Source of the DNA: an uncultured Clostridia bacterium | Lineage (GTDB): Bacteria; Bacillota; Clostridia; Christensenellales; UBA1242 | Assembly: GCA_944377365.1 (NCBI GenBank) | Contig: CALWEQ010000010.1 | Location: forward strand, 70,455-134,454 | Length of the DNA stretch: 64,000 nucleotides | Direction of reading: 5' to 3' | Shown: positions 1-64,000 of the stretch, in pieces | Numbering within the stretch: the stretch's first letter is position 1 | Layout: every line of letters starts with the position of its first letter | Notes under the pieces: generated by a model | The model's input: the letters and a program-made list of their open reading frames with translations, nothing else | What the model was told of the DNA's origin: nothing | Database searches by the model: none | Translations under genes and position numbers: made by a program

Positions 1-1068
1 TGCACCAATTTTTTGTGTAATTCCTCCAGCTTCGCCAGCCACAACATTGGTCTTTCTAAACGCGTCAAGAAGAGAGGTCTTACCATGATCAACGTGTCCC
101 ATAACAGTCACAATAGGCGGACGCTTTACGAGCATTGATTGATCTTCAGGCGTTTTGTTTTGATGTTCGAACAACTTTTCTTCCATGGTTTTTTCAAGTT
201 TTAGCTCAAGCTCAACACCAAGTTCGCTTGCGACAAGCTCTGCTGTTTCAAAATTAATAGTCGAATTTATTGTTGCCATTACGCCCAAAATCATCAGCTT
301 TTTGACTATTTCTGCAACTGGTCTACCGGTCTTTTCGCTCAAATCTTTTACTGTTATTTCATTTGAATTAATTACAGCATGTGTGATTTTTGGAGCTACA
401 TTTGTTTCTTGTTTTTTCTTTAATTTGTTTGTTGCTTTGCGTGTCCCCATCATTGACTCTTCAAAGTCGTTGTTTTCGTTGAGCATAATAACGCTTTGAC
501 GACGTGAGTCTACTGCGCGTTTGGTTGGTTTTGTCTTTTCTTCTAAATTTTTCTTTTGAGGATTTTTGTTTTTATTGCCGAACGTTCTTTCTGGTGGAAT
601 AACAATAGTGTCAGCTTGCTCTTTCGAAGCGAAAGATCTGAAATTGTTTACTTTTGTCGAAACAAATTTTGGACTTTTCACGCCTTGTTTGTTTTGTTCA
701 AAAGGTTTTTGTTTGTTAGAAAAATTAGGTTTTCTTTGATCTTGAAATCGGTTTTGCTGTTGACTTTTGTTGTCGAAGCGTTTGAAGTTGTTGTTTTGTG
801 CTTTTGCATTTGAAAAGCTTGTTTGTTCATTTTGTTGTTTCTGAACAAACTGTTCTTTTGGTTGCACTTCTTTTACTTCTTCAATCTTGGCTAGGTTGAC
901 TTCGGCTTCCTTTTTTAACATCTTTTCTTTTTTAGAATTTAACAGCGCTTTTGACATTTCATCTAATTGTGATTTTAATGCGCGTAAATCCCTGAGCAGT
1001 TCGAGTAAACTGCCCTCTTTTTGCATATTATGAATTGTTTTTAAATTGTTTAATGCTTGATTTGCCAA
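1..1068 (-). CDS. infB: translation initiation factor IF-2, N-terminal part (gene runs off the window start)
   Basis: Reverse translation of 1-125 gives [41 protein letters not shown] (IF-2 GTPase motifs). The frame stays open back to TTG at 1068, which is preceded by AGGGAG. Q/N/K-rich N-terminal region. Lies downstream of nusA-ylxR-ylxQ as in Firmicutes. Confidence 0.9.
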
Positions 1069-1069
1069 A

Positions 1070-1360
1070 CTATTCTCCCTGATTAATATATTTTTTTATT
1101 TGCTCACTAAGACCATAATTCTTTAAAGCAACTATCATGCATTTTTCTACACTTACTAGTTCTTCCAAATTTTCTATCTCAGCGCCTAGCACACCTTTGT
1201 TTTTTAAGTTTTCAAATATTTTTCTAGATGATTTTCCTGCATTTTTATCAATAATTACCAGATATAATTTTTTCGAATAATTTGAAAGTTTGTCGCTTCC
1301 AATAATTAAATATCCCGCTTTGTTGGCAATGTTTAAATAATCTTTTAATTTTTCTCGCAT
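1070..1360 (-). CDS. ylxQ: L7Ae-family RNA-binding protein YlxQ
   Basis: 96 aa, sequence [11 protein letters not shown]...[12 protein letters not shown] typical of YlxQ/L7Ae-like proteins. Conserved position between ylxR and infB. Confidence 0.7.
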
Positions 1361-1605
1361 TCATTCTCCAATTGCTTGTATATTTCATCTGGCAGTTGAC
1401 ACTTAAAAACTTTGTTTAAAAGTTTTTGTTTTTGAAGTTTTGCCATGCATGTCGGTTCTAAGCAGACGTAAGCTCCTCGCCCATTCATTTTTCCTGTTTT
1501 GTCAACAAAAAATTCGCCTTGTTTGTTTTTGACAATTCGCGTCATCGTGCGCTTGTCTTTCATCTGTCTGCAAACTACACACATTCTTAAAATTTCATTC
1601 TTCAT
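1345..1605 (-). CDS. ylxR: YlxR/DUF448 RNA-binding protein
   Basis: MCVVCRQ...GRGAYVC motif pair. Lies directly after nusA. The start may be the internal Met, giving MCVVCR at about 1584. Confidence 0.75.
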   Translation of the reverse strand: MKNEILRMCVVCRQMKDKRTMTRIVKNKQGEFFVDKTGKMNGRGAYVCLEPTCMAKLQKQKLLNKVFKCQLPDEIYKQLENECEKN

Positions 1606-2758
1606 CTGAATTTTCCGTAATCTCCTCTAAGTCATCTAAGGTTTGAAAAGAGTCATCATCGTCAAGTTCGGTTAGTTCGTATTCAGTTTCTTTAACTTCT
1701 TCGGCTGGTTGTGATGAATTTATTGTGCTTTCAGGTTTCACTTCAATTTTCCAGCCAGTAAGTCTTGCAGCGAGGCGAACGTTTTGTCCATTTTTTCCGA
1801 TAGCTAGTGAAAGCTTGTCATCAGGAACAATAACGCGTGAAGCCATAAGGCTTTCATTTGTTTCAACACTTAAAACTTTTGCTGGACTTAACGCACGAGC
1901 AATGTATTCAAGCGGGTCGTCGCTATACAAAATTAAATCGATTTTTTCTCCGTTTAATTCTGAAACAATTGTGTTGATTCTAATGCCGTGATTTCCAACA
2001 CATGCACCGATAGCATCAACGTTTGGTTTGTCAGAATACACAGCTACTTTTGCTCTGTTGCCAGGATCTCTTGCGATGTTTTTGATTTTTACTTCTCCGT
2101 TTGCAATTTCTGGAATTTCAAGCTCAAAAACTTTTCTAACAAAGCCAACATTGCTCCTTGTGACTTGGATTTGTGGACCGCGGAATGAATCCTTAATCTT
2201 CTTTACATAGACTTTTATTCTTTGACCGACTTCATATTTTTCGTTTGGAATTTGATCAGATGGCAGCATAATGCCTTCTACGTGAGAACCTGTTATTTGA
2301 ACGTAAACCGTTCCATTGTCTATTCTTTTTACGATAGTGGTCAAAAGCTCGTCTTCTTTTTCGGAGATCTCAGAAACAGCAATTCCCCTTTCAAGCTCTT
2401 TAAGTTTTTGCATAACCACTTGTTTTGCGGTTTGTGCAGCTATTCTTCCAAACTCTTTTGTCGATTCCTCTTGTGCGACAATATCACCTACTTTGTAACT
2501 CTTTTTAATAAGCCTTGCTTCGTCAAGGGAAATTTCTTTGTCTGGGTCTTGAACATCATCAACAATTGTTTTGTAAGAAAAAATTCTAATAGTGTTTTTT
2601 TCTGGGTTTATTTTTACACTTGCACTTTTTGCTTCTCCATACATTTTTTTATAAGCAGATGCAAGAGCAGTTTCTAATGCTTCAATAAATTTTTCTTTGT
2701 CAATCTTTTTTTCTGTCTCCAAATCTTCTAATGCTTGGAAAAAATCTTTGTTTATCAT
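1595..2758 (-). CDS. nusA: transcription termination/antitermination factor NusA
   Basis: 387 aa with N-terminal domain, S1 and two KH regions (IGACVGNHGIRI, AIGKNGQNVRLA). SD AAGGAG upstream. Acidic C-terminus. Confidence 0.95.
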   Translation of the reverse strand: MINKDFFQALEDLETEKKIDKEKFIEALETALASAYKKMYGEAKSASVKINPEKNTIRIFSYKTIVDDVQDPDKEISLDEARLIKKSYKVGDIVAQEESTKEFGRIAAQTAKQVVMQKLKELERGIAVSEISEKEDELLTTIVKRIDNGTVYVQITGSHVEGIMLPSDQIPNEKYEVGQRIKVYVKKIKDSFRGPQIQVTRSNVGFVRKVFELEIPEIANGEVKIKNIARDPGNRAKVAVYSDKPNVDAIGACVGNHGIRINTIVSELNGEKIDLILYSDDPLEYIARALSPAKVLSVETNESLMASRVIVPDDKLSLAIGKNGQNVRLAARLTGWKIEVKPESTINSSQPAEEVKETEYELTELDDDDSFQTLDDLEEITENSDEE

Positions 2759-2770
2759 ATTAATCTCCTT

Positions 2771-3229
2771 TTAAACTTTTACAACGGGCACAATGTGCGC
2801 TATGAGTTCTTTTTTAACTATAACAGGTTTATCATTTTGAATTATTGTGACAAAGTTGTCGTCATAACTCTGCAAAATTCCAACGAAAGTTTTTTTATTC
2901 TCTAATTTTTTAAACAATGTAATTTCTATTTCCTTTCCTTTGTTTCTGTCAAAGTCGCGAGTGGTTTTTAATGGTCTATCAATACCTGGCGAACTGACGC
3001 TTAAAACATAAGGCTTGTCGTCAGTTGGATTCATTTCTTCCAAAATAGGATCAATAGCTTTTGTAACTTTTTCACAATCTTCTATTGTGATTGGTTTGTC
3101 TGAATCAATAGTAAAAATCAAGTTCATCTCTCCGGCAATTTTTTGATAACTCACTTCTATCAATTCATATCCTAAATTTTCTATTATAGGACGAAGTTCA
3201 TTTTCACATTTATCTTTTATTTTTGACAA
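2771..3229 (-). CDS. rimP: ribosome maturation factor RimP
   Basis: 152 aa, LSVSSPGIDRPL motif. TTG start 5 nt after GGAGG. First gene of the rimP-nusA-infB operon. Confidence 0.9.
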   Translation of the reverse strand: MSKIKDKCENELRPIIENLGYELIEVSYQKIAGEMNLIFTIDSDKPITIEDCEKVTKAIDPILEEMNPTDDKPYVLSVSSPGIDRPLKTTRDFDRNKGKEIEITLFKKLENKKTFVGILQSYDDNFVTIIQNDKPVIVKKELIAHIVPVVKV

Positions 3230-3249
3230 TTTTTCCTCCTTCTACAAAT

Positions 3250-3273
3250 GAAGTGGGCAAGTTTGCCCACTTC
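3250..3273 (-). promoter_or_regulatory. strong 5'-UTR hairpin between the rimP promoter and SD (candidate attenuator)
   Basis: GAAGTGGGC/GCCCACTTC 9-10 bp GC-rich stem. On the minus strand it is followed by AUUUGUAG, a poor U-tract, and then AAGGAGG. Confidence 0.3.
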
Positions 3274-3290
3274 GAAATTCCAGTCTCTTT

Positions 3291-3319
3291 ATTATATCAT
3301 TATCTTTAACAAATTGCAA
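3291..3319 (-). promoter_or_regulatory. sigma-A-type promoter of the rimP-nusA-infB operon
   Basis: Minus strand TTGCAA (3319-3314), 17 nt spacer, TATAAT (3296-3291). Confidence 0.55.
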
Positions 3320-3355
3320 GAAAAATTTCATATTTTTTCAAATTTATTAAAACGC

Positions 3356-4888
3356 TTATACCTTTTCGCTTAACTTCAACAATACTTTTGCTGTCGCAAA
3401 AGCATCATTATAAGCTCTATGCGCGCCAGTCAAATCAATTCCAAGTGCCGTAGAAACTGTAGAAAGCTTAAAATTGCTTATTTTTAGGTGCTTACTTCTA
3501 GCTATTAACATAACATCTAGGTTGTCATTTTCTAATGATAAATTGACTTTTTGATACGCTTTGCGTAAAAATTTGTTGTCGAAGTCAGTATTGTTGTAAC
3601 CAGAAATTACACAGCCTTTTGTGAATTTGTAAAAATCGATTATAACGTCTTCAATCTTTGGTGCGTTTTCTACCATTTCATTTGTGATATGATTAATTTT
3701 GGTTGCCGATTCTGGAATAGGTGTAATCGGTTTGACAAATGTAGAAAACTTTTTTGTTATTTTTCCTTTTTCAATTTTTATAGCACCGATTTCAATTATT
3801 TCACAGGTTTCAGGGTCAAGTCCTGTGGTTTCTAAATCGTAAACAACTATATTTCTAGAAGCTATTGGCTCATCGTAGACAGGCTCTTTAATAAAAATGT
3901 TTTCTTGGCGGTTTTCATAGTAATCTTCTATGCTTACTACTTGCCGTTTTAAAACAATTTCATCGTCATCGTTTTCTTTTGGAGGGGTTTTTAATTGCGC
4001 TAAAGTCATAGATGAAATATAGTATGTCAATTTTCCAGATAAGCCCACTTTAATGTCGCCAAGACATAAAAAACAAAGATTTTCTTGTAATGCGGAAAGC
4101 TTAGGTTGGTTTGTTTTTGTAGAAAAATAAACACATTCTATGCTGTTGCCGTCATTTAATAAAAAAGTAGCATATTTTTTTTCTTGTCCTGCCATCTTCC
4201 CTTTTTTTGCCGTAAAAGATTTTATTTCAATTTTCGAGATGTTGCCAAACAAAATAACTGATGTTTTAGGTTTTTTATTGTTTTTTATTTGCTCAGGGAA
4301 AGGAGAAATGTCTTTACCAAAAAGTTTCTTAATTGGTGTAACTTCATATCGCGAAGTTTTTTTAGCTTCAAGTTTGTATTTTATCGGTGCGATTTCTCCT
4401 GGGATTTCAAAATTATTGTCTTCAACTGCAACTATTTCAAAATTTCCTAAAAAGTTGTTCCCCAAAAACTCCAACAATTTAATTTTTACAAATCTATTGT
4501 CAAAATAATCTTTTACTAATTTGCTTAAATGTAACTCTATTTCGACGTTATTGTTTTCTTTTTTCAAAAAAATCTGTTGCTGTGAAAATTCTGATGAAAT
4601 GGCAGGATAGCTTTCAGTGAAAAATTTAATTATTTCTTTTTTAAGCAACCTTTCGTCCAAGAAACTTTTTTTGAATTTAATCCGTATTTTGCTGAAAAGT
4701 GAAATATTGTCCTTTACAAACTTTTCTATTTCTTTTCTTTCATCGCTAGTAATTTCGTCGATAGTTTCTGGATATAAAAAAGTAAAGACGCATTCTTCAC
4801 TTTCATAGTCTAAACTCACGTCATACAATCTCAAATAATCAAATTTTCCATTCTCATAGCTTATGAGGCCTTGTGTTAAAATATCCAC
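3356..4888 (-). CDS. DEDDh 3'-5' exonuclease (PolC/epsilon-type) with a long N-terminal OB-like region and no polymerase domains
   Basis: C-terminal 170 aa carry Exo I VYDLETTGL, Exo II GYNNTDFD and Exo III HRAYNDA, resembling the PolC proofreading domain. GTG start 9 nt after the rseP stop. Occupies the slot between rseP and rimP. Confidence 0.6.
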   Translation of the reverse strand: MDILTQGLISYENGKFDYLRLYDVSLDYESEECVFTFLYPETIDEITSDERKEIEKFVKDNISLFSKIRIKFKKSFLDERLLKKEIIKFFTESYPAISSEFSQQQIFLKKENNNVEIELHLSKLVKDYFDNRFVKIKLLEFLGNNFLGNFEIVAVEDNNFEIPGEIAPIKYKLEAKKTSRYEVTPIKKLFGKDISPFPEQIKNNKKPKTSVILFGNISKIEIKSFTAKKGKMAGQEKKYATFLLNDGNSIECVYFSTKTNQPKLSALQENLCFLCLGDIKVGLSGKLTYYISSMTLAQLKTPPKENDDDEIVLKRQVVSIEDYYENRQENIFIKEPVYDEPIASRNIVVYDLETTGLDPETCEIIEIGAIKIEKGKITKKFSTFVKPITPIPESATKINHITNEMVENAPKIEDVIIDFYKFTKGCVISGYNNTDFDNKFLRKAYQKVNLSLENDNLDVMLIARSKHLKISNFKLSTVSTALGIDLTGAHRAYNDAFATAKVLLKLSEKV

Positions 4889-4897
4889 ATTTAAATT

Positions 4898-6034
4898 TTA
4901 CAAAATAAAGTGTAAAATGTCAACAATAATTACAAAAGCAAAAAGCACGCATAAACCTATAAAGTGAATTTTGTTTTCCAAACTTCGCTTTATCGGCTTT
5001 TTTCTGATCCATTCTATTGTTGTAAAAACCACATGAGAGCCATCGAGTGCCGGTATAGGCAACAAGTTGAATATAGCTAGATTTGCTGAAATTGCAGGAA
5101 TTAAGATCAACAGGTTAAGCCAATTAGTTTGTGTGGCTGACGCGATCATTGTTATAGTAGTGACAGGACCACCTACTGCGGAAATTGGCAGTTGAAAAGT
5201 TATCAAAAGCCATAATGATTTTAAAACTACCCAAGCAAAACCAAAAGCGACCTCCCAACATCTTAAAAGTGCTTCTCCAAAAGAGTAAACATATGGTGAG
5301 TAAGAAAAACACAAATAAATGTTTTCAGATGCTAATGTATTTGTACCCTCATAATAAGATCTTATCACTTGGAAAGAGATCTCTTTGTTTTGAATTTTTC
5401 CGTCACGATTGATTGTGACATTAAATGAATATCCTTCCAATTGTCCGTCTGGAGCGTTTTCAATACCGCCATAAGTGTTGTTAATAAATTCGAAAGCTTC
5501 GGCCTGTTTTTTAGCTATTAGATTTTGAAAAGTATCACCAAAAGCAAAATCAACTTCAACCCCGTCTATATGCGTGATGACATCTCCTTCTTCGAGTTGA
5601 GTTTGCACATATGGTTGATTGTTAATAGTAATAGTGTTGGATTTGATTTGAGGCAAATCATAACCAGCTGTGCAAAGTAAAATTAAGGAAAATAAAACGG
5701 CAGTTAAAAAGTTCATCGTTATTCCAGCTAAGAAAACGATAATCCTTTTCCATGGCTTTTGGGCATTAAAGCTGTCTTTTGCAGGTGTTTCGTTGTCGTC
5801 TTCTTCACCTTTAAAAGCACAATAACCACCAAGAGGAAAAACCCGTAATGAAATGAGTTCGCCTCGTTTGTTTTTTCGCTGAAAAATAGGCTTACCAAAG
5901 CCTATCGAAAACTCTGTAATTTTGAATTTTAATATCCTTCCTGCAATATAATGACCTAGTTCGTGAACGAGCACCATAAAAAGCAAAATTATAATTGCGA
6001 TTGCAATGTAGAGGACATAAGTTAAAACTTGCAT
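4898..6034 (-). CDS. rseP: RIP zinc metalloprotease RseP (site-2 protease, M50)
   Basis: HELGHY in TM1, a PDZ-like middle region, NLLPIPALDG motif. Synteny after cdsA. Confidence 0.9.
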   Translation of the reverse strand: MQVLTYVLYIAIAIIILLFMVLVHELGHYIAGRILKFKITEFSIGFGKPIFQRKNKRGELISLRVFPLGGYCAFKGEEDDNETPAKDSFNAQKPWKRIIVFLAGITMNFLTAVLFSLILLCTAGYDLPQIKSNTITINNQPYVQTQLEEGDVITHIDGVEVDFAFGDTFQNLIAKKQAEAFEFINNTYGGIENAPDGQLEGYSFNVTINRDGKIQNKEISFQVIRSYYEGTNTLASENIYLCFSYSPYVYSFGEALLRCWEVAFGFAWVVLKSLWLLITFQLPISAVGGPVTTITMIASATQTNWLNLLILIPAISANLAIFNLLPIPALDGSHVVFTTIEWIRKKPIKRSLENKIHFIGLCVLFAFVIIVDILHFIL

Positions 6035-6041
6035 TCTTCTC

Positions 6042-6986
6042 CTAAATTAATAAAATCACAAGGGCAATAAGTAAATATGGCGATACAAATATATATGAGT
6101 CAATCCTATCTAGCATTCCGCCATGTCCTGGCAAAGCTTTGCCACTGTCTTTAACTCCTGCCTTTCGTTTTAAAAAAGATTCAAACAGATCACCTGCTTG
6201 CGCAATAATAGAGCCTATAAAGACGATTATAAGCAATTCCCAAATTTCTATAACATTTATACTTGCAGAAAAATAATCAATAGAAGCTAAAATAAGATAA
6301 ATGCAAGCAGAAAGTAGTGTGCACCAGAGAGTTCCACCTATCGCACCTGACACAGTCTTTTTAGGGCTGATGTTTGGAGCTAATTTTTTGCCACCTATCA
6401 ACATTCCACTCAGCATAGCGAATGAATCCGTAAGCATTGGGATTATGAATGCAAATATCAACGCAATTACTGAAAGTTTTGAATTAAAATTTGAAATAGA
6501 GCCAAAGTTTATTTCGTCAATATGGTTTATTAAGCTCATTGTCATAAACAAAAGTGTTGGGTAAATAAGAGCAAGCATGGTGTTTAAGGAACGTTTAAAA
6601 ACAAATTTTAAGTTTGTTGTGTTTTTAATTTCACGAACCTTTATTTCATTATTGACAGCTTTTTTTCTAAATATATCAATGACAAACGCCAAAAGAGCTC
6701 CTAAAAAAACTAAAATAACATTTATTAAGACAATAAATCCAAATCCAATTTTAAAGTAATAACCTAATATATTTCCAGTCAGTATTAATGCTGGAAAAGT
6801 CATCGACACTATTAAATTGTTGTAAAGCCCTGCTCTTGAAAGTATTTTGGAGCATTCAAATCCTGCAACTGCAGAGACTAAAGCAAAGAAAAAGTCAAAA
6901 AAATACGGGCTAACATAAATTTTTAAAACAAACAGCAAAGCGATTGTTAATACTATTGCTAGCGATGTTAAAAGTCTTGTTTTCAT
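6042..6986 (-). CDS. cdsA: phosphatidate cytidylyltransferase
   Basis: Polytopic membrane protein with C-terminal signature SFLKRKAGVKDSGKALPGHGGMLDRIDS. Follows uppS. Confidence 0.85.
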   Translation of the reverse strand: MKTRLLTSLAIVLTIALLFVLKIYVSPYFFDFFFALVSAVAGFECSKILSRAGLYNNLIVSMTFPALILTGNILGYYFKIGFGFIVLINVILVFLGALLAFVIDIFRKKAVNNEIKVREIKNTTNLKFVFKRSLNTMLALIYPTLLFMTMSLINHIDEINFGSISNFNSKLSVIALIFAFIIPMLTDSFAMLSGMLIGGKKLAPNISPKKTVSGAIGGTLWCTLLSACIYLILASIDYFSASINVIEIWELLIIVFIGSIIAQAGDLFESFLKRKAGVKDSGKALPGHGGMLDRIDSYIFVSPYLLIALVILLI

Positions 6987-7666
6987 TAGTTTCCTCCATA
7001 TCTTCTCTTGCGTTTTGAAAAATTTTCTAAAGCCAAAATAAGTTCATTTTTGTCAAAGTCCGGCCACATCTTATCCGAAAAATATAGTTCAGAATATGAA
7101 ATCTGCCACAACATAAAATTTGACAATCTAACCTCACCACTTGTCCTAACAACAAGGTCTGGGTCTGGGAAATCTTTTGTGTAAAGATTGTTTGTAATGT
7201 CCTCTTGTGTTATTTTTGTTTTGCCATCTTCGATCGCCATGTTGACAGAATGAATTATATCTTCCCTACCACCATAGTTTAAACAAAATCCTACTTTTAA
7301 TGTTTTGCAATTTTTGGTTGAATTCATCGTGTCGTTTAAAATTTTTGTTACCCTTTCTGGAAATCGAGATAAGTCTCCAAAGATTTCAACATATATATCG
7401 TTTTCCAAAAAAAATTTTTCACCCTTTTTAAAATATTCTTCGATTAAGTCAATCAAGCCTTCAACTTCATCGACAGATCTTGACCAATTTTCTGTTGAAA
7501 AACAGTAGAATGAAGCATATTCAATTTTTTCTTCTATAAGCCATAGCAATGTGTTTTTTAAATTTTTTACCCCTTGCCTATGCCCTAACAGTGCTGGCAT
7601 TAAGCGCTTTTTTGCCCACCGTCTGTTGCCATCCACTATAAAAGCGACATGTTTTGGTTTTGCCAT
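6986..7666 (-). CDS. uppS: isoprenyl transferase (undecaprenyl diphosphate synthase)
   Basis: HVAFIVDGNRRWA, FSTENWSR and RTSGEVRLSNFMLWQ motifs. Confidence 0.95.
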   Translation of the reverse strand: MAKPKHVAFIVDGNRRWAKKRLMPALLGHRQGVKNLKNTLLWLIEEKIEYASFYCFSTENWSRSVDEVEGLIDLIEEYFKKGEKFFLENDIYVEIFGDLSRFPERVTKILNDTMNSTKNCKTLKVGFCLNYGGREDIIHSVNMAIEDGKTKITQEDITNNLYTKDFPDPDLVVRTSGEVRLSNFMLWQISYSELYFSDKMWPDFDKNELILALENFSKRKRRYGGN

Positions 7667-7680
7667 AAAATCTCCAAAAT

Positions 7681-8250
7681 TTATATCTCTAAAATTTCCT
7701 TTTCTTTTGTGGCAAACGTAGAGTCAACCTTTGTAATGTAGTTGTCTAAAATTTTTTGTACTTCTTTTTCAAGTGAACTTTGTTCATCTTCACTGATTTC
7801 GTTGTTCTTCTTCAAATTCTTTATTTTATCCATAGTGTCTCGTCTTGCTGAGCGCATAGCGACCTTTGTGTCCTCAGCAATTTTTTTGGTTTGTTTTACT
7901 ATCTCTTTTCGCCTTTCTTCTGTAAGCTGTGGAAACACCAATCGTATTGTTTTGCCGTCGTCGGTGGGGGTAATTCCTATATCCGATGCGGTAATAGCTT
8001 TTGTGATGTTTTTAATTTGAGAAACATCCCAAACCGAAATGCAAAGTATGCGTGCTTCTTGAACTGAAATGTTTGCCATTTGTTTTATTGGTGTTGGCGA
8101 GCCGTAGTAGTCAACGACAATTTTGTCTAGTATGCGAGGGTTTGCCCTGCCTGCTCTAATCACAACGTATTCATTAATTTGATGGTTGTGCGCTTTTTCA
8201 AGTTCTTCTTCATATTCAAAGAAAATCTCATCAACTATGTCCTGATTCAT
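7681..8250 (-). CDS. frr: ribosome recycling factor
   Basis: RAGRANPRILD...LTEERRKE motifs. Start chosen at ATG 8250, which has AGGAGAAAAC upstream. The track start at 8286 lacks an SD. Confidence 0.95.
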   Translation of the reverse strand: MNQDIVDEIFFEYEEELEKAHNHQINEYVVIRAGRANPRILDKIVVDYYGSPTPIKQMANISVQEARILCISVWDVSQIKNITKAITASDIGITPTDDGKTIRLVFPQLTEERRKEIVKQTKKIAEDTKVAMRSARRDTMDKIKNLKKNNEISEDEQSSLEKEVQKILDNYITKVDSTFATKEKEILEI

Positions 8251-8379
8251 GTTTTCTCCTGTTAAAAAATTTTGTGAGATTATCACACGAGAATTATACT
8301 AAATATATAAATTTTTTCCAAATAAAATACTCTAATATCTATTTCTTTTTTAAATTTAATAAATAGTTTTAAATTTAAT

Positions 8380-8408
8380 ATAAAAAAGCTCGCTGTTGCG
8401 AGCTTTAA
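8380..8408 (-). terminator. rho-independent terminator after tsf
   Basis: AAGCTCGC/GCGAGCTT stem, loop of 4 nt, then a T-run on the minus strand. Confidence 0.75.
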
Positions 8409-9056
8409 TTATTGCATTTGTTTTGCAACTTCTTCGGCAAGATTGTCTTGGCGTTTTTCAAGTCCCTCACCCATTTCATAACGAGTAAATCTACGAACTG
8501 AAATTTTTTCACCAATGGTAGCTGTTGCTTCTGTAAGAACTGCTTGAATTGTTTTTGAAGAATCTTTAACAAAATCTTGATCCAATAAGCAAAAATCTTT
8601 ATAGAATTTAACTACCCTTCCCTCTACCATTTTTTCAATAATGGCCTCAGGCTTGCCTTCATTTTTTGCTTGTGCACGAAGTATGCTTTTTTCTTTTTCA
8701 AGAACTTCTGCTGGCACTTCTTCACGTGAAACGTACTTAGGATTTGCAGCTGCGATTTGCATTGCAATATCTTTTACAAGAAGGTTGAAAGCATCTGTTC
8801 TTGCAACAAAGTCTGTTTCGCAGTTTACTTCAACTAGCACACCAATCTTTCCACCCATATGAATGTAAGAACCTACGACGCCTTCTGAAGCAATTCTGCC
8901 TTGTTTCTTTGAAGCTGCTGCAATGCCTTTTTCTCTGAGCCAAGTAGTTGCTTTTTCAAAATCACCATTTGACTCTGTCAAAGCTTTTTTACAATCCATC
9001 ATTCCTGCGCCGGTTCTTGCTCTTAACTCGGCAACGTCTTTTGCTGTAAACATCAA
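8409..9056 (-). CDS. tsf: elongation factor Ts (short form)
   Basis: [25 protein letters not shown]-like N-terminus. Lies directly after rpsB. Confidence 0.95.
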
Positions 9057-10010
9057 TTATTCTCCTTTTGGTTCAGATTTTTTTGTTGTCTTTTTTGCTG
9101 ATTTTGGCTTTTCGTTTTGATTTTGATCTGCATCTTCAACTTTTGATTCAGTTTTTTCAGTTTCAGCAGTTTCTACTTTTTCAGCTGGTTTTTTTGCAGG
9201 TTTTTTCTTGGCAATCTTTTTTTCTTTGTCTTCAGGTTTAACATCGTCAATTTGCATTTCTTTGATTGCTTCTTCAAGATTGACTGCTTCCTCTTCTGAC
9301 TGTTCGCTTTCATCTTTTTTAAGAGAAACACCTTCTCTTGCTTCGATTACAGCGTCAGCGATGGCAGATGCAATGAGTTTTACTGATCTTATGGCGTCAT
9401 CATTTCCTGGTATAACGTAGTTGATGCCTGTTGGATCGCAATTTGTGTCAACAAGTCCAACCATTGGTATGCCTAACGACAAAGCTTCTTTAACGCAAAT
9501 ATGTTCATTGCTTGGGTCAACAACGAAAATTACGCCTGGCATTTCGCGCATATCTTTAATTCCGCCAAGATTTTTTTCAAGCTTGTCACGCTCACCTTTA
9601 AGAATAGCAACTTCCTTTTTTGGAAGCAAATCAAACTCGCCAACTTTTTCCATTTGGTTTAATTTGTTTAATCTTTCAATTCTTTTTAAAATTGTTCTAA
9701 AATTGGTCAGGCAACCACCAAGCCAACGATTGCTTACGTAAAACATACCGCAACGCTCAGCTTCCTCTTTTATTGCGTCTTGCGCTTGTTTTTTTGTGCC
9801 TACAAACAGCACATTTTTTCCTGATGCCACAACATCGCGAACGAACATGTACGCTTTGTCTACAAGTTCACTTGTCTTTTCAAGATTGATAATATGGATA
9901 TCATTTCTAGCAGCAAAGATATAAGGCTTCATTTTAGGATTCCATTTTCTTGTTTGGTGTCCAAAGTGAACGCCGGCTTCAAGAAGTTGTTTCATTGAAA
10001 TAACCGACAT
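9057..10010 (-). CDS. rpsB: 30S ribosomal protein S2 with a roughly 80-aa K/E-rich C-terminal extension
   Basis: [22 protein letters not shown] start with GGAGG SD. The tail from about residue 235 is low-complexity E/K/A. Confidence 0.95.
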
Positions 10011-10151
10011 TAATTTTTCCTCCTTTTAGTTTTTAGTCTTCCCCGCTCCGTTTTTTGCTCTCTCAAACAACCTGCGAAACACCCAATTTTTCACATAGGC
10101 AACAAATGAGAAATGGGAAACGAGTGATTATTTGTCTCAATGACGAAAGAA

Positions 10152-10180
10152 ATTGTATCATAATATAAAAAAAAATGCAA
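10152..10180 (-). promoter_or_regulatory. putative rpsB-tsf promoter
   Basis: TTGCAT (10180-10175), 17 nt, TACAAT (10157-10152) with TGA just upstream. Leaves a leader of about 140 nt before the rpsB SD. Confidence 0.45.
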
Positions 10181-10194
10181 GCATTTTAGCTTGC
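10163..10194 (-). terminator. rho-independent terminator of secDF (stem spans the secF stop codon)
   Basis: GCAAGC/GCTTGC stem with a 6-nt loop, then T9 on the minus strand. Confidence 0.65.
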
Positions 10195-11259
10195 TTTTTC
10201 TTGTGATTTTTCTGATTCGACAGGTTGTTTTTTGTTTTTGTGTTTAAATGCGATTGACCAAAGCCCTGGAGCAAGAAATACTGTGCTGTAAAAACTGGAC
10301 AAAACTCCAATTACTATTGGGAAAGCAAAAGCGCGAATATCACTAACACCGATTATTCCTATCAGTAGCATACAAATTAAGCCTACCACAGCAGAAAGCA
10401 CTAATGTCGTCAAAGTTTCTTTTATTGTTGCATTAGCAATGTTTTCATTTGTTTCGCCATCAAATCTGCCTGAACGTTGATATTCTTTTAATCTGCTTAA
10501 AACGATTATTAAATTACAAGTCGAGTAAATCATTACAACAACTAGAGAGGCTATAAAAACGAAATTAACTGTAAATCTTAACATAGCGACCAAACTCGAA
10601 GTGATTAATATGTCGTGGAAAAGGCATAGTACAGTTAAAAATGCACTTGTCAACCCGAAACGAAGACCAATATATATTGATATAAGAATTATAGTCACAA
10701 AAATAGCTAAAAAAGCATTTACAACCATTTCTGTCGATGCACTTGGCGTGATTACTCCCCCACTTAACACTGCACTTGTGTTTGTAGAATAATCAAATGT
10801 TTCAATAATTTGTGCTTGAATTTCTGAATTAAGAGAAGTTATGCTGTCAATATCACTAGAATTGTTTTGATACTTAACCACTATTGCTTGTCCATGATAA
10901 ACTCCAAGATCTTCAATGTCTATTGTGGTTTTTTGATATGACGCGCCTTTTATGTCAAATTCTTCAAAAACTTTTTCAATTTGATCTCGCATCTGATTAA
11001 AGTCAGCGTTGTCATCGAGATTAAAAGATTTGGCATCAGCAATCAGGTTCTCGTCATTGGCATAGATTGTCATTATTGAACCGCCAGAGAAATCTATTCC
11101 GAAATTAAATCCAAGAGTGCAAGCCAAAATTAATCCCACTAAAAATATAGCTATAGATGGCAAAATAAACCATTTTAAATTTTTTGCAAAGTTGAATTTA
11201 GAATTTAATATTGTTTCATCAAAGGAAAACTTAGTTTTTTTATATTTTTGGGTTGTCAT
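10186..11259 (-). CDS. secF: protein translocase subunit SecF
   Basis: 357 aa, periplasmic-type loop then 5 C-terminal TMs. Overlaps the secD stop by 4 nt. Confidence 0.9.
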   Translation of the reverse strand: MTTQKYKKTKFSFDETILNSKFNFAKNLKWFILPSIAIFLVGLILACTLGFNFGIDFSGGSIMTIYANDENLIADAKSFNLDDNADFNQMRDQIEKVFEEFDIKGASYQKTTIDIEDLGVYHGQAIVVKYQNNSSDIDSITSLNSEIQAQIIETFDYSTNTSAVLSGGVITPSASTEMVVNAFLAIFVTIILISIYIGLRFGLTSAFLTVLCLFHDILITSSLVAMLRFTVNFVFIASLVVVMIYSTCNLIIVLSRLKEYQRSGRFDGETNENIANATIKETLTTLVLSAVVGLICMLLIGIIGVSDIRAFAFPIVIGVLSSFYSTVFLAPGLWSIAFKHKNKKQPVESEKSQEKAS

Positions 11260-12611
11260 TTTTCGCCTCCTTCTTCTAAGAGGGTTTCGTTTGTAGTTTC
11301 ATTGTTTAAAGCTTTAGAGCGAACTAAATTCATACGTCTTGCATTGGTTGAATTTAATGGCAAATACCATTTGACAAGTAGTCTTGTAACGACTAAAGAA
11401 CAAAATGCTGAGATGATTGAGCCAACTAGCAGTACCATAGCAAAATCTTTTATTGCAACGGTGCCAAGTATATAAAGCAGAATTGACGCGATAACTGTTA
11501 ATATATGAATGTCTAAAATTGGCCACAGTGATTTTTTAAATCCGTTTTTTGTTGATAATGGGATTTTTCTTCCACTTGCGTATTCACTTCTTATACGCTC
11601 GAAAATAATTATGTTTCCAATAGTAGCCAGCGCAAAAGCTATTAGCACACCTGCTAAACCAGGCAATGACATTCTAATAAAAGGCACTGCCATAAGGAAA
11701 AATGAAAATAATATGGTAAATATTACAAGAGTAAAGCAAGCCAACAATCCAAGTTCTCTATATCTAATGAGTAATAATAACATTACTAAAAATGCAACAA
11801 CCCCTAGCGCTACAGAACTTAATAGCAAAGCATCTTTTCCAAGTGAAGCAGAAACAACTGAAATTTCTGATAGAGAAAGGTTTGCTGAGTACGAACCGCT
11901 TGTTATTTTTATAAAATATTCTGATGCTGATGAGGACGTTGTAATTGACCCACCCGAAATAAAGGCTGTTGTTGTGTCGTCAATAAAATTTTCTGATGTA
12001 AGTGAAATGGCGCTTTCCTCACCTACAAAAGCGTAAATTGTAGAACTGTTTGAAGCTTGATTTGAAAGTTTGCTAAACTTTTCTTTTGCAGCAGTTTTAA
12101 ACTCAACTGCGACACCATAAGAACTTCCGTCAGAACTGGTGCTTACATAAACGTTTGATATGTCTTTGCTAGAAAGATAATCACCCGATGGATTTAATAT
12201 GTCAAAATTTTCATTGGATGACAAAAACAATGAAACTGGTTCACCAATAATTTCAAAAAGTTCGGTAAAATCGTTTTCTTGATTTGATATTTCAATTCTA
12301 ATTTTGTCAGAACCTTGCTGTTCAATCACAGAGTCGTTGATTCCATAATTGTAAAGCATGCTGTTAAGCCCTGAAATAGTTGATAAAATGGCACTGTCAA
12401 GGTCTTCTGTTACACTTGATTTTGAAACTGATGCATTATAAGTAACTGCAGTTCCACCACTTAAATCTAAACCTAATGGGATCGAATTTACAAACCCATT
12501 GTAATGGTAAACAGTTCCTGCAACATTAAAAGAAGCAAATGTAAGCACTAAACCAAGTGCGACCAAAATTAATAGTATAGAAAATTTCCAAATTGAACGT
12601 TTTTTTGACAT
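11256..12611 (-). CDS. secD: protein translocase subunit SecD
   Basis: 451 aa, GLDLSGG motif, large extracytoplasmic domain, RND-like C-terminal TM bundle. SD AAGAGG. Confidence 0.9.
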   Translation of the reverse strand: MSKKRSIWKFSILLILVALGLVLTFASFNVAGTVYHYNGFVNSIPLGLDLSGGTAVTYNASVSKSSVTEDLDSAILSTISGLNSMLYNYGINDSVIEQQGSDKIRIEISNQENDFTELFEIIGEPVSLFLSSNENFDILNPSGDYLSSKDISNVYVSTSSDGSSYGVAVEFKTAAKEKFSKLSNQASNSSTIYAFVGEESAISLTSENFIDDTTTAFISGGSITTSSSASEYFIKITSGSYSANLSLSEISVVSASLGKDALLLSSVALGVVAFLVMLLLLIRYRELGLLACFTLVIFTILFSFFLMAVPFIRMSLPGLAGVLIAFALATIGNIIIFERIRSEYASGRKIPLSTKNGFKKSLWPILDIHILTVIASILLYILGTVAIKDFAMVLLVGSIISAFCSLVVTRLLVKWYLPLNSTNARRMNLVRSKALNNETTNETLLEEGGEK

Positions 12612-12683
12612 TGAAACCTCTTATTGAATTGTTACCTATTTAGTATACAAGTAAAAGAGGAATGTGTCAAATGTTTTTTTTAT

Positions 12684-13100
12684 TTACTTTGTATTTTTTT
12701 TAATATTAACACAAATTATGCCACAAATTCCACCAATAATTGAGCCAAAAATTATGTCATTTACAAATGTTCTATCAAAAACAAAGCTATGATTTAAAGC
12801 TGAAAAAGCAAAAAATGCGATGATTGTGTAAAGAAAACCTATTAGTAGTCCACTTGCAAGTCCCATTTCTTTTTGCTTTTTAAGCCCAAGAAATACTCCT
12901 AAAAATATGCTCACACCTTTTATGACCTGATTGATAGGAGTAATTAAATTTTCTGATAGCGGTGTGAATTTAAGACAAAATGCAAACACGAGAATGCTGA
13001 CAAGACTGATGCAAACAGCATATGCACTTCCTCTTAATATTGAAAAGCAAACAGATTTAGCTCCTTTTTGTCCTTCCAGCCTTTTTGCTTTTATCTTCAT
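12684..13100 (-). CDS. small 4-TM membrane protein (resembles the TIGR04086/YrzE-like family found near secDF-yajC)
   Basis: 138 aa, four hydrophobic segments, SD AAAGGAG. Family assignment is from memory only. Confidence 0.4.
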   Translation of the reverse strand: MKIKAKRLEGQKGAKSVCFSILRGSAYAVCISLVSILVFAFCLKFTPLSENLITPINQVIKGVSIFLGVFLGLKKQKEMGLASGLLIGFLYTIIAFFAFSALNHSFVFDRTFVNDIIFGSIIGGICGIICVNIKKNTK

Positions 13101-13201
13101 ATTTGACTCCTTTTTAAAATTTTATACCATAATAACATTATGCCGAAGATCTCTTACATATGAAGATAAAATAAAAAAGCTTCCATTTGGAAGCTTTTAA
13201 A

Positions 13202-13651
13202 CTATTTTTTTGAATTCTTCTTGGTTGAAGTCTTGCTTGCTTTTTCTTCTTTTTTTAGTTCAGCTTTTTCTTCCCCTTTTTCTTCAACTTTCTCTTCTTT
13301 GCTTTCTGCTGGCTTTTCTTCAGGCAAATCTTTTGCAACAGGTAATTGATCTGAAATTACTGAATAGATTGCATATGCGTCGATTGTCATATAGCTTTTG
13401 TAATTTCCTGTGCCTGTTTCGATAGTAATTTGTTTTGAGTTGCCCTCCAATCTGATGTCAATAATTTTGCCGTAAACTCCACTTGTTGTAAGAACCTTAT
13501 CCCCCTTTTTTAATGAGTTTGTCCTTTCGGCAATCTTTTGGTTTTCTTTTTTGTTTTTTGTGAACATGATTATTGGATAAGCAATAAGCAAAACTGCGAT
13601 TAAGCAAATTAAAATGATTTGCGTTGTGTCTAAAGCTAAAAGTGTTGACAT
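13202..13651 (-). CDS. yajC: preprotein translocase subunit YajC with a K/E-rich C-terminal tail
   Basis: Single TM then LKKGDKVLTTSGVYGKIIDI (YajC signature). Start at ATG 13651 after AGGAGA. Confidence 0.85.
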   Translation of the reverse strand: MSTLLALDTTQIILICLIAVLLIAYPIIMFTKNKKENQKIAERTNSLKKGDKVLTTSGVYGKIIDIRLEGNSKQITIETGTGNYKSYMTIDAYAIYSVISDQLPVAKDLPEEKPAESKEEKVEEKGEEKAELKKEEKASKTSTKKNSKK

Positions 13652-13717
13652 AATAATTTCTCCTTTTTTTGATAACACGATTATAGCAAATGAATTGTTG
13701 TTTTCAAAACAAATTTA

Positions 13718-15457
13718 CTATATTTTTTTAGTTTTTATTTCATTTTGTAATCTTTCTACAAATTCTGACAATTTCAACCCACTTTTATTTTCATTGCCTC
13801 TGCCACGAATTGAAATAGTTTGATTTGCTATTTCCTCATCACCTACTATTATTTGATATGGCAATTTAAATGAAACAGCTTCTCTAATTTTATAGCCAAT
13901 TTTTTCATTTCTACTGTCAACTGTTGCTCTTATGTTGTTGCGTTTAAGTTCTTCCAAAATCTTGTTTGCATATTCGTTTGCTCTGTCAGTGATTGGCAAA
14001 ATTCGAACTTGTTCGGGTGCAAGCCACAACGGGAAAGCCCCTGCGAAATGTTCTATTAAAATGCCCATAAATCTTTCTATTGAGCCATAAACTACTCGGT
14101 GAATCATTATTGGCCTATGTTTTGCTCCATCCTCACCAGTGTATTCAAGTTCAAAGCGCAGAGGAAGTTGGAAATCAAGTTGAATAGTTCCACATTGCCA
14201 AGTTCTGCCTATCGCGTCGTGAAGGTGAAAATCTATTTTTGGCCCATAAAATGCTCCGTCGCCTTCGTTGATGACATAATCTAAATTTAAGTCATCTAGA
14301 GCAGATTTTAGTGCGTCAGTTGCAAGCTCCCAGTCTTCGTCAGATCCCATGCTGTTTTCAGGTCGTGTTGAAAGTTCGACGCTATAAGTAAAACCAAACA
14401 AACTGTAAACATCATCTATGAGTTTTACGACGCCTTTTATTTCATCCTTAATTTGACTAGGCGTCATAAATATATGCGCATCATCTTGCGTAAAGCATCT
14501 AACTCTCAAAAGTCCACCTAGTTCGCCAGATTTTTCATGCCTGTGAACCAAACCAAGTTCACCGACTCTCATAGGTAGATCTCTGTAAGAATGAGGTGAG
14601 TTTTTATAGACTAAAATTCCTCCTGGACAGTTCATAGGCTTGATTGCAAAAAGGGTGTCATCAATTTTGGTTGTGTACATGTTGTTTTTGTAGTGATCCC
14701 AGTGCCCAGATGTTTGCCACAAATGCTGTGAAAGCATAATTGGGGTTGAGATTTCTACATACCCTGCTTTTGTGTGGATTTCACGCCAATAATCTATGAG
14801 TAAGTTTCTTATTATCATGCCATTTGGTAAATAAAATGGAAAACCAGGACCTTCTGGTGAAATCATAAAAAGACCAAGTTCCTTGCCTAATTTACGGTGG
14901 TCGCGTTTCTTTGCTTCTTCTAACATTGCAATATGTTCAGCTAATTGCTTTTTATCGGCAAAAGCATAAGCATAAACCCTTTGTAGCATCTTGTTTTTTT
15001 CGTTTCCTCTCCAATATGCGCCATTCACAGCATGTATTTTATATGCAGTGTTTTGAAGTTCTCGGGTTGTGTTTACGTGAGGGCCTCTGCACAAATCAAC
15101 GAAGTCATCTCCTAAATAATAAAGAGAGATTTCTTCATTTTCTGGTAATTCACGGATCAGCTCTTCCTTGAACTCATTCCCTTTAAAGATTTCTAGTGCT
15201 TTTTCTCGTGAGACTACCTCTCTTTTAAATTCTTCACCCTTATTAATGATTTCTTTCATCTTTTTTTCTATTGTTGTAAAATCTTCTGGTTGAATAGAAC
15301 GCTCCAAATCGATGTCATAGTAAAAGCCGTCGTCAATGGCTGGGCCTATAGTGAGCTTTGTTTTAGGATATAAACTCATAATAGCCTTTGCTAGAACGTG
15401 TGCTAACGAATGCCTGAAAATTTTTATTTTTTCATTTTTGTCAATTTTCTTTTCCAT
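13718..15457 (-). CDS. thrS: threonine--tRNA ligase (579 aa, no N-terminal TGS domain)
   Basis: HSLAHVLA editing-domain motif at residues 12-19, class II motifs (RVRCFTQDDAHIF, GAFYGPKIDF), anticodon-binding C-terminus. ATG 15457 after AAAGGAGAG. The track extension to 15625 runs through the T-box leader. Confidence 0.95.
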   Translation of the reverse strand: MEKKIDKNEKIKIFRHSLAHVLAKAIMSLYPKTKLTIGPAIDDGFYYDIDLERSIQPEDFTTIEKKMKEIINKGEEFKREVVSREKALEIFKGNEFKEELIRELPENEEISLYYLGDDFVDLCRGPHVNTTRELQNTAYKIHAVNGAYWRGNEKNKMLQRVYAYAFADKKQLAEHIAMLEEAKKRDHRKLGKELGLFMISPEGPGFPFYLPNGMIIRNLLIDYWREIHTKAGYVEISTPIMLSQHLWQTSGHWDHYKNNMYTTKIDDTLFAIKPMNCPGGILVYKNSPHSYRDLPMRVGELGLVHRHEKSGELGGLLRVRCFTQDDAHIFMTPSQIKDEIKGVVKLIDDVYSLFGFTYSVELSTRPENSMGSDEDWELATDALKSALDDLNLDYVINEGDGAFYGPKIDFHLHDAIGRTWQCGTIQLDFQLPLRFELEYTGEDGAKHRPIMIHRVVYGSIERFMGILIEHFAGAFPLWLAPEQVRILPITDRANEYANKILEELKRNNIRATVDSRNEKIGYKIREAVSFKLPYQIIVGDEEIANQTISIRGRGNENKSGLKLSEFVERLQNEIKTKKI

Positions 15458-15471
15458 ATGCTCTCCTTTTG

Positions 15472-15678
15472 GGCAAATAAAAAACGCCCTTAAAAATTTA
15501 AGGACGATTAAATAACCGCGGTTCCACCTTAATTGCACTATTTTGTGCCACTCAATTAATTTAGTTTTTTGCTTCAACGCCAAAAGTGGTTTCGTTTTCT
15601 TCTTCCACCCAAAGTTTTTCACCAACCAACTTTTCTCTAAATGCTTACGGAAGATCTACTTGTCTTTCAACTCTGCAT
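15472..15678 (-). promoter_or_regulatory. T-box leader (tRNA-Thr responsive) of thrS
   Basis: Minus strand shows an AGAGA box, a specifier-loop candidate GAA-ACC-A (ACC at 15590-15588), the T-box sequence AAGGTGGAACCGCGG (about 15515-15529), then the terminator CGTCCTTAA/TTAAGGGCG plus T6. Confidence 0.85.
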
Positions 15679-15684
15679 GTTGTT

Positions 15685-15713
15685 ATTATATTATACGAAA
15701 ACAAAAAAATCAA
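15685..15713 (-). promoter_or_regulatory. thrS T-box promoter
   Basis: TTGATT (15713-15708), 17 nt, TATAAT (15690-15685). Confidence 0.6.
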
Positions 15714-15738
15714 GCGATTTTCAAAGATGTTGGCAATT

Positions 15739-16512
15739 TTATTTTAAAAAAGGTGAAATGTTTGGAATGACTTCCTTTACAGGCCTTGAAAAATTTAAGT
15801 TGACTCTGTTGTCAAAAATTGTTTTCATAAGTTCTATTGCATGATTTTCATTTTTACAATAAACATTAATTTTTTGTGGAGACATGTCGATAAGCAGGGA
15901 TATTAAGGCTGTTCCACACATAATTTCGCCTTTTTCTCCATTGTCATAAACATAATAGTTTTCATTTTCATCTTCAATTACATCTATTTCATCTTTACAT
16001 ATGTCTAAATTGTCAATTAAAAATTTTAACAAATCATTAAAAGCGTCGGCTGAAATCAAATATTCGCGGTTTTCATTGGCTAGTTTGATGAGCTCTTGCC
16101 ACTTTTCGCGTAATTTAGAAAGCCTAAATTTATAAAATGAGGACAAATACAAATTATCTTCAAAGGTCAAATTTTTTGAGATAATAAAGTAATCTGTTTC
16201 TTTATCAAAATTTATTAATGCTTTTTTAAAAGCTGTCATGCTCATTTCATCTTGATTTGTTAAACATAAATGTTTGTTTAAAAAGTCTGCTTTAAAATAA
16301 CTACATATGATGTGACTAATTGTTTTTAGCATGCACAACTCAATTTCTTGACGATAAAGTTTTTCCACTGCGATTACTATTTTACTAGAAGATGGTTGCT
16401 TTGTTAATATGATTACACCACTATATTTTAATATATCTTTTCTTAACATTTCGTAAAAATAAGAAACGATTTCTTCTGGCTCTTTGTCAAAAATTACTGA
16501 ATATTCCCACAT
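15739..16512 (-). CDS. ytxC: YtxC-like sporulation protein
   Basis: 257 aa, no enzymatic motif. Lies immediately upstream of thrS, as ytxC does in Bacillus. SD GAGG. Confidence 0.5.
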   Translation of the reverse strand: MWEYSVIFDKEPEEIVSYFYEMLRKDILKYSGVIILTKQPSSSKIVIAVEKLYRQEIELCMLKTISHIICSYFKADFLNKHLCLTNQDEMSMTAFKKALINFDKETDYFIISKNLTFEDNLYLSSFYKFRLSKLREKWQELIKLANENREYLISADAFNDLLKFLIDNLDICKDEIDVIEDENENYYVYDNGEKGEIMCGTALISLLIDMSPQKINVYCKNENHAIELMKTIFDNRVNLNFSRPVKEVIPNISPFLK

Positions 16513-16554
16513 ACAGACCTCATGTTTTAAATTTCTAGTTTATTTGTATGCAAT

Positions 16555-16590
16555 ACAAAAAAAAATACTCGCATTACAAAGCAAGTATTT
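16555..16590 (-). terminator. rho-independent terminator just upstream of ytxC
   Basis: AATACTTGC/GCGAGTATT stem (one G-U pair), 8-nt loop, T9 on the minus strand. Confidence 0.6.
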
Positions 16591-16836
16591 TGTGAATTTT
16601 TGTTGTTAAACTTTTATGCTATCTTTTGTTTTTAGGCTGAAGGTGTTTTTTTGTAGACTGTTTGATGGTTTTAGAAACGGGCAATATACAACATTATTTG
16701 CATTGCCCAATAAAATTTGTTGGGCTCTGTCAATTCATACCATGTTTTAAGAACACTTTTTCTTTTTTCCTTTGTCATAGTTATTTAACATAATGTAATA
16801 ATAAAAAAATCATGTCAACTATATTGATTAAACAAA

Positions 16837-16867
16837 AAAGAACAACTATAATGTTGTTCTTTTTTGA
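16837..16867 (-). terminator. terminator of the 45-aa gene (bidirectional shape)
   Basis: GAACAAC/GTTGTTC stem flanked by an A-run and a T-run. Confidence 0.7.
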
Positions 16868-16871
16868 AAGG

Positions 16872-17009
16872 TTACTTTCTAGCAGACTTAGATTCTGATT
16901 TTGCAGAGCCTGAGCAAGCTTTTTCGCTTGAAGCCTCCATGCTCTTGTTTTGTTGAGCACCGGATTTTGCCGACTTCTTGCTTTGTTTAGCAGCTTTTTT
17001 GCCGAACAT
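16872..17009 (-). CDS. small basic K/S-rich protein, 45 aa (below the ORF-track cutoff)
   Basis: AGGAGGTGAAAC then ATG. Translates to MFGKKAAKQSKKSAKSGAQQNKSMEASSEKACSGSAKSESKSARK, followed immediately by a terminator. Confidence 0.6.
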   Translation of the reverse strand: MFGKKAAKQSKKSAKSGAQQNKSMEASSEKACSGSAKSESKSARK

Positions 17010-17083
17010 GTTTCACCTCCTATAATTCAGGTTTCCCTGTGCTTTTATTGTGAGCATAAAAGGTGAAAAATATACAACATGAG

Positions 17084-17530
17084 TTATTTTGTGTCAGTTT
17101 TTTTCTTTGTTGTCTTACTGGTTGTGCTCTTGCTTTCTTTTGGTGTAGTTGTTTTTGAAGTTTTCTTTGCTTTTGCTTTTTTCTTTTCTTCTTCTTCAAC
17201 TAGTGAATAATATTGATCAAACACAGCAATAGCTATTTCTTCGTTTTCTTCTAAATTTAAAACAGCTTCGCCGTTGTCATCTTCATCAACTCTAAATACT
17301 ATTGCCTCGTCATCATTGATACCCTCAATTTTTGAAATAGGTTTTAAAATGCAATAAAGAGCATCTTCACCATAAGGTATGACCGCTATTTGATCGAACT
17401 GTAATCTACGACCATTGTTGTCAGTCATGTAGATAGGTGCTGTGTTGTTTTCATCTAAAAGAACGTCAAGTAAGTCTACCTTAACAATTTCTTCTTCAAC
17501 TTTTTTTTGATTCTTTTTTGTCGTTGCCAT
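17084..17530 (-). CDS. DUF1292 family protein (YrzB-like) with a K/T-rich tail
   Basis: The pattern FDQIAVIPYGEDALYCILKP...DEAIVFRV matches DUF1292. Lies downstream of ruvX as in Bacilli. Confidence 0.8.
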   Translation of the reverse strand: MATTKKNQKKVEEEIVKVDLLDVLLDENNTAPIYMTDNNGRRLQFDQIAVIPYGEDALYCILKPISKIEGINDDEAIVFRVDEDDNGEAVLNLEENEEIAIAVFDQYYSLVEEEEKKKAKAKKTSKTTTPKESKSTTSKTTKKKTDTK

Positions 17531-17542
17531 TTTTTTCCCCTT

Positions 17543-17965
17543 TTATTTTTTTGAATTGAGATAATCCTGTAAGATAATTTGCGCTGCTACTTTATCCAAA
17601 ATTTTTTTTCTTTCTTGCCATGGCATCTTTGCTTCTTTTAATATTTCCTCTGCTTCCAAAGAGGAATATCTTTCGTCGAAATAATGGACTTGTAACCCAC
17701 TTCTTTCTTTCAGTTTTTTGCCAAACTCACGTGTAAGCAAAGCTCTTTCTCCTCCCGAACCGTCTGAGTTTAGAGGCAAGCCGATAATGATTTTGGTGGC
17801 GCATTGCTTTTGAATAAGGTTTGTTAAATATTCTATGTCCTTTTCTATCGTTGACCTTTCATATACTTCATAAGCAGAAGCGATTGTCCCCGTTAGATCG
17901 GAAAAAGCAATCCCTATTCTTCTGTCGCCATAGTCTAGACTAATATATCTTTTGGACTCAATCAT
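17543..17965 (-). CDS. ruvX: putative pre-16S rRNA nuclease / Holliday junction resolvase-like YqgF
   Basis: ISLDYGDRRIGIAFSD...IIGLPLNSDGS motifs. Start ambiguous between the tandem ATGs at 17968 and 17965. No SD. Confidence 0.85.
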   Translation of the reverse strand: MIESKRYISLDYGDRRIGIAFSDLTGTIASAYEVYERSTIEKDIEYLTNLIQKQCATKIIIGLPLNSDGSGGERALLTREFGKKLKERSGLQVHYFDERYSSLEAEEILKEAKMPWQERKKILDKVAAQIILQDYLNSKK

Positions 17966-17972
17966 CATTTTT

Positions 17973-18002
17973 ATTATAATCAATAACAAAAAAGAAAGTC
18001 AA
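17973..18002 (-). promoter_or_regulatory. promoter abutting the ruvX start (leaderless candidate)
   Basis: TTGACT (18002-17997), 18 nt, TATAAT (17978-17973), then AAAA and ATGATG. Confidence 0.5.
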
Positions 18003-18010
18003 ACAATTTG

Positions 18011-20521
18011 TTAACATTCCAGCAAATTTTTGCCAAAATTTAATTTTATAGGAAAAGGAACACTTAAATTTAACCAGTCCTCCATACCTTCGTGTAAAAT
18101 TTTCTGCACCATGTTTTGTTCACCTGGATAAACATCCAAAATAAGTTCATCGTGTATTTGTAAAATGAGTTGTGATTTTAGTGAATATTTTTTAAGCAGA
18201 TCGAAGACTTTTAACATGCTAAATTTTATTATATCTGAAGCTGTGCCCTGCAACGGCATGTTCATAGCAACGCGTTCTCCAAACGCTTGCAAGTTTTTGT
18301 TTGAAGATGACAATTCAGGAATGTGACGAATTCGACCATATTTAGTTTTTATATAGCCGTTTGCTCTTGCGAAAGCAATGTTGTTGTTTGAAAATTCTTT
18401 TACCTTTGGATATCTTGTGTAATATGAATCAATGTATTCTTGTGCGCTTTGACGCGAAACTTTTATGTTTTGAGATAATCCATAAGCGCCAATGCCATAA
18501 ATCACCCCAAAGTTTACAGCCTTTGCCTCTCTTCGCATTTTTGGTGTTACTTGTTCAGGTTCAACATGAAAAATCATGCAAGCAGTTTGAGTGTGTATGT
18601 CTTTGCCTTGTCTAAAAGTTTCGATGAGTTTTTCCTCGCCCGACATCTCAGCAAGCAATCTTAGCTCTATTTGACTGTAATCAGCACTAGCAATTTCACC
18701 GCCCTCAAATTTTGATATGAAAATCTTTCGTAAACTTACTGTGTCATTGTCGTTTGCAGGAATATTTTGTAAATTTGGGTCAGAACTTGACAATCTTCCA
18801 GTGCTTGTTAATGTTTGATTAAAATTCGTGTGGATTATACTTCCTTTTTCATCGCAAATGCTTTTATAAACATTGACATAGGTTGACTTTAATTTTTGAT
18901 ATTTTCTAAATTCAATTATTTTTTCAACAATCGGATGAGCGAACCTTAATTCTTCTAAAACATCAATGCCAGTTGATCTCTTTTTGTTTTGCCAAGCATT
19001 AAGTCCCAATTTGTCAAACAAGATTTCGGCTACTTGCTTTGGAGAATTTATATTGAATTCTTCACCTGCAAAGTCGTAAATTTGTTGAGTTAGGTCAATA
19101 ATTTTTTTTGAATATTCTTTGTCAAGCTCATTTAAACTCTTTTCATCAATTTTAAAACCATCTTTTTCCATTTGAAACAGGACGTCACAGAGAGGAAGTT
19201 CTAAATCATAATAAAGGCTTTCAAGCTCCATTGCTTTTAAGTTGTCGAGCAACAACTTTTTTTGTGCAAACCATGTGTTGCAAGGGTTTGTAATTGCTGG
19301 AATTGTTTTCCCCGCATACAAAAGATATGTCGCTATTGACAAATCAAAAAAGTTTTTTAAGCATATATTCATTGATGACAATTTGTGCATATCAGACTTT
19401 GCAGATTTAGTAATTTTTAAAATTGCCTTATTTTCAAAAATTGGTTTTAGTGTCAAAATAAAATCTGTTAAGGTGATAGCTTGAGAAAACATATCAAATG
19501 TTGGGCTTAAATAAAACACTTCGTCATCATTAACTGCAAATTCCATTTTTTCAAAATCATATGCCAAGAAATTTGATATTCTTTTAACAAAATCATCAAG
19601 CTTCTCATTTGAATCAATCAAGATTCTCGTAGATGAATTAATGTTGCCCAAATTAGTTGAATTTGAATTTGCAAAAAGTTCTTGTTTTTTTAACAAGGAA
19701 GAAAAATTATAATATTCAAAAAAATCTTTTACTTCATTTGAAAAAGGAAATTCATAATTACTAAGATTAAAATCCACATCTAGTTGGCAATCTGTTTTTA
19801 TGGTCGCAAGCTGATATGACATAAATGCCATTTGTTTGCCCTGAATAAGTTTTTCTTTCATTTTTCCTGGCACTTTTTCAATATTGTCATACAAATTTTG
19901 AACATTACCAAATTCTTCAAGCAGTTTAACCGCAGTCTTCTCACCTACTCCTGCCACACCAGGAATATTGTCTGATGAATCACCCATTAAAGCTTTTAAG
20001 TCGATGATTTGGCTTGGCGACAATCCGAATTGCTCTTTTAAAGTTTTTGTGTCAATTTTATTTAAAACAGAAACACCTTTCATTGTAAGCCAGACATTCG
20101 TATCTTTGTCAATAAGTTGCAAAAGATCTCTGTCGCCAGACAATATTATTTTTTTGCCTTGAATGTTTTTTGCAATAGTACCAATTATGTCATCAGCTTC
20201 TAAACCTTCTTTTTCAATGACTTGAATTTTCATCAAATTTAAAAGCTTTTTAATTTGCGGAAACTGCTCAATTAATTCTGGCGGTGTCTCTTTTCTCGTT
20301 CCTTTGTAATTTGCAAAAATTTTGTTTCTAAAAGTTTTACGGGCGTGGTCAAAAGCAACAAAAATTTTGTCTGGTTTTTCTTCTAAAATGACTTTTATTA
20401 AAATATTCACGAAACCAAAAATTGCGCCAGAAGGTTTTTGTTCGCTATTAGTCAAATAAGGCAAAGCATAAAACGCTCTGTTTGCCAAACTATTTCCATC
20501 AATTATTAACGACGTTTTCAT
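18011..20521 (-). CDS. polA: DNA polymerase I
   Basis: 836 aa with a 5' nuclease N-terminus (GDSSDNIPGVAGVGEKTA) and Pol A motifs (DYSQIELRLLA, RREAKAVNFGVIYG, QIHDELILD). Confidence 0.95.
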   Translation of the reverse strand: MKTSLIIDGNSLANRAFYALPYLTNSEQKPSGAIFGFVNILIKVILEEKPDKIFVAFDHARKTFRNKIFANYKGTRKETPPELIEQFPQIKKLLNLMKIQVIEKEGLEADDIIGTIAKNIQGKKIILSGDRDLLQLIDKDTNVWLTMKGVSVLNKIDTKTLKEQFGLSPSQIIDLKALMGDSSDNIPGVAGVGEKTAVKLLEEFGNVQNLYDNIEKVPGKMKEKLIQGKQMAFMSYQLATIKTDCQLDVDFNLSNYEFPFSNEVKDFFEYYNFSSLLKKQELFANSNSTNLGNINSSTRILIDSNEKLDDFVKRISNFLAYDFEKMEFAVNDDEVFYLSPTFDMFSQAITLTDFILTLKPIFENKAILKITKSAKSDMHKLSSMNICLKNFFDLSIATYLLYAGKTIPAITNPCNTWFAQKKLLLDNLKAMELESLYYDLELPLCDVLFQMEKDGFKIDEKSLNELDKEYSKKIIDLTQQIYDFAGEEFNINSPKQVAEILFDKLGLNAWQNKKRSTGIDVLEELRFAHPIVEKIIEFRKYQKLKSTYVNVYKSICDEKGSIIHTNFNQTLTSTGRLSSSDPNLQNIPANDNDTVSLRKIFISKFEGGEIASADYSQIELRLLAEMSGEEKLIETFRQGKDIHTQTACMIFHVEPEQVTPKMRREAKAVNFGVIYGIGAYGLSQNIKVSRQSAQEYIDSYYTRYPKVKEFSNNNIAFARANGYIKTKYGRIRHIPELSSSNKNLQAFGERVAMNMPLQGTASDIIKFSMLKVFDLLKKYSLKSQLILQIHDELILDVYPGEQNMVQKILHEGMEDWLNLSVPFPIKLNFGKNLLEC

Positions 20522-20527
20522 ATTATG

Positions 20528-20555
20528 ATTTTAACACAAAAAAGAGTAAATTCAA
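20528..20555 (-). promoter_or_regulatory. promoter abutting the polA start (leaderless candidate)
   Basis: TTGAAT (20555-20550), 16 nt, TGT-TAAAAT (20533-20528), 6 nt, ATG (20521). No SD. Confidence 0.5.
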
Positions 20556-20817
20556 AATAAAACTAAGTTCTTTCCTTTTGTTTAAGAAATTAAATGAAGA
20601 CTTTTTAAAATTTTAAATATTATAAACTTGTTACAGCGTTAGAAAATTTTGCTTTAAAAATTAACATAATTCTTATTAATAGAGCATATCAAAAATTTGT
20701 TGTAAAAGCATTTAATGAACATTTGTTTATGTTTAAATTAAGATTTATGTATGACAAACCCAACATAATACAACATATTGTGTCTATTATGGAATAATAT
20801 TTCAAACATGTAGCAAT

Positions 20818-20844
20818 TTAAAAAAAGCCTGCTTTTAAGCAAGC
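20818..20844 (-). terminator. terminator with the stop codon of the 96-aa gene in its loop
   Basis: GCTTGC/GCAGGC stem (one G-U pair), loop TTAAAA containing TAA, then T7. Confidence 0.6.
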
Positions 20845-21125
20845 CCAAATAATTCTGCAAAATAATCAGGAAATGCCACAACAAAAATGTAAACTAAGCT
20901 GACAAGAATAAGCAATATGAGTAAAATGATTTTTAATATATTTCCAGTAAAATTTGTAACCGCAAATGCAAACAAAAGTGCGACACCTCCATACATGGAA
21001 ATATAGTAAACAAACTCTCCCCATTGACCCAACGCTTTTAAATCAGGAACTGCAGCAACAAAAATCATCAAGGCAATGTAAACTATAACCAAAATTGATA
21101 AAATTAAATAAATTAATCTTTTCAT
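20835..21125 (-). CDS. small 3-TM membrane protein
   Basis: 96 aa, three hydrophobic helices. Start overlaps the upstream stop (ATGA). Confidence 0.5.
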   Translation of the reverse strand: MKRLIYLILSILVIVYIALMIFVAAVPDLKALGQWGEFVYYISMYGGVALLFAFAVTNFTGNILKIILLILLILVSLVYIFVVAFPDYFAELFGLA

Positions 21126-22192
21126 TCAGCCACCTTTTTGTTTTTCTTTTCAACTCTTTCAATTTTTTGTTCAAATTTTAAAAGTTTCTTTTCGTTTCTA
21201 GCACGCTCTTTTTCTTCTTTTTCTTTTTCTTTTTCTAATTTTAATTGTTGCTTTTTTAAGGTAATCAAACTTTTGTCTTTTTTTACTTTACTTCTTTTAA
21301 CTTTGCTTTTTGTCTTCTTTTTGCGTCTTTTTATTGCAAGCTTTTTGCTTCCATCTTCTGGCATACTTTCAAGCAAACAATCTGGATTTGCAAACATATC
21401 TTTCCAAACTCTAAGCGACTTTGCAAAGTAGAAACCGTCTGCTACCCTTTCATCCATTGTAATTCCTAGGTTCATGACTTTTCCAAGTTTTAATTCCTTG
21501 TTTTTTTCAACTACTGGCGCAATTTTTTCCTTCCCCATTGCAACAAACAAACTGCAATTTCCAAACTCATACAAGTGGTGAAAAATTGCATCGTTTTTTA
21601 TTGATTTTAGGTTGGTTAAAAAGGCGCTACAGTGAAAGCAACTTGCTTCTATTAAAGATTTTGGCATCATGTTGTGTCTATCTAGCCAGCCAACAATTTT
21701 TAGTGCAAGTCGAAACAACCAATTTGGAAGTTTGCCAAATGAATCAGCTTTGTCAGTAGTGCCGTACACCGAGTCAGGTTTTATGTTTTTTGCTATTATA
21801 TCTTCAACATATGCTTTTACTTCTGACAAACTTTCACGACCAGTAAAATGGAATTTTAAATCAACATCTTCCCCATCGTCTGCAAGTTGTTTTTTTACAA
21901 CCATGCAAATTGATATGTCTTTGTGTTCATAAATAACGTTGTGATTGATAAAATAGTTAAGTTTTGGTCTTAGATATAATAGGCGAACAAGAGATGTTAG
22001 CATTATGTCCGTGTAAGTATAATGGTTTCCCAATTTGCGTTGTCGCAAAATAAATTCATCCATCGGCTCACATCTGATTTGATCCATGAAATAATTTGAA
22101 GCGCCAATTCTGGTTGGCATGAAAAATGGTGCAGCCTTTGTTACTGCATCTAAATTTTTTACTTTTATTCCATCACTTCTTTTACTAAACAT
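21122..22192 (-). CDS. 2-oxoacid dehydrogenase E2/CAT-fold acyltransferase-like protein with a K/E-rich tail
   Basis: The first ~280 aa resemble an E2 catalytic domain. The signature region reads GITMDERVADGFYFAKSL, where DHRxxDG is expected. The C-terminal 75 aa are K/E low complexity. SD AAAGGAG. Confidence 0.45.
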   Translation of the reverse strand: MFSKRSDGIKVKNLDAVTKAAPFFMPTRIGASNYFMDQIRCEPMDEFILRQRKLGNHYTYTDIMLTSLVRLLYLRPKLNYFINHNVIYEHKDISICMVVKKQLADDGEDVDLKFHFTGRESLSEVKAYVEDIIAKNIKPDSVYGTTDKADSFGKLPNWLFRLALKIVGWLDRHNMMPKSLIEASCFHCSAFLTNLKSIKNDAIFHHLYEFGNCSLFVAMGKEKIAPVVEKNKELKLGKVMNLGITMDERVADGFYFAKSLRVWKDMFANPDCLLESMPEDGSKKLAIKRRKKKTKSKVKRSKVKKDKSLITLKKQQLKLEKEKEKEEKERARNEKKLLKFEQKIERVEKKNKKVAE

Positions 22193-23459
22193 CTTTTTCT
22201 CCTTTAAATTTCTTTCTAATTAAATTTTTTTCTTTCCCATTGTTTTTAGGTTTGTAATACACATGGTCTTTTATTGCATCAGGCAGATATTGTTGTTTGC
22301 AGTAACCACCATAATCATGCGGATATTTGTACTTTCCATGACCATCCTTGTTTGTGGTAGGATGATTTTTTAGGTGATTAGGCACAAAGTCATCTCGAAG
22401 AGATACGGCATCCTTTTTTGCTTCTTCCATAGCAATTAGAACAGAATTTGATTTTTCCGCTTCACAAGCATAAATAATAGCATGGGACAAATTTAACATA
22501 GCTTCAGGAAGACCTATTTTTTCAATAGCCGTAAATGCAGCTATTGCAAGCAAAAGCGCGTTTGAATCTGCCATACCAATATCTTCTGAACAATGAGCAA
22601 TTAATCTTCTTGCTATTATAAGTGGGTCACATCCTGACTGAATAAGGCGTTGAGAGTAAAACAATGCTGCGTCCGTGTCTGACCCTCTAATGCTTTTACA
22701 AAATGCAGAGAGAAGATCAAAATGCATTTGAGTGTCAACTGATAAAGGTTTCTTGTCAAGACATTCTGCTATTACATTTTCATCAATGACAATTTTGTTG
22801 TTTTTGTCTAACGGGGTCGTGTTCGCTGCAAGCTCAAGGGCATTTAATGCGGTTCTTGCATCACCTCCACTGACATCAGCTAAAAAATCCATCGCTTTTT
22901 CTGTCATAATAATTGGAAGATTGCCAAGACCATTTTCTTTGTCTAAAATAGCTCTCTTTAATGTCTTTTTTATATCTTCAATTTTTAAAGGTTTTAGTTC
23001 AAACACACGGCAACGAGATACTATTGCACGAGTCATAGAAGTGAAAGGATTTTCTGTTGTAGAACCTATAAAAAATATATGCCCCTTTTCAATCGCCTCC
23101 AAAACGCAATCACTTTGACTTTTGCTCCAACGATGACATTCGTCTAAAAGTAAATATGTGTCTTTGCCTAAAAGCATTTTGTCTTTTTTTGCTTTTTCTA
23201 TGACAGCTTTTGCGTCCGCAACACCAGATGTAACTGCATTTAATTTTTCTATGTTGGCATTAAGAGATTCTGCAATAAGATAAGCTAATGTTGTCTTGCC
23301 TGTTCCAGGAGGACCATATAAAATCATGCTTCCAACATTACCAAATTCGATTGCTCTACGCAAAACTTTGCCTTTGCCAAAAATATGTTCTTGTCCCACA
23401 AAATCGTCCAAGGTTTTTGGACGCATTCTCTGCGCTAGTGGTATTTTCAATTCACTCAT
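22185..23459 (-). CDS. rarA: replication-associated recombination protein A (AAA+ ATPase)
   Basis: RMRPKTLDDFVGQEH, Walker A GPPGTGKTT, Walker B LLLDECHR, MgsA C-terminal domain. Confidence 0.9.
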   Translation of the reverse strand: MSELKIPLAQRMRPKTLDDFVGQEHIFGKGKVLRRAIEFGNVGSMILYGPPGTGKTTLAYLIAESLNANIEKLNAVTSGVADAKAVIEKAKKDKMLLGKDTYLLLDECHRWSKSQSDCVLEAIEKGHIFFIGSTTENPFTSMTRAIVSRCRVFELKPLKIEDIKKTLKRAILDKENGLGNLPIIMTEKAMDFLADVSGGDARTALNALELAANTTPLDKNNKIVIDENVIAECLDKKPLSVDTQMHFDLLSAFCKSIRGSDTDAALFYSQRLIQSGCDPLIIARRLIAHCSEDIGMADSNALLLAIAAFTAIEKIGLPEAMLNLSHAIIYACEAEKSNSVLIAMEEAKKDAVSLRDDFVPNHLKNHPTTNKDGHGKYKYPHDYGGYCKQQYLPDAIKDHVYYKPKNNGKEKNLIRKKFKGEKDV

Positions 23460-23465
23460 GCAATT

Positions 23466-23494
23466 ATTATATCACAAGCTGAACTATATTACAA
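23466..23494 (-). promoter_or_regulatory. promoter abutting the rarA start (leaderless candidate)
   Basis: TTGTAA (23494-23489), 17 nt, TGA-TATAAT (23471-23466), 6 nt, ATG (23459). No SD. Confidence 0.55.
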
Positions 23495-23593
23495 CTATTT
23501 ATACAAAAAATTTTTGCAAACAAGTAAAACAACGTTTTTGCCTTTAAAACAAAGAGAATAAGCAAGATTTTAGATATTTTTTTAAAATTATAA

Positions 23594-23635
23594 TAAAAAA
23601 GTGCTAAATGCCTTTATTTATAAGGCATTCAGCAC
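23594..23635 (-). terminator. strong terminator whose stem includes the last codons and stop of the 397-aa gene
   Basis: 14-bp stem GTGCTGAATGCCTT/AAGGCATTTAGCAC, 7-nt loop, T6. Confidence 0.75.
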
Positions 23636-24797
23636 TATTTTTTAGCTCTTTAAATGTTAAATAATTTTTTCCGATAAATTTTGTGTTTCCGATTTGAATG
23701 TAACCTTGCTCACTCCCAAAAATTACATTGATTTTTTTCCATACTCTTCCATCAAATATTTGCAATGACGAGATGTTTTCTAAACCCATAAAAACAAAAT
23801 TTTTTTCATTTTGTACTAAATATTGTTCTTTTAATCTTGTATATTCGATTTCGCTTTTTTCATCATTTTCTCCTTTAAGCCAAGATAAATATATTCTTTC
23901 TGGTAAAGTTTGATTTAAAAGTCGTTGCTCGTTTTTATTCTTTGATTTTATTCTTAAGTTAAATCTTTCATTAATTTGTCTGTCAGCTTCAGCCATAAAC
24001 ATTTCCATTTCGCCTTGATTTGATAGAACAAATTTTTGATCTCCATAATTAAAGAAAAAAACTTTTTTCTGCTTAGGTTTTAAACATACTTCACATTGAA
24101 TGTTGACACATGCATGTGTGCAGTTTTCTACGCCGTCAATACAAGAAAAAACAAATCGCGATTGTTTGCAATTAAAGTTAAAATATGTTTTATCGCAAGA
24201 AAACAAATTGGTAATTTCAACACATGAATACTTTTTTTGAAAATAGTAATACCCTTTTTCTAATGGCACATTGATTGTAAACGTTATCTTTTTAACAGAG
24301 TTTGACAGGTTTATAAATTCTACATAATAGCTTCTCCCACACATAACAAATTCTTTAATGTAATATTTAATTTCATCTTTTATCCCTGTTGATAATAAAT
24401 AAAAATCATGTAAACACATGTTCTGTCGATAACCATTGATTTCAATGTAATTTTCTTCTGCCTTTAAATGGTAGCCAGAATTAGATTTATAATTTACATT
24501 TAATTTGTTAACATCAGGATTGTTTTTTAAAACTATTGCACCAAGTTTTTTTTGTGCTCGTTTGTTTTCTTCAGTAATAATTAGATTAAAGTCACAAACT
24601 GTTTTCGCACGCTGAAAACATTTAAATATTGGGCGAGAAAGTTCTTTTTCGAATTTAAACACAGGCAATGATGGGTCAATGCCGAGTTTTATAAGTTTGT
24701 CAAAATCTATGTCAGTGCTGTAAAGAATTGGAGCATGAAATCTTAATCGATTGAGTATTAAGTTTGTCATATTAAATAAATAATCTCTTTTCTTCAT
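23604..24797 (-). CDS. hypothetical protein, 397 aa, Cys-rich central region
   Basis: Long open frame with no recognisable motif and no SD before the ATG. Starts 20 nt after the rnpB terminator. Confidence 0.55.
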   Translation of the reverse strand: MKKRDYLFNMTNLILNRLRFHAPILYSTDIDFDKLIKLGIDPSLPVFKFEKELSRPIFKCFQRAKTVCDFNLIITEENKRAQKKLGAIVLKNNPDVNKLNVNYKSNSGYHLKAEENYIEINGYRQNMCLHDFYLLSTGIKDEIKYYIKEFVMCGRSYYVEFINLSNSVKKITFTINVPLEKGYYYFQKKYSCVEITNLFSCDKTYFNFNCKQSRFVFSCIDGVENCTHACVNIQCEVCLKPKQKKVFFFNYGDQKFVLSNQGEMEMFMAEADRQINERFNLRIKSKNKNEQRLLNQTLPERIYLSWLKGENDEKSEIEYTRLKEQYLVQNEKNFVFMGLENISSLQIFDGRVWKKINVIFGSEQGYIQIGNTKFIGKNYLTFKELKNSAECLINKGI

Positions 24798-24815
24798 AAT
24801 TTAATTCTTGACAAA

Positions 24816-24845
24816 ATAAAAAAAAGCAAACATAAAACGTTTGCT
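24816..24845 (-). terminator. terminator after RNase P RNA
   Basis: AGCAAAC/GTTTGCT stem, then T8-9 on the minus strand. Confidence 0.7.
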
Positions 24846-24850
24846 AAATT

Positions 24851-25183
24851 CAGTCAAACATAAGCCGAGTTCTGTGTCATGTGGTCATCTATCTAGGCCT
24901 AATGTTGCCAATAGGCTCAAGCGTTGCTTTTGGAAGACGTGAAAGACAGCACATTGTCTTCGCTTAAACTTGCATCGAGTGGGGTTTACAGTGACGAAAG
25001 ATGTTTCCACCTTTCCGGTAAGCTCTTGCCTCACCTTTCCATCCTTACCCTTGCGGGCGGTTTATTTCTGTTGCACTTTCCTTAGAGTCGCCTCCACCGG
25101 TCGTTAGCCGGCACTCCGTCTTTTGATGCCCGGACTTTCCTCATTTTGCTTTTACAAGCAAACCGCGACCACAAGTTTGACTG
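24851..25183 (-). ncRNA. rnpB: RNase P RNA, bacterial type A
   Basis: Minus strand contains GAGGAAAGTCCGGGC, GTGCAACAGAAATAAACCGCC, GGTAAGGATGGAAAGGTGAGGCAAGAGC, GTAAACCCCAC and ACAGAACTCGGCTTAT. P1 pairs CAGTCAAAC with GTTTGACTG. Confidence 0.9.
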
Positions 25184-25221
25184 ACCCAATCATTTTAACA
25201 TAAAATGAGGTTTATGTCAAC

Positions 25222-26577
25222 TTAGTTGACAGTAAAAAGAAGTTTTGGATGCTTTTTGTCAGCTGTAAATCCTTGAAATTCTCCATCTTGCGAAATTTTA
25301 ATTGCGACACCATATTTAGATAGAGCCATAGCTGCGGCTTTTCTACCACCACCGCTAATGGAGCCTGCTTCAATTTTCAATATAGCACCAGCAGCTATTA
25401 TGCTACCGTCGAAATCTACAATAGTTGCCCCATCCATTGCAACAATCTCTTGCCTAAATTTTCTGCTTAATTCATGAAATTTTTTTCCTTGAATAATTTG
25501 ATTTAAACAAATTGATTTAAAGCAACAATTCTTTGACAAAAAGTTTTCAAAATCATCACTATACAATTTTCTTATTTCTTCAGCATTGTTTAAATTAAAT
25601 ATTTTGTCTGCTTCTTCTAATTGCTGTTCTTTTTTTATATTGTAGTATTTTTCTTCAACAATGTCATTCGCATTTATATGAGTAAGGGCTTGTTCAACCA
25701 TATCGCGCTTTAAATAAACAATTATTCCGCCAGAATATTTAAATGAACAATCGAGAGAAGTTAAATAAACAGCACGTCTAACCTCTCGCAAGGAATGAGT
25801 TGATCTGTAAGAGAGAAGCTGAATGACCTCTTCATGACTATAGATGTTCCATTTTCCGCGTCTTTTTGCAAACATCAAAGTTCGGTTTTTAAATATGAGC
25901 AAATCACCACTTTCAGTTAACACCATGCCAACTTTACGATCATTGCAATATCTTGCAACACTGTTGTAATCGTTTGGAGCGGTTGTAGAATAATTTCTTA
26001 CTTTTTCAAGAGACACATAACCTGTCAAATAACCGTCCTTGTTGAATTCAACAAACGAATGCTTTCCATCAGAAAGCAAGGCAAAAAAATCTGTTGAAAT
26101 TATATTAGAATAATGCAATTTTTTTTCAGTGTCAGTTTCAGAAAGATTTAATATTATGCCAAAATCAACTGCTTTGCCTTCATAAGTGCGATTGCTCCAT
26201 CTTGTCAATGCGCTAATCAACCCAAGCATTACTGAAGAAGCAGATGATGCAACGCTGTCGCAAACAGCTTTCTCAACAGCTTTTTCTTGCAAAGTTAGTT
26301 CATAAGTAGGATCTAAAAAAACTGATTCATTTATTTGGCTGAGTTCTTTTAAAATGTTTTTTAACAGAGAGATTTCGAAAGGTTGAAAAGCTCTTCCGCG
26401 TTTAATTATAAATCTGTAATCGGCTAATTTAGTTGGCTTTATCAATAAAGAATTTTGCTTGCCTATCGCTATTTCTGATTCTCTCGCGTTAGACTCTTCT
26501 TCACCCATTAAAATTGAGCCAGTGAAAAGCGGTAAAATTAATTTTGTTAAAACAACGTAAAACTTATCCTTTTCCAA
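25222..26577 (-). CDS. DisA_N/DAC-like domain protein with a ~270-aa unassigned N-terminal region
   Basis: C-terminus reads SGGIIVYL...MDGATIVDFDGSIIAAGAILKIEAGSISGGGRKAAAMALSKYGVAIKISQDGEF, following the diadenylate cyclase pattern (GALIV...DGAxI...GxRHRAA...VSEE-G), but RHR is replaced by RKA. TTG start 9 nt after AAGGGAG. Confidence 0.5.
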   Translation of the reverse strand: MEKDKFYVVLTKLILPLFTGSILMGEEESNARESEIAIGKQNSLLIKPTKLADYRFIIKRGRAFQPFEISLLKNILKELSQINESVFLDPTYELTLQEKAVEKAVCDSVASSASSVMLGLISALTRWSNRTYEGKAVDFGIILNLSETDTEKKLHYSNIISTDFFALLSDGKHSFVEFNKDGYLTGYVSLEKVRNYSTTAPNDYNSVARYCNDRKVGMVLTESGDLLIFKNRTLMFAKRRGKWNIYSHEEVIQLLSYRSTHSLREVRRAVYLTSLDCSFKYSGGIIVYLKRDMVEQALTHINANDIVEEKYYNIKKEQQLEEADKIFNLNNAEEIRKLYSDDFENFLSKNCCFKSICLNQIIQGKKFHELSRKFRQEIVAMDGATIVDFDGSIIAAGAILKIEAGSISGGGRKAAAMALSKYGVAIKISQDGEFQGFTADKKHPKLLFTVN

Positions 26578-26630
26578 CGCCTAGAACTCCCTTATATATG
26601 CATTTTACAATATAACTTAGAAAAAATCAA

Positions 26631-27347
26631 TTAATTTTCACCTTTATCATAATAATTTTTAGACAAATCATCTTTAATTAGTTCTAATGCCTTTGCCTCT
26701 ATTCTTGAAACGTAACTTCTTGATATTCCAAGTTCCTCTGCGAGTTCCTTTTGAGTGTAAACTTTTTGGCCATTTAGTCCATATCTTTTAATCACGATTT
26801 CTTTTTCTCGTTTTGTCAAATGTTTGTCAATGACATTGTTTATTTTCTCCATAATAAATGATGATGAGACGGCATCTTCTACCTCGTCTTCATCAGATTC
26901 AATTATGTCCATTAAAAGCACTTCATTGCCATCTTTATCCGAGGCAAATTTACTTGATAAAGAAACGACATCCTTATGTTTCTTGTTTACCCTTATCAAC
27001 ATTAATATTTCATTGTCAATGCATTTTGAAGCATAAGTCGCAAGTCCAACACCTTTTTCATAATTGAAGCTGTCAATAGCTTTAATTAACCCTATTGCAC
27101 CCACAGAAATCAAATCATCAACTTCAATTGTAACCGAACCAGCATATTTTTTTACAATGTGCGACACCAACCGCAGATTGTGATTAATAAGTTTGCTTCT
27201 AGCCTGCATATCCCCTTTTTCACGATATTTGATAAGTAGTTCTTTTTCCTTTTCCTTACTTAATGGTTTTGGAAAACCTTCTGTATTGTTGATAAAAGCA
27301 GTAAAACATCTAAGTTTTGACAAAAAAAATGGTAAACTTTCAAACAC
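26631..27347 (-). CDS. sigK: sporulation sigma factor, SigK-like (pro-sigma with a short N-terminal leader)
   Basis: FPKPLS, HNLRLVSHIVKKY, DLISVGAIGLIKAIDSF and GISRSYVSRIEAKAL are closer to SigK than SigE wording. GTG start after AAGGAGAGG. Confidence 0.7.
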   Translation of the reverse strand: MFESLPFFLSKLRCFTAFINNTEGFPKPLSKEKEKELLIKYREKGDMQARSKLINHNLRLVSHIVKKYAGSVTIEVDDLISVGAIGLIKAIDSFNYEKGVGLATYASKCIDNEILMLIRVNKKHKDVVSLSSKFASDKDGNEVLLMDIIESDEDEVEDAVSSSFIMEKINNVIDKHLTKREKEIVIKRYGLNGQKVYTQKELAEELGISRSYVSRIEAKALELIKDDLSKNYYDKGEN

Positions 27348-27480
27348 AAGACCTCTCCTTTTAGAAAAATGTATATGTCGAAATTTACCGAATTTTGCTT
27401 GGACATATTAAATTGATTGGCATAATTTAAAATTAAAAAAACAAGCCTTAAAATTGACTTGTTTTTAATTGAAACAAAAA

Positions 27481-28377
27481 TTAAAACAACTCTTCAACAA
27501 ATTCCTTTGCATTAAAAGGTTCAATATCATCAATACCTTCGCCCGTCCCAATAAACACAACGGGTTTTTTTAAATCTCTTTCAATCGCCACAACAACGCC
27601 ACCCTTTGCGGTTCCATCAAGCTTTGTCAAGATAATTCCATCTATGGCTATGCTTTCATTGAAGGCTGTTATTTGATTAAGTGCATTTTGACCTGTTGTT
27701 GCATCCAAAACTATAAAGGTCAATCTTTGTGCGTTTGGATATTCGCGTGCGGTGACTTTCCCGATCTTTTTCAATTCTTCCATAAGATTTGTTTTTGTGT
27801 GCAACCGCCCTGCTGTGTCAATTATTAAAACATCGGTGTTTTTTGCCTTTGCACTGGCAATACCGTCGTAAACAACTGCAGCTGCATCAGCACCTTCTGC
27901 ATGTTTTATTATTCTTGTTTTGGACCTTTCTGCCCACATTGAAAGCTGTTCACTTGCTGCTGCTCTAAACGTGTCGCCTGCAACTAAAGTTACTGACTTT
28001 TTTTGATTTTGAAAATATTTCGCAAGCTTTCCTATGGTCGTAGTCTTTCCGACACCGTTAACACCTATAATAGTTATTACCATTGGATAGTTAAATTCAA
28101 GCTTTGGTGCATTTTCAAGTTGATTTGCAAGAATAGTTTTCAAAGCTTTTTTTACTTCAACGGCTGTGCGAATTTTGTTTTTCCTAGCATAGATTCTAAG
28201 TTCATCAACAATCTGCATTGATGGCTTAACTCCCAGATCACATGAAACCAATATGTCAGTCAGATCTTCGAAAAATTCATCATCAAGTTCACCATGAGAA
28301 AGCAGTGCGTCAATTTTGCGCGAAAATGCTTCTCTGGTTTTTCTTAATGCTTCCTTTATTTTTTTTAATAATCCCAT
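27481..28377 (-). CDS. ftsY: signal recognition particle receptor FtsY
   Basis: NG domain with GVNGVGKTTTIGKLA, DTAGRLH and TKLDGTAKGG. Confidence 0.95.
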   Translation of the reverse strand: MGLLKKIKEALRKTREAFSRKIDALLSHGELDDEFFEDLTDILVSCDLGVKPSMQIVDELRIYARKNKIRTAVEVKKALKTILANQLENAPKLEFNYPMVITIIGVNGVGKTTTIGKLAKYFQNQKKSVTLVAGDTFRAAASEQLSMWAERSKTRIIKHAEGADAAAVVYDGIASAKAKNTDVLIIDTAGRLHTKTNLMEELKKIGKVTAREYPNAQRLTFIVLDATTGQNALNQITAFNESIAIDGIILTKLDGTAKGGVVVAIERDLKKPVVFIGTGEGIDDIEPFNAKEFVEELF

Positions 28378-28387
28378 TATTACTCCT

Positions 28388-31300
28388 TTAAGCAGATTGA
28401 TCGAGTTTGATTGCGTCTGAAAGTTTTACTGAAACGATTTTAGACACGCCTTTTTCTTCCATAGTGACTCCAAAAAGCGAATCGGCATATTCCATAGTCG
28501 GCTTTTTGTGAGTAATGAGAATAAACTGAGTTTCGTCAGACAGCTTTTTTAAGTACTTGTCGACTATTTCTACGTTTGAATCGTCAAGAGCTGCTTCGAC
28601 CTCGTCGAATAAACAAAATGGCAAAGGCTTAATTCGCAAGATTGCAAAGATTATTGCCATTGCTGTCAAAGACTTTTCACCACCTGAGTACAGCGACATG
28701 TTTTGTATTTTCTTTCCTGGAGGCTGAACAAAAACTTCGACACCTGATTCAAGCGGATTCTCTGGGTCAACCAGCTCTAACTTTGCATTTCCACCTCCAA
28801 ATAATTCGCGGAAAGTAATTTTAAAGCTTTCATTTATTTTTTCAAGCTCGCTTGTGAATTTTTCGATCATTATGGATGAAAGATCTTTTATAATTTTTGT
28901 CAAATCTTCTTCTGCCTTCTTTAAGTCGTCGGATTGAGCCGAAAGCAAATTATGCCTTTCCAGAAGTGCAGAGCAATCTTCGATTGCATTTACGTTAATT
29001 GGGCCAAGAGCAGATATTGATCTTTTTATATGGGCTATTTCAGGCATTGCAGTTTTTATATCAAAATCTGGACGTTTAAATTCTAGGCAATCGTTGTAAG
29101 AGAGTGAATATTCTTCAAATATTCTCTCTTGCATAACTTCGATGTCTTGATCGACTTTTGCTAAGTTCATCTCTTCCCTATATTTTCTGTCGTTTATGCG
29201 ATTTAATTCCTCCATAAGCCCTGTCTTTTTGGCATCAAGCGTTCTTAAAAGTGCTGAAAGTTGAATTTTTTCATCTTCGGTCTGCTTTTGCTTTTGACTT
29301 AACGAGTCAAGCTCTTCTTTTGCTTTACTTCTAGGTGCACTTGCAAGACGTTCTTTGATTAATTGCTCGGCTGAATCAATAAATGACAAATTGTCCTCAA
29401 TATGTGATTTTAAAAGTCGAATGTTTTCATTTTGAGCGCCTATCTCGTTTGCAAGTCTAACCGATTCGCTTTTTATGTTTTCAAGTTGAGCTTTTACAGA
29501 GGCTATTTCAACTTTAATCGTTGTTAGGTTGCCACTCAATTCTTCAAGATTTTTTCTTAGTTTTTCAGTTTGTGCACGTTTGTTTTCAAAAAGTGAACTT
29601 GCATCGCTTTCATTTCCTGAAAGTGCAGATTTTAGAAGCGCAGATTTTTCATACTCTTCGCTAACAAGTTTTAATTTGTTTGAAATTGTTTCTCGTTCCA
29701 TTTGTAGAACATTTAAAGTCTCCTTTGACTCTTTAATAGCATTTTCTATGGATTCTGTTTTTGCTTTTAATGATGTCAATTCAACAGAAAGGTTGTTTTT
29801 TCTTTCAACCAGTTTTTGCTGACGATCTCTTACAGCATCATGTTCTGTCATTAAAGAAGATTTTTCTGTTTCTGCGTTTTGTAAAAATGTTTTTAAAGAA
29901 ACAATCTCTTTTTTCAATGTGTCTATTTCTCTTTCACGACTCATTAAACCCACTGCTTCACTCTTTTTGCTACCGCCTGTTATTGAGCCCTGCGGATTGA
30001 TTACATCGCCGTCAAGAGAAACTATTTTAAACGCATATCCACTAGCTTTCGACATTTGTATTGCGTCAATCAATTTTTCTACTATGACTGTCCCACCTAA
30101 TAGCCCAGAAACTACGTTGTCAATTTTGTTGTCATATGAGATCAGTTCGCTTGCTATTCCAATAAAGCCATGCATATTTTTAATCTGTGAAGTTGAGATT
30201 GATCTTCTTTTCATTGAAGATATAGGTAAAAATGTTGCTCTTCCATAATGGTTTTGTTTTAAGAATTCTACAAGCTCTTTTGCTCCATTTTCATCATATG
30301 TAACTATGTTTTGCACACTAGAGCCAAGGGCTACTTCTATTGCAGTTTCAAATTTTTCAGGCACTTTAATCAATGAAGCAACAACACCTACTATGTTTTT
30401 TGACAATGAGTTTGCATTTGCAGAAAGTTTTAGCAGTTTTTTGACTGCATAATTGTATCCTTCAAATTCTGCTTGCATATCCGAGAGAAGTTTTAGTCTG
30501 TTTTCAAAAACCTTCAATTCAGTTTCCTTGTTTTGTCTGTTGCTTTCAAATTCTTGCAAACGCTTTGCAACAATGCTAGCTTTGGCAGTAACCTCCCCGC
30601 TTTCTTTTTCCGTAGCAGAAAGAGCTCCGGAAGTTTGGCTTGATTGACCTAGTAGCAATGAATAATTTTGTTCTTGCTCAGATATTTTTTGTTTAATTTC
30701 ACTTATTTGAGCTTCAACGTTTTGTAAACTGGAGGTCAATAATTCTTTTTCAGTGCCAAACTTAGACAATGAACTCTTCGCGTCAGACAATGAACCAAGT
30801 GTCTCAATAAATTTTTGTTGGGATTTGTTTGTTTGCGTTTCATTAAAGTCAATTTCCTGCGCTACTTCATGATATTTTTGAGAAAGCTCATCAAAAGCAG
30901 TTTCCAATGATGCCAATTTACTTTCAAATACTTTTTGATTATTCTCATTTTTAGCTTTTGCTTCTAACGCGAATTCTACCGCTTTTTCAGCATTTGACAA
31001 ATCCAAATTTAATCGATCGTTTTCTTTTTGAGTAAAAAGTATTCTCTCGCGAGCGACCTTGGTTTCTCCCTCTTGCTTTTCTAAATTTACCGTAAGCTCC
31101 AAAATCCTTGAATTTAATTTTGAAAGAGCAACATCAAAATTATCCAACCTGTGCATCGCTTCATTATATTGATTGGTTGCTTCATTCATTTCGTTGTCAC
31201 GCAGAGCAAGTTCCTCCATTATTGCGTCAAGTTTGACACGAATATTGTTTTTAAATTCACTTGCATTTTCATATTGATAAACATAAGCATTAACTTCCAA

Positions 31301-31972
31301 ATCTTTTAGTTGTGCTTTAAATTCAAGATATTTTTTAGCATTTTCTGCTTGTTTTTTTAATGGACCCATTTGCCTGTCGATTTCAAGCAAGATGTCGCCT
31401 ACACGAGCTAGATTTTGCCTCGCATTGTCAAGCTTTCTTTCTGCGTCAGTTTTGTCTTTTTTGTATTTTGCAATGCCCGCTGCATCTTCAAACATGCTTC
31501 TTCTGTTTTCTGGTTTTGACTCAACAATCTCAGTAACTTTTCCTTGACCGATTATCGAATAACCACTTTTCCCTAAACCCGAGTTATATAGCAGATTTGT
31601 TATATCCCTCAAAAGACAGGTGTTTCTGTTTATCAAATACTCACTCTCACCTGAGCGATAAAGTTTTCTTGTTATGATTAACTCGTCATAATCAAAATCA
31701 AAATATCTGCTTGTGTTGTCAAAATGCAATGACACTTCACAGTAAGAAAGGCTTTTTCTTTTTTCTGTGCCGTTAAAAATGACGTCTTGCATGCTGTCTG
31801 CACGCAAATCTTTGACCTTTTGTTCTCCTAGCACCCACCTAATAGCATCTGCCACATTGCTCTTGCCACAGCCATTTGGCCCAACGATCGCAGTAAAACC
31901 ATCGTTAAATTCTATCACTGTTTTATCAGCGAAAGACTTAAATCCAGACATTTCTATTTTTTTTAAGATCAT
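28388..31972 (-). CDS. smc: chromosome partition protein Smc
   Basis: 1194 aa with Walker A GPNGCGKSN, long coiled coils, a hinge, signature LSGGEKSLTA and Walker B LFDEVEAALD. Confidence 0.95.
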   Translation of the reverse strand: MILKKIEMSGFKSFADKTVIEFNDGFTAIVGPNGCGKSNVADAIRWVLGEQKVKDLRADSMQDVIFNGTEKRKSLSYCEVSLHFDNTSRYFDFDYDELIITRKLYRSGESEYLINRNTCLLRDITNLLYNSGLGKSGYSIIGQGKVTEIVESKPENRRSMFEDAAGIAKYKKDKTDAERKLDNARQNLARVGDILLEIDRQMGPLKKQAENAKKYLEFKAQLKDLEVNAYVYQYENASEFKNNIRVKLDAIMEELALRDNEMNEATNQYNEAMHRLDNFDVALSKLNSRILELTVNLEKQEGETKVARERILFTQKENDRLNLDLSNAEKAVEFALEAKAKNENNQKVFESKLASLETAFDELSQKYHEVAQEIDFNETQTNKSQQKFIETLGSLSDAKSSLSKFGTEKELLTSSLQNVEAQISEIKQKISEQEQNYSLLLGQSSQTSGALSATEKESGEVTAKASIVAKRLQEFESNRQNKETELKVFENRLKLLSDMQAEFEGYNYAVKKLLKLSANANSLSKNIVGVVASLIKVPEKFETAIEVALGSSVQNIVTYDENGAKELVEFLKQNHYGRATFLPISSMKRRSISTSQIKNMHGFIGIASELISYDNKIDNVVSGLLGGTVIVEKLIDAIQMSKASGYAFKIVSLDGDVINPQGSITGGSKKSEAVGLMSREREIDTLKKEIVSLKTFLQNAETEKSSLMTEHDAVRDRQQKLVERKNNLSVELTSLKAKTESIENAIKESKETLNVLQMERETISNKLKLVSEEYEKSALLKSALSGNESDASSLFENKRAQTEKLRKNLEELSGNLTTIKVEIASVKAQLENIKSESVRLANEIGAQNENIRLLKSHIEDNLSFIDSAEQLIKERLASAPRSKAKEELDSLSQKQKQTEDEKIQLSALLRTLDAKKTGLMEELNRINDRKYREEMNLAKVDQDIEVMQERIFEEYSLSYNDCLEFKRPDFDIKTAMPEIAHIKRSISALGPINVNAIEDCSALLERHNLLSAQSDDLKKAEEDLTKIIKDLSSIMIEKFTSELEKINESFKITFRELFGGGNAKLELVDPENPLESGVEVFVQPPGKKIQNMSLYSGGEKSLTAMAIIFAILRIKPLPFCLFDEVEAALDDSNVEIVDKYLKKLSDETQFILITHKKPTMEYADSLFGVTMEEKGVSKIVSVKLSDAIKLDQSA

Positions 31973-31988
31973 GATTGCCTTCCTTTTG

Positions 31989-32612
31989 TTAAACTTTAAA
32001 AAGTTTTTCTATTGCATTTTTTGCACAGTTTTGTTCCGCCGAAACTTTATCCTTGCCTTTACCAGTGCTGATTTTGTCTTCATCCATATAAAATGTTGAT
32101 GTAAAACCATTTTCAGTTTTTTGAGTGACATACTTAATTGCACATTTAAATCCTGCTTGAACGAGTTCTTGAAGTTTGCTTTTATAGTTGTCGTCTTGAA
32201 CTGAACGAAAATCACTTAAATGAAAATGATTTTTTAAGAATTTTTTTGCTTGGCTTAAACCACCGTCTAAATATATTCCTGCAATTATTGCTTCTATAAC
32301 ATCAGCTTTTATAGCTTTCGAAACTGCATTCCTCATACTTTTGCCAAGCATGATGTCTTCTTGCAAGTTAAGCGTGTCAAAAATTGATGCGAGATAATTT
32401 TCAGAAACAAAGTGGCTACGCTTAACAGTTAAATAGCCTTCATCTTCGTTTGTGCTTTTAAACAAATATTCACCTACAAGGAAATCTAAAATGCTGTCAC
32501 CCAAAAATTCAAGCCTTTCATAATTGTCCGCCGATTTAGATGAATGTGTAAGCGCTTGTGAAAGCAAACTTTTGTTTTTAAAAGTGTATTTTAATTTCTT
32601 TTCAATCATCAT
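31989..32612 (-). CDS. rnc: ribonuclease III
   Basis: NYERLEFLGDSILDF signature plus a C-terminal dsRBD. Overlaps the plsX stop by 4 nt. Confidence 0.95.
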   Translation of the reverse strand: MMIEKKLKYTFKNKSLLSQALTHSSKSADNYERLEFLGDSILDFLVGEYLFKSTNEDEGYLTVKRSHFVSENYLASIFDTLNLQEDIMLGKSMRNAVSKAIKADVIEAIIAGIYLDGGLSQAKKFLKNHFHLSDFRSVQDDNYKSKLQELVQAGFKCAIKYVTQKTENGFTSTFYMDEDKISTGKGKDKVSAEQNCAKNAIEKLFKV

Positions 32613-33613
32613 TCTACCTTTTCTGCAAGAGCATTTTCTATCTTTGCAATTAATTGATTTTTATGGAGTAATATTGCTTGTTGAATTGAGGAAGCAATGT
32701 TTTGTCGGCCTGAACTTCCATGATTTTTCATAACAAGTTTTTTAACTCCTAAAAACGGTGATCCACCGTGTTTGCTTAAAACATCAATTCTGTTTTTTAG
32801 TTCATTAAAAGTTTTACGCATAAACAAAGCACCTAATTTTGACAAAAAATGAGATTTTATTGACTTTTTAAGCAAAGACAACACTGCGCCCACAGCACCC
32901 TCTGATGCCTTTAACAACACATTGCCTGCGAAACCTTCTGCAACCATTACATCTATGTCGCCAGACATATATTCTCTTGCTTCGACATTTCCGATGAAGT
33001 TTAGTTTGCTGTTTTTTAAAATATGATAAGCTTCTCTTGTAAGATCGTTGCCTTTGTGTTCTTCTACACCAATATTAAGTAGCCCAACCTTTGGATTTTC
33101 AACATCATAAAGTATTGAATAGTAAGCCGAAGCCATCAATGCAAAATGATAAAGATTTATTGGTTTACAATCTATGTTGGCGCCACTATCACACAACAGC
33201 ACATCCTTATTATTTTTTTTGGTAGGCAAAATTGGCGCCAATGCAGGCCTTGTAATTCCTTTAATTCTACCGATTTTCATAATTGCACCAGTAAGTATTG
33301 CCCCAGTAGATCCAGCGGAAACAAGCGCTATGACGTCATCTTGTGTTTTTAATATATCAAATGCCCTTACGAGAGAAGAATCTTCCATTTTTCTTATAGC
33401 TTCGGTAGGAACATGATCATTAGTTATAACACTAGGCGCGTGTTCAATAATTATTCGATCAACATATCTTCCAGCAAGCAAGCTTTCTAGCTTATTCTTA
33501 TCACCAGTTAAAATGACTTGCAAATCTTTGTTGCGTTCAAGCGCAATTACAACACCTTCTATAATTTCATCAGGTGCCTTATCTCCGCCAAAAGCGTCCA
33601 CTACTATTTTCAT
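32609..33613 (-). CDS. plsX: phosphate acyltransferase PlsX
   Basis: MKIVVDAFGGDKAP start after GAGG. GSTGA motif region. The track N-terminal extension lacks an SD. Confidence 0.95.
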   Translation of the reverse strand: MKIVVDAFGGDKAPDEIIEGVVIALERNKDLQVILTGDKNKLESLLAGRYVDRIIIEHAPSVITNDHVPTEAIRKMEDSSLVRAFDILKTQDDVIALVSAGSTGAILTGAIMKIGRIKGITRPALAPILPTKKNNKDVLLCDSGANIDCKPINLYHFALMASAYYSILYDVENPKVGLLNIGVEEHKGNDLTREAYHILKNSKLNFIGNVEAREYMSGDIDVMVAEGFAGNVLLKASEGAVGAVLSLLKKSIKSHFLSKLGALFMRKTFNELKNRIDVLSKHGGSPFLGVKKLVMKNHGSSGRQNIASSIQQAILLHKNQLIAKIENALAEKVE

Positions 33614-33811
33614 AGCTACCTCACAATTAATGTCAATACAAGTATAAATAAAACAAGAAAATAAGTAAAGCAATTTTTACTGTTTTTTGATATTAGAAAC
33701 TTACAGAAGAAAATTTAAAATCCCTTTTTTAAATGCAATCTAGAATAGAATTCTAGAAATTAAAATTTTGTGAACAAGCTTTTTAATTTGTTGACATCAT
33801 TATAAAAAAAC

Positions 33812-33850
33812 TTCAAAAAATAAAAGCACTTTAAATCAATTTAAAGTGCT
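33812..33850 (-). terminator. bidirectional-shaped terminator after rpmF
   Basis: AGCACTTTAAA/TTTAAAGTGCT 11-bp stem with T-runs on both strands. Confidence 0.7.
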
Positions 33851-33924
33851 TATTTTTTTCTTAACACTAGATATAGTATGTTTTATATCATAAAATACAA
33901 CACATCTAGAAATTCAACATAACA

Positions 33925-34119
33925 TTACGCCTTTTTCTTTTTGTCCACTTCAATAACGGTTTGATTTTTGTATGTCCCGCATTTTTTGCAAGCCTCGTGA
34001 GGTGCTTTCATTTCGTGGCATTGTGGGCACTCTACAAGAGTTGGAGCCGCAGCTTTAAAATTAGCTGAATTTCTTTTGTTTCTTCTTGCTTTTGATACCT
34101 TACCCTTTGGAACAGCCAT
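33925..34119 (-). CDS. rpmF: 50S ribosomal protein L32 (zinc-ribbon form)
   Basis: MAVPKGKVSKARRNKR with CPQC...CKKC. SD AAGGAGG. Confidence 0.95.
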   Translation of the reverse strand: MAVPKGKVSKARRNKRNSANFKAAAPTLVECPQCHEMKAPHEACKKCGTYKNQTVIEVDKKKKA

Positions 34120-34151
34120 GATTTCCTCCTTAATAGTTTATATTCTTACTT

Positions 34152-34180
34152 ATTATAGTCATTTGATTTAGTTTTGTCAA
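34152..34180 (-). promoter_or_regulatory. consensus sigma-A promoter of rpmF
   Basis: TTGACA (34180-34175), 17 nt, TATAAT (34157-34152). Confidence 0.65.
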
Positions 34181-34190
34181 GCAATTTAGC

Positions 34191-35396
34191 TTATTTTTTT
34201 AACCCAGAAAGCTTTAATGTGTCTCGTGCTATCAAAAGTTCTTCATCAGTTGGAATTCTATATGCTTTTATAGTAGAATCAGGGGTTGAAAGCTCTTCAA
34301 CAGTTCCTCTTGGAAGTGTAAGATTTTTTTTGCGATCAAATTTTAAACCAACGTATGAGAGTTTGTCCATAACGTATTCGCGCAAATCTTCTTGATTCTC
34401 TCCTAGCCCAGCTGTGAAGACTATTGCGTCTACACCGCCCAAAACATTGAGCATTGCGCCAACATATTTTGATATTCTATAAAACAGCATATCACGTGCC
34501 AAAAGTGCCTTTTTGTCGCCTTCTTCAATAAGTTTGTTTATGTCTCTCATGTCACTGCTCTTGCCAGAAATTCCTAAAACTCCACATTGTTTGTTGAAGT
34601 AGTCAACCATTTCATCAGCATTTAAGCCTTTTCTTTTACCCAAAAATGCTAAAACTGTTGGATCAATATCCCCTGTTCGAGTCCCCATCATTAAACCTTC
34701 AAGAGGGGTAAATCCCATCGTCGTGTCAACACATTTGCCATGATCAATAGCAGTAATTGATGAACCGTTTCCTATGTGACATGATATGATTTTCAATTCT
34801 TCCGGCTTTTTGCCCATTATTTTCGCAGTTTCCTGCATAATATACCTGTGACTTGTCCCGTGAAAGCCATATTTTCTCACATGATATTTTTCGTAATCTT
34901 CATATTTAATACCATACATGTATGCTATTGGAGGCATAGTAGAATGGAAGGCGGTGTCAAACACTACGACTTGAGGAGTGTTTGGCATAACTTGTCTGCA
35001 CCCAACCATTCCAGCAATATTTGCGCTTGCATGCAGTGGCGACAAATCTTTCATCATTTCAAGATTAGAAATTAGTTCATCGGTAATTATTTCGGAATCA
35101 AAATACATCCATCCACCATGCACACATCTATGGCCAACTGCAGATATTTCATCAAACGATTTTATGACTGCAAGCTTGCCTGACGAAAGTTTTTTTAGCA
35201 AAACCTTTAACGCTTCTGTATGGTTTTTCATGCTTGCGAATTCTTTTTCCTCTTCGCCTTTTGCCTTGTAGCTTATAAACGAACCTTCAAGTCCAATTTT
35301 TTCGCAATTACCTTTTGCGATTACACTTTCATTATTCATCTCAAACAATTGAAATTTTATTGAGCTAGAACCTGCGTTAATTATTAGAATTTTCAT
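34191..35396 (-). CDS. ackA: acetate kinase
   Basis: MKILIINAGSSSIKFQLF start, HRCVHGG and GFHGTSH motifs. Confidence 0.95.
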   Translation of the reverse strand: MKILIINAGSSSIKFQLFEMNNESVIAKGNCEKIGLEGSFISYKAKGEEEKEFASMKNHTEALKVLLKKLSSGKLAVIKSFDEISAVGHRCVHGGWMYFDSEIITDELISNLEMMKDLSPLHASANIAGMVGCRQVMPNTPQVVVFDTAFHSTMPPIAYMYGIKYEDYEKYHVRKYGFHGTSHRYIMQETAKIMGKKPEELKIISCHIGNGSSITAIDHGKCVDTTMGFTPLEGLMMGTRTGDIDPTVLAFLGKRKGLNADEMVDYFNKQCGVLGISGKSSDMRDINKLIEEGDKKALLARDMLFYRISKYVGAMLNVLGGVDAIVFTAGLGENQEDLREYVMDKLSYVGLKFDRKKNLTLPRGTVEELSTPDSTIKAYRIPTDEELLIARDTLKLSGLKK

Positions 35397-36379
35397 ATTT
35401 TTTTCTCCTTTACTTGTAAAACTGTAACAGCTGTTGTGAGCAAAATTTCTTCAACTGAGCAACCACGTGACACATCATTGACTGGTTTTTTTAATCCCTG
35501 TAATATTGGGCCGACTGCTTGTAGGCCTCCCAAAGATTGCATGGCTTTGTAGCAAATATTACCAGAATTTAGGTCTGGAAAAATCAAAATGTTTGCATCA
35601 CCATTTATTATGCTGTCTGGCGTTTTGATTTTTGAAACTTTAGGATTTAATGCAGAATCAAATTGAAGCTCGCCATCGCTAACAACACCTGGCTTCGTAA
35701 AAAGTTTTGACGCTTTTTCAACTTTCTCGACTTTGTCGCCTTTAGCACTTCCGTGTGAAGAATATGATAAAAACGCAAGCTTTGACTGTTCAAAATTTAA
35801 AAGTTTTGCAGTCTCTGCAGTTTGTGATGCGATTGTTGATAGTTGTTCGATCGTAGGTTCAACCACAAGAGCGCAATCTGCTAAAAGTAAGTCTTTATTA
35901 TTCAAGAATTTATTTTTCCCAAAAAGTAAAATAGATGATGAAACTAGCCCGTCTTTTTTCACAGCTTTAATGATTTGAAGTGCCGGTCTAACTGTGTTTG
36001 CAGTAGATGTTTCCGCACCACAAACCATGCCATCAGCAATGTCCATATCAACAATAGCTGTTGCAAAATAATAGGGATCAACCGCCAACTTTTCTGCTTC
36101 TTCAATTGTCATCCCCTTGTTTTTTCTTTTAGAATAAATATGTTTTGCGATTTTGTTTTTTAATGGGCTAGTCTTAGGATTCATGATAGTAAATGAAACT
36201 AGCGATTTGTCTCTTATAACAAGGCTTGATTCGTCACCTATTAATATTGGTTTGCAAATTTTCTTTTTTTGCAATATTTTTACTGCACTTAAAATTCTGT
36301 CACTAAAACCAGCTTCTGGAAAAACAATAGTTTTGTTTTTTGATCTTGCTTTTTTATAAAGCTCTTTTACATTAAACAT
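35393..36379 (-). CDS. pta: phosphate acetyltransferase
   Basis: Short PTA_PTB-only form with IVFPEAGFSDRIL and GPILQGLKKPVNDVSRGCS. ATG 36379 preferred (AAAGG 9 nt upstream) over the track TTG at 36388. Confidence 0.9.
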   Translation of the reverse strand: MFNVKELYKKARSKNKTIVFPEAGFSDRILSAVKILQKKKICKPILIGDESSLVIRDKSLVSFTIMNPKTSPLKNKIAKHIYSKRKNKGMTIEEAEKLAVDPYYFATAIVDMDIADGMVCGAETSTANTVRPALQIIKAVKKDGLVSSSILLFGKNKFLNNKDLLLADCALVVEPTIEQLSTIASQTAETAKLLNFEQSKLAFLSYSSHGSAKGDKVEKVEKASKLFTKPGVVSDGELQFDSALNPKVSKIKTPDSIINGDANILIFPDLNSGNICYKAMQSLGGLQAVGPILQGLKKPVNDVSRGCSVEEILLTTAVTVLQVKEKKI

Positions 36380-36466
36380 TTTGTCCAACCTTTAATATTT
36401 TTTCATTCTTTTCAGTAAACATATTTAGTATAAAAAATTTCTTTTATACATGTCAAATCATTAGAG

Positions 36467-37399
36467 GTGGTTTTGAAAAAAATAAAATATTTTACAACAT
36501 TTGCAATATTGTTGTTAATAATCTTGATTGTGTTTAACCCTGCAAAATACATTGATTCAGCTCTTAACGGATTGTCGTCTTTTGCAACAAAGGTGTTGCC
36601 CTGCACTTTGCCATTTATGATTTTAACTAAACTAGTAATAGAACAAGGGCATATAGAAAGGTTTTGCCATTTTCTTCGCAAACCATTTAAATTTCTTTAC
36701 AATACAAATGAAAACGCAAGTTATGTTTTTTTTATGAGCATATTAAGTGGTTATCCTGTCGGCGCAAAGATGACCGCAGATCTTTACGAACGAGGGAAAA
36801 TAACAACTGACGAAGCATGCAGAATGTGTTCTTTTTGTTCTAATTCAGGGCCGATGTTCATTATTGGAACTGTTGGTGCTATATTGTTCAAAAATGTTGC
36901 TTTAGGTTTTGTTTTGTTTGTTTCGCATATTCTTTCTGCATTGATTAATGGTTTGTTTTACAGAAATATTAAATTAAAGAAAAGCAAAAATTTAAATTTT
37001 GATAATTCACACCAAAATAGGAAAAGAGAACCATTATCGTTTGGTGACATCATATCAAATTCTGTCGAAGCGGTGTTAAACGTTGGCGCAGTAATATGCT
37101 TGTTTTTTATCATAATAGATGTCTTGTCCCCTGCTATCGCGCTTTTGCCAAACCAAACAATAGCTTTAGCTGAGGGCATTGTTGAATTAACTCGGGGCTG
37201 TATTGACGCATCTATGTTGCCTTTTTATTTAGGTGCAGTTGTGTGTAGTTTTATTATAAGTTTTGGAGGAATATCTACTTTAATACAATCAAGTGTAGTT
37301 TTAAAAAAACTGAAAATACCCATTTGGCTATTTTCAGTTCAAAAACTTACACAAGGTTTGATATCAGCTTGTCTGACTGCTATAATTCTTGCCATTTAA
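36467..37399 (+). CDS. ylbJ: sporulation integral membrane protein YlbJ-like (nucleoside-recognition/Gate domain)
   Basis: Polytopic protein with SILSGYPVGAK and CSNSGPMFIIGTVG motifs typical of YlbJ. GTG or TTG start after AGAGGTG. Confidence 0.65.
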   Translation: MVLKKIKYFTTFAILLLIILIVFNPAKYIDSALNGLSSFATKVLPCTLPFMILTKLVIEQGHIERFCHFLRKPFKFLYNTNENASYVFFMSILSGYPVGAKMTADLYERGKITTDEACRMCSFCSNSGPMFIIGTVGAILFKNVALGFVLFVSHILSALINGLFYRNIKLKKSKNLNFDNSHQNRKREPLSFGDIISNSVEAVLNVGAVICLFFIIIDVLSPAIALLPNQTIALAEGIVELTRGCIDASMLPFYLGAVVCSFIISFGGISTLIQSSVVLKKLKIPIWLFSVQKLTQGLISACLTAIILAI

Positions 37400-38190
37400 A
37401 CTTTTAATTCATAATCAAGCTGTTTATTAATAATATCTTCAATTTCCCGTATGTTATGCTTAATGGCTTTCACTCCTTTTCCAGCATATTTTAAACCGCA
37501 AACAAGACCAGTCAAAAGATCAAAATCTTGTTCGATGCACGCGATGATTATTGCATGACAAATCGCTATGCAATCCTTTTTTTGGCTGTCAACCTTTTCT
37601 GCTTCCAATCTTTCAACCATTTCAACAGCCGTGTCCTTTGCCATAATAAAAGTTTGACAAATTCCGCTTTTGTCCTTAAGAAAATTTGAAGCTCTTTCAA
37701 TTGGGAAAGGCACAACCTTCAATCTTTGTTCGGGGGTCATATCTTCTTCTTCAACTTGAAAATTTTCTTCCGAAACTGGCTCGTCTTTTTTAATGTTGAA
37801 TGCCTCGCTAATTAGATCTCTAAAAGGAACAACTGTTTTATTCATAAAAATTTTGCCGTCAAGCTTTCCATCATCATTAAAATATGTTAAAATCAATTCA
37901 TTAAAAGAAAGTTTTTTGTTTCTAATGTCGGCTAAAATACAAAACACAAGTGCCAAAATTTTGTACTCTTCTTTTGGCAAAACAAAAATGTTGTTTCCCC
38001 TTGCGTCCTTTGTAAAAGCTTTTTCGTATTCCTTTTCTTTGTTGAAATTACCCATGCAATCAGACAGTAATTCATAAACATCAGGGCAGTTTGCCACAGC
38101 TTCCAAAAGTTTGTCTATCTTTTGATCAGCAAAAAGCAATTTGCTCTCTATAAGTTCGTTGCACATAAAAATGACATCTTTTATTTCCAT
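37396..38190 (-). CDS. hypothetical protein, 264 aa, predicted helical
   Basis: Open frame with SD AAGGA and no recognisable motif. Acidic linker in the middle. Confidence 0.55.
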   Translation of the reverse strand: MEIKDVIFMCNELIESKLLFADQKIDKLLEAVANCPDVYELLSDCMGNFNKEKEYEKAFTKDARGNNIFVLPKEEYKILALVFCILADIRNKKLSFNELILTYFNDDGKLDGKIFMNKTVVPFRDLISEAFNIKKDEPVSEENFQVEEEDMTPEQRLKVVPFPIERASNFLKDKSGICQTFIMAKDTAVEMVERLEAEKVDSQKKDCIAICHAIIIACIEQDFDLLTGLVCGLKYAGKGVKAIKHNIREIEDIINKQLDYELKV

Positions 38191-38247
38191 AAGCTCAATT
38201 CCTTTTAATATATTTTAGCATAAATATAATAAAAAACAACAAAAAAT

Positions 38248-38276
38248 TTGCAATATTAAAAAAAAACTGCTATTAT
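38248..38276 (+). promoter_or_regulatory. promoter abutting the DUF4364-like gene start (leaderless candidate)
   Basis: TTGCAA (38248-38253), 17 nt, TATTAT (38271-38276), 6 nt, ATG (38283). No SD. Confidence 0.55.
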
Positions 38277-38282
38277 TTATCC

Positions 38283-38843
38283 ATGGAAAATATTATTTCA
38301 GATGAAATCAACAACGAAGAAAAAGTTAGAACAAAATTGACTTTATTATTTTTTATGGAAAAAATGGAAATTCCTCTTACAAAAAACTCAATTTTAGATA
38401 TTTGCTGTATTGAAAACGATTGGTTAAGTTATATGGATTGTGTGGCAATTATAGCGGAACTATGCGACACTGGTTTTATTTACAAGGCACAAAATGCTGA
38501 AAATGACGAACTTTATTCAATAACTTATTCAGGAAGAGAATGCTTAGCTCAACTATATTTAAGAGTGCCATATGAGTTACGTGAAAGAATGGCAGAATAC
38601 GTAAAATTAAACAAACTTTCTGTAAAGACATCACAAGAATATACTTCAACTTATGTAAAAAATGAAGACGGATCTTATACTGTTACATTACGCATATATG
38701 AACCAATGATCTCAACTCCAATGTTTGAAATTAAAATCAAAGCTCCTTCTAGACAAAGCGCAATAGAAGCTGATCAAAAATGGAAACGGCAAGCACCAAA
38801 TGTTTATGAGTATGTTTATGAAAATCTCGTAAACACAGATTAG
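38283..38843 (+). CDS. DUF4364-like protein (putative winged-helix)
   Basis: 186 aa. The N-terminal LTLLFFMEKMEIPLTKNSILDI...YSITYSGRECL pattern recalls DUF4364 of Clostridia. Assignment from memory. Confidence 0.45.
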   Translation: MENIISDEINNEEKVRTKLTLLFFMEKMEIPLTKNSILDICCIENDWLSYMDCVAIIAELCDTGFIYKAQNAENDELYSITYSGRECLAQLYLRVPYELRERMAEYVKLNKLSVKTSQEYTSTYVKNEDGSYTVTLRIYEPMISTPMFEIKIKAPSRQSAIEADQKWKRQAPNVYEYVYENLVNTD

Positions 38844-38860
38844 AAAATAAGTTTTTAAAA

Positions 38861-38893
38861 AAGCAACTCCAAAAAATTAAGAGTTGCTTTTTA
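38861..38893 (+). terminator. terminator between convergent genes
   Basis: AAGCAACTC/GAGTTGCTT stem with T-runs on both strands. Confidence 0.65.
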
Positions 38894-39028
38894 TGAAATA
38901 AAGCCTATCTTTTTAAAATAATTAATCATAATAAAAATAGAACAAGCTTCAAGCTAACATACAACACAACAACAGTTTGCGTTTTAATCGTTAGTGGTTT
39001 TAATATTGATAGTTAAAAATAATAATAG

Positions 39029-39472
39029 TCAGGTGTTTTTTATTTTTGTTATTTCGTTTCGTGCTATTTCATCGCAACGGTTGTTCAGTTCGTTGTCTGC
39101 GTGTCCCTTAACTTTATGCCATAAGACTTCGTGCCCATTCATAGCAGTAAGCAGACGTTTCCAAAGTTCAATGTTTTGTACCTGTTTTTTTCCTTTTGTC
39201 TTCCATGCGTTTTGCGTCCAAAACTCTATCCAATTTTGCAAAAATGCATTTACAACATATGCTGAATCACTGTAAACATCAACCTGACATTTTTCTTTTA
39301 GTGCCTCAAATCCACTTATAACACCCATAAGCTCCATTCGATTGTTTGTGGTAAGAGCCTCTCCGCCTGAAAGAACTTTTTCATGCTTTCCACTCTGCAA
39401 GATTGTGGCCCAACCCCCTGTTCCTGGGTTTCCAGAACATGCACCATCTGAATATAAAACAACCTTTTTCAA
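39029..39472 (-). CDS. rnhA: ribonuclease HI
   Basis: DGACSGNPGTGGWA, TNNRMEL and VKGHADNELNNRCDEIA motifs. Confidence 0.9.
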   Translation of the reverse strand: MKKVVLYSDGACSGNPGTGGWATILQSGKHEKVLSGGEALTTNNRMELMGVISGFEALKEKCQVDVYSDSAYVVNAFLQNWIEFWTQNAWKTKGKKQVQNIELWKRLLTAMNGHEVLWHKVKGHADNELNNRCDEIARNEITKIKNT

Positions 39473-39873
39473 TCTTCTAACCTCAACTTTTTTGCAACTG
39501 TTTCTAAAGTTTCTTTTTGTTTTGCTGGTTGCATTGTGAGTTTTGCTTCGTCGTTGGTTTTTCTTGGGAAAAGGTGAATGTGAAAATGTTGCACAATTTG
39601 ACCTGATGCTTCTTTACAATTTGAAACCAAATTGACCCCATCAAAACCAAGAAATAAAAAATGTTTAGTTAATTTTTTTGCTGTAGACAAAACCTTTTGA
39701 TATGTTTTTTCATCACAACTATCTAAATCTGTCAAATGCTTTTTTGGGATAATAAGAGTGTGCCCTGGCACGTCATTTTCAATATCTAAAAATGCAAGAA
39801 CGTCTTTGTTTTCATAAATTTTATAGCATGGAATTTCACCCTTTACTATTTTACAAAATATACAAGTATCCAT
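39469..39873 (-). CDS. HIT family hydrolase
   Basis: CIFCKIVKGEIP and the histidine triad QHFHIHLFP. SD AAGGAG. Confidence 0.9.
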   Translation of the reverse strand: MDTCIFCKIVKGEIPCYKIYENKDVLAFLDIENDVPGHTLIIPKKHLTDLDSCDEKTYQKVLSTAKKLTKHFLFLGFDGVNLVSNCKEASGQIVQHFHIHLFPRKTNDEAKLTMQPAKQKETLETVAKKLRLED

Positions 39874-39956
39874 ATATTTTCTCCTTGATTTATTTAATCA
39901 TATTAGCACAAAAAATTAATTAATCAAAGAAAATATTATTATTTTTAATGTAGAAA

Positions 39957-39994
39957 TATAAAAAAAGAAATTTGACAACAATGGTCAAATTTCT
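39957..39994 (-). terminator. terminator after the 378-aa gene
   Basis: AGAAATTTGAC/GTCAAATTTCT 11-bp stem, then T7 on the minus strand. Confidence 0.7.
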
Positions 39995-40019
39995 CTTCAA
40001 TCTTTTTAATCTTATAATT

Positions 40020-41156
40020 TTAGCATATTCTTGTCATAATTTGTTCGCCTGTAGGCATAAATTCCTTCAAGCAATCTTCAAGATTATTTACTCTGTCATA
40101 GCATTCACATACGGTGTTTTCTTCCATAGCTTTGACAAATTTGCTAAGGGCTTTTGTTGATGCATTTGGATCAATGCAATAAAATCCGTTTTTATCAACT
40201 AATAAGGTCCCATCTTTTCCCCTCGCAACATAACTATATGGAGTAACATCTAATTTTCTTATTCTATTGTAGATTTTGTTTAAATTATCCTCAATGCCTG
40301 CCAAAGATCTTTTCTCTTCTCTTGTCAACAAGTCAGTGTGCTCTGACGCTAAATAAAACATTTGGTTGTATCTATGTTTTTTAACATCAAATATAGTCAA
40401 ATATCTAGAAAATTTTTCTATTGTTTCTTGTCTCTTGTTTTCTGTTGCCTTTCTTGCTTCTGCTTTTTGTCTAATTTTTTCTCTATGTTCTTGTTTTGCT
40501 TTTTGAATATTTTTCTGCTCTATTTTCTTTTGGTTTTCAATATTTTCGTAAATTGGTCTAAATTCTTTGTCACATCTTGCAACAAAATCTAGTTTTTGAA
40601 GACTTGAATTAATTCTATTCTTTAAAATAGTGTCAAGTTTTTTGATTATTATGTTGTCTTGTTGCACTAAATATTGATCTTTTAATATGGCATTAGCGAT
40701 GTTTTCAGCCATTTCCATTGCATTGTAGTTGTAGCCGTTTTTGTTTTCATCTTCAAACGCTAGCATAATTTTCTTCAAACTTTTTTCATCTTTTAATTTT
40801 TCGTTGGTAGATTTAGTCCTTAAATTAACAGGAAGTTGCTGATTGTACAACAAAACTTCTGTAGCATCATGATCACGTAAAACAAAATCTACTTTTACAT
40901 CATTTTTAATTGTACTTACATTTTGTTTCAAGTTGTTTATCTTCTCTTCATCGAAAAAATCTTCGATTCTAACTTTGATCTTCTTTATGTTCTTTGCTGC
41001 CAAATAAATACTAGCGCAAGCATGTATATCAATAGCAGCATCTCTTGACTCATCATAAAACTTTTTTTGCTTGTTTTCGCAAAGTTGCTTCTTTTCACCC
41101 ATCTTATCGCTCAATAACATAAAAATATACGAATAGTCTTTTGCTTTGTTTGTCAT
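40020..41156 (-). CDS. hypothetical protein, 378 aa, central K/E/Q coiled-coil-like segment
   Basis: ATG 41156 after AAGGAGGAAT. The track extension to 41216 lacks an SD. No recognisable motif. Confidence 0.6.
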   Translation of the reverse strand: MTNKAKDYSYIFMLLSDKMGEKKQLCENKQKKFYDESRDAAIDIHACASIYLAAKNIKKIKVRIEDFFDEEKINNLKQNVSTIKNDVKVDFVLRDHDATEVLLYNQQLPVNLRTKSTNEKLKDEKSLKKIMLAFEDENKNGYNYNAMEMAENIANAILKDQYLVQQDNIIIKKLDTILKNRINSSLQKLDFVARCDKEFRPIYENIENQKKIEQKNIQKAKQEHREKIRQKAEARKATENKRQETIEKFSRYLTIFDVKKHRYNQMFYLASEHTDLLTREEKRSLAGIEDNLNKIYNRIRKLDVTPYSYVARGKDGTLLVDKNGFYCIDPNASTKALSKFVKAMEENTVCECYDRVNNLEDCLKEFMPTGEQIMTRIC

Positions 41157-41374
41157 TATAATTCCTCCTTGTAAACAACACATGTTAATTCTACATGATT
41201 TTAAATGCACTGTCAATACCTAAAATAAAAAAAATTAAAAAATTTCGAAAAAAAACGCTTTTCTTCGACAAATAAAATTTATATGATATAAAATCATAAA
41301 AATTGCTAGATTTTTAATAGATATTTCATTATTATAAAAAAACTATCTGCTAAGAATTTAAAAAGAATAAACTT

Positions 41375-42232
41375 TTAACATTTTCCATCATTTATATACA
41401 AAATTCCAAGTGTACCTGGCCCACAGTGGCTAGTGATAACGCTTCCAGCAACACTTTCTTCTATGTTGTAAAAGATGTTTTTTGATTTTACGTAGTCGAC
41501 AATCTCTTTAATTAATTCATCATCCATTTTTGTGTGAGTAACAAAGCAATAGTCTTTTCTTGGATTGTTGTACTTTTTTAAAATTGTGTCTATATATTTT
41601 TTTAAAACCACTTTCATTGGCCCAATTTCTTTGCCTGTGTTTATAAGCTTGCCATCAACGACTTCTAGTCTTGGCTTAATTCTTAACAAATTCGCCATAG
41701 AAAAGGTAAAGCGAGAGCATCTTCCACCCTTATGCAAATAATCTAGCTTGTCAACCATAAAAGATGCTTGAACGTGTTTTGATGCGTCAGACATATTTTT
41801 TACAATATCGTCTAATCCTGCTCCTTGTTTGTAAGCATTTGCTCCGCTTAAAATTATCAGACCAGTAGCAGATGAAAGGGCTTTGCTGTCAACAATTTTT
41901 ACTTTTCCCTCACCTATTTCTTTTGCTGCAAGGCAGGCATTTTGATAGCATACTGAAAGATCGGCTCCAATTCCGCAATGAACTACAGCGTCGCACGTTT
42001 TTAAAAGGTCTAGAAAATATTCTTTAAAATCTTCCACGCCTCTTCCAGCTGTTTTTGGCAAATCTCCTGTTTTTGCAACATAATCATAAATGTCATCAGG
42101 TTTAATGTTTTGCCCGTCATAGTACTCTTCATCCCCTAAATTTACAACTAATGGAAACACTGAGATAGCATTTTTCTCTATCAATTCTTTTGGCAAGTCA
42201 CATGTTGAATCAGTAGAAAATTTAATTATCAT
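41375..42232 (-). CDS. DegV family fatty-acid-binding protein (FakB-like)
   Basis: MIIKFSTDSTCDLP start with DegV-type layout. SD AAAGGTG. Confidence 0.85.
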   Translation of the reverse strand: MIIKFSTDSTCDLPKELIEKNAISVFPLVVNLGDEEYYDGQNIKPDDIYDYVAKTGDLPKTAGRGVEDFKEYFLDLLKTCDAVVHCGIGADLSVCYQNACLAAKEIGEGKVKIVDSKALSSATGLIILSGANAYKQGAGLDDIVKNMSDASKHVQASFMVDKLDYLHKGGRCSRFTFSMANLLRIKPRLEVVDGKLINTGKEIGPMKVVLKKYIDTILKKYNNPRKDYCFVTHTKMDDELIKEIVDYVKSKNIFYNIEESVAGSVITSHCGPGTLGILYINDGKC

Positions 42233-42243
42233 ATTTTACACCT

Positions 42244-42963
42244 TTATTTTAATTTAATCTTTAACAGTTTAATTGCGTTCTCCTCTTCTGGAGTTGCAGT
42301 TTTTATGTTATCGATGTACTTAATCATATCATTTTTTTCGCTTTCAGACAAATTAATTAAATAGGTTTTTTCAATTTGTTTGCGTTTTTCTATGAACTTC
42401 GAACTATCCAAATTGGTTTGTTTAAAAAGTTTTACATATTCTGCAATAACTTGCTCTGCCTGTGACACAGCTGTTGCAGATATTGATTCGACTGGTTTTT
42501 CTTTATGTTGTGAAAAGTTTTTTGTTTTCTCGATTTGCATGTTGACATAATGTCGCCCTCGAAATATATAGACAGCAAAGCCAATGCCAAATGCAGAAAA
42601 AATTAAATTTGAAACTAAATTTAATATATACATGGTCCTGTAAGCATTGTCAGACAAAAGTTGTTGATACAAAGAAAAAGCACTTCCAAAGGTAACATTA
42701 TAAATAGACATCATTACAAGTAAATCGCACAAAATGCTTGAAACTAGGTTTAAAAGAACGACAATTGTAATGTTCCAAACATAAAATTTCCAATCTAGTT
42801 TGTAGTAAAATTTTAAGTAACACCACCCTGTCGCAAACATTGATAAAAGAGAAATGTATCCCACAAACCAACCTTGATAGTACATCAGCCCCCAAATGAC
42901 TGCTCCAACTGTGGCACACAAAAAGGATGTAAGCATTGCTAATGGCAGATTTTGTTTTTTCAT
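42244..42963 (-). CDS. hypothetical membrane protein, 239 aa (4 TM plus a soluble helical C-terminus)
   Basis: Hydrophobic N-terminal 145 aa. SD AAGGGG. Confidence 0.55.
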   Translation of the reverse strand: MKKQNLPLAMLTSFLCATVGAVIWGLMYYQGWFVGYISLLSMFATGWCYLKFYYKLDWKFYVWNITIVVLLNLVSSILCDLLVMMSIYNVTFGSAFSLYQQLLSDNAYRTMYILNLVSNLIFSAFGIGFAVYIFRGRHYVNMQIEKTKNFSQHKEKPVESISATAVSQAEQVIAEYVKLFKQTNLDSSKFIEKRKQIEKTYLINLSESEKNDMIKYIDNIKTATPEEENAIKLLKIKLK

Positions 42964-43085
42964 TTAAACCCCTTGATTAATAATTTTAAAAACTTCAAGC
43001 ACCTTATTATGTTAACATATAAGCATATTCAAGTCAACTTTTTCAATTTTATTTTATCCTATATAATTAAAAAATAGACAAATAA

Positions 43086-43595
43086 TTAGAAATCTTTTTT
43101 TCTAACACTGTTGTCCATTTGATTAATTTTTTTCAAATAAATATTTGGTGATTTCCAATAAATATAACATAACCATAAAATCATATTTAAAAAATAAGTT
43201 ATTTGAACAGTTAAAGCAGATATTTGTAATGCAGATTTAGCGCTCATGCTGTCAACAAATATTGTAACAAACATGCTAATAATCAAAATTAAAAACGAAC
43301 AGATTGTTTCAGTAACAATCATGTTGATTACGTGTGTCAGATCCATCATCTTTTGGTCTGATTCTTCAATAAAAATCTTTACGCTTTCTTCGTCATTATA
43401 AGTGAGTTGCAAAGCTTTCAATTTTGTTTGCAAAACTTGTCTTCTTTTAGATGACAAGATAGGAAGTATAAATAGAAGCAATGCGATGTTTACTGCTATA
43501 AAACTAAAAGTTGCAGTTTGTATAAATTCTGCTTGCTGTGTGTTGAAAACAATCGACTCAATAAGAAATATGGTTATAAGAAAAAAATATAACAC
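43086..43595 (-). CDS. hypothetical membrane protein, 169 aa
   Basis: Four hydrophobic segments. GTG start without an SD, so the start is uncertain. Confidence 0.4.
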   Translation of the reverse strand: MLYFFLITIFLIESIVFNTQQAEFIQTATFSFIAVNIALLLFILPILSSKRRQVLQTKLKALQLTYNDEESVKIFIEESDQKMMDLTHVINMIVTETICSFLILIISMFVTIFVDSMSAKSALQISALTVQITYFLNMILWLCYIYWKSPNIYLKKINQMDNSVRKKDF

Positions 43596-43885
43596 TCAGT
43601 TGCTTTTGAAATAATGCAATAAACTAAGATAACCCGATTAACATAGTGTTTTCTTTCTGCGTTACATTCTCTTAACTGCAAAAAAAATATTTTTGCTGTT
43701 GTAAAGGTTGCATGTCAAATTGCCTTAAATTTGACAGCGTAAACATGCGTTTACTTTAAAAAGAGATAGAATAAAGCAAAAAATTAAAAGACTACTAAAA
43801 TTTAGATAAGCTGTAAAAATTTACAATACGTTTTTATTTTGCTAGTATCAATTTTACAAGCCTTGCACAATATTATTGTTTTTTA

Positions 43886-43914
43886 TTGCAAAAAAATTTT
43901 TTATGTGTTAAAAT
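43886..43914 (+). promoter_or_regulatory. tRNA-Ser promoter
   Basis: TTGCAA (43886-43891), 17 nt, TGT-TAAAAT (43909-43914). The tRNA starts 13 nt later. Confidence 0.55.
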
Positions 43915-43926
43915 ATAGCGTCATTT

Positions 43927-44014
43927 GCAGAGGTGTCAGAGCGGTCTAATGTGCACGCTTGGAAAGCGTGTGTGGTGAGAGCCACCTCGGGTTCGAATCC
44001 CGACCTCTGCGCCA
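43927..44014 (+). tRNA. tRNA-Ser (anticodon GGA), encoded CCA
   Basis: Acceptor GCAGAGG/CCTCTGC. Anticodon stem CACGC/GCGTG with loop TTGGAAA. Long variable arm. T-arm TCGGG-TTCGAAT-CCCGA. Discriminator G then CCA. Confidence 0.9.
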
Positions 44015-44039
44015 TTTTATATTTCAATATATAACAAAC

Positions 44040-44056
44040 GTCGGGATTCGAACCCG
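44040..44056. repeat. 17-nt perfect inverted copy of the tRNA-Ser T-arm region, followed by T9
   Basis: GTCGGGATTCGAACCCG is the reverse complement of 43988-44004. Confidence 0.85.
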
Positions 44057-44106
44057 TTTTTTTTTATGGATGGGGTCCCCGCCAACATTTATGTTTGTGG
44101 GGCAAT

Positions 44107-44122
44107 AATCCCGACCTCTGCG
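44107..44122 (+). repeat. 16-nt direct repeat of the tRNA-Ser 3' end
   Basis: AATCCCGACCTCTGCG is identical to 43996-44011. It is preceded by a degenerate T-stem, TGGGG-CAATAAT-CCCGA. Confidence 0.85.
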
Positions 44123-44208
44123 TAAAAATACTTCCAAAATTTTCTGTCGTTTCTATTTTAAAAATTTGTATGTAACCAAACAGCATGCAATTATAAAAAA
44201 TCATAAAG

Positions 44209-44730
44209 TTATTTGTTGCAAATATTTTCTAGTTCCTGCTTTTTCTTTTCTTGAATGGCAACATGATCTGGTAAGATAGTGTCTTCATGATTTATGTAAT
44301 TGCACATTTCAACAAAATCAAAATATGATTGATCAACTGTTTCAAGCTTATCTAGCATATTTGAATAAGTTTCATCTTTTTTAAAAGTGTTTTTCTTATG
44401 GCTTAAATTTTTCCCAATTTTTTCCATTAAACTGTTTGCTATCATAGTAAACGTATCGTAGTTTGTAACAATTTTTTTAACATCCGTATAATCACTGATT
44501 TGATTTTTGTTGAAAACTACGATATAACCTCTTGCTAATGATGCTATTCTTTCTATATCAAATTTGATTGCAAAATCTACAACTGCATGAAAAAAAGCTA
44601 TTTTGCTTTCAAAATAGGCTTTAGCTGTTGGTTCAGCATATTTGTCTACTATGTAATTGTAGTATTCTTCTCTTTGTTGTTTTAATATTTCAAAATCCAT
44701 TTCATTTTCATTTACAAAATTTTTTGTCAT
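44209..44730 (-). CDS. hypothetical protein, 173 aa
   Basis: ATG 44730 after TAGGAGAAGCT. The track extension overlaps mnmA. No motif recognised. Confidence 0.5.
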   Translation of the reverse strand: MTKNFVNENEMDFEILKQQREEYYNYIVDKYAEPTAKAYFESKIAFFHAVVDFAIKFDIERIASLARGYIVVFNKNQISDYTDVKKIVTNYDTFTMIANSLMEKIGKNLSHKKNTFKKDETYSNMLDKLETVDQSYFDFVEMCNYINHEDTILPDHVAIQEKKKQELENICNK

Positions 44731-44770
44731 AGCTTCTCCTAATCCTATTATAGTTTGTTTATTTTTTTTG

Positions 44771-45850
44771 TCAAGAGGCGCTGAATGTTTTATCAATCCT
44801 TCCGCCACCTAAACAGATGCCTTCATCATCATATAAAACAGCATATTGGCCTGGCGCAACAGCTCTCTGAGGCTGACAAAAATCTATTTTAATGTTTTTT
44901 TCGTCAATAATTTTTATCTTTGCTTTTTGATCAGGCTGACGGTAGCGAATTTTGACAAAACAGTCGAATTCCTTTTCCTTTGGCATTTCTGTGATATAAT
45001 TCATATCCACTGCAAACAATCCATCACAATACAAAAGTTTGTCATCACCTTGTGCCACTATTATTTGATTTTTTTGCATATCTTTTTTGACTACAAACCA
45101 TCTGCCGTTGTCCTTCCCTGCCTGTCCTCCGATGTTAAGACCCCGTCTTTGCCCTAAAGTGTAAAACATAGCTCCTTCGTGCTTGCCAATGACGTTTCCA
45201 TTTGTGTCTACAATTTCTCCAGGTTGTGCTGGTAAATAATTTTTTAGAAAATTTTTAAAATTTCGCTCACCAATAAAACATATGCCTGTCGAGTCTTTTT
45301 TTTCTGCGGTAGACAAGCCAAGTTCCTTTGCAATCTTTCTAACTTCTGTTTTTCTTATGTCCTGTAATGGAAAAATTACACTTGCAAGCTGAGATTGCGA
45401 AAGTTGATTTAAAAAATAAGACTGATCCTTGCTTTCATCCGTCGCTTTAGCTAAATAAAATTTTCCATTTCGCTCTATTTTCTTCGCATAATGACCTGTT
45501 GCAATCATATCTGCGCCCAATTTTTTTGCTTGATCTAAAAATGGGCCAAATTTAATTTCACGATTACATAAAACATCGGGATTGGGAGTTCTACCATTTT
45601 TGTGTTCATCTAAAAAATACTTAAAAACTCTGTCATAATATTCTTTAGCATAATTAACTGAAAAATACGGTATGCCGATTTTTGAACATACTCTTTTGAC
45701 ATCTTCAAAGTCTGCTTCTGCTGTACATTCACCATTTGGTTCTTGCCAATTAACCATAAATAGCCCAATAACTTCGTGACCCTGTTTTTTTAGTAAATAT
45801 GCAGCAACTGAAGAATCGACTCCTCCACTAACTCCTACAACAATCCTCAT
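44771..45850 (-). CDS. mnmA: tRNA 2-thiouridine(34) synthase
   Basis: VGVSGGVDSSVAA PP-loop, CNREIKF, and catalytic Cys in DSTGICFIG. Confidence 0.95.
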   Translation of the reverse strand: MRIVVGVSGGVDSSVAAYLLKKQGHEVIGLFMVNWQEPNGECTAEADFEDVKRVCSKIGIPYFSVNYAKEYYDRVFKYFLDEHKNGRTPNPDVLCNREIKFGPFLDQAKKLGADMIATGHYAKKIERNGKFYLAKATDESKDQSYFLNQLSQSQLASVIFPLQDIRKTEVRKIAKELGLSTAEKKDSTGICFIGERNFKNFLKNYLPAQPGEIVDTNGNVIGKHEGAMFYTLGQRRGLNIGGQAGKDNGRWFVVKKDMQKNQIIVAQGDDKLLYCDGLFAVDMNYITEMPKEKEFDCFVKIRYRQPDQKAKIKIIDEKNIKIDFCQPQRAVAPGQYAVLYDDEGICLGGGRIDKTFSAS

Positions 45851-46329
45851 TTTTTCTCCTCTTCTGGCAAAGAAACAGGAATTTTAAACTTTCCTGTGCA
45901 AACAAAAATTATATCCAAAATCCACATGACTCCATAAATTCCAACAAACAAACCAAACAACTGAATTAACAAACCATCCCAAACATTGACAAGATAAGCG
46001 TTTAAAACAACACTAATTGTAAGTAAGGCGAAACCTATTAAGTAAAAGATGCCTCTCTGCCAGCGTTTAACATAAAAATAACCTCCGCCAAACAGGCCGA
46101 ATAAAACTGTAAACAAAATTAGCTTCCATTTTTTTAAATCAGGTGGAACTTGATTGACGTACAAAACCGCGTCTTTTTCTTTGTTTTTAAGCCTTTGCCA
46201 ACCTGCCTTGTTTGTCGCATTTTCCATACGCGAAAAAACCAGTCCGCACTCTGGACATCGAAGCTGACTTAGTAAACACTTTGCCTCACATCTTGGGCAC
46301 TTTTTTGTGTCACGACCTAACATAGACAT
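45847..46329 (-). CDS. zinc-ribbon plus TM2-like membrane protein
   Basis: CPRCEAKC...CPECG N-terminus, then FGLFGGGYFYVKRWQRGIFYL and two or three TM helices. Confidence 0.55.
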   Translation of the reverse strand: MSMLGRDTKKCPRCEAKCLLSQLRCPECGLVFSRMENATNKAGWQRLKNKEKDAVLYVNQVPPDLKKWKLILFTVLFGLFGGGYFYVKRWQRGIFYLIGFALLTISVVLNAYLVNVWDGLLIQLFGLFVGIYGVMWILDIIFVCTGKFKIPVSLPEEEKK

Positions 46330-46335
46330 ATGTTA

Positions 46336-46364
46336 ATTTTAATTAATTTAAAAATAATTGTCAA
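46336..46364 (-). promoter_or_regulatory. consensus promoter abutting the start of the zinc-ribbon/TM2 gene (leaderless candidate)
   Basis: TTGACA (46364-46359, overlapping the cyclase stop), 17 nt, TAAAAT (46341-46336), 6 nt, ATG (46329). No SD. Confidence 0.6.
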
Positions 46365-47773
46365 GAAATATTTTGCTCGATTTTATCACTTGCTTTGTTA
46401 AAGTAAACATAAGAGGCTTTGTCATCAGAAACATACTTTAAAACTTCTCTAAAACATGATTTTGCTTTTAAAAACTCTCCCTCATGAAAACATCTTACTC
46501 CATCTTCAAAATTACGTTTTAAATGCATTAGCCTGTCCTTTTTTCTTCTTGGATAAACTTCGAGGTTTTCAAATAAAGAAGTCTTGTCTCCGTTTTCTAA
46601 TGTCAAAGAGCCTATGTTTCTGTATGCAAATTGGTATTTGGCTGGTAGCTCGTTTAACGTTTCTTTTGAAAAAACAACTTTTGTGCCCATAAGCAAATTT
46701 ATATCTTCCATTTTGGTCGCTAAATTTACAACATCCGAAATAACTGTCGGACTTTTTCGTTGCTGTTCACCGACAACCCCAAACATTATTTCTCCAGTAT
46801 GAATTGATATTCTGACATTGATGTTTGGCAAACTTTTTTGACTGTGGTTTTTAATTTCTATTGCTCTGCAAACGGCCGTCGAACATTCTAAAGCATTTTC
46901 AGGTCTAGAAAACACAGCTAGTATTCCATCGCCCAAGTACTTGTCAATGAAGCCATCATATTTGCGTATAATTGGCGACACAACATTAAAATAAGAATTA
47001 ATAAAATTAAAATTTTCTTCAAGCGACAATGACAACTTTTGCTTGTCTAGGCTTGATATATCGCAAAAAAAGGTAGTTGCATTTTTTTGCACTTGATTTC
47101 CAAGTTCTAATTCTGTAATAGAGTTTTTGCCAAGAAATTTCAAAAATTCTCTTGGTATAAATTTTTGCGCTTCGAGGTCGGTTTGTTTTACTAAATTTTC
47201 CTTTTCTTTGTAATTGTAATTAATTTTTTCAAGTGCAGACTCAATCGTTTTAAATTGTTTAGAATTTCCTACTTCAAAGCTTTCCTCTTTGACTCTGCCA
47301 TCACTTAAACGCCTCGTAATTTTTTCTACCCTTTGAACAGGCATACATAGATAAGCATAAATCAAAAAAACAACTAACAGATAAATGAGAGTGATAAGCA
47401 CACACCATAACAACGCATTAAATGTAGAATTTATTTTTAACACGTTTCTTAAAAAACTTGCTATTTCACCATCAAGTGTTCTTGCACTAGCAATCAAAAA
47501 CAAAGCGAAAGCATATGAAATGGTTATTGGAAAAGTAGCAAAAAAAATTGCTCTAGAAAGTTTTAAACTTTTTAAAAATCTTGCATACAAAATCATACCG
47601 AATATTGTGTTTAAAGCTATCATTACTAGCCCTGCAATGTTGTAAGCATTAAAAACATAAAAAAAGTTCGTTCCTGAAAAGTTTATACCTTCTATAACCC
47701 ATTTAGATAGCACGATGCCAGCAATCATTGTAATAATAAACAACACGGAATAAAGTTTTGTTGAAAAGCGCAT
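46361..47773 (-). CDS. membrane-bound class III adenylate cyclase (TM bundle, HAMP-like linker, cyclase domain, TPR-like tail)
   Basis: FFCDISS, KYLGDGILAVF, RISIHTGEIMFGVVG and VISDVVNLATKME. Lys plus Thr at the specificity positions suggests ATP. ATG 47773 after AGAGGTG. Confidence 0.8.
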   Translation of the reverse strand: MRFSTKLYSVLFIITMIAGIVLSKWVIEGINFSGTNFFYVFNAYNIAGLVMIALNTIFGMILYARFLKSLKLSRAIFFATFPITISYAFALFLIASARTLDGEIASFLRNVLKINSTFNALLWCVLITLIYLLVVFLIYAYLCMPVQRVEKITRRLSDGRVKEESFEVGNSKQFKTIESALEKINYNYKEKENLVKQTDLEAQKFIPREFLKFLGKNSITELELGNQVQKNATTFFCDISSLDKQKLSLSLEENFNFINSYFNVVSPIIRKYDGFIDKYLGDGILAVFSRPENALECSTAVCRAIEIKNHSQKSLPNINVRISIHTGEIMFGVVGEQQRKSPTVISDVVNLATKMEDINLLMGTKVVFSKETLNELPAKYQFAYRNIGSLTLENGDKTSLFENLEVYPRRKKDRLMHLKRNFEDGVRCFHEGEFLKAKSCFREVLKYVSDDKASYVYFNKASDKIEQNIS

Positions 47774-47875
47774 AATCACCTCTAAAAAATATTTTGAGAA
47801 ATTTAAAAAAATGTATGCGTAATCTGCATACAAAATTTTTTTTGGGATAAAACTATTTTCAAAAAGGAGAAATGT

Positions 47876-48319
47876 ATGGACAGAAATGAACTTTTACAAA
47901 ATTATGTTAATGCAATTTATCAAAACATAAATGCAGGTTTACAGGCTATTGAAGACATATTACCAAAAATACAAGATGACAATTTAAAAAATCTTGTTGC
48001 CGAAATACAAGACAAATATTATTCGCTTTCTAAAGAATGTGAAGTTTATGCAAAAAGTGAAGACATTAAAGGCATAAAAGATAATAGTTGGCTTGAAAAA
48101 GTAAAAATGTGGATGAGTGTAAACATGTCCACTATGACAGACAAATCTAATAGAAAAATATCTGAACTATTGATATTGGGCTCTTTTATGGGATATATAA
48201 CTTGCATAAAAGATGCATCCGACCATAAAAACATCTCCATTGAACTCGACGAAATTTTAGAAAAATTAAAAAACTTTCAAAAATCAAATATCGAAAGTCT
48301 TTTACCATATTTAAGCTAA
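47876..48319 (+). CDS. hypothetical helical protein, 147 aa
   Basis: SD AAAGGAGA. No motif recognised. Confidence 0.55.
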   Translation: MDRNELLQNYVNAIYQNINAGLQAIEDILPKIQDDNLKNLVAEIQDKYYSLSKECEVYAKSEDIKGIKDNSWLEKVKMWMSVNMSTMTDKSNRKISELLILGSFMGYITCIKDASDHKNISIELDEILEKLKNFQKSNIESLLPYLS

Positions 48320-49152
48320 ATGTCAAGTTGACTTAGTTTGGTAGTAATAGGGTGCTTCAAACAAAGAGAAAGCACCTTTTTTTCTGTCAATATAACGGTT
48401 TTACCGTTGTCCTGCACCAGACAAAAAATAGTCAACTTCGCGCTATCAACAGCCCTCATCAATTCACCAATACTTGACTGTTCATTCACAGCAAGAAATT
48501 TTACTGAGGAAAAATTTTTAATCTTTTTCTTAAAAACATCTGTTAGCTGATATTCGCCTTCCATTTTACTTTCTATCATACCTCCCAATAAAAATACGAT
48601 CATAAGCGCAAAGGTCGGATTGTAATTGACAAAACAAGTGACAACAAAACATATGGCAAAAACAAAACAAAAAACTATGTTGACAAAACGCACGACTTTT
48701 AAAGCTTTTTTTCTTGAAATTTTTTCGCTTAAGAGTCCAACCATCACCCTACCGCCATCTAATGGATAAGCAGGCAGAAGATTGAATAATGCTAGCCCCA
48801 TGCTTAAATCCACAAACTCAGACGTGTAAAAATATGTTTCAGGAAAAATCCACCAGTTTGCCACAATAACAATGCAAAATAATATATTTGAGATCGGCCC
48901 AGCGAGTGCAATTTTTATTTCATCTTTACCAAGAAATTTAGAATCTTTGTAGTTTAAGGCGACACCATAAGGTGCTAAATAAAAACTTGATAATTTATAT
49001 TTCAATTTTTTTGCTACAAGATAATGCCCCATCTCATGAACTAGTAAACAAAATATTAAAATAAAAAAAAGCAATGTTTGTCCAGTGACAGCAAACCAAA
49101 TAAAGACTAAATAAAAGCTTGGATGAATAGGAATTTTTTTTAATATCCGCAT
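48316..49152 (-). CDS. spoIVFB: M50 site-2 metalloprotease, SpoIVFB-like
   Basis: HEMGHYLVAKK, NLLPAYPLDGGRV, and a C-terminal CBS-like module. Size and layout match SpoIVFB. Confidence 0.65.
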   Translation of the reverse strand: MRILKKIPIHPSFYLVFIWFAVTGQTLLFFILIFCLLVHEMGHYLVAKKLKYKLSSFYLAPYGVALNYKDSKFLGKDEIKIALAGPISNILFCIVIVANWWIFPETYFYTSEFVDLSMGLALFNLLPAYPLDGGRVMVGLLSEKISRKKALKVVRFVNIVFCFVFAICFVVTCFVNYNPTFALMIVFLLGGMIESKMEGEYQLTDVFKKKIKNFSSVKFLAVNEQSSIGELMRAVDSAKLTIFCLVQDNGKTVILTEKKVLSLCLKHPITTKLSQLDI

Positions 49153-49312
49153 AAATGCATCACCACCAAAACAATAAGTGCTGTCGAAAAAGCCAAGATT
49201 AAAAAAAACACCGCTTTTCTCATACTAAATTTTCTTTTATACTCAATTTTCATAATTTAGATATATGAGAAAAGTGGCAAAAATAGAAATTTTATGACAA
49301 AAAAGTTATTTA

Positions 49313-49945
49313 TTAAGCGTTCTCTTCTTTTTCGTCTTCAAATTGAAAATCATCGACATTTTTAAACAATGAATCATTTTGTTCTAATTCATCTTCTTCG
49401 TTGTGTAAAACCTTTATGCGTTCCATAAGTTCGTCATAATCAGGCAAAGATTCAATTGACTCGACGTTAAATCGCTTCAAAAAAGCTTCAGTTGTTCCAA
49501 ACATGAGCGGTCTACCCACGGCGTCTTTTCTTCCAACGATTTCAATCATGTTTTGATCCAAAAGCGCCTGAGTCGCATAATCACAATTGACCCTGCGAAT
49601 GTCTTCTATTTCAAGTTTTGTGACAGGTTGTTTGTAAGCAATGATCGCCAAAGTCTCTAAAGCTGCGCGAGTCAGAGATTTTTCTCTCACAGGGCTCAAC
49701 ACATCAGAAATGTAAGAAGCAAAGTTTGGATTTGATGAAAATTGAACTTTGTTTTTGTAACGAATTAAATGAATTCCATTTTCCGCAGAACACTCATCTT
49801 CAAGTTCCTTTAAAACTTTTTCCAATTTTTTTAAGTCGACATCAAGCTTTTGTGCTAAATATTCTTTTTCTACTCCTTCACCTGCAACAAACAAAATTGC
49901 TCTTACAACTTCTTTTAAATTAAATGTCGTGTCTAATGTACCCAT
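49313..49945 (-). CDS. scpB: segregation and condensation protein B
   Basis: AILFVAGEGV...LETLAIIAYKQPVTKLEIEDIR...GRPLMFGTT motifs. Confidence 0.9.
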   Translation of the reverse strand: MGTLDTTFNLKEVVRAILFVAGEGVEKEYLAQKLDVDLKKLEKVLKELEDECSAENGIHLIRYKNKVQFSSNPNFASYISDVLSPVREKSLTRAALETLAIIAYKQPVTKLEIEDIRRVNCDYATQALLDQNMIEIVGRKDAVGRPLMFGTTEAFLKRFNVESIESLPDYDELMERIKVLHNEEDELEQNDSLFKNVDDFQFEDEKEENA

Positions 49946-49946
49946 A

Positions 49947-50696
49947 CTAATTCACCTCGTTTGAAATAATGTGTATTTGATCAAATATACCAGCCTGCTC
50001 TACTCTGACTGCTTGTAATTTTAACAAATCCAATAATGCTAAAAAGATGTTAATCATTTCACTCTTTGTCATGTCGCTAACAAACAAGTCTTCAAATTCA
50101 AATCTTTTATGCTCGCGTGCATAGTCTCTAATAGAAACAATTTTTTCAGCCACTGTAAACCTGTCTTTAACAATTTTCTTAGGAGGTGGAGCTTCTTTTT
50201 GTCGTAAGCTCTGTTTTGCTAAAAGATTTGCAAAGGCATCTAAAAGTTTGTCAAGCACCATGTCCTTTACAACTATTTTAACCTTTTCAGTTTCTTCTCC
50301 AGGTGCTCTGTAAAACTTGTTTATATCCTCCCTATCTTTTAACGAAACGCCAATTTCCTTAAACAATTCATATTCCTTCAATCGTCTAAGCAAAAGGGCT
50401 TCACTGTCCTCTTCTTCCTCATTTTCATTCTCTTCTAAAACAGGCAACAAGTGCTTTGATTTAATTTCGACAAGTGTTGCAGCAACAGTTATAAATTCAC
50501 TAGCCCTTTCCATATCAACCGAAGAAAGATCTTGCATGTATTCAAGATATTGTTCAGTCACATCAGCAAGTTTTACTTCCATGATGTCTAATTTTGCAGA
50601 TTTAATAAGATGCAACAAAAGATCGAGTGGTCCCTCGAAATTTTCTAATTTAAAACGGACTTTGTCATCTAAAAAATTGAGCTGTTCATTTTCCAT
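49947..50696 (-). CDS. scpA: segregation and condensation protein A
   Basis: FEGPLDLLLHLIK motif, kleisin layout. Precedes scpB. Confidence 0.9.
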   Translation of the reverse strand: MENEQLNFLDDKVRFKLENFEGPLDLLLHLIKSAKLDIMEVKLADVTEQYLEYMQDLSSVDMERASEFITVAATLVEIKSKHLLPVLEENENEEEEDSEALLLRRLKEYELFKEIGVSLKDREDINKFYRAPGEETEKVKIVVKDMVLDKLLDAFANLLAKQSLRQKEAPPPKKIVKDRFTVAEKIVSIRDYAREHKRFEFEDLFVSDMTKSEMINIFLALLDLLKLQAVRVEQAGIFDQIHIISNEVN

Positions 50697-50704
50697 ACTT
50701 TTTT

Positions 50705-50732
50705 AGTATATCAAAATAAAAATATTTTTCAA
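50705..50732 (-). promoter_or_regulatory. promoter close to the scpA start (near-leaderless candidate)
   Basis: TTGAAA (50732-50727), 16 nt, TGA-TATACT (50710-50705), 8 nt, ATG (50696). No SD. Confidence 0.45.
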
Positions 50733-50758
50733 AGAAAAAACCCGAAAATTTCGGGCTT
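50733..50758 (-). terminator. terminator after the DD-carboxypeptidase gene
   Basis: CCCGAA/TTCGGG stem, then T6 on the minus strand. Confidence 0.7.
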
Positions 50759-50763
50759 TTCTA

Positions 50764-51909
50764 CTACCATTTTTCAGTAATTTTTCTTAACGTGTCAATG
50801 TATCCAAGTTTTTCTACAGAATCACGTATGACAAGGTCAATCTCTTTGGTTACTACACCATTTTTAGATACTACAATTTTCCCAACAACGTCACCTTGAT
50901 TTAATGGTGCTTTAATTGATTTTGAATAATCATAATCTACTTTATAAGGATTTTCTTCATTCTTTTTTATTAAGACAGTGTAATTTTGGCTTGGATAAAC
51001 ATCTATTTGTTGTTTTTTGCCTTTAACTATGCTGGATTGACCAACTACATCAGCTTCGTTAATTAAACATATGTTTTCAAAATTTACAAAACCGTAATTA
51101 AAAAGTTGTGAGCATTCATTAAATCTTGTTTGGCTGTCTTTTGCCCCTACTATTACTGCAATCAAACGCATATCATCTCGCTTGGCTGTTGCTGAAAGAC
51201 AACATCCAGCTTCATTTGTTGACCCAGTTTTACCACCATCACAACCACTGTAATATCTGATTAACCTGTTTGTGTTTGTGAGTCCTGTTTTTCTTCCAGA
51301 TGGATGAATTAGATCTTCCATCCAAATTGTGCTGTAATTATGATATATCTCATGCTTGCAAAGTTCACCTAAAACTATTGCACTGTCGTAAGCTGAGGAA
51401 TAACCTTCTGGTGCCGGCAATCCAGTACAGTTGACATAATGAGTGTCATTCATGGAGAGTTCATTTGCGCGTTTGTTCATTCTTTTAACAAAATTTGTTT
51501 CGCTTCCACTGATGTGTTCCGCAAGAGCTACACTAGCATCGTTGGCTGAAGCGATGATGACACTTTTAAGCAAATCTTCAACGCTGTATTCAACATATGG
51601 ATCTATAAAAACTTGAGAACCTCCCATGCCTGAGGCATTTTCACTTGTTGTAACCATATCATCAAGTTTTAATTCTCCGCTCTCAATATCTTCAACTGTC
51701 AAAAGTATTGTCATCATTTTAACCATGCTTGCGATAGGTACTTTTGCATGCGAGTTTTTTTCAAACAAAACTTCCTGTGATCCAAAATCAACTAAACAAG
51801 CAGATTTTGAGCTAATTTCATTTGATGCATAAACTATAGCTGGTGTCGAACTACAACATATTGATAGTATAACAGCAGAAATAACACTAAATGCAAGAAA
51901 TTTTTTCAT
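50764..51909 (-). CDS. dacB: D-alanyl-D-alanine carboxypeptidase (S11, PBP5-type)
   Basis: Signal peptide, SMVKMMT (SxxK), SANDA (SxN), KTGST (KTG). ATG 51909 after AAAGGAGA. Confidence 0.85.
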   Translation of the reverse strand: MKKFLAFSVISAVILSICCSSTPAIVYASNEISSKSACLVDFGSQEVLFEKNSHAKVPIASMVKMMTILLTVEDIESGELKLDDMVTTSENASGMGGSQVFIDPYVEYSVEDLLKSVIIASANDASVALAEHISGSETNFVKRMNKRANELSMNDTHYVNCTGLPAPEGYSSAYDSAIVLGELCKHEIYHNYSTIWMEDLIHPSGRKTGLTNTNRLIRYYSGCDGGKTGSTNEAGCCLSATAKRDDMRLIAVIVGAKDSQTRFNECSQLFNYGFVNFENICLINEADVVGQSSIVKGKKQQIDVYPSQNYTVLIKKNEENPYKVDYDYSKSIKAPLNQGDVVGKIVVSKNGVVTKEIDLVIRDSVEKLGYIDTLRKITEKW

Positions 51910-51985
51910 TTCTATTCTCCTTTTCAAAAATAGTTTTTTCGAAAAAGAGTTTTTTATGCGTGTTTACTAAAAATCAAATCTTGTG

Positions 51986-52585
51986 TTAAATTACCAAAAT
52001 CACACTTGAAGAAAATACAAATAATAAAATTGTTTCAATCAAATTGAATAAGATAATAATTAGATAAAAAGATAACAAAATTTTAAAAACGCTTCCCCTT
52101 CCATATCCAAAACATAAAGAACGAGATTTGGTGAGCAATGCATAGAGCAATACAAAACCGATAAGCATACCGATTTGACAAGGAATAACAATGATTATTG
52201 CATCGATAACACCAGACAGCCCAAAGCTTGAGCATAGGATAGAAATGTTAAACCCTAAAAGATAAGCACGAAAACCTATTAAAGCAACTCCCAACGGGAA
52301 AAGCCATTTGTTTAAAGATAAAACAAAAATTATGCCTGTTACTATTGTTATTGAAAACGTCCTTGAAAAAAATGCTCCAAATCCATCTCCTGCGCCTTTA
52401 AACGACAGCAAATATTCATCACCTGGATATGAATAAGGATTTGAAGAAAACAAAACAATCCCCGCAACAAAACAAATCAAAACAATAACTGAAATCAGCC
52501 ATATCCTTCCCTTACATTCCGAAAACTTTGATGCCAAGTTCATCTTAAATCGTGAAAATAAGGATCTTGATTTAAAATTAGTCAT
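51986..52585 (-). CDS. polytopic membrane protein, SpoIIM-like
   Basis: 199 aa, 5 TMs. The pattern IGFRAYLLGFN...VIPCQIGMLIG loosely parallels SpoIIM. Confidence 0.4.
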   Translation of the reverse strand: MTNFKSRSLFSRFKMNLASKFSECKGRIWLISVIVLICFVAGIVLFSSNPYSYPGDEYLLSFKGAGDGFGAFFSRTFSITIVTGIIFVLSLNKWLFPLGVALIGFRAYLLGFNISILCSSFGLSGVIDAIIIVIPCQIGMLIGFVLLYALLTKSRSLCFGYGRGSVFKILLSFYLIIILFNLIETILLFVFSSSVILVI

Positions 52586-52643
52586 ACACTAATTTACGAG
52601 CATTTTCTACAAAAAAGAACATCTTTGTTTATTTGATTCGGAG

Positions 52644-53846
52644 TTAAACTTCATCAATTAGTTTTTCAGCCACCATCTTGACGTGTTCGTAAGTTAACCC
52701 GCCCTGAAAATATGCAATGTATGGTGGTCTGATAGGGCCATCACATGACAGCTCTATTGATGAACCTGCTACAAAAGTCCCTGCCGCCATAATGACTTGA
52801 TCGTTGTAACCTGGCATGTCCCATGGGAAAGGCACCGCGAAAGAATCAACTGGCGAATATTTTTGAACTATTTGCACAAATTTGATAAGTTTTTCTTTGT
52901 CATTAAATATTATGCTTCGAACAATATCGCTGTTTTGTTCATCTGTTGAAGGCAAAGCTTTAAAACCTTTCTCTTCCATTATTTTGCCAATTAACAAGCT
53001 TCCTTTCATAGCTTGGGCGACTGTGTGAGGAGCCATAAACAATCCCTGAAAAAAGCTTCGATAAGTGTTTTCATAGCTTCCCACCTCTGTTGACAAAGAT
53101 GGGCAAGTAAACCTTTTCGCTATTAAATCGACCGCTTCCGTCTTGCCTGCTATATAACCGCCTGTAGGAGCAAGACCTCCTCCAGCATTTTTTATTAATG
53201 AACCCATGACAACATCAGCACCTACCTGCGTTGGCTCTAATTTTTCAACAAACTCACCATAACAGTTGTCAACCAAAATCCAGCATTTTGGACAAATAGT
53301 TTTAACATATGCGCAAGCTCTTTCGATTTGAGAAATGCTAAGCGCTTTTCTTGAACTATAGCCCTTTGAACGTTGCAAGTAAATGACTTTAGGTTTAAGT
53401 TTTTTTAATTTTTTTTGAAGATTAGCATAGTCAATTTCATTATTTAAAAGGTCTAACTGTTCGACTTTTATTTTAAAATCTTCCAAACTGCCGTTTCCTT
53501 TTCCATACAAAGTGTCAGTCAATGTGTCATATGGTTTGCCTGTTATTGAAAGCATAGTGTCGCCTGGTCTTAACAAGCCATATAGTGCAATTGAAATCGC
53601 ATGTGTTCCACAAGTTATTATTGGACTAATAAGTGCTCTTTCAGTTCCAAATATTTTCGCAAAAAGTCGTGCTAAATTATCTCTGCCCTGATCGTCATAA
53701 CCATAGCCTGTCGAACAGCTAAACATTGAATTTGAAATTCGACATTCACGAAAAGCTTCAACAACTTTTTTCTGGTTAAAAAAAGCAATTTCATCTATGT
53801 CTTTAAATTTATTTGATAATTGGTTTTCTATCTCATTTATTGTCAT
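52644..53846 (-). CDS. ynbB: PLP-dependent aluminium-resistance/YnbB family protein (Met gamma-lyase-like)
   Basis: STGYGYDDQGRD...CGTHAISIAL pattern. Position downstream of miaA as in many Firmicutes. Confidence 0.7.
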   Translation of the reverse strand: MTINEIENQLSNKFKDIDEIAFFNQKKVVEAFRECRISNSMFSCSTGYGYDDQGRDNLARLFAKIFGTERALISPIITCGTHAISIALYGLLRPGDTMLSITGKPYDTLTDTLYGKGNGSLEDFKIKVEQLDLLNNEIDYANLQKKLKKLKPKVIYLQRSKGYSSRKALSISQIERACAYVKTICPKCWILVDNCYGEFVEKLEPTQVGADVVMGSLIKNAGGGLAPTGGYIAGKTEAVDLIAKRFTCPSLSTEVGSYENTYRSFFQGLFMAPHTVAQAMKGSLLIGKIMEEKGFKALPSTDEQNSDIVRSIIFNDKEKLIKFVQIVQKYSPVDSFAVPFPWDMPGYNDQVIMAAGTFVAGSSIELSCDGPIRPPYIAYFQGGLTYEHVKMVAEKLIDEV

Positions 53847-54717
53847 AAAATTCCTCCACCAAGCTTATGATTTTACTTTCATCACTTCTCAAAACCTGAT
53901 GACAATTTAAACTACGAATAAATGTCATCTGTCGTTTTGCATAGTTTCTCGTGTGTTGCTTTATAAGGTCTATTGCTTCGTCAAGATTTATTTCTCCGTC
54001 AAGATATGACAAAATTTCTTTATATCCTATTGCACTCATAGATTGGTCAGCTTTTGTTAAACCCTGCCTTTTTAATCTTTTTACTTCATCTACTAAGCCA
54101 CTTTCCATCATTTTGTCAACTCGTAAATTGATTTTTTCATACAACTGCTCTCTTGGGCATGTGAGCGCTAAAACTAAAAATTGCATATTCGGTTTTTCTT
54201 TTGCAACACTTTTCCCTTCAATAGCAATTTGGACTGCTCTAATAAGGCGACGTTTGTTTTTTAAATCAATTTCATCAACTTTTTCAGGAGCAAGTTCTTT
54301 TAGTTTTTCAACAAGCTCTTGCTCTGAAAGTTTTTCCAGGTTTTTGCGAAGCTCAGTGTTTTCACCATCTCCGCCAAAATCATAACCTTCTGTTAAAGCT
54401 TTAACATAAAGCGCAGTCCCACCGACAATGATTGGCAATTTTCCTCTTAACGAAATTTCATCAATTAACTGTTTTGTAAGTTTAACGTAATCAAAAACAG
54501 AAAATCTTTCATTAGGATTTAAAATGTCAATTGCATGATGTTTGACCATCTCTTGTTCTTTTTTTGAAACCTTTGCTGAGCCTATATCTAATCCTCGAAA
54601 AACCTGAACTGAATCTGCAGATATGATTTCGCCATCAAACATTTGTGCTAGTTTAATGGCAACCTCACTTTTACCAACACCTGTTGGCCCAAGAATAAAA
54701 AGAACCTTGTTCATCAC
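53833..54717 (-). CDS. miaA: tRNA dimethylallyltransferase
   Basis: ILGPTGVGKS P-loop, VGGTALY, YAKRQMTF. Confidence 0.95.
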   Translation of the reverse strand: MMNKVLFILGPTGVGKSEVAIKLAQMFDGEIISADSVQVFRGLDIGSAKVSKKEQEMVKHHAIDILNPNERFSVFDYVKLTKQLIDEISLRGKLPIIVGGTALYVKALTEGYDFGGDGENTELRKNLEKLSEQELVEKLKELAPEKVDEIDLKNKRRLIRAVQIAIEGKSVAKEKPNMQFLVLALTCPREQLYEKINLRVDKMMESGLVDEVKRLKRQGLTKADQSMSAIGYKEILSYLDGEINLDEAIDLIKQHTRNYAKRQMTFIRSLNCHQVLRSDESKIISLVEEFYDNK

Positions 54718-56636
54718 ACAATCCTCTTAAAAAGTTTTTCTAAATCTCGTTTTGTCATTTCAACAATAATTGGTCTGCCATGAGGACATAAAAGAACTCC
54801 TTTGCGGACATCTTCTAAGAGGCTCGCAATAGCTTCATTAGACAATGAGTCACCAGCTTTGACAGCATGTTTGCAAGCATACTGAGCAAGTCTTTCTTTT
54901 AATAAGTCACTAGCTGTTTTATTCCATATTTCATGATCACGCATTACATCATCAACAAACTCATTTAAAGATATGCTTGAAAGCACTAAAGGTACTGCTG
55001 AAATTTGAATTCTACCTTCTTCTTCTACGATGTCAAATCCTAGTTTTGAAAGTGCCTCCCTGACATCTTCAAACATTGCTTTTTCTTTAGAAGAAAGCTT
55101 TAATTCAAAATTAATTAATAGTGGTTGTTTTAAAATCTTTTGATTTTCAACTTGTTTAATGAGTTTGTCAAATAATATTCGCTCATGTCCTGCGTGCTGA
55201 TCAATAAAATAAAGTTTTTCGTCATATTCAACCAAGATATAGGTTTTAAAAAGTGTGCCAAAAATTTTCATTTCGTCTTTAATGCTAGCACTTATAAATT
55301 TGTCTTGCTTTTGTAAAAAATTTCTTTCGCTGGTGGCAGATTGATCAAAAAATATAGGCCCACCTCGCTTGTTGATTGGAATTTCTTCTTCAATAGTTAT
55401 ATTCAAAAAGTCTGGAGTTTTAGTTTTGGATTTTTCAGTTTCAATTTTAACTTCATTTATCTTTCTTTCCTGTTGGTCAATCTTTTTTACAGAGTCATTC
55501 ACATCTTTAAAACTTTTTCCCTCTTTTTTAGACATTGGCTCAAGGTCAACGATAGGAATGTGCCTAAAACCTTGTTTGTTGTCATATGATTGTAATTCTG
55601 TTTGTGTAAATTGGAATTCGTCAATTTTTTTATTATCAAATGAAGCGATCATATCTTGATTTTGAAGCGCTTGCTTAATTGCAGACAGCACAAAAGCAAA
55701 AATTTCATTAGGATTTTGAAATCTGACTTCTTTTTTCGTTGGGTGAATGTTTACGTCAACTATTTCTGGGTCAACCCTTAATCCTAAAACAAAAATTGGA
55801 AATCTTCCTTTCATTAAAAACGGTTCGTATGCACCTTGAATTGCTGATGAAATAAGATAATTTTCTACAAATCTTCCATTAACAAAAAGTGTTTGATAAG
55901 TTCGGTTTGAACGTGAATATCTTGGACTAACTATAAAACCTGTTAGCGATATTCCATTCGATTCTGCATCAATCTTTATCAAATTGTCATACACTTCTTT
56001 CCCATATATTGTGTAAATTATGTCCGACAACTCGGAAGATATTGTGTTGTAGACCTGTTTGCCATCAGCTACATACAGAAATGAAATTTCTGGATGAGCA
56101 AGCATGAATTTTTCTATGAGTTGCGTGATTTCTGCTTCTTCTCGTTTTGATTTACGCAAAAATTTTGCACGAACTGGTGCATTGTAAAAAAGGTCGGTGA
56201 CTTCAATGGTCGTACCTTTATTTCTTGCAACATCTTTAACTTCACTAAACAAACCGCCGTCAATTCGTATGCTAGAACCTGACAGCGCCTCTTCAGTTTT
56301 TGATGATGCATAAACATGACAAACCGATGCTATTGATGCGAGTGCTTCTCCCCTAAACCCTAGAGTTTGTATTTTGTCAAGATCAGCAAGCGATTTAATT
56401 TTGCTAGTGGCATGTGGCAAGAAAGCTTTTTCTAGGTCTTCCCTTTCAATACCATGACCGTTGTCGGAAACTGTTATCTTTTTCTTCCCACCGTCTTCAA
56501 TTTCAATGCTAATTACACTTGCGCCAGCATCAATGCTGTTTTCAACAAGTTCCTTAACTATAGATGCAGGGCGTTCGACAACTTCACCGGCCGCTATACG
56601 ATTAAATATTGTGCTGTCTAACAATTGAATTTTCAT
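54714..56636 (-). CDS. mutL: DNA mismatch repair protein MutL
   Basis: IAAGEVVERPASIVKELVENSIDAG, GFRGEAL, and C-terminal endonuclease motifs DQHAGHERILF and CPHGRP. Confidence 0.95.
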   Translation of the reverse strand: MKIQLLDSTIFNRIAAGEVVERPASIVKELVENSIDAGASVISIEIEDGGKKKITVSDNGHGIEREDLEKAFLPHATSKIKSLADLDKIQTLGFRGEALASIASVCHVYASSKTEEALSGSSIRIDGGLFSEVKDVARNKGTTIEVTDLFYNAPVRAKFLRKSKREEAEITQLIEKFMLAHPEISFLYVADGKQVYNTISSELSDIIYTIYGKEVYDNLIKIDAESNGISLTGFIVSPRYSRSNRTYQTLFVNGRFVENYLISSAIQGAYEPFLMKGRFPIFVLGLRVDPEIVDVNIHPTKKEVRFQNPNEIFAFVLSAIKQALQNQDMIASFDNKKIDEFQFTQTELQSYDNKQGFRHIPIVDLEPMSKKEGKSFKDVNDSVKKIDQQERKINEVKIETEKSKTKTPDFLNITIEEEIPINKRGGPIFFDQSATSERNFLQKQDKFISASIKDEMKIFGTLFKTYILVEYDEKLYFIDQHAGHERILFDKLIKQVENQKILKQPLLINFELKLSSKEKAMFEDVREALSKLGFDIVEEEGRIQISAVPLVLSSISLNEFVDDVMRDHEIWNKTASDLLKERLAQYACKHAVKAGDSLSNEAIASLLEDVRKGVLLCPHGRPIIVEMTKRDLEKLFKRIV

Positions 56637-59227
56637 TTTTCCTCCTTTGCCTTTGAAGTGAGATCGACTAAAATCTCAAAGGCATGCATAGGTGATATGC
56701 GATTTGGGTCTAAGTCCTTTACTATGTTGTAAATTTCATTTTTAACTTTGTTGTCTTCTTGAATAACTGGCTGATCTTCTATGCTTAACTCTAAGTTTAA
56801 GTTTTGTTTTTCAAGAGTTCTACTAATTTCTTTCGCTCTTAATAAAACCTCTTTTGGCAGGCCAGCCATTCTAGCCACTTCAATTCCAAAGCTTTTATTT
56901 GCACCACCTCTTACTATTTTTCGTAAAAATAAAACCTGATCCATTGTTTCTTTAACAAGGATTTTGTAATTCTTTACTCCAGTAAGCATATTTTCAAGAT
57001 TTGTTAGTTCGTGATAATGAGTTGCAAACAATGTTTTTGCTGGCAAGTTTTTTGCTATATGTTCAACAACGCTCCATGCAATAGACAACCCGTCAAAAGT
57101 AGAAGTCCCCCTTCCTATTTCATCAAGTATAATCAAGCTGTAATGAGTCGCGTTTGCAAGAATTGTAGCAACTTCGCTCATTTCAACCATAAACGTACTT
57201 TGTCCAAATGCCAAATCGTCGCTAGCACCGACACGCGTAAATATTCTGTCAGTAATCGCAATTTCAGCTCTTTCAGCAGGCACAAAGCTCCCTATATGAG
57301 CCATGAAAGTTATCAAAGCAACTTGACGCATATAAGTGCTTTTCCCAGCCATATTAGGCCCTGTAATAATCATAATTTGATCGTCTGGCCTCGATAAAAA
57401 TGTGTCATTTGCAATAAACGTGCTTCCACCAAGAAAAGCTTCAACAACGGGATGTCTTCCTTGTTCTATTTTTATTTTATCACCTTTTTCAAGCAAAACA
57501 GGTCTAACATAATTGTTTTTGACGGCGACCTGGGCTAATGAATAAATTACATCTATTCTGCTGATAGCATCTGCTGTTTCAAGCAAAGGTTCCACCAAAG
57601 TTAGTAGATATTTTTTTAACTCAGTAAAAATGACATCTTCTAGTTGTATTGCCTTTTCTTCGGCACCCTGCAACTGCCTTTCTAGATTTGCTAAATCTTC
57701 CATTACAAATCTTTCATTATTTGCAACTGTTTGTTTGCGCTTGTACATGATAGGTACTTTGTCAATTTCTCTTTTATTAACTTCTATGCAATAGCCATAC
57801 ACTCTGGATTTTATAATCTTAAGACTTTTAATTCCCGTTTTTTGCCTCTCTTCTTCTTCAAGTTGATCAATCCATTTTTTTGCATTGGATTTCATTTCTC
57901 GTAACTGGTCAAGTTCTGTGTTAAAGCCATCTTTTATATAACCACCAGTCTTAGTCAAATACGGAGCATTATCATCTATGGCCTTGTTTAAAAGAGCAAA
58001 AAGATCTTCAAATCCATTTATCATCTTTTGTTCGTCATCAAAATCTTTGCAAGAAGCTAAAATAGATTTTAGATTAGGCAAATATTCTAAAGAACTTTTC
58101 AACGACAACAAATCCTTTGGCGTGATTGAGCCATAAGCTATGCGCCCTGCAAGACGTTCGATATCGCCAATTTTAGACAACATTTGACCAAGTTGATCGC
58201 GTTTTACTGTGTTGTTAAATAGAGTTTCTACCTTGTCCAGCCTTCTGTTTAGTTTATCACGTGATTGCAAAGGATGGTCGAAAATGTAACGGAATTTTCG
58301 TGCTCCCATACTTGTTTTTGTTTTGTCTAAAAGCCAAATTAAAGACCCATATCTTTTTCTTTCACGAATTGTTTCAACTAATTCGAGGTTGCGTCTAGCA
58401 GTAGTGTCAAGTTGCAGAAAATCACTGTTTTTTACAAGATTAAGCTTCTTTATGCTGTCTATTTTACGTTTTTGTGTTTCAACTAAATATTCAATAAGTG
58501 CGCCAGCAGAAAGCGTGACTTCTCGTTTGTTTTCTAATTCGTAAACCCTCTTGTAATTTTCTCCAAATTGTCTTTGTAAATTCTCATCTGCTCTTTCAAA
58601 ATGAAAAGCCCAATCATAATAAATTTGTGCTTTGGGCAAAAAACCCTGTTTTTGAATTGGAAGTGAATCATAAAGATTTTTGGCTTCTTCATTTGCAATC
58701 ACTTCACTAGGGCCGACACGCGTCAAAATGTCTGTCAAAGAATTGGACAAATTTTCACTTACATCCTCTACTTCAAAAAGACCCGTAGTTATGTCAGAAT
58801 ATGCTACTCCTAGCTTCTCTCCAGCTTTTGCTAAACATAAGATGAAATTGTTTTTTGCACTTTCAAGCATTTCCTCTTCAGTAACAGTCCCAGCCGTGAC
58901 AACTCGAGAAATAAATCTTTTCATCATCCCCTTTTGGCCAGGTTTTAGTTCTGCTTGTTCGCATATAGCTACTTTTCTTCCTGTAGCAACGATTTTTGCT
59001 ACGTAGACTTGCGCAGAATGTGCAGGAACGCCACACATAACGTTTCCACCTCTTTGAGTCAAAGTCAAATCTAAAAGCTTGCTCATTTCAACAGCATCTT
59101 CAAAAAACATTTCATAAAAGTCGCCAAGTCTAAAAAAAAGCACACAGTCAGGATGCTGTTCTTTAAGAGTTTTATATTGCGCCATCATGCCCTTAGGCTC
59201 GACAATTTTTGCTATTTCATCTATCAT
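56633..59227 (-). CDS. mutS: DNA mismatch repair protein MutS
   Basis: FFRLGDFYEMF mismatch-binding motif, Walker A GPNMAGKST, STFMVEM, DEIGRGTST. Confidence 0.95.
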   Translation of the reverse strand: MIDEIAKIVEPKGMMAQYKTLKEQHPDCVLFFRLGDFYEMFFEDAVEMSKLLDLTLTQRGGNVMCGVPAHSAQVYVAKIVATGRKVAICEQAELKPGQKGMMKRFISRVVTAGTVTEEEMLESAKNNFILCLAKAGEKLGVAYSDITTGLFEVEDVSENLSNSLTDILTRVGPSEVIANEEAKNLYDSLPIQKQGFLPKAQIYYDWAFHFERADENLQRQFGENYKRVYELENKREVTLSAGALIEYLVETQKRKIDSIKKLNLVKNSDFLQLDTTARRNLELVETIRERKRYGSLIWLLDKTKTSMGARKFRYIFDHPLQSRDKLNRRLDKVETLFNNTVKRDQLGQMLSKIGDIERLAGRIAYGSITPKDLLSLKSSLEYLPNLKSILASCKDFDDEQKMINGFEDLFALLNKAIDDNAPYLTKTGGYIKDGFNTELDQLREMKSNAKKWIDQLEEEERQKTGIKSLKIIKSRVYGYCIEVNKREIDKVPIMYKRKQTVANNERFVMEDLANLERQLQGAEEKAIQLEDVIFTELKKYLLTLVEPLLETADAISRIDVIYSLAQVAVKNNYVRPVLLEKGDKIKIEQGRHPVVEAFLGGSTFIANDTFLSRPDDQIMIITGPNMAGKSTYMRQVALITFMAHIGSFVPAERAEIAITDRIFTRVGASDDLAFGQSTFMVEMSEVATILANATHYSLIILDEIGRGTSTFDGLSIAWSVVEHIAKNLPAKTLFATHYHELTNLENMLTGVKNYKILVKETMDQVLFLRKIVRGGANKSFGIEVARMAGLPKEVLLRAKEISRTLEKQNLNLELSIEDQPVIQEDNKVKNEIYNIVKDLDPNRISPMHAFEILVDLTSKAKEEK

Positions 59228-60345
59228 CAGTTTGCCTCTTTTTGTATTTTCTTTTCGAGAGCTAAAAGCTTGTTTACCCTTTGTCTTTTTATCTCAAGTG
59301 GAATTTGACCTTCCATTTTTGCAGCAACAGTGCCTTCTCTTGGAGAATACATAAATGCAAATATTCCGTCATATTTTACTTGTTCGACCAAACTTAATGT
59401 GTCTAAAAATTCACTTTCTGTTTCAGTTGGAAAGCCGACAATAAAATCTGAAGTGATTTTTACATTAGGTATTTTTGCTTTTATTTTTGATATAATTTCT
59501 AAGTAATGTTCTCTGGTGTATTTTCGATTCATAAGTTTTAAAATACGATTGTTGCCACTTTGAGCTGGCAAATGAATTTCTTTTAATATTTTGTCATTTG
59601 TTGCTATTTCGTTTATGAGCTGATCTGTTATATCTTTGGGATGTGAAGTCATAAATCCTACTTTGAAATCGCCTTCAATCGACGTGATTAGTTTTAACAA
59701 CTCTGAAAAAGTGACTTTTGGAGAAAGATCTTTACCATATGAATTGACATTCTGCCCAAGCAATGTTATTTTGTTATACTTACCGCTTTTTACAATATCC
59801 TTTACTTCTTTTAAAATGTTTTCAACAGAACGAGATTTTTCTCTTCCACGCACATAAGGCACAATGCAATAAGTGCAAAAATTGTCACAACCCTGCATAA
59901 TGTTTACCCAGGCATTTTGACCACTTGTCCTGTTGTAACCTTTTTCTTCATCAAGCGAACCTTCCTGCCAAAGCTCAAAAACTTTTTTGTTTTTAGCTTC
60001 ATTTATGTACTGTCCAATTTTATGTAGATTAAACGTGCCTAAAATTATGTCTACAAAAGGAAACTTTTGTTTAAAAACTTTTGCTGTCTCCTCTTTTTGT
60101 GTCATACAGCCACAGACTGCAATAATTAGGCTAGGACGCAACTTTTTAAGTCTTTTAAGCGCCCCGACATTGCCAAAAACTCGCTCTTCTGCCCCCTCAC
60201 GAATTGCACAAGTGTTGAAAACTATGACGTCAGCTTCTTCCCGCTTTTCTGTGAATGTGTAACCCATTTCTTCTAAAATAAAAGAAATCTTTTCTGACTC
60301 ATGAACATTCATTTGGCAACCGTAAGTAACTATGTGATATAACAT
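59227..60345 (-). CDS. miaB: tRNA methylthiotransferase MiaB-like, lacking a C-terminal TRAM domain
   Basis: TYGCQMNVHESE, a radical-SAM CDNFCTYC cluster, and the ending ...RQRVNKLLALEKKIQKEAN right after the radical-SAM core. The stop overlaps the mutS ATG (TGATG). Confidence 0.8.
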   Translation of the reverse strand: MLYHIVTYGCQMNVHESEKISFILEEMGYTFTEKREEADVIVFNTCAIREGAEERVFGNVGALKRLKKLRPSLIIAVCGCMTQKEETAKVFKQKFPFVDIILGTFNLHKIGQYINEAKNKKVFELWQEGSLDEEKGYNRTSGQNAWVNIMQGCDNFCTYCIVPYVRGREKSRSVENILKEVKDIVKSGKYNKITLLGQNVNSYGKDLSPKVTFSELLKLITSIEGDFKVGFMTSHPKDITDQLINEIATNDKILKEIHLPAQSGNNRILKLMNRKYTREHYLEIISKIKAKIPNVKITSDFIVGFPTETESEFLDTLSLVEQVKYDGIFAFMYSPREGTVAAKMEGQIPLEIKRQRVNKLLALEKKIQKEAN

Positions 60346-60351
60346 AGAGAT

Positions 60352-60380
60352 AGTATACAGCAAAATTAAACATTTTGCAA
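60352..60380 (-). promoter_or_regulatory. promoter abutting the miaB start (leaderless candidate)
   Basis: TTGCAA (60380-60375), 17 nt, TATACT (60357-60352), 6 nt, ATG (60345). No SD. Confidence 0.55.
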
Positions 60381-60413
60381 ATAATTTGCTTTTAAAGTGG
60401 CATATTAAGAAAT

Positions 60414-62639
60414 ATGAAGAAATTTGTCAAAATATCGCTTATCACATTTGCAGTTGTAACATTCATTTTTGGACTAAGCCTAACAATTTTTGTTGCTAGT
60501 AGTATGGCAAAATTTTCATATCTAAAACTTGATGAATCATTGTTTAACTCTCCAACAGCTAATGTTCAAATTTATGACAAAACAAACAGACTTATAAACG
60601 AAGAAAACAGCCAATCAATTAAATTTGCCTCACTTGAAGAACTTAACACTTACACAGTGCAGGCATTTTTGTCAATCGAAGATAAAAATTTTTATGAACA
60701 TAATGGACTTAATTACAAGCGAATTTTAAAAGCTGTGATATCAAATTTAAAATCTCATTCGTTAAAAGAAGGAGCTTCTACAATAAGTCAACAATTAATT
60801 AAAAATACACATCTTTCATCAGAAAAAACCTTTGAAAGAAAAATAAAAGAAATAGTTTTAACAAGAAAACTTGAAAATGCATACTCTAAAAATCAAATTT
60901 TAGAAAAATATTTAAATGTGATTTATTATGGAAACAACTGTTATGGCATTGAAAATGCTTCAAATTACTATTTTTCCAAATCTGCAAAAGACTTAACACT
61001 TGCAGAAAGTGCACTTCTTGCTGGATTAATAAAATCACCAAGCAAGTATTCGCCAATAAACAGAGAAGAAGAATGTTTAAATAGGCGGAATTTAGTTTTA
61101 AACGAAATGCAAAAAGACGGTTTTATAACTGAAGAAGATTTTGAAAGAGCAAAAAGTGAACCTGTTGGACTTAATTTACATTATGAAAACGCAAATAAGT
61201 TAAACTCCTATTCGGAAGCTGCACTAACTGAAGCTTGCAACATATTAAATATGCCCGCGAAATCTATTGCTATATCCAAATACAAAATACACACCTATCA
61301 AGACCCTGAAAAGCAAAAAAATCTTAGCACGGCTTTATCAAGCGAAGATTTTCAATCTGCTGACTTTGCGGGAATTGTTGTTGATGCAAAAAAGCATGCA
61401 GTTAGTGCTTATTTAGGAAACAGTGCTTACAAGATTTTAGATGCAAAGCGTCAACCTGGGTCAATAATAAAACCTGTTTTAGTTTATGGCCCTGCTCTAA
61501 ACGAAGATTTGATTTCGCCACTGACACAATTGGATGACGAGCCACTAACACTAAACGGATATGAGCCAAAAAATGTCGATGGAAAATATCGTGGTTACGT
61601 GTCAGCAAAAGAGGCGCTTGCAAAGTCAATAAACATACCTGCAATAAAAGTCCTCTCCTATGTTGGAATAGAAAAAGCCAAAGCATATGCAAAAGAACTC
61701 GGTTTCCATTTTACTGATGATGACAACTCATATGCCCTCGCTCTTGGAGGTATGACTTATGGTGAAAATCTTTTAACATTGGTTTCTGCATATAGTGTTT
61801 TGCCAAATTTAGGCAAATACTCTCCTGCTGTTTTTGTGGAATATATTACAGACAGTAATGGCAAAATCTTATATCGTCATAAAGCAGAGGAAACACAAGT
61901 CTTTCGCGAAGACAGTTCTTACCTACTGACTACAATGTTAGAAGAAAGTGTGAAAAATGGGACAGCAAAAGCATTAAATCAACTAAAATTACCTTTAGCA
62001 TCTAAAACAGGAACTGTCGGACGCGGAAAAGATAACGTTGATGCATATAATATAACTTTTTCGCCAAGTGAAGTTTGCGGTGTGTGGGTTGGCAATTTAG
62101 ACAACACGCCGATTAAGATTGCTGGTGGAAATGAGCCGACACGGTGCGTTAAAAAATATTTTGAAAATGCTAACAGTGATGAAGTCTTCACCATGCCCGA
62201 ATCAGTTGTTGAACGAGAAATCGACTTACTTTGCCTGCAAGAAGATCATCTAGTAAAACTAGCAAACACGCAGACTCCAAAAATTTATAAGGAGACGGCA
62301 TTGTTTTCTAGATTTAATGAGCCTAAAGAGGTGTCAAGCAATTTCGAAAACATCCCAGATGAAAACTTCGAAGTTTTTGAAGACAACAAAAAGATTAATG
62401 TTGAATTTACAGCAAAAAAACAATTAATCTATCATTTTTATGATGGTGACAAGCTTTTAGAAACAATCAAATTTACCTCTGGAAACAAGTCACTTTCTTT
62501 CAAGATTAATGAAAAATTGATAGTCAAATATGGATTTAGCGAAAAAGATATGAAAGAAAAAACATTCAAGTTTGCAAGTATTGAAACATCAAAAAAAGAG
62601 GAAAAGATTTCCTCTTCAAAACGCAAATGGCTCGTCTAG
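60414..62639 (+). CDS. class A penicillin-binding protein (glycosyltransferase plus transpeptidase)
   Basis: GT51 motifs EDKNFYEHNG, GASTISQQL and RKIKE. Transpeptidase motifs SIIKP (SxxK) and KTGT. C-terminal ~130-aa extra domain. Confidence 0.9.
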   Translation: MKKFVKISLITFAVVTFIFGLSLTIFVASSMAKFSYLKLDESLFNSPTANVQIYDKTNRLINEENSQSIKFASLEELNTYTVQAFLSIEDKNFYEHNGLNYKRILKAVISNLKSHSLKEGASTISQQLIKNTHLSSEKTFERKIKEIVLTRKLENAYSKNQILEKYLNVIYYGNNCYGIENASNYYFSKSAKDLTLAESALLAGLIKSPSKYSPINREEECLNRRNLVLNEMQKDGFITEEDFERAKSEPVGLNLHYENANKLNSYSEAALTEACNILNMPAKSIAISKYKIHTYQDPEKQKNLSTALSSEDFQSADFAGIVVDAKKHAVSAYLGNSAYKILDAKRQPGSIIKPVLVYGPALNEDLISPLTQLDDEPLTLNGYEPKNVDGKYRGYVSAKEALAKSINIPAIKVLSYVGIEKAKAYAKELGFHFTDDDNSYALALGGMTYGENLLTLVSAYSVLPNLGKYSPAVFVEYITDSNGKILYRHKAEETQVFREDSSYLLTTMLEESVKNGTAKALNQLKLPLASKTGTVGRGKDNVDAYNITFSPSEVCGVWVGNLDNTPIKIAGGNEPTRCVKKYFENANSDEVFTMPESVVEREIDLLCLQEDHLVKLANTQTPKIYKETALFSRFNEPKEVSSNFENIPDENFEVFEDNKKINVEFTAKKQLIYHFYDGDKLLETIKFTSGNKSLSFKINEKLIVKYGFSEKDMKEKTFKFASIETSKKEEKISSSKRKWLV

Positions 62640-62690
62640 AAATTAAGAAAAAAGTTTTTAATTTACTTTAAAATAACTCAAAAATTTTTC

Positions 62691-63713
62691 TTATTCATCA
62701 CCTAATTCTGTAGGCAAACCCATGTTTGAAACCGCAGATTTGTTTTTTTCTTCTATTTCATTGTAAAGATCAGGATTTGTCTCCAAATATGCTTTTGTGT
62801 TTTCCTTACCTTGTCCGATTTTTTCGTCATTATAAGCAAACCACGATCCAGATTTTTTAATTATGCCAAATTGCAATGCAAGGTCGACTATACACCCAGT
62901 TTTTGATATTCCTTTGCCGTAAATAATATCAAATTCAGCGACTTTGAAAGGTGGTGCTAATTTGTTTTTTACAACTTTAATTTTCGTCTTGTTTCCAATT
63001 ACGTTTGCACCGTCTTTAATTGCTTCGCCTTTTCTTACGTCCAATCTCACACTAGCATAAAATTTTAGTGCTTTACCACCAGCTGTTGTTTCAGGTGAAC
63101 CATAAATAACACCAATCTTATCACGAAGCTGATTAATGAAAATGACCGTTGTGTTTGATTTGTTTATTGCACTCGTAAGTTTTCTTAAAGCTTGCGACAT
63201 CATGCGTGCCTGCAAACCTACATGGCTGTCACCCATCTCGCCATCAATTTCTGCCTTTGGGGTCAACGCTGCAACTGAGTCGACGACGACAACATCAACT
63301 CCACCTGAACGAACAAGCATATCGCAAATGTTAAGAGCCTGCTCGCCATTGTCTGGTTGTGAAATGTAAAGATCTTTCAAAACAACACCTAATTTTTCAG
63401 CATAACTAGGATCAAGTGCGTGCTCCGCATCAATAAATGCGGCAGTACCGCCCATTTTTTGTGCTTCTGCTATTATATGAAGTGACACTGTTGTCTTTCC
63501 AGATGATTCAGGACCATAAATTTCAATGACTCTACCTCTTGGCACTCCACCAATTCCAAGCGCCAAATCAAGTGTCAAACAACCAGTAGGTATGACATCG
63601 ACTTTTTGGTTTGATGCATCGCCAAGCTTCATTATTGCACCTTTCCCATATTGTTTTTCTATTTGCAAAAGTGCTTCAGTAAGTGCATCTTGTTTTGACA
63701 ATTTCTTTTCCAT
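62691..63713 (-). CDS. recA: recombinase RecA
   Basis: [14 protein letters not shown], Walker [19 protein letters not shown]. Confidence 0.97.
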
Positions 63714-63731
63714 AAAATTTCTCCTGTTTAA

Positions 63732-64000
63732 TTATTCTTCAAAAAGTTGTTTGTATTCTTCTTCAGTTAAAAGAATTTCTCTTTCAGCTCCTTCGTCAGA
63801 GATATAACCTAGCTCAGCCATGTCGTCGATTATTTTTTCTGCTCGATTATAGTTCATGTTAAACCTATCTGCGACTTTGCTTACGCTTAAGATCCCTTCT
63901 TCAAAAAAAGCTTTTAACACTGATGGAATTAAAAGGTCGTAGGGCATCTGTTTTGATTGCTTCTCATTTGATTTAAAGATTTGTTTGTTTTTAATAATGT
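63732..64000 (-). CDS. C-terminal end of an FtsK/SpoIIIE-type protein (gamma-like winged helix), partial
   Basis: The frame stays open to the window edge. LSVSKVADRFNMNYNRAEKIIDDMAELGYIS follows the FtsK gamma pattern (S-x-LQR-x-x-IGYNRAARIID-x-E-x-GIV). Confidence 0.45.
   Translation of the reverse strand, partial: IIKNKQIFKSNEKQSKQMPYDLLIPSVLKAFFEEGILSVSKVADRFNMNYNRAEKIIDDMAELGYISDEGAEREILLTEEEYKQLFEE

What the first reader, a model, noticed from the sequence alone, without database searches (positions are those of the whole stretch)
3356..4888. The polC slot is occupied by a 510-aa OB-like plus proofreading-exonuclease protein with no polymerase or PHP domains
In Bacillus-type gene order (uppS-cdsA-dxr-rseP-proS-polC-rimP-nusA), the gene before rimP is the ~1430-aa PolC. 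Here the gene between rseP and rimP has an intact DEDDh exonuclease: VYDLETTGL, GYNNTDFD (Tyr in place of the usual His/Asn-flanked motif) and HRAYNDA. Its ~330-aa N-terminal part has the length and an OB-like segment (VILFGNISKIEIKSF...ATFLLNDGNSIECVYF) reminiscent of the PolC N-terminal domains. It stops where the PHP and polymerase parts would start. It could be a split or reduced PolC derivative acting as a stand-alone proofreader. It uses a GTG start coupled 9 nt after rseP.
Basis: partly seen in the sequence, partly recalled or inferred. Interest (0 to 1): 0.55.

Follow-up and report, generated by a model that had tools for sequence, protein, structure and literature searches.

The report
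PolC remnant: stand-alone proofreading exonuclease
Where related bacteria keep the gene for their main DNA-copying enzyme (PolC), this uncultured gut Clostridia lineage has only that enzyme's front end and error-correcting nuclease, as a conserved 510-residue protein with no polymerase part, so error correction there is probably done by a separate protein.

Summary
The ORF is real: 3356-4888 on the minus strand, 510 aa, GTG start 9 nt after rseP. It lies between rseP and rimP-nusA. That is the slot where canonical Clostridia carry a 1350-1560-aa polC.

It is derived from PolC. Profile-profile alignment matches residues 5-324 colinearly to the PolC N-terminus (NTD plus OB; E 1e-15 to 1e-20; reversed controls about 0.5). 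The best structural matches are PolC. All DEDDh catalytic residues are invariant. The PHP, polymerase core and HhH parts are all missing. The PHP segment that precedes Exo in PolC is replaced by a disordered linker. That linker carries a conserved Q-x-N-[LI]-F motif resembling the clamp-binding motif at PolC C-termini.

The architecture is fixed at 500-535 aa in at least 150 clusters at 50% identity. All come from uncultured Clostridia, and the family tracks host phylogeny. dN is low while dS is saturated.

Most likely it is a stand-alone, clamp-tethered 3'-5' exonuclease that proofreads in trans. I could not test whether these genomes encode an Exo-less PolC, a canonical PolC or only DnaE1 elsewhere. 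No named family or paper describes it. I rate it a new variant of a known kind.

The parts
3356..4888 (-). Complete gene for the 510-aa PolC-derived protein (NTD - OB - linker - DEDDh exonuclease). It has a GTG start and a TAA stop.
   Evidence: ORF list. Start context. An identical protein sits on a second contig. More than 615 homologues of the same length exist. dN is 0.06-0.33 with saturated dS against orthologues.
4421..4888 (-). N-terminal domain, aa 1-156. It consists of two alpha/beta (KH-like) subdomains homologous to the PolC NTD (the NI + NII region).
   Evidence: AF2 secondary structure H2-13 E20-27 E32-40 H48-61 E67-75 H79-93 / E106-111 E114-121 H123-131 H134-145 E149-156, pLDDT about 85-93. 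hhalign of the NTD alone against the PolC N-terminal profile gives probability 91%, E 9.4e-7, positions 19-161 to 22-167. There is no direct Pfam NI/NII hit.
3992..4342 (-). OB-fold domain, aa 183-299, homologous to the PolC OB domain.
   Evidence: PF01336 is hit in 26/43 members. An OB-region HMM scores up to 22 bits on real PolCs against 4.8 or less on decoys. hhalign gives E 3.4e-10. The best Foldseek hit of the N-terminal model is PolC 3f2b_A, 99 columns, rmsd 2.0.
3854..3991 (-). Low-confidence linker, aa 300-345. It replaces the PHP-N segment of PolC.
   Evidence: pLDDT is 47-77. The family HMM skips about 48-80 PolC residues between OB and Exo. PolC controls have PHP positions 1-68 there. 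No PHP similarity is found in any short-form locus.
3893..3907 (-). QENIF (aa 328-332), a putative beta-clamp-binding pentapeptide inside the linker.
   Evidence: It translates to QENIF. In the family, Q is present in 61/62, L/I in 58/62 and F in 59/62 sequences, while neighbouring columns vary. PolC C-termini in related Clostridia end in Q[LIMV]S[LI]F. The L016 subgroup has [VI]K[VI]KSVF[DE] instead: Q is lost but F is 120/120.
3368..3853 (-). DEDDh 3'-5' exonuclease domain, aa 346-507. The catalytic residues are D351, E353, D437, H490 and D495.
   Evidence: PF00929 at 7e-33. The best NCBIfam match is PolC positions 408-587. The best PDB match is the T. maritima PolC exonuclease 2p1j, E 2e-29 for the single sequence and 1.8e-43 for the profile. 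The catalytic residues are invariant in 43/43 and 120/120 sequences.
4898..6034 (-). rseP (Peptidase_M50), the upstream flank of the polC slot. Its stop lies 9 nt before the GTG start.
2771..3229 (-). rimP, the downstream flank of the polC slot, followed by nusA at 1595-2758.
3230..3355 (-). 126-nt spacer after the gene. It holds no coding remnant of PHP or polymerase. It contains a promoter-like site and a hairpin in front of rimP.
   Evidence: Sequence. Promoter-like TTGCAA-17-TATAAT at 3319-3291. tblastn with PolC and DnaE1 finds nothing here.

Best explanation
The gene is what remains of polC at its ancestral locus. An in-frame derivative keeps the PolC N-terminal domain (two KH-like subdomains), the OB fold and the DEDDh exonuclease. 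It has lost PHP-N, PHP-C, the Pol3 core and the HhH/C-terminal clamp motif. This much is shown. It is inferred that the protein is an active 3'-5' DNA exonuclease. It is further inferred that a Q-x-N-[LI]-F peptide in the linker, which took the place of PHP-N, recruits it to the beta sliding clamp. There the OB fold would handle the frayed single-stranded 3' end. On that reading it proofreads in trans, as epsilon (DnaQ) does, for a C-family polymerase encoded elsewhere that lacks its own DnaQ-type exonuclease. That polymerase would be either an Exo-less PolC of the kind already documented in Clostridia and Negativicutes, or DnaE1. My confidence is about 0.9 that it is a functional PolC-derived stand-alone exonuclease. 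It is about 0.45 for the clamp-tethered trans-proofreader mechanism. The single figure given below covers the whole statement.
For: Identity and origin:
- Colinear profile-profile homology of aa 5-324 to the PolC NTD+OB, E 1e-15 to 1e-20, with clean reversed controls.
- The family HMM aligns to PolC N-termini, for example HMM positions 20-331 to PolC 15-323, i-E 8e-10.
- The top Foldseek hit of the whole model is PolC 9qpc_A, 389 columns, E 1.8e-17. The top hit of the N-terminal model is PolC 3f2b_A.
- The exonuclease is closest to the PolC exonuclease.

Slot:
- frr-uppS-cdsA-rseP-(ispG)-[short]-rimP-nusA is found in the short-form loci where the flanks could be read. L009, L014 and L015 depart from it on one or both sides.
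- Canonical Clostridia have a 1350-1560-aa polC in the same place.

Functionality:
- Length is fixed at 500-535 aa in at least 150 clusters at 50% identity.
- There are more than 615 and 533 clusters at 90% identity in the two searches.
- The DEDDh residues are invariant.
- dN is 0.06-0.33 with saturated dS in every domain.

Vertical inheritance: NusA identity to the window is 52-97% in short-form loci against 42-49% in PolC loci.

Clamp motif:
- A nearly invariant Q..[LI]F sits in an otherwise variable, low-pLDDT linker.
- It resembles the Q[LIMV]S[LI]F-D found at the C-termini of PolC from the fetched Clostridia-dominated loci.
- It also resembles motifs such as QGNLF tabulated by Timinskas et al..

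Complementary architecture: 6% of PolCs lack the Exo insertion (NTD-OB-PHP-Pol3-HhH). Apart from one extra PolC copy in Thermotogae, all of these are in Clostridia and Negativicutes (PMC3919608).
Against: - No polymerase partner was identified. None lies within +/-10 kb of about 19 family loci or anywhere in the 64-kb window. Genome-wide content could not be queried.
- The linker motif has a polar residue at position 2, where PolC motifs have L/I/M/V.
- In the large L016 subgroup the Q is replaced by V/I, so clamp binding is not secure for the whole family.
- There is no epsilon-like C-terminal polymerase-binding tail. The protein ends right after the last exonuclease helix.
- No activity, substrate or interaction was tested.
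- Strong gene-strand bias and a purine-rich coding strand are the pattern the literature links to PolC-type replicases. That is compatible with a normal PolC being present elsewhere.
Confidence: 0.5

Rival explanations
1. Accessory paralogue. These genomes still encode a canonical Exo-containing PolC at another locus. The polymerase-less copy left in the old slot then serves DNA repair or 3'-end processing on clamp-loaded DNA, for example mismatch-repair excision or removal of blocked 3' ends, rather than replicative proofreading.
For: - polC is often found outside the canonical cluster in other Clostridia. One example is the 1335-1356-aa PolC lineage next to typA, so relocation is plausible.
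- Published surveys report PolC in nearly all Firmicutes.
- The window has strong strand bias and a purine-rich coding strand.
- In one family locus (L015) the gene is followed by miaB-mutS-mutL.
Against: - With an intact PolC exonuclease in the cell, a redundant copy would not be expected to keep all catalytic residues, the NTD and the OB across at least 150 clusters at 50% identity.
- No second PolC-type exonuclease locus from any of the 17 short-form genomes appeared among the 80 best genome hits. That scan was truncated at 600 pattern matches, so this is weak evidence.
- Contig-length fingerprints gave no co-occurrence with the typA-linked PolC lineage.
Confidence: 0.25
2. True split PolC. 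The missing PHP-Pol3-HhH half is encoded as a separate gene without its own NTD and OB. The two polypeptides reassemble non-covalently into a PolC-like enzyme.
For: The architecture is exactly the N-terminal module plus Exo. The NTD and OB are retained, which would make sense if they dock onto a polymerase half.
Against: - In PolC the exonuclease is inserted inside PHP. A simple split would leave PHP-N attached to this protein, but PHP-N is deleted.
- No PHP/Pol3 gene lies adjacent in any of about 19 loci.
- The documented Exo-less PolCs keep their own NTD and OB.
Confidence: 0.08
3. Neofunctionalised RNA exonuclease. The KH-like and OB domains now bind RNA, and the DEDDh domain trims RNA 3' ends. 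This would fit its place at the end of an operon next to rimP-nusA-infB.
For: NCBI names family members '3'-5' exoribonuclease'. There are weak hits to the Rv2179c-like exoribonuclease family PF16473. KH and OB folds commonly bind RNA.
Against: The PF16473 hit (35 bits) is far weaker than RNase_T/PolC-Exo (115-140 bits). The genomic position is inherited from polC and so is not evidence of function. The closest relatives of every domain are DNA-polymerase domains.
Confidence: 0.1
4. Decaying pseudogene remnant of polC, or an assembly or annotation artefact.
For: It is a truncated relative of an essential gene, known only from metagenome assemblies.
Against: The same 500-535-aa architecture occurs on hundreds of independent contigs from NCBI, ENA, JGI and Logan. 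Catalytic residues are invariant. dN is much lower than dS. The gene has a clean stop followed by a 126-nt spacer and rimP.
Confidence: 0.02

Closest known systems
[quoted passage not shown]
   Same: It shares the N-terminal domain (two KH-like subdomains), the OB fold and the DEDDh exonuclease in the same order. It occupies the same genomic slot (rseP/ispG - x - rimP-nusA). The closest sequence and structure matches of every domain are PolC.
   Different: It has no PHP domain (neither the N nor the C half), no Pol3 palm/thumb/fingers, no HhH and no C-terminal clamp motif. It scores 139.5 bits against the family cut-off of 873. It is one third of the length. It carries a new conserved Q-x-N-[LI]-F peptide where PHP-N used to be.
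Epsilon subunit (DnaQ) of E. coli DNA polymerase III
   Same: Both are stand-alone DEDDh proofreading exonucleases. Epsilon also carries a weak clamp-binding motif next to the exonuclease domain (own knowledge: QTSMAF). The window protein passes the TIGR00573 dnaQ subfamily-domain cut-off (99.2 against 71.5 bits).
   Different: Epsilon has no NTD or OB module, and it binds the alpha PHP domain through a C-terminal tail that is absent here. The exonuclease is only distantly related (E 2e-4 for the single sequence, 1e-12 for the profile). The evolutionary origin is different.
Exo-less PolC of Negativicutes and some Clostridia (NTD-OB-PHP-Pol3-HhH; Timinskas et al. 2014, PMC3919608)
   Same: It is the exactly complementary domain loss from the same ancestral architecture, in the same bacterial class and the same PolC+DnaE1 background.
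   Different: Those proteins keep the polymerase and lose the exonuclease. This one keeps the exonuclease and loses the polymerase. Co-occurrence in one genome has not been shown.
Other Firmicutes DnaQ-like exonucleases (DinG N-terminal DEDDh domain; PRK06807 3'-5' exonuclease; Cas2-DEDDh)
   Same: The DEDDh fold is shared, with similar scores for the exonuclease domain alone (NF005289 136 bits; 8zef 29% identity, rmsd 1.4).
   Different: None of them has the PolC-type NTD+OB module or the polC slot. All fall below their own family cut-offs.

Membership tests
PolC-type DNA polymerase III (NF001688, TIGR01405) | Whole-protein score above the curated cut-off | tested here: not met
   NF001688 scores 139.5 bits against a cut-off of 873. 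TIGR01405 scores 131.7 against 1043. Only model positions 408-587 (Exo) match.
PolC-type DNA polymerase III | Polymerase core (PF07733 DNA_pol3_alpha, PF17657 fingers, PF14579 HhH) | tested here: not met
   No such Pfam hits in the window protein or in any of 43 members. The protein ends 3 residues after the exonuclease domain.
PolC-type DNA polymerase III | PHP domain split by the exonuclease insertion | tested here: not met
   No PF02811 hit. Control PolCs show PHP positions 1-68 between OB and Exo. tblastn with DnaE1 PHP finds both PHP halves in every PolC locus and nothing in the short-form loci.
PolC-type DNA polymerase III | PolC-specific N-terminal domain (Pfam DNA_pol3_a_NI PF14480 and NII PF11490) | tested here: inconclusive
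   Direct hmmscan gives 0 of 43 members at E<=0.1, against 4 of 6 control clostridial PolCs. Profile-profile comparison gives NTD probability 91%, E 9.4e-7, colinear, with a reversed control of E 0.53. AF2 shows two alpha/beta subdomains, as predicted for the PolC NTD.
PolC-type DNA polymerase III | OB fold N-terminal to the catalytic modules | tested here: met
   PF01336 in 26/43 members. hhalign E 3.4e-10 to the PolC OB. The best Foldseek hit is the PolC 3f2b OB, rmsd 2.0.
PolC-type DNA polymerase III | Clamp-binding motif at the extreme C-terminus | tested here: not met
   42 of the 48 PolCs compared match Q..[LIMF][FL] within the last 14 residues, most often QLSLF. The short protein ends ...LLKLSEKV. 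A similar motif lies internally at 328-332.
DEDDh (DnaQ-like) 3'-5' exonucleases (PF00929; TIGR00573) | Domain score above the cut-off and the five catalytic residues D-E-D-H-D | tested here: met
   PF00929 scores 114.9 bits (cut-off 24). TIGR00573 scores 99.2 (cut-off 71.5). D351, E353, D437, H490 and D495 are invariant in 43/43 and 120/120 sequences.
Epsilon (DnaQ) proofreading subunit | C-terminal segment that binds the polymerase PHP domain | tested here: not met
   There is no sequence after the exonuclease domain. The dnaQ_proteo equivalog scores 66 bits against a cut-off of 222.7.
Epsilon (DnaQ) proofreading subunit | Physical and functional coupling to a C-family polymerase | not testable with these tools
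   No complex prediction or assay was available, and no polymerase gene of these genomes was retrieved.
Beta-clamp-binding proteins | Exposed Qxx[LIM]xF / QL[SD]LF-type peptide that binds DnaN | tested here: inconclusive
   The motif is present and conserved in a low-pLDDT linker, and it is similar to PolC C-terminal motifs. The Q is lost in the L016 subgroup. Binding itself cannot be tested here.

The most novel reading that the evidence does not exclude
This large uncultured Clostridia clade has lost the PolC polymerase altogether and replicates with DnaE1 alone. Only the PolC N-terminal/OB/exonuclease module survives, re-tooled with its own clamp-binding peptide as an epsilon-like proofreading subunit. 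This would be a replicase-type switch caught inside the Firmicutes. It would also predict natural insensitivity to PolC-targeting antibiotics such as ibezapolstat.
Probability: 0.2. Interest if true: 0.85.

Novelty: new variant of a known kind. Interest (0 to 1): 0.62.

Why it matters
PolC is treated as the essential, defining replicase of low-GC Gram-positive bacteria. Its locus is one of the most conserved in Firmicutes.

Here a whole clade has converted that locus into a polymerase-less NTD-OB-exonuclease gene. The clade spans hundreds of species-level clusters of gut and rumen Clostridia. Either way the result bears on replicase evolution:
- These bacteria may have separated proofreading from polymerisation. 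That would explain how the puzzling Exo-less PolCs reported in 2014 could still proofread.
- Or they may have given up PolC entirely.

The finding has three further uses:
- It offers a natural experiment on the unknown function of the PolC N-terminal domain, which is retained here without the polymerase.
- It adds a candidate clamp-binding proofreader.
- It matters for predicting which commensals PolC-targeting antibiotics will spare.

Databases currently label the protein 'ribonuclease H-like' or '3'-5' exoribonuclease', which hides all of this.

Tried and rejected
- Direct Pfam and NCBIfam scans and a profile search of PDB sequences saw only the exonuclease. They could not settle the N-terminal question, which needed local hhalign against PolC N-termini harvested from fetched loci.
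- An NTD-only HMM against PolC sequences did no better than decoys (6.6 against 7.1 bits).
- I looked for a polymerase partner near the gene. tblastn with a PolC and with a clostridial DnaE1 fragment against all short-form loci and the window found nothing. Pfam on every ORF of at least 600 aa in those loci, and on the window's large ORFs, found nothing either.
- I tried to link the family to a PolC lineage by matching 'longest contig' lengths between hit lists. The single match (15,147 bp) turned out to be two different contigs.
- I searched the supplements of the 2014 and 2026 polymerase surveys for Christensenella and for Exo-less PolC hosts. The stored files are cut, and only Acidaminococcus was visible.
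- The listing of cluster members gave no organism names.
- The afdb50 fold library was unavailable.
- A regex search for clamp motifs in this organism's MutS, MutL and PolA gave no useful reference.
- A neighbour-joining tree of exonuclease domains separates short forms from PolCs, but it is too crude to root or to decide between one and two truncation events.
- Strand bias and purine skew were considered as a proxy for PolC presence. I rejected them as decisive because the literature attributes the AT skew to selection on coding strands.
Full report
**Observation**

The ORF at 3356-4888 on the minus strand encodes 510 aa from a GTG codon. The GTG lies 9 nt after the TAA of rseP and has no obvious ribosome-binding site. 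The same GTG start is used by the two closest orthologues.

The minus-strand gene order is rpsB-tsf-frr-uppS-cdsA-rseP-[510 aa]-rimP-nusA-ylxR-(L7Ae-like)-infB. A 126-nt spacer follows the stop. It holds a promoter-like site and a hairpin, then rimP. There is no room for a hidden polymerase remnant. tblastn with PolC or DnaE1 finds none.

**Domain content**

Pfam sees only the DEDDh exonuclease (RNase_T, residues 348-503, 7e-33). The best NCBIfam match is the exonuclease segment of the PolC equivalog (model positions 408-587 of 1445), far below the family cut-off (139.5 against 873 bits). The best solved structure by sequence is the Thermotoga maritima PolC exonuclease domain 2p1j.

An AlphaFold2 model built on 43 homologues (mean pLDDT 85.5) shows five parts:
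- two alpha/beta subdomains at residues 1-156;
- a poorly ordered connector;
- an OB barrel at about 183-299;
- a low-confidence linker at 300-345;
- the exonuclease at 346-507.

**Is the N-terminal part PolC-like?**

Pfam DNA_pol3_a_NI and NII hit none of 43 family members. They do hit 4 of 6 control PolC N-termini from Clostridia. So the region has diverged beyond single-profile detection.

I took 48 full-length PolCs from the loci that the genome scan returned and compared profiles.
- The family HMM aligns colinearly with PolC N-termini. For example, HMM positions 20-331 align to PolC 15-323 with i-E 8e-10.
- The N-terminal-only HMM scores up to 27 bits on real PolCs, against 7 or less on reversed and shuffled decoys.
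- hhalign of family residues 1-335 against the PolC N-terminal profile gives probability 98.5-99.4% and E 1.9e-15 to 1.9e-20 over 306-328 columns. The alignment ends exactly where PolC begins its PHP motif KRVELHxHT.
- Taken separately, the NTD gives E 9.4e-7 and the OB gives E 3.4e-10. Reversed-column controls give E about 0.5.

The structural results agree. PolC 9qpc_A is the top Foldseek hit of the whole model (389 columns, E 1.8e-17). PolC 3f2b_A is the top hit of a separate model of residues 1-300 (OB domain, rmsd 2.0 A). The NTD has no solved counterpart, because it is unresolved in the PolC structures.

Conclusion: the protein is PolC minus PHP and polymerase. The PHP-N stretch that precedes the exonuclease in PolC (about 50-85 residues) is also excised.

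**The slot**

In canonical Clostridia (Petroclostridium, Geosporobacter, Halanaerobiales, Peptoniphilus, Clostridium and others) the order is frr-uppS-cdsA-...-rseP-...-polC-rimP-nusA, with polC of 1350-1560 aa.

In 13 loci from uncultured Clostridia the short gene sits between rseP and rimP-nusA. In the more divergent members L016, L017 and L038, ispG lies directly upstream and rimP-nusA follows. L022 has a same-sized, unscanned gene upstream. L014 and L015 have ispG upstream but no rimP-nusA downstream.

NusA identity to the window is 52-97% in all short-form loci but only 42-49% in PolC-bearing loci. The short form therefore marks one coherent host clade. It looks vertically inherited from an old event.

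**A real, selected family**

- The first search returned more than 615 clusters at 90% identity. The best 120 are all about 510 aa.
- An exhaustive HMMER search of representatives at 50% identity listed 150 hits. Almost all are 500-535 aa and cover the full length, and the list was still at 284 bits at rank 150.
- A divergent subgroup around L016 adds at least 120 more 505-514-aa clusters.
- All sources are metagenomes or MAGs. The only names are 'ribonuclease H-like domain-containing protein' and '3'-5' exoribonuclease [Clostridia bacterium]'.
- The DEDDh residues D351, E353, D437, H490 and D495 are invariant in 43/43 and 120/120 sequences.
- Against the nearest orthologues, dN is 0.06 for Exo, 0.09 for OB, 0.13 for NTD and 0.22 for the linker, while dS is saturated.

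**A new feature in the linker**

The linker is variable and has low pLDDT. Within it, Q328 (61/62), L/I331 (58/62) and F332 (59/62) are almost invariant, giving Q-[ESAD]-[NF]-[LI]-F, usually followed by an acidic residue.

Of the 48 PolCs compared, 42 carry a Q..[LIMF][FL] motif, most often QLSLF, in their last 14 residues. This is their clamp-binding motif. Published tables list variants such as QGNLF and QASLF.

The truncated protein lost that C-terminal motif and carries a look-alike where PHP-N used to be. I read this as a beta-clamp-binding peptide.

Two caveats apply. Position 2 is polar rather than hydrophobic. And in the L016 subgroup the motif is [VI]K[VI]KSVF[DE], without the Q.

**What could not be settled**

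The central open question is which polymerase these bacteria use. The 64-kb window has polA, mutS, mutL, smc, recA and rarA/mgsA. It has no dnaE, polC or clamp-loader genes. None of about 19 family loci has a C-family polymerase within 10 kb.

The literature frames the options:
- Clostridia normally have PolC plus DnaE1 with three active proofreaders (PMC12926913).
- 6% of PolCs lack the Exo insertion while keeping NTD and OB. Apart from one extra PolC copy in Thermotogae, all are in Clostridia and Negativicutes (PMC3919608).
- Two Clostridia were reported to lack PolC altogether (PMC4070872).

I found no paper describing a stand-alone NTD-OB-Exo protein.

**Verdict**

The most likely function is a stand-alone, clamp-tethered 3'-5' DNA exonuclease that proofreads in trans for a polymerase lacking its own DnaQ-type domain. 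Identity and origin are shown. Activity, clamp binding and the partner are inferred.

The main rival is an accessory repair paralogue that coexists with a normal PolC. The most novel reading still open is complete loss of the PolC polymerase in this clade.

Noticed in passing
window 3230-3355 (minus strand): The spacer before rimP carries a near-consensus promoter-like site, TTGCAA-17-TATAAT with an upstream TG (3319-3291). It also has a perfect 10-bp hairpin, GAAGTGGGCA-aac-TTGCCCACTTC, just upstream of the rimP ribosome-binding site. This may be a leader or attenuator of the rimP-nusA-infB operon.
   Followed up: partly
window 4898-9056: The conserved cluster is trimmed in this lineage. There is no pyrH between tsf and frr (a 122-nt gap). 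There is no dxr between cdsA and rseP, and no ispG or proS before the polC slot. More divergent relatives (L014-L017, L038) still have ispG directly upstream.
   Followed up: partly
window 1-64000: Gene-strand bias is extreme: about 45 of 48 genes lie on the minus strand. GC skew is negative in every 2-kb window and AT skew in all but five, so the coding strand is rich in G and largely in A. The literature associates this pattern with PolC-type replicases.
   Followed up: partly
L018, L020, L021, L083 (polC at L083:7599-11609): A large, highly conserved PolC lineage of 1335-1356 aa (at least 120 clusters at 67% identity or more) lacks the first N-terminal subdomain. Its polC lies outside the canonical cluster, directly after typA/bipA in L083. 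A purL-like gene near it is 48-58% identical to the one next to the short gene in L017.
   Followed up: partly
L015:9848-17392: In one divergent family member the short gene is followed by a miaB-like radical-SAM gene, mutS and mutL instead of rimP-nusA. In the window, miaB-mutS-mutL-miaA lie about 50 kb away (53833-60363).
   Followed up: no
window 25222-26577 and 23604-24797 (minus strand): Two ORFs of 451 aa and 397 aa flank the RNase P RNA gene (24846-25184). Neither has a Pfam match at E<=1e-5.
   Followed up: no
window 46361-47833 (minus strand): A 490-aa protein has a class III adenylate/guanylate cyclase catalytic domain (PF00211, residues 248-415) and an unassigned N-terminal half.
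   Followed up: no
window 40020-41216, 42244-42963, 43086-43595, 44209-44808, 45847-46329, 51986-52585: Several conserved-size ORFs (160-398 aa) on the main coding strand have no Pfam hit. Those at 42244-46329 lie near tRNA-Ser(GGA) (43927-44014) and mnmA.
   Followed up: no
L006:3605-6409, L011:515-3388, L007:3606-5501, L013:4620-6425: Large ORFs (601-957 aa) with no Pfam match lie a few kb upstream of the frr-uppS cluster in four family loci.
   Followed up: no

Follow-up and report, generated by a model that had tools for sequence, protein, structure and literature searches.

In a 64-kb stretch of DNA (hereafter the window, meaning the whole stretch that was analysed) from an uncultured gut Clostridia lineage related to Ca. 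Caccovivens (33% GC, code-11), several operon-leading genes carry a conserved promoter placed in such a way that predicted transcription would start on the start codon itself. The preliminary description had listed at least seven apparently leaderless genes of this kind. All seven -35/-10/ATG arrangements are read directly in the window, and an eighth had been missed, that of a DnaQ-like gene starting at GTG 4888. The elements are as follows:

4886-4923, minus strand: DnaQ/PolC-like exonuclease gene (3356-4888, 510 aa); -35 TTGACA 4918-4923, 17-nt spacer, -10 TAAAAT 4895-4900, 6 nt, GTG 4886-4888.
17963-18002, minus strand: ruvX (17543-17965); -35 TTGACT 17997-18002, 18-nt spacer, -10 TATAAT 17973-17978, 7 nt, ATG 17963-17965.
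20519-20555, minus strand: polA (18011-20521); -35 TTGAAT 20550-20555, 16-nt spacer, TGt-TAAAAT (-10 hexamer 20528-20533), 6 nt, ATG 20519-20521.
23457-23494, minus strand: rarA (22185-23459); -35 TTGTAA 23489-23494, 17-nt spacer, TGa-TATAAT (-10 hexamer 23466-23471), 6 nt, ATG 23457-23459.
38248-38285, plus strand: DUF4364 gene (38283-38843); -35 TTGCAA 38248-38253, 17-nt spacer, TGc-TATTAT (-10 hexamer 38271-38276), 6 nt, ATG 38283-38285.
46327-46364, minus strand: Zn-ribbon/TM2 (ZnTM2) gene (45847-46329); -35 TTGACA 46359-46364, 17-nt spacer, -10 TAAAAT 46336-46341, 6 nt, ATG 46327-46329.
50694-50755, minus strand: scpA (49947-50696); terminator hairpin 50741-50755 and T-run, -35 TTGAAA 50727-50732, 16-nt spacer, TGa-TATACT (-10 hexamer 50705-50710), 8 nt, ATG 50694-50696.
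60343-60380, minus strand: miaB-like gene (59227-60345), encoding a MiaB-family (TRAM-less) methylthiotransferase; -35 TTGCAA 60375-60380, 17-nt spacer, -10 TATACT 60352-60357, 6 nt, ATG 60343-60345.

The status of an independent transcription unit is clear for scpA and rarA, which have a terminator upstream (in rarA a terminator-like hairpin at 23636-23600, upstream of the promoter), for the DUF4364 and miaB-like genes, which have divergent regions upstream (an intergenic region of 92 nt in the former), and for polA, which is separated from the upstream gene by 313 nt. rarA heads a unit that includes g22192 and g21125, scpA is followed by scpB, and the miaB-like gene leads mutS, mutL, miaA and further genes. 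ruvX heads a unit with a DUF1292-like gene, and ZnTM2 one with mnmA. Leadered transcripts from read-through are also likely for three genes, as ruvX, ZnTM2 and the DnaQ-like gene lie 45, 31 and 9 nt behind co-directional genes and no terminator intervenes. The ruvX promoter lies in the 45-nt interval between the polA stop and ruvX, the -35 of ZnTM2 overlaps the stop codon of the cyclase gene upstream, and in the DnaQ-like case the -35 is located inside the last rseP codons and the -10 overlaps the rseP stop TAA. Of the approximately 35 putative unit heads in the window, some 8 are predicted to be leaderless, or as many as 12 if all SD-less genes are counted.

The annotated starts of this set appear to be the true ones, an assignment supported by Pfam domain boundaries, upstream in-frame stops, homologue lengths and orthologue N-termini. 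An in-frame stop lies three codons 5′ of the polA ATG, and the 5′-3′ exonuclease domain begins at residue 5 of the protein; UPF0004 begins at residue 3 of the miaB-like product and the RuvX domain at residue 7 of its protein. The rarA start is confirmed by the RuvB_N and MgsA domains; in ScpA the conserved FEGPLDLL motif is found upstream of any alternative start, and the DnaQ-like homologues are all about 510 aa long. For ruvX, two starts had been offered (17968 or 17965, at 4 or 7 nt from the -10); the latter holds and the former was dropped, the first ATG being TTG or CTG in relatives. It had also been considered that the true starts might lie downstream, led by Shine-Dalgarno (SD) sequences. 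No downstream candidate start has an SD except for a weak AAGG before TTG 23363, and the use of this codon as the rarA start was rejected, as it would truncate the RarA AAA+ domain.

The seven genes described at the outset as devoid of an SD indeed show no core match of at least 4 nt, and their anti-SD energies are weak. Duplex energies range from -2.1 to +1.8 kcal/mol in these seven, versus -5.8 kcal/mol or lower in 45 other genes. SD energies are thus bimodal over the 57 genes of the window (45 with SD, 12 without), and promoter-abutted starts all fall within the 12 SD-less genes (8/8), with none among the 45 SD genes (Fisher 3e-7). The first 45 nt are not predicted to fold more weakly in the leaderless set (mean -4.2 vs -3.1 kcal/mol). 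The coexistence of two initiation modes is likewise supported, as the operon heads rimP, secD, yajC and rpmF of the same window are SD-led. Genome-wide non-SD initiation of the Bacteroidetes type ('group B') was considered and rejected, since 45/57 genes, internal operon genes included, have strong SDs.

All 57 gene starts of the window were scored for a promoter matching at least 9/12 positions, with a -10 ending 5-8 nt upstream of the start. Eight of the 57 carry such a promoter, versus 16/2235 other ATGs (0.7%; binomial p = 8e-9). When the 45-nt upstream regions were shuffled, 1000 trials gave 0.77 matching starts on average and never more than 5. The gap between the -10 and the start is 6 nt in six cases, 7 nt in ruvX and 8 nt in scpA. 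The scpA gap could leave a leader of 1-2 nt. The histogram of -10-to-start distances, proposed in the preliminary description as a genome-wide check, was run on the window and on the clade loci, and a separate short-distance class was found: in the window the distribution is bimodal, with 8 genes at 6-8 nt and SD-led promoter-bearing genes at 16-61 nt, and in the clade loci it spikes at 6-7 nt. No 6-7 nt event was found in 86 kb of outgroup loci (51-53% mnmA identity). An internal calibration is provided by the RNase P RNA gene (rnpB), with TTGACA-17-TAAAAT, in which position 1 of the Rfam model falls 7 nt past the -10.

The promoter-to-start geometry appears to be under selection, that is, it is conserved in orthologues: hexamers and spacing are retained in related metagenome and MAG loci, while the spacer and discriminator bases diverge. 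The ruvX arrangement, TTGAC(T/A/C)-18-TATAAT with an ATG or GTG start 6-7 nt farther on, is kept in six loci (L001, L002, L057-L060), the -35 of L059 being TTGGTA, also with an 18-nt spacer. That of rarA is kept, with diverged spacers, in four (L002, L057, L058, L060). In the miaB-like gene TTGCAA-17/18-TATA(C/A)T-6-ATG is preserved in L054 (86% identity), L055 (77%) and L056 (73%), the last being a Ca. Caccovivens MAG. The DUF4364 arrangement is found with a 6-nt gap in L005 (88% identity) and L032; L010 and L008 have a 9-nt gap. Approximately 25 metagenome loci retain TTGAC(A/T)-17/18-TAnnnT-6/7-ATG before ZnTM2, four of them using GTG, over protein identities of merely 32-58%; in L031 the gene is SD-led. 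The DnaQ-like junction, TTGACA-17-TAAAAT-6-(ATG/GTG), is kept in four loci (L051, L052, L053, L061) down to 43% protein identity.

In polA and scpA the start-abutting promoter occurs only in lineages where the gene is separated from the upstream operon. The polA arrangement is kept in a subclade, in L001, L002 and L057 (69-84% identity), and the gene is SD-led in L058-L060, where it abuts the upstream gene, as well as in L003 and L004. Among the loci compared, scpA is leaderless solely in the closest lineage, its layout being repeated in L054 (94% identity). In three others (L013, L005, L055) an M50 peptidase gene, which has its own promoter 6-9 nt before its ATG, precedes an internal, SD-led scpA.

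The best explanation for these genes is that they are leaderless transcription units. We regard this as quite probable, and the sequence-level tests that were run all favour it. The elements would be housekeeping promoters of the sigma-A type, with a -35 close to consensus, a spacer of 16-18 nt and a -10 often accompanied by an upstream TG. Since the -10 typically ends 6 nt (range 6-8) ahead of the start codon, initiation by RNA polymerase would, judging by promoter geometry alone, fall on the A of ATG or the G of GTG, or no more than 1-2 nt away. The resulting mRNA would have neither a 5′ UTR nor a Shine-Dalgarno. In leaderless mRNAs, the 5′-terminal start codon is bound directly by ribosomes and initiator tRNA, and we infer that the predicted transcripts would be translated in this manner. 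Downstream genes of the same units and highly expressed heads (rpmF, rpsB, secD, rimP) use canonical strong SDs.

Transcripts of the eight genes could instead be leadered, arising from read-through or from promoters farther upstream, with SD-independent initiation taking place in an unstructured A/U-rich upstream region and the hexamers being incidental or minor internal promoters. The upstream regions are very A/T rich, the three closely spaced co-directional genes lack intervening terminators, and for the miaB-like gene there is another promoter-like match, TTGACA-17-TAATAT, 56 nt upstream. This explanation is nevertheless improbable, as it does not account for the conserved -35, -10 and exact 6-7 nt distance amid diverged sequence, for the terminators placed immediately upstream of the scpA and rarA promoters, or for the strong SD kept by most genes of the window.

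Translational coupling has to be weighed for genes abutting an upstream gene, above all for the DnaQ-like gene. The ribosome ending rseP would reinitiate, and the promoter would be a by-product of the rseP C-terminal coding sequence (…VDILHFIL, then stop) and its TAA. The case is ambiguous because the -35, encoded by conserved V/I-D-I codons, is also under rseP coding constraint, and because the start lies just 9 nt past the rseP stop, which is contained in the -10; this 9-nt gap is invariant in six lineages. Against coupling, the promoter scores 11/12 with a geometry identical to that of the other seven cases, and synonymous positions are invariant inside the hexamers and variable in the spacer. 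Moreover, the seven genes first reported do not start at or within a few nt of an upstream stop, being 31-313 nt away or in divergent regions. Coupling is inapplicable to six genes with 45-313 nt gaps or divergent regions, ZnTM2 (31 nt) standing outside both groups; the DnaQ-like gene, at 9 nt, could be coupled. As an account of the data, coupling is hardly a probable one.

A combination of chance matches in AT-rich DNA with mis-called starts, the true ones lying downstream behind SDs, is very improbable indeed and already largely refuted: promoter-like matches are certainly common in DNA of 33% GC (75-90 per 20 kb vs 66-68 expected), but the enrichment at real starts (p ~1e-8), the downstream candidates bare of SDs apart from that AAGG, and the starts fixed by domain boundaries and orthologue N-termini speak against it.

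The predicted leaderless mRNAs represent a known mechanism, that of GeneMarkS-2 "group C", in an unusual host, leaderless initiation with no ribosome-binding site being known yet uncommon in Clostridia. Leaderless operons make up 25-50% of the total in group C genomes (Actinobacteria, Deinococcus-Thermus), and only 3.4% of Firmicutes are assigned to this group (PMC6028130). Nearly all code-11 genomes of group C are reported to have a high GC content (bioRxiv 2022.07.25.500264). As in that group, the leaderless genes described here lack an SD, and internal genes and leadered unit heads have one; unlike in it, the host is a 33% GC, code-11 Clostridia lineage and the promoters have a strong -35 and often an extended -10, not merely TAnnnT. 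Leaderless genes have also been predicted in low-GC Firmicutes (Lactococcus/Streptococcus, Oenococcus/Leuconostoc, Mycoplasma), where they were placed in Lactobacillales and Mycoplasma, Clostridia not being mentioned (Zheng et al., 2011; PMC3160421). They share with the present set a -10 of the TAtAAT type, located about 10 nt from the start and often with a TG in front of it, and a minority status beside dominant SD use; the share found here, 8/57 (~14%), is near the top of the range of 2.4-16.6% given for those Firmicutes (PMC3160421). Within the same bacterial class, leaderless transcripts have been mapped experimentally at 6/1646 transcription starts in C. difficile and for 11 ORFs among ~1100 in Acetobacterium bakii, ATG being preferred at the 5′ end, as at the predicted 5′ ends here. 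In contrast to these rare mapped cases, about 8 of some 35 putative unit heads are predicted from sequence in our 64-kb window.

An enrichment of the leaderless set for DNA-metabolism genes had been claimed, and the figures are suggestive in this one window (5/8 vs 6/49, p = 0.005) but are diluted in relatives, where leaderless genes include the M50 peptidase gene, tadA and others unrelated to DNA. The leaderless trait belongs to a low-GC gut Clostridia lineage related to Ca. Caccovivens, and it turns over. More tentatively, and with less assurance than the local reading, we propose that leaderless initiation may serve roughly one quarter to one third of the transcription units in a family-level lineage of gut Clostridia from humans and animals, low in GC and using code 11 (Ca. 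Caccovivens relatives). This would be a 'group C' lifestyle otherwise tied to high-GC phyla, in which genes turning into unit heads, such as polA and scpA, carry an ATG-abutting promoter, not a leader and an SD. If this is true, leaderless initiation would be what new, low-expression units adopt by default in evolution.

All seven of the -35/-10/start motifs reported in the preliminary description of this window were found exactly as described. They precede rarA (start 23459), polA (20521), a miaB-like gene (60345), a DUF4364 gene (38283), a zinc-ribbon/TM2-like gene upstream of mnmA (ZnTM2; 46329), ruvX and scpA (50696). The description had put the number of leaderless genes at seven or more, and we add an eighth case, located after rseP:

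3356-4888, minus strand, DnaQ/PolC-like exonuclease gene (510 aa), TTGACA-17-TAAAAT-6-GTG

The absence of a Shine-Dalgarno (SD) sequence from the seven genes was borne out both by motif and by the energy of the duplex with the anti-SD. This energy is sharply bimodal among the 57 genes of the window, 45 of them having values of -5.8 kcal/mol or lower and 12 of -2.7 kcal/mol or higher. Leaderless mRNAs are initiated by direct recognition of a 5′-terminal start codon. Geometry, SD absence, statistics and conservation support the prediction of such mRNAs at these starts; the promoters are positioned so that transcription would begin on the start codon, and the transcripts, lacking a 5′ UTR, would be read by direct recognition of the terminal AUG or GUG. 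We infer the transcription starts from sequence.

The genome itself provides a calibration of this geometry, as it includes an RNA gene with a comparable promoter:

24846-25184, minus strand, class A RNase P RNA gene (rnpB; 264.7 bits, Rfam)
25192-25220, minus strand, rnpB promoter, near-perfect TTGACA-17-(TGt)TAAAAT
24845-24825, minus strand, rnpB terminator

Position 1 of the Rfam model falls 7 nt beyond the -10 hexamer and thus calibrates the promoter-to-start distance. In the window this distance has a bimodal distribution: in the leaderless candidates the -10 hexamer ends 6–8 nt before the start codon, against 16–61 nt in those SD-led genes that bear promoters.

Each predicted leaderless gene heads a putative unit, the downstream genes of which carry SDs. 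The scpA and rarA promoters are each immediately preceded by a terminator hairpin, and the DUF4364 and miaB-like genes are situated in short divergent regions. Leadered transcripts produced by read-through and initiated independently of an SD are a weaker explanation for the predicted leaderless starts. When the window was searched with Rfam at the gathering threshold, the RNase P RNA and a single tRNA were the only hits, with no riboswitch or leader RNA upstream of any candidate. A T-box leader is present upstream of thrS (15497-15682, minus strand; 81 bits, E = 1e-17), which is missed at the default threshold because the gathering score is 93. Predicted folding of the first 45 nt was uninformative, as it gave no indication of an unstructured 5′ end: the energies averaged -4.2 kcal/mol in the leaderless genes, compared with -3.1 kcal/mol in the others.

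Translational coupling, again a weaker explanation, would apply to genes that abut an upstream gene. It bears on the exonuclease gene, whose -35 hexamer lies inside the last rseP codons and whose -10 hexamer includes the rseP TAA stop. Because of the rseP coding constraint and of possible coupling over the 9-nt gap, this case is more ambiguous than the others. Four relatives, with identities of 73, 60, 47 and 43%, retain the junction; in two of these the start is ATG. The encoded protein has a C-terminal DnaQ/PolC-type exonuclease domain and an N-terminal region without family match.

For the statistical analysis, a promoter was accepted when each hexamer matched at least 4/6 positions, with at least 9/12 in total, and the second and sixth bases of the -10 hexamer were A and T, respectively. 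Promoters with the -10 hexamer ending 5–8 nt upstream were found at 8 of the 57 gene starts and at 16 of 2235 other ATGs (p = 8e-9). All eight belong to the 12 SD-less genes and none to the 45 SD genes (Fisher 3e-7). Chance promoter-like matches are likewise a weaker explanation, shuffled upstream regions yielding a mean of 0.77 start-abutting promoters against the 8 observed.

The proposed leaderless starts were confronted with the possibility that the true ones lie downstream and carry SDs; no credible alternative was found among the candidates. An in-frame stop is located three codons upstream of the polA start. Residue 5 of PolA is the first of its 5′-3′ exonuclease domain, residue 3 of the miaB-like protein the first of UPF0004, and residue 7 of RuvX the first of the RuvX domain. 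The conserved FEGPLDLLLHL motif of ScpA lies before every alternative start. Homologue lengths match the assigned starts. A downstream start with a weak SD, the only one of its kind, was considered for RarA and rejected, as part of the AAA+ domain would be lost. For ruvX, either 17968 or 17965 had been proposed; we retain 17965, the second ATG, 7 nt past TATAAT, since relatives show TTG or CTG at the first ATG and keep the second. Among public gene calls for orthologues in related loci, that of the miaB-like gene in L054 is 7 residues too long, that of ruvX in L057 begins at an ATG within the TATAAT box, and that of ruvX in L058 starts about 10 codons too far downstream.

The window has a GC content of 33% and nearly all its genes are on the minus strand. 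As TGA serves as stop in 13 of the 57 genes, genetic code 11 applies. The gene content (nusA, rimP, rseP, tsf, rpsB, secDF, thrS, ytxC, polA, rarA, a sigma factor gene, ftsY, smc, rnc, plsX, ackA, pta, mnmA, scpAB, mutSL, miaA, recA) fits Clostridia. The closest relatives are gut MAGs recorded as uncultured Clostridia/Firmicutes bacterium (PolA identity 83–84%), and a MiaB-family homologue labelled Candidatus Caccovivens, placed by NCBI in Clostridia, Eubacteriales incertae sedis, is 73% identical. A set of 61 related metagenome and MAG loci (handles beginning with L) was compared.

Start-abutting promoters across the related loci
ZnTM2: TTGAC(A/T)-17/18-TAnnnT-6/7-ATG in about 25 loci, four of them with GTG instead; exception L031, SD-led
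ruvX: TTGAC(T/A/C)-18-TATAAT (L059: TTGGTA-18) with ATG/GTG at 6–7 nt in all six loci; no exception seen
rarA: L002, L057, L058 and L060; exception L059, short SD leader
miaB-like gene: at 86, 77 and 73% identity; no exception seen
DUF4364 gene: four loci, gap 6–9 nt; no exception seen
polA: only at ≥69% identity, where a spacer region parts it from the upstream gene; SD-led in L058-L060, where it abuts that gene, and in L003 and L004
scpA: only the window and L054 (94% identical)

Across those ZnTM2 loci, protein identity is only 32–58% and the spacers are unrelated; the six ruvX loci span 57–84% PolA identity. Elsewhere scpA is SD-led, in an operon headed by an M50 peptidase gene that has its own promoter 6–9 nt before the ATG. 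In the window (48316-49152, minus strand) and in L054 this gene is found downstream of scpB, but in other relatives (L055, 19660-20319) upstream of scpA. The rearrangement coincides with a terminator-flanked leaderless promoter belonging to scpA itself. Further start-abutting promoters precede ftsK, tadA and other genes of relatives. For the clade loci, an unbiased histogram of the distances between promoters and the first long-ORF start exhibits a spike at 6–7 nt; 86 kb of outgroup loci (51–53% MnmA identity) contain no 6–7 nt event.

A gene-free region of 313 nt (20522-20834, minus strand) upstream of polA opens, right after the terminator, with a block that L001 and L002 share. Two copies of CAATATGTT are present in this block, which may represent a small RNA or a site bound by a regulator.

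Four additional SD-less starts (24797, 52585, 60414 and 43595) fail the promoter criterion, having no acceptable -35, and are possible -10-only leaderless genes:

23604-24797, minus strand, 397-aa ORF, AAGAAT 6 nt before ATG
51986-52585, minus strand, 199-aa membrane protein gene, SD-less unit head, conserved TAAATT 5 nt before ATG
60414-62639, plus strand, class A PBP (PBP1) gene, SD-less unit head, CATATT 7 nt before ATG
43086-43595, 169-aa ORF, GTG start without SD, no homologues in the compared loci, doubtful gene

The membrane protein and PBP1 genes, with conserved -10-like hexamers (CATAAT 6 nt before the PBP1 ATG in L056) and no recognisable -35, may be leaderless in this manner. The 397-aa ORF is conserved in relatives and begins about 20 nt past the T-run of the rnpB terminator; it has no Pfam/NCBIfam match, no SD and, AAGAAT aside, no convincing promoter. 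The 169-aa ORF adjoins a solitary tRNA-Ser(GGA) gene (43927-44014, plus strand), which occupies a gap of 613 nt flanked by genes of the minus strand.

The leaderless set had also been described as enriched for DNA-metabolism genes. The counts are suggestive of this (5 of 8 leaderless heads against 6 of 49 other genes, p = 0.005), but they were made in this window only, and further leaderless genes unrelated to DNA occur in relatives. What the leaderless heads have in common may plausibly be a low level of expression.

The architecture is that modelled by GeneMarkS-2 for its group C genomes, in which the Pribnow box lies 6–8 nt from the start and 25–50% of operons are leaderless; only 3.4% of Firmicutes belong to this group (PMC6028130). 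Code-11 group C genomes are reportedly almost all high-GC (bioRxiv 2022.07.25.500264). In the human microbiome, 717 of 4930 species-level genome bins were classed as group C, without taxonomic breakdown. Zheng et al. found leaderless genes of Firmicutes in Lactobacillales and Mycoplasma (PMC3160421), and mapped transcription starts include 6 leaderless mRNAs in C. difficile and 11 in A. bakii. Leaderless initiation is well established and no new mechanism is involved; the mechanism being already known, what is new is the lineage in which it occurs and the detail gained by comparison. SD-based gene callers misplace the starts of leaderless genes in MAGs, as with the miaB-like and ruvX orthologues. 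As polA and scpA are predicted to be leaderless in certain lineages but have SDs in the remainder, they offer a comparative series for studying how initiation modes interconvert. If confirmed, leaderless expression would be frequent in a low-GC Clostridia lineage, whose cultured relatives show almost none among their mapped starts.

Follow-up and report, generated by a model that had tools for sequence, protein, structure and literature searches.

ORF X encodes a protein of 451 aa, followed by a stop codon, on the reverse strand of the window, i.e. the whole 64-kb stretch of DNA that was analysed. The reading frame begins with a TTG start codon that is preceded, 9 nt upstream, by a ribosome-binding site, and the N-termini of the homologues match this start at the same position. 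The gene is located between sigK and rnpB, where the first-pass annotation had placed it; SigK was identified by an NCBIfam model and the RNase P RNA by Rfam (Table 1). A terminator scan of the window found none between sigK and X. X would be transcribed from a sigma-70-type promoter of its own, and transcripts that start at sigK may also extend into it. No canonical cdaA or disA gene was found within the 64 kb.

Table 1. Features of ORF X and its flanking genes. Residue numbers refer to X; coordinates refer to the window.
Feature	Coordinates	Strand	Evidence
ORF X	25222..26577	-	ORF list; coinciding homologue N-termini
Domain 1, residues ~1-128	26194..26577	-	AF2 secondary structure, pLDDT ~85-92
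Domain 2, residues ~129-261	25795..26193	-	AF2 model, alpha/beta
Domain 3, residues 262-451, divergent DAC (DisA_N) fold	25225..25794	-	Foldseek, Pfam DAC, hhalign, element order
Lineage-specific helical insert, residues ~305-350	25528..25665	-	Profile match gaps; AF2 comparison
DGA motif, D382-G383-A384	25426..25434	-	Sequence; aligned to CdaA D171-G-A
G409-G-G-R412-K413-A414, equivalent of G-T-R-H-R	25336..25353	-	hhalign register, R412 = CdaA R203
S429-Q-D431, equivalent of CdaA S222-E-E224	25285..25293	-	hhalign register
sigK, directly upstream of X	26631..27347	-	NF004471, 274 bits vs cutoff 252
sigK-X intergenic region (53 nt), span of promoter and RBS	26587..26630	-	Sequence, promoter scan
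Sigma-70-like promoter upstream of X, TTGATT-17-TAAAAT	26630..26602	-	Sequence, promoter scan
RBS of X, AAGGGAG	26593..26587	-	Sequence
rnpB (RNase P RNA, class A), directly downstream of X	24846..25184	-	Rfam, 264.7 bits
rnpB promoter, TTGACA-17-TAAAAT, 11/12 with TG	25220..25192	-	Promoter scan
Terminator after rnpB	24845..24825	-	Terminator scan

The SMC-FtsY-sigK-X-rnpB block is syntenic across 80 species-level genomes. Within this clade, sigK adjoins X upstream at 70 of the 80 loci, which corresponds to 70 of the 74 loci with enough upstream sequence; the first-pass annotation had proposed a check of this co-occurrence among relatives. At the other end, rnpB adjoins X at 74 of the 80 loci. 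The gap between sigK and X has a median of ~100 nt and almost never contains a terminator. At 30 of 79 clade loci, the 120 nt before X contain a promoter match of 10/12 or better, compared with 3.7 loci expected from shuffled sequences. The identity of X correlates with the identities of SMC, FtsY and SigK (r = 0.92-0.97), and a neighbour-joining tree places the window's clade apart from the group of relatives that is embedded in restriction-modification (R-M) loci. In the window's clade, X is vertically inherited with the core genes; this branch has become a fixed part of the core chromosome in one lineage of gut Clostridia, all uncultured.

The motifs that resemble those of diadenylate cyclases (DACs) are confined to the last ~190 residues of X. 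All four motifs that had been read from the sequence are present in the DAC order: GGIIVYL (residues 283-289), MDGATIVDFDGSIIAAGA (residues 381-398), GGGRKAAAMALS (residues 409-420) and IKISQDGEF (residues 426-434), with the end of the chain 17 residues later. In X, GG.I and DGA are 91 residues apart, compared with ~40 in CdaA and 57 in short-form relatives. The insert of ~50 residues that had been described between the first two motifs is therefore real when measured against CdaA, and ~35 residues of it are specific to the X lineage. It lies after strand 1 (GG.I) and ahead of the helix before DGA. Most relatives comprise 400-420 aa, and their matches to the family profile are split in two (1-310 and ~345-442); the AlphaFold (AF2) model of X exhibits extra helices at 309-349 relative to the model of a short-form relative.

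X is predicted to be a cytoplasmic protein of three domains, and its N-terminal part is modelled as two globular domains. Domain 1 comprises one helix, four strands and three long helices, in that order. Foldseek returns weak matches of this domain to the longin domains of zeta-COP, sigma-adaptin and Sec22b (prob <=0.6), and Pfam Robl_LC7 matches 2 of 46 relatives of X (best E = 0.0098). On the model, domain 1 is weakly roadblock/longin-like and represents a putative sensor or interaction module. Domain 2 carries several residues that are invariant or nearly so (Y132-E133-G134, P201, R239 and W243); in a family alignment of 138 sequences, which reaches down to ~24% identity, E133 is present in all sequences and Tyr132 and Trp243 are each present in 137. 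This domain has no match in Pfam, NCBIfam or the PDB. A faint Pfam match to DACNK (E = 0.12) was considered for domain 2 and rejected as noise, because it recurs in only one of 46 relatives. As the first-pass annotation indicated, the N-terminal ~260 residues belong to no recognisable family: no Pfam, NCBIfam or PADLOC model covers them in the X family, and an NCBIfam search returned no family for X itself. The accompanying statement that X has no TM helix carries one caveat: the hydrophobicity of residues 6-24 is borderline (Kyte-Doolittle mean over 19 residues, 1.82). AF2 models these residues with confidence as helix 1 and strand 1 of a globular domain.

Class-by-class tests of features confirm that this architecture is not that of CdaA, DisA or CdaS. 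CdaA has N-terminal TM helices before the DAC domain, whereas X is predicted to have two globular N-terminal domains at this place. In DisA, an N-terminal DAC domain is combined with a helical spine and an HhH domain; in contrast, the DAC domain of X is C-terminal, with neither a spine nor an HhH domain (no Pfam HhH match). DisA and X are both soluble multidomain proteins, and fusions of some X relatives to HU or AlbA_2 domains recall the association of DisA with DNA. CdaS comprises ~200 aa; it begins with two autoinhibitory helices and has canonical DGA and RHR motifs. X differs from it in its length of 451 aa, in its two alpha/beta N-terminal domains and in the absence of RHR.

Several comparisons connect domain 3 with the DAC fold. 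The Pfam DAC model (DisA_N, PF02457) matches X with 23.7 bits over profile positions 43-100 of 119; the E-value of 3.7e-5 speaks for the relationship, whereas the score lies below the gathering threshold of 27 bits. Even at E <= 5, this model matches 10 of 46 diverse relatives, and a few close homologues carry a precomputed PF02457 match. Alignment of X with a CdaA/DisA alignment by hhalign gives E = 0.002 at a probability of 13.8% and pairs DGA, the leading Arg of RHR and the Ser with their counterparts. In Foldseek searches with the AF2 model of X (pLDDT 82), DisA accounts for the top 14 PDB matches (prob 0.99-1.00), and the same is observed with the model of a short-form relative (pLDDT 88, pTM 0.89; prob 1.00). 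With both models, E-values become more than 10-fold worse beyond these 14 matches; the TM-scores to DisA are modest (0.25-0.47, with an rmsd of 5-7 A). The order of the modelled secondary-structure elements in domain 3 is the DAC order. Neither phmmer nor two family HMMER profiles reached DisA or CdaA in the PDB, and the family is tied to solved DACs only through Pfam's own HMM, hhalign and the fold comparison. DisA, the best structural match, has DGA, the first Arg and the Ser in common with X at an identity of 11-16%, and differs in its RHR, for which X has R-x-A, and in that X stays under the Pfam DAC threshold. Judged by sequence comparison and modelling, the C-terminal domain of X is a divergent DAC fold; the Pfam E-value, hhalign and the two Foldseek runs bear out the domain assignment of the first-pass annotation, and the fold comparison that it had suggested ranks DisA first for both AlphaFold models.

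Within domain 3, the residues that match the DAC motifs are the invariant ones. D382, G383, R412, S429 and D431 are invariant (138/138), and position 384 is Ala or Ser in every sequence; the first-pass annotation had read the DGA motif as intact. Position 413, which corresponds to the His of RHR, is variable and never His. Position 414, the second Arg of RHR, is Ala in 136 of the 138 sequences and never Arg or Lys. The R-K-A that had been read in place of RHR is thus the form that X takes of a family-wide R-x-A. Three further basic residues are kept in nearly all sequences: R372 (137/138), R375 (135/138) and K427 (134/138).

Clustering at 50% identity divides the X family into at least 1,248 clusters. 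Neither this size nor the association of the family with Type I R-M and CBASS could be read from the single sequence behind the first-pass annotation. Its members bear no informative name, and the labels observed are "hypothetical protein" and "DAC domain-containing protein". They are present in Desulfovibrio, Agrobacterium, Paracoccus and Bipolaricaulota, which are non-sporeformers. A metagenome scan for relatives, with a query alignment of eight sequences, was used to examine environmental loci: Type I R-M subunits lie within four ORFs of a relative at 20 of 79 loci, and near it at 12 of the 34 loci that have at least two ORFs on each side. At these 20 loci the relative is embedded in the Pfam-verified order hsdM-hsdS-X-hsdR on one strand. 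The short-form branch is a stand-alone defence-island gene, as are most distant relatives, and typically sits between hsdS and hsdR. This is the slot of the 'RM guardian' PrrC, which resides in the EcoprrI locus and is triggered by the inhibition of restriction. Both PrrC and RloC, whose genes are found within Type I R-M loci, are anticodon nucleases. Their folds and chemistry are unrelated to X, and the copy in the window is outside R-M operons.

Other neighbourhoods of the relatives are diverse. CBASS adjoins a relative at three loci (L153, L167 and an Agrobacterium plasmid, L174). On the plasmid, the record annotation places the CBASS genes on the strand opposite to the relative, not in one operon; at L153 and L167 our own ORF calls apparently also place CBASS on the opposite strand. 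Relatives were also observed in an IS-rich plasmid context and in an integrase/Mrr/TerB island. Neighbour clustering found no constant partner or effector gene of the family, and the PADLOC defence models returned nothing significant for X or eight relatives. A scan of IMG/VR for the family on viral contigs was negative. A homologue of 30% identity was observed on one unannotated 6.6-kb faecal contig labelled 'Bacteriophage sp.'. A GerE link was considered for the distant relative P0209 and rejected, as the 68-aa gene that precedes it encodes only a generic LuxR-type HTH.

Two DAC-fold defence proteins are close points of comparison. PanS, the minimal single-domain DAC of Panoptoo (~150 aa), is always paired with the membrane effector PanE (S2TM-beta), and its product is contacted only by Asp, Gly, Gly and the first Arg. 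X resembles PanS in its reduced active-site signature, and the wider X family is likewise associated with defence islands; X differs in its ~260 additional N-terminal residues, its three domains and its lack of a recurrent partner, and is set apart from PanS by description. DS-2C/CBASS-DAC (Liu-DS2) contains DACNG and DACNH domains and a DAC domain that is described as canonical DisA_N. Like X, it is a large soluble protein with putative N-terminal sensor domains and a C-terminal DAC domain. In contrast, the DAC domain of X falls under the Pfam threshold, and Pfam matches neither DACNG nor DACNH in X or in 46 diverse relatives. The neighbours of X are sigK and rnpB, and the CBASS genes found beside its relatives are apparently not in one operon with them.

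We favour, with a confidence somewhat better than even, the reading that X is a cyclic-nucleotide synthase under sensor control whose phosphate contacts are non-canonical. In the window's clade it would serve core housekeeping or developmental signalling, in contrast to the short-form branch in defence islands. The C-terminal domain most likely still binds nucleoside triphosphates. Two NTPs may be joined by X as a head-to-head dimer, which would yield a cyclic dinucleotide, c-di-AMP or a variant of it. In the predicted active site, the DGA aspartate, the G-G-R turn and Ser-x-Asp are retained, and the His and the second Arg of RHR are replaced. The family-specific invariant basic residues R372, R375, K427 and K354 may substitute for the lost RHR contacts. 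The two N-terminal domains would form the sensing or regulatory part. PanS-type defence cyclases are active with only the 'DGF' and 'GGR' catalytic motifs, with 3'3'-cUA or c-di-AMP as products, and the multidomain DS-2C/CBASS-DAC proteins are, by experiment, active signal synthases in immunity.

A spurious resemblance to DACs, i.e. a convergent or chance match of an alpha/beta fold and of motifs, would be consistent with the Pfam score under the threshold, the HMMER profiles that miss DisA and CdaA, and the low hhalign probability. It is hardly credible in view of the 14 DisA chains that come first for two independent models and of the four motifs, which keep the DAC order and register and sit on equivalent secondary-structure elements, with the matching residues being the invariant ones. 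A pseudo-cyclase or receptor, in which the DAC-like domain is non-catalytic and binds an NTP, or else a cyclic di- or oligonucleotide from another source, is a far more serious alternative, which we nevertheless regard as doubtful. Such a protein would relay the signal to its N-terminal domains or to partners, e.g. the Type I restriction complex or the sigma-factor machinery. All 138 sequences lack two of the three residues of RHR. The RHR to AAA substitution in M. tuberculosis DisA abolishes ATP binding and activity, so the loss of the His and the second Arg could mean that X has lost cyclase activity. The stand-alone gene without a dedicated effector also fits a receptor, as do the relatives that adjoin CBASS, which brings its own cyclase. 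However, pseudoenzymes usually lose their catalytic acids, whereas here the DGA Asp is invariant, as is the Asp that aligns with the metal-binding Glu of CdaA. The first Arg is also retained, and PanS is functional with DGF and GGR alone.

The rivals to a housekeeping or developmental role of the synthase concern sporulation and defence. The sporulation link that the first-pass annotation drew from sigK is weakly supported: the adjacency itself and two isolated sigK-X pairs speak for it, and synteny by descent, the sigma-70-type promoter and the members in non-sporeformers speak against it. In its full form, X would be a sporulation-specific second-messenger enzyme, an analogue of CdaS (the sporulation-specific DAC of Bacilli), co-expressed with sigK in the mother cell during late sporulation; we consider this distinctly unlikely. 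The short, almost terminator-free gap downstream of sigK is consistent with co-expression, and the sigK-X pair persists at two loci (L056 and L074) whose other neighbours are all different. Outside the clade, a related sequence (L158) is flanked by spoIIP on one side and by the spoIIAA-spoIIAB-sigF operon on the other. A link to sporulation loci (sigK, and the sigF operon at L158) is a feature that X may have in common with CdaS. In Desulfovibrio, the homologue comes after an anti-sigma-antagonist and a PP2C/kinase partner-switching pair, with rpoBC next. Conversely, the adjacency to sigK is part of a block that is syntenic by descent, X usually has a sigma-70-type promoter of its own, the sigK neighbour is lacking in Ca. 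Caccovivens-type members (L078-L080) and in L037, the family is widespread in non-sporeformers and defence islands, and the architecture is not that of CdaS. Even less probable is that X itself is still an anti-phage or anti-plasmid gene, e.g. a guardian that fires a toxic nucleotide signal, and that its stable position is incidental. The wider family is strongly associated with defence, and a fast-evolving ORF just beyond rnpB weakly matches defence-related models. Defence genes normally show a patchy distribution and a location in islands, whereas no R-M, CBASS or mobile-element genes surround X in the 80 clade genomes; X evolves about as fast as core genes do, is inherited together with its neighbours and has no PADLOC match. 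The core position, the core-gene rate and the promoter of its own therefore make housekeeping or developmental signalling, rather than mobile immunity, the most likely role of X.

A wider interpretation is offered tentatively, and we think it possible rather than probable: the X family may constitute a third class of DAC-fold enzymes associated with defence, far larger than the other two, which would make a non-canonical nucleotide signal. The members embedded in R-M loci would be single-gene restriction guardians, and one branch would have been domesticated at the sigK locus of gut Clostridia, with a passage from immune enzyme to development, or the reverse. Pfam-based screens would miss such a class because of its rewired active site (D-G-A, G-G-R-x-A, S-x-D and new invariant arginines).

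The synthesis of immune signals by DAC domains was reportedly shown only in 2026, for Panoptoo/PanS and CBASS-DAC, and the proteins in those studies are said to have been found through the Pfam DAC signature. The X family lies below this signature, yet it is very large, keeps the core catalytic residues and occurs repeatedly in Type I restriction operons and beside CBASS, and the X protein is fixed as a core gene next to sigK throughout a lineage of uncultured gut Clostridia. The family would go uncounted in surveys of gut producers of c-di-AMP, a subject that bears on STING-mediated effects on the host. If the family is active, it would mean that the first Arg of RHR alone is needed for activity, it would provide a candidate for a new kind of restriction 'guardian', and it would widen the chemistry and the biological range of DAC-fold enzymes.

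Translation of protein X, whose C-terminal domain resembles a diadenylate cyclase (DAC), begins at the same residue as in its homologs, with a ribosome-binding site (AAGGGAG) 9 nt upstream. All four motifs quoted for it in the first-pass annotation were found: GGIIVYL (residues 283–289), MDGATIV...AGA (381–398), GGGRKAAAMALS (409–420) and IKISQDGEF (426–434). The neighbours named there were likewise recovered, namely a gene for a SigK-type sporulation sigma factor upstream (NCBIfam NF004471, 274 bits; cutoff 252) and class A RNase P RNA downstream (Rfam, 264.7 bits). In the window, no terminator was found within the sigK-X-rnpB stretch, which has a terminator-like hairpin on either side. The window has a G+C content of ~33%. 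Almost all ORFs of at least 150 aa at positions 1–64000 lie on the minus strand and the GC skew is negative throughout, which fits a single replichore arm with strong gene co-orientation.

Coordinates of features in the window and in loci carrying relatives of X
Feature	Record	Coordinates	Strand	Remark
X	window	25222..26577	-	451 aa, TTG start
rnpB promoter	window	25192-25220	-	TTGACA-17-TAAAAT with TG, near-consensus; begins one base past the X stop codon
Terminator-like hairpin	window	27437-27466
Terminator-like hairpin	window	24825-24845
397-aa ORF	window	23604-24797	-	just past rnpB; syntenic in 62/80 clade loci
356-aa ORF	window	21122-22192	-	conserved in 55/80 clade loci
tRNA-Ser GGA	window	43927-44014	+	sole tRNA in the window
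Metalloprotease	L074	4274-5104		276 aa, HExxH; directly upstream of sigK
spoIIP/sigF context	L158	5315-10435		family gene between spoIIP and spoIIAA-spoIIAB-sigF
Desulfovibrio desulfuricans context	L092 (CP077745.1)	4266-8341
P0180	L085	6001-7569		N-terminal fusion
P0137	L093	5001-6824		N-terminal fusion
Homolog (hit H4)	MT837587.1	73-1080		30% identity, covering 76% of X

At the sequence level, the link between X and the DACs is weak. The Pfam DAC model matches X at 23.7 bits (E = 3.7e-5), under the 27-bit gathering score, and the match spans only the core between DGA and RHR, the conserved active-site motifs of canonical DACs (DisA, CdaA). The NCBIfam search of X returned nothing, and neither DisA nor CdaA was reached by phmmer and two family profiles run against all PDB sequences. 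Comparison of the family C-terminal domain with an alignment built from verified CdaA and DisA sequences (hhalign) gave E = 0.002 and a probability of 13.8%. In this register DGA pairs with DGA, R412 with the first Arg of RHR, K413 with the His and A414 with the second Arg; S429 and D431 correspond to S222 and E224 of CdaA. The question is settled by structure, in which the C-terminal domain of X is modelled as a DAC fold. AlphaFold2 models were built for X (mean pLDDT 82) and for P0138 (pLDDT 88, pTM 0.89), a short-form relative without the full helical insert, the latter from another alignment of greater diversity. The 14 best Foldseek PDB matches of each model are DisA chains, in agreement with the fold proposed earlier, with probabilities of 0.99–1.00 for X and 1.00 for the short form; they cover 160–210 aligned columns at 11–16% identity, and beyond them the E-values are more than tenfold poorer. 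Around the motifs, the modelled helices and strands follow one another as they do in a DAC domain.

Two further domains precede the DAC-like domain. Residues 1–128 are modelled as a helix, four strands and three long helices, with weak Foldseek matches to longin/roadblock-like proteins (zeta-COP, sigma-adaptin and Sec22b; probability up to 0.6); Pfam Robl_LC7 was weakly matched in 2 of 46 relatives. Residues 129–261 form an alpha/beta domain without a detectable relative, bearing the invariant or near-invariant residues Y132-E133-G134, P201, R239 and W243. A faint match of this domain to DACNK recurs in only 1 of 46 relatives and was dismissed as noise. No convincing transmembrane helix is present, as previously noted; the borderline hydrophobic residues 6–24 are placed within the first domain at high model confidence.

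The family is large and largely unlabelled. At least 500 close clusters, none of them named, were found by a word-indexed search, and an exhaustive profile search yielded 1,248 representatives at 50% identity (E ≤ 1e-3), 396 of them at E ≤ 1e-30. Most members have 400–420 aa, without ~35 residues of the helical insert of X. The label 'hypothetical protein' is carried by Desulfovibrio desulfuricans WP_233483117.1 and others, including members on Agrobacterium vitis, Paracoccus albus and Vescimonas fastidiosa plasmids; the other existing label is one UniRef 'DAC domain-containing protein'. Across 138 sequences that cover the breadth of the family, with identities as low as ~24%, E133, D276, G283, D382, G383, G397, G410, R412, G423, S429 and D431 are invariant. 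R372 (137/138), R375 (135/138) and K427 (134/138) are nearly so, and position 354 is Lys or Arg in all 138. The replacement of RHR reported for X holds throughout: position 413 is Leu (63), Arg (18), Gly (17), Lys (13), Thr (9) or others and never His, and position 414 is Ala in 136 sequences and never Arg or Lys. Loss of RHR is thus the defining signature of the family rather than an accident of X.

The best-supported reading is that X would be a nucleotide cyclase of DAC fold that is regulated by a sensor and binds phosphate through a non-canonical arrangement; for it we infer catalysis, product, dimerisation and the N-terminal roles. The chief alternative is a nucleotide-binding protein that lacks catalysis. 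The RHR-to-AAA substitution in M. tuberculosis DisA abolishes ATP binding and activity (PMC3328451); this mutant also loses the first Arg, which X keeps as R412. In the minimal defence DACs described in a 2026 preprint from the Kranzusch laboratory (PanS), which actively produce 3'3'-cUA or c-di-AMP, the catalytic motifs are given as 'DGF' and 'GGR', and the product backbone is contacted by the Asp, the two Gly and the first Arg only. The multidomain DS-2C/CBASS-DAC proteins are also active signal synthases needed for immunity (2026 preprint; NAR 2026). Because Asp-Gly, G-G-R and Ser-x-Asp are strictly invariant and several family-specific basic residues are strictly conserved, sequence conservation points to a probably active enzyme rather than a degenerate one.

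Among species-representative genomes, scanning recovered 80 X loci (48–92% identity), all in MAGs of uncultured Clostridia from gut or rumen; some of these carry the label Christensenellaceae or Ca. Caccovivens. This clade keeps the order SMC-FtsY-sigK-X-rnpB-orf397-RarA-orf356. X adjoins rnpB in 74 of 80 loci and, bearing out the pairing with sigK, adjoins that gene in 70 of 80, or 70 of the 74 informative loci, since six of the ten without sigK are truncated upstream; L037 and L078–L080 are real exceptions. In two loci (L056 and L074), a bona fide sigK still lies directly upstream of X and every other neighbour has changed. Divergence of X tracks that of SMC, FtsY and SigK (r = 0.92–0.97; median identity 55% for X, 60% for SMC, 72% for FtsY and 53% for SigK). 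Conserved synteny and this tracking indicate that X is vertically inherited and core-like in the lineage, and the best-supported view is that, in the gut-Clostridia branch, the gene has become part of the core chromosome. The 397-aa ORF matches no Pfam or NCBIfam family and diverges much faster than its neighbours (median identity 34% versus 55–72%); it gives nothing but weak hits to defence-type models (T3RM_EcoP15I_C, E = 0.004; PADLOC PDC-M02A, E = 0.005). The 356-aa ORF, whose C-terminal ~70 residues are highly Lys/Glu-rich, has only a marginal match to a dihydrolipoamide acetyltransferase model (E = 8.7e-4, far under its cutoff), in the catalytic end of this 2-oxoacid dehydrogenase acyltransferase.

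A role in sporulation, as initially hypothesised, is possible. The closest sequence outside the window's clade by distance is the family gene beside sigF in L158. The family gene of Desulfovibrio desulfuricans has genes for an anti-sigma antagonist and a PP2C/HATPase_c_2 partner-switching protein directly upstream and rpoB-rpoC downstream. Such adjacency of chromosomal members from unrelated lineages to sigma-factor machinery (sigK, sigF and the Desulfovibrio partner-switching genes), in 3 of about a dozen contexts outside restriction-modification (R-M) loci, is suggestive but not conclusive. The sporulation reading is weakened by the wide spread of the family outside sporeformers and by the sigma-70-type promoter of X (TTGnnn-17-TATAnT), which is strongly enriched just upstream (matches of at least 10/12 in 30 of 79 loci versus 3.7 expected). 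The median distance between sigK and X is ~100 nt, and a terminator-like hairpin is hardly ever present in this gap. The membrane metalloprotease in L074, which has only a weak RseP/S2P match, could be a SpoIVFB-like pro-sigma-K processing protease.

Relatives elsewhere occupy different surroundings. When all neighbours within four ORFs were clustered for 80 diverse short-form loci from environmental metagenomes, the three most recurrent families were Type I R-M subunits, as checked with Pfam (HSDR_N + SWI2_SNF2, Methylase_S, HsdM_N + N6_Mtase). They occur near the X homolog in 20 of 79 loci, and in 12 of the 34 that are flanked by two or more ORFs on both sides; the clustering revealed no constant partner gene. 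The order is hsdM-hsdS-X-hsdR, almost always on one strand, and the slot is that of the RM guardian PrrC in the EcoprrI locus (PMC12707154). Extra cargo at times separates X and hsdR, either DUF488 or an AAA + S8-protease pair; in L118 and L121, inside the same Type I R-M operons, the AAA ATPase (~320–330 aa) and S8 subtilase (~830 aa) are similar to the IetAS toxin-antitoxin/defence pair. In three loci, including an Agrobacterium vitis plasmid where the two are tail-to-tail, the homolog adjoins a Type II CBASS operon. A Paracoccus plasmid copy has IS elements all around, and a Bipolaricaulota copy, fused to HU, has an integrase gene and members of the Mrr, DUF4365 and TerB families nearby; a further copy carries a Schlafen/AlbA_2 fusion. 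The two relatives with nucleic-acid-binding domains are P0180 and P0137 (HU PF00216, E = 1e-24; Schlafen AlbA_2 PF04326, 30.3 bits), and these fusions hint at a function of the family at or close to DNA. In a neighbour-joining tree, R-M-embedded members fall in a large environmental short-form group and the window's clade in a different one. PADLOC has no model for the family, and no member was found in IMG/VR viral contigs; MT837587.1, an unannotated 6.6-kb contig from human faeces deposited as 'Bacteriophage sp.', may accordingly be bacterial. The mobile, short-form members are best regarded as defence-island genes.

A description of this family was not found in the searchable literature, and Galperin's 2023 catalogue, which covers 22 DAC architectures, may mention it. 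The family would escape surveys that rely on the Pfam DAC signature. X is classified here as a putative DAC-fold signalling enzyme that is new in its architecture, its altered active-site signature and its genomic associations.
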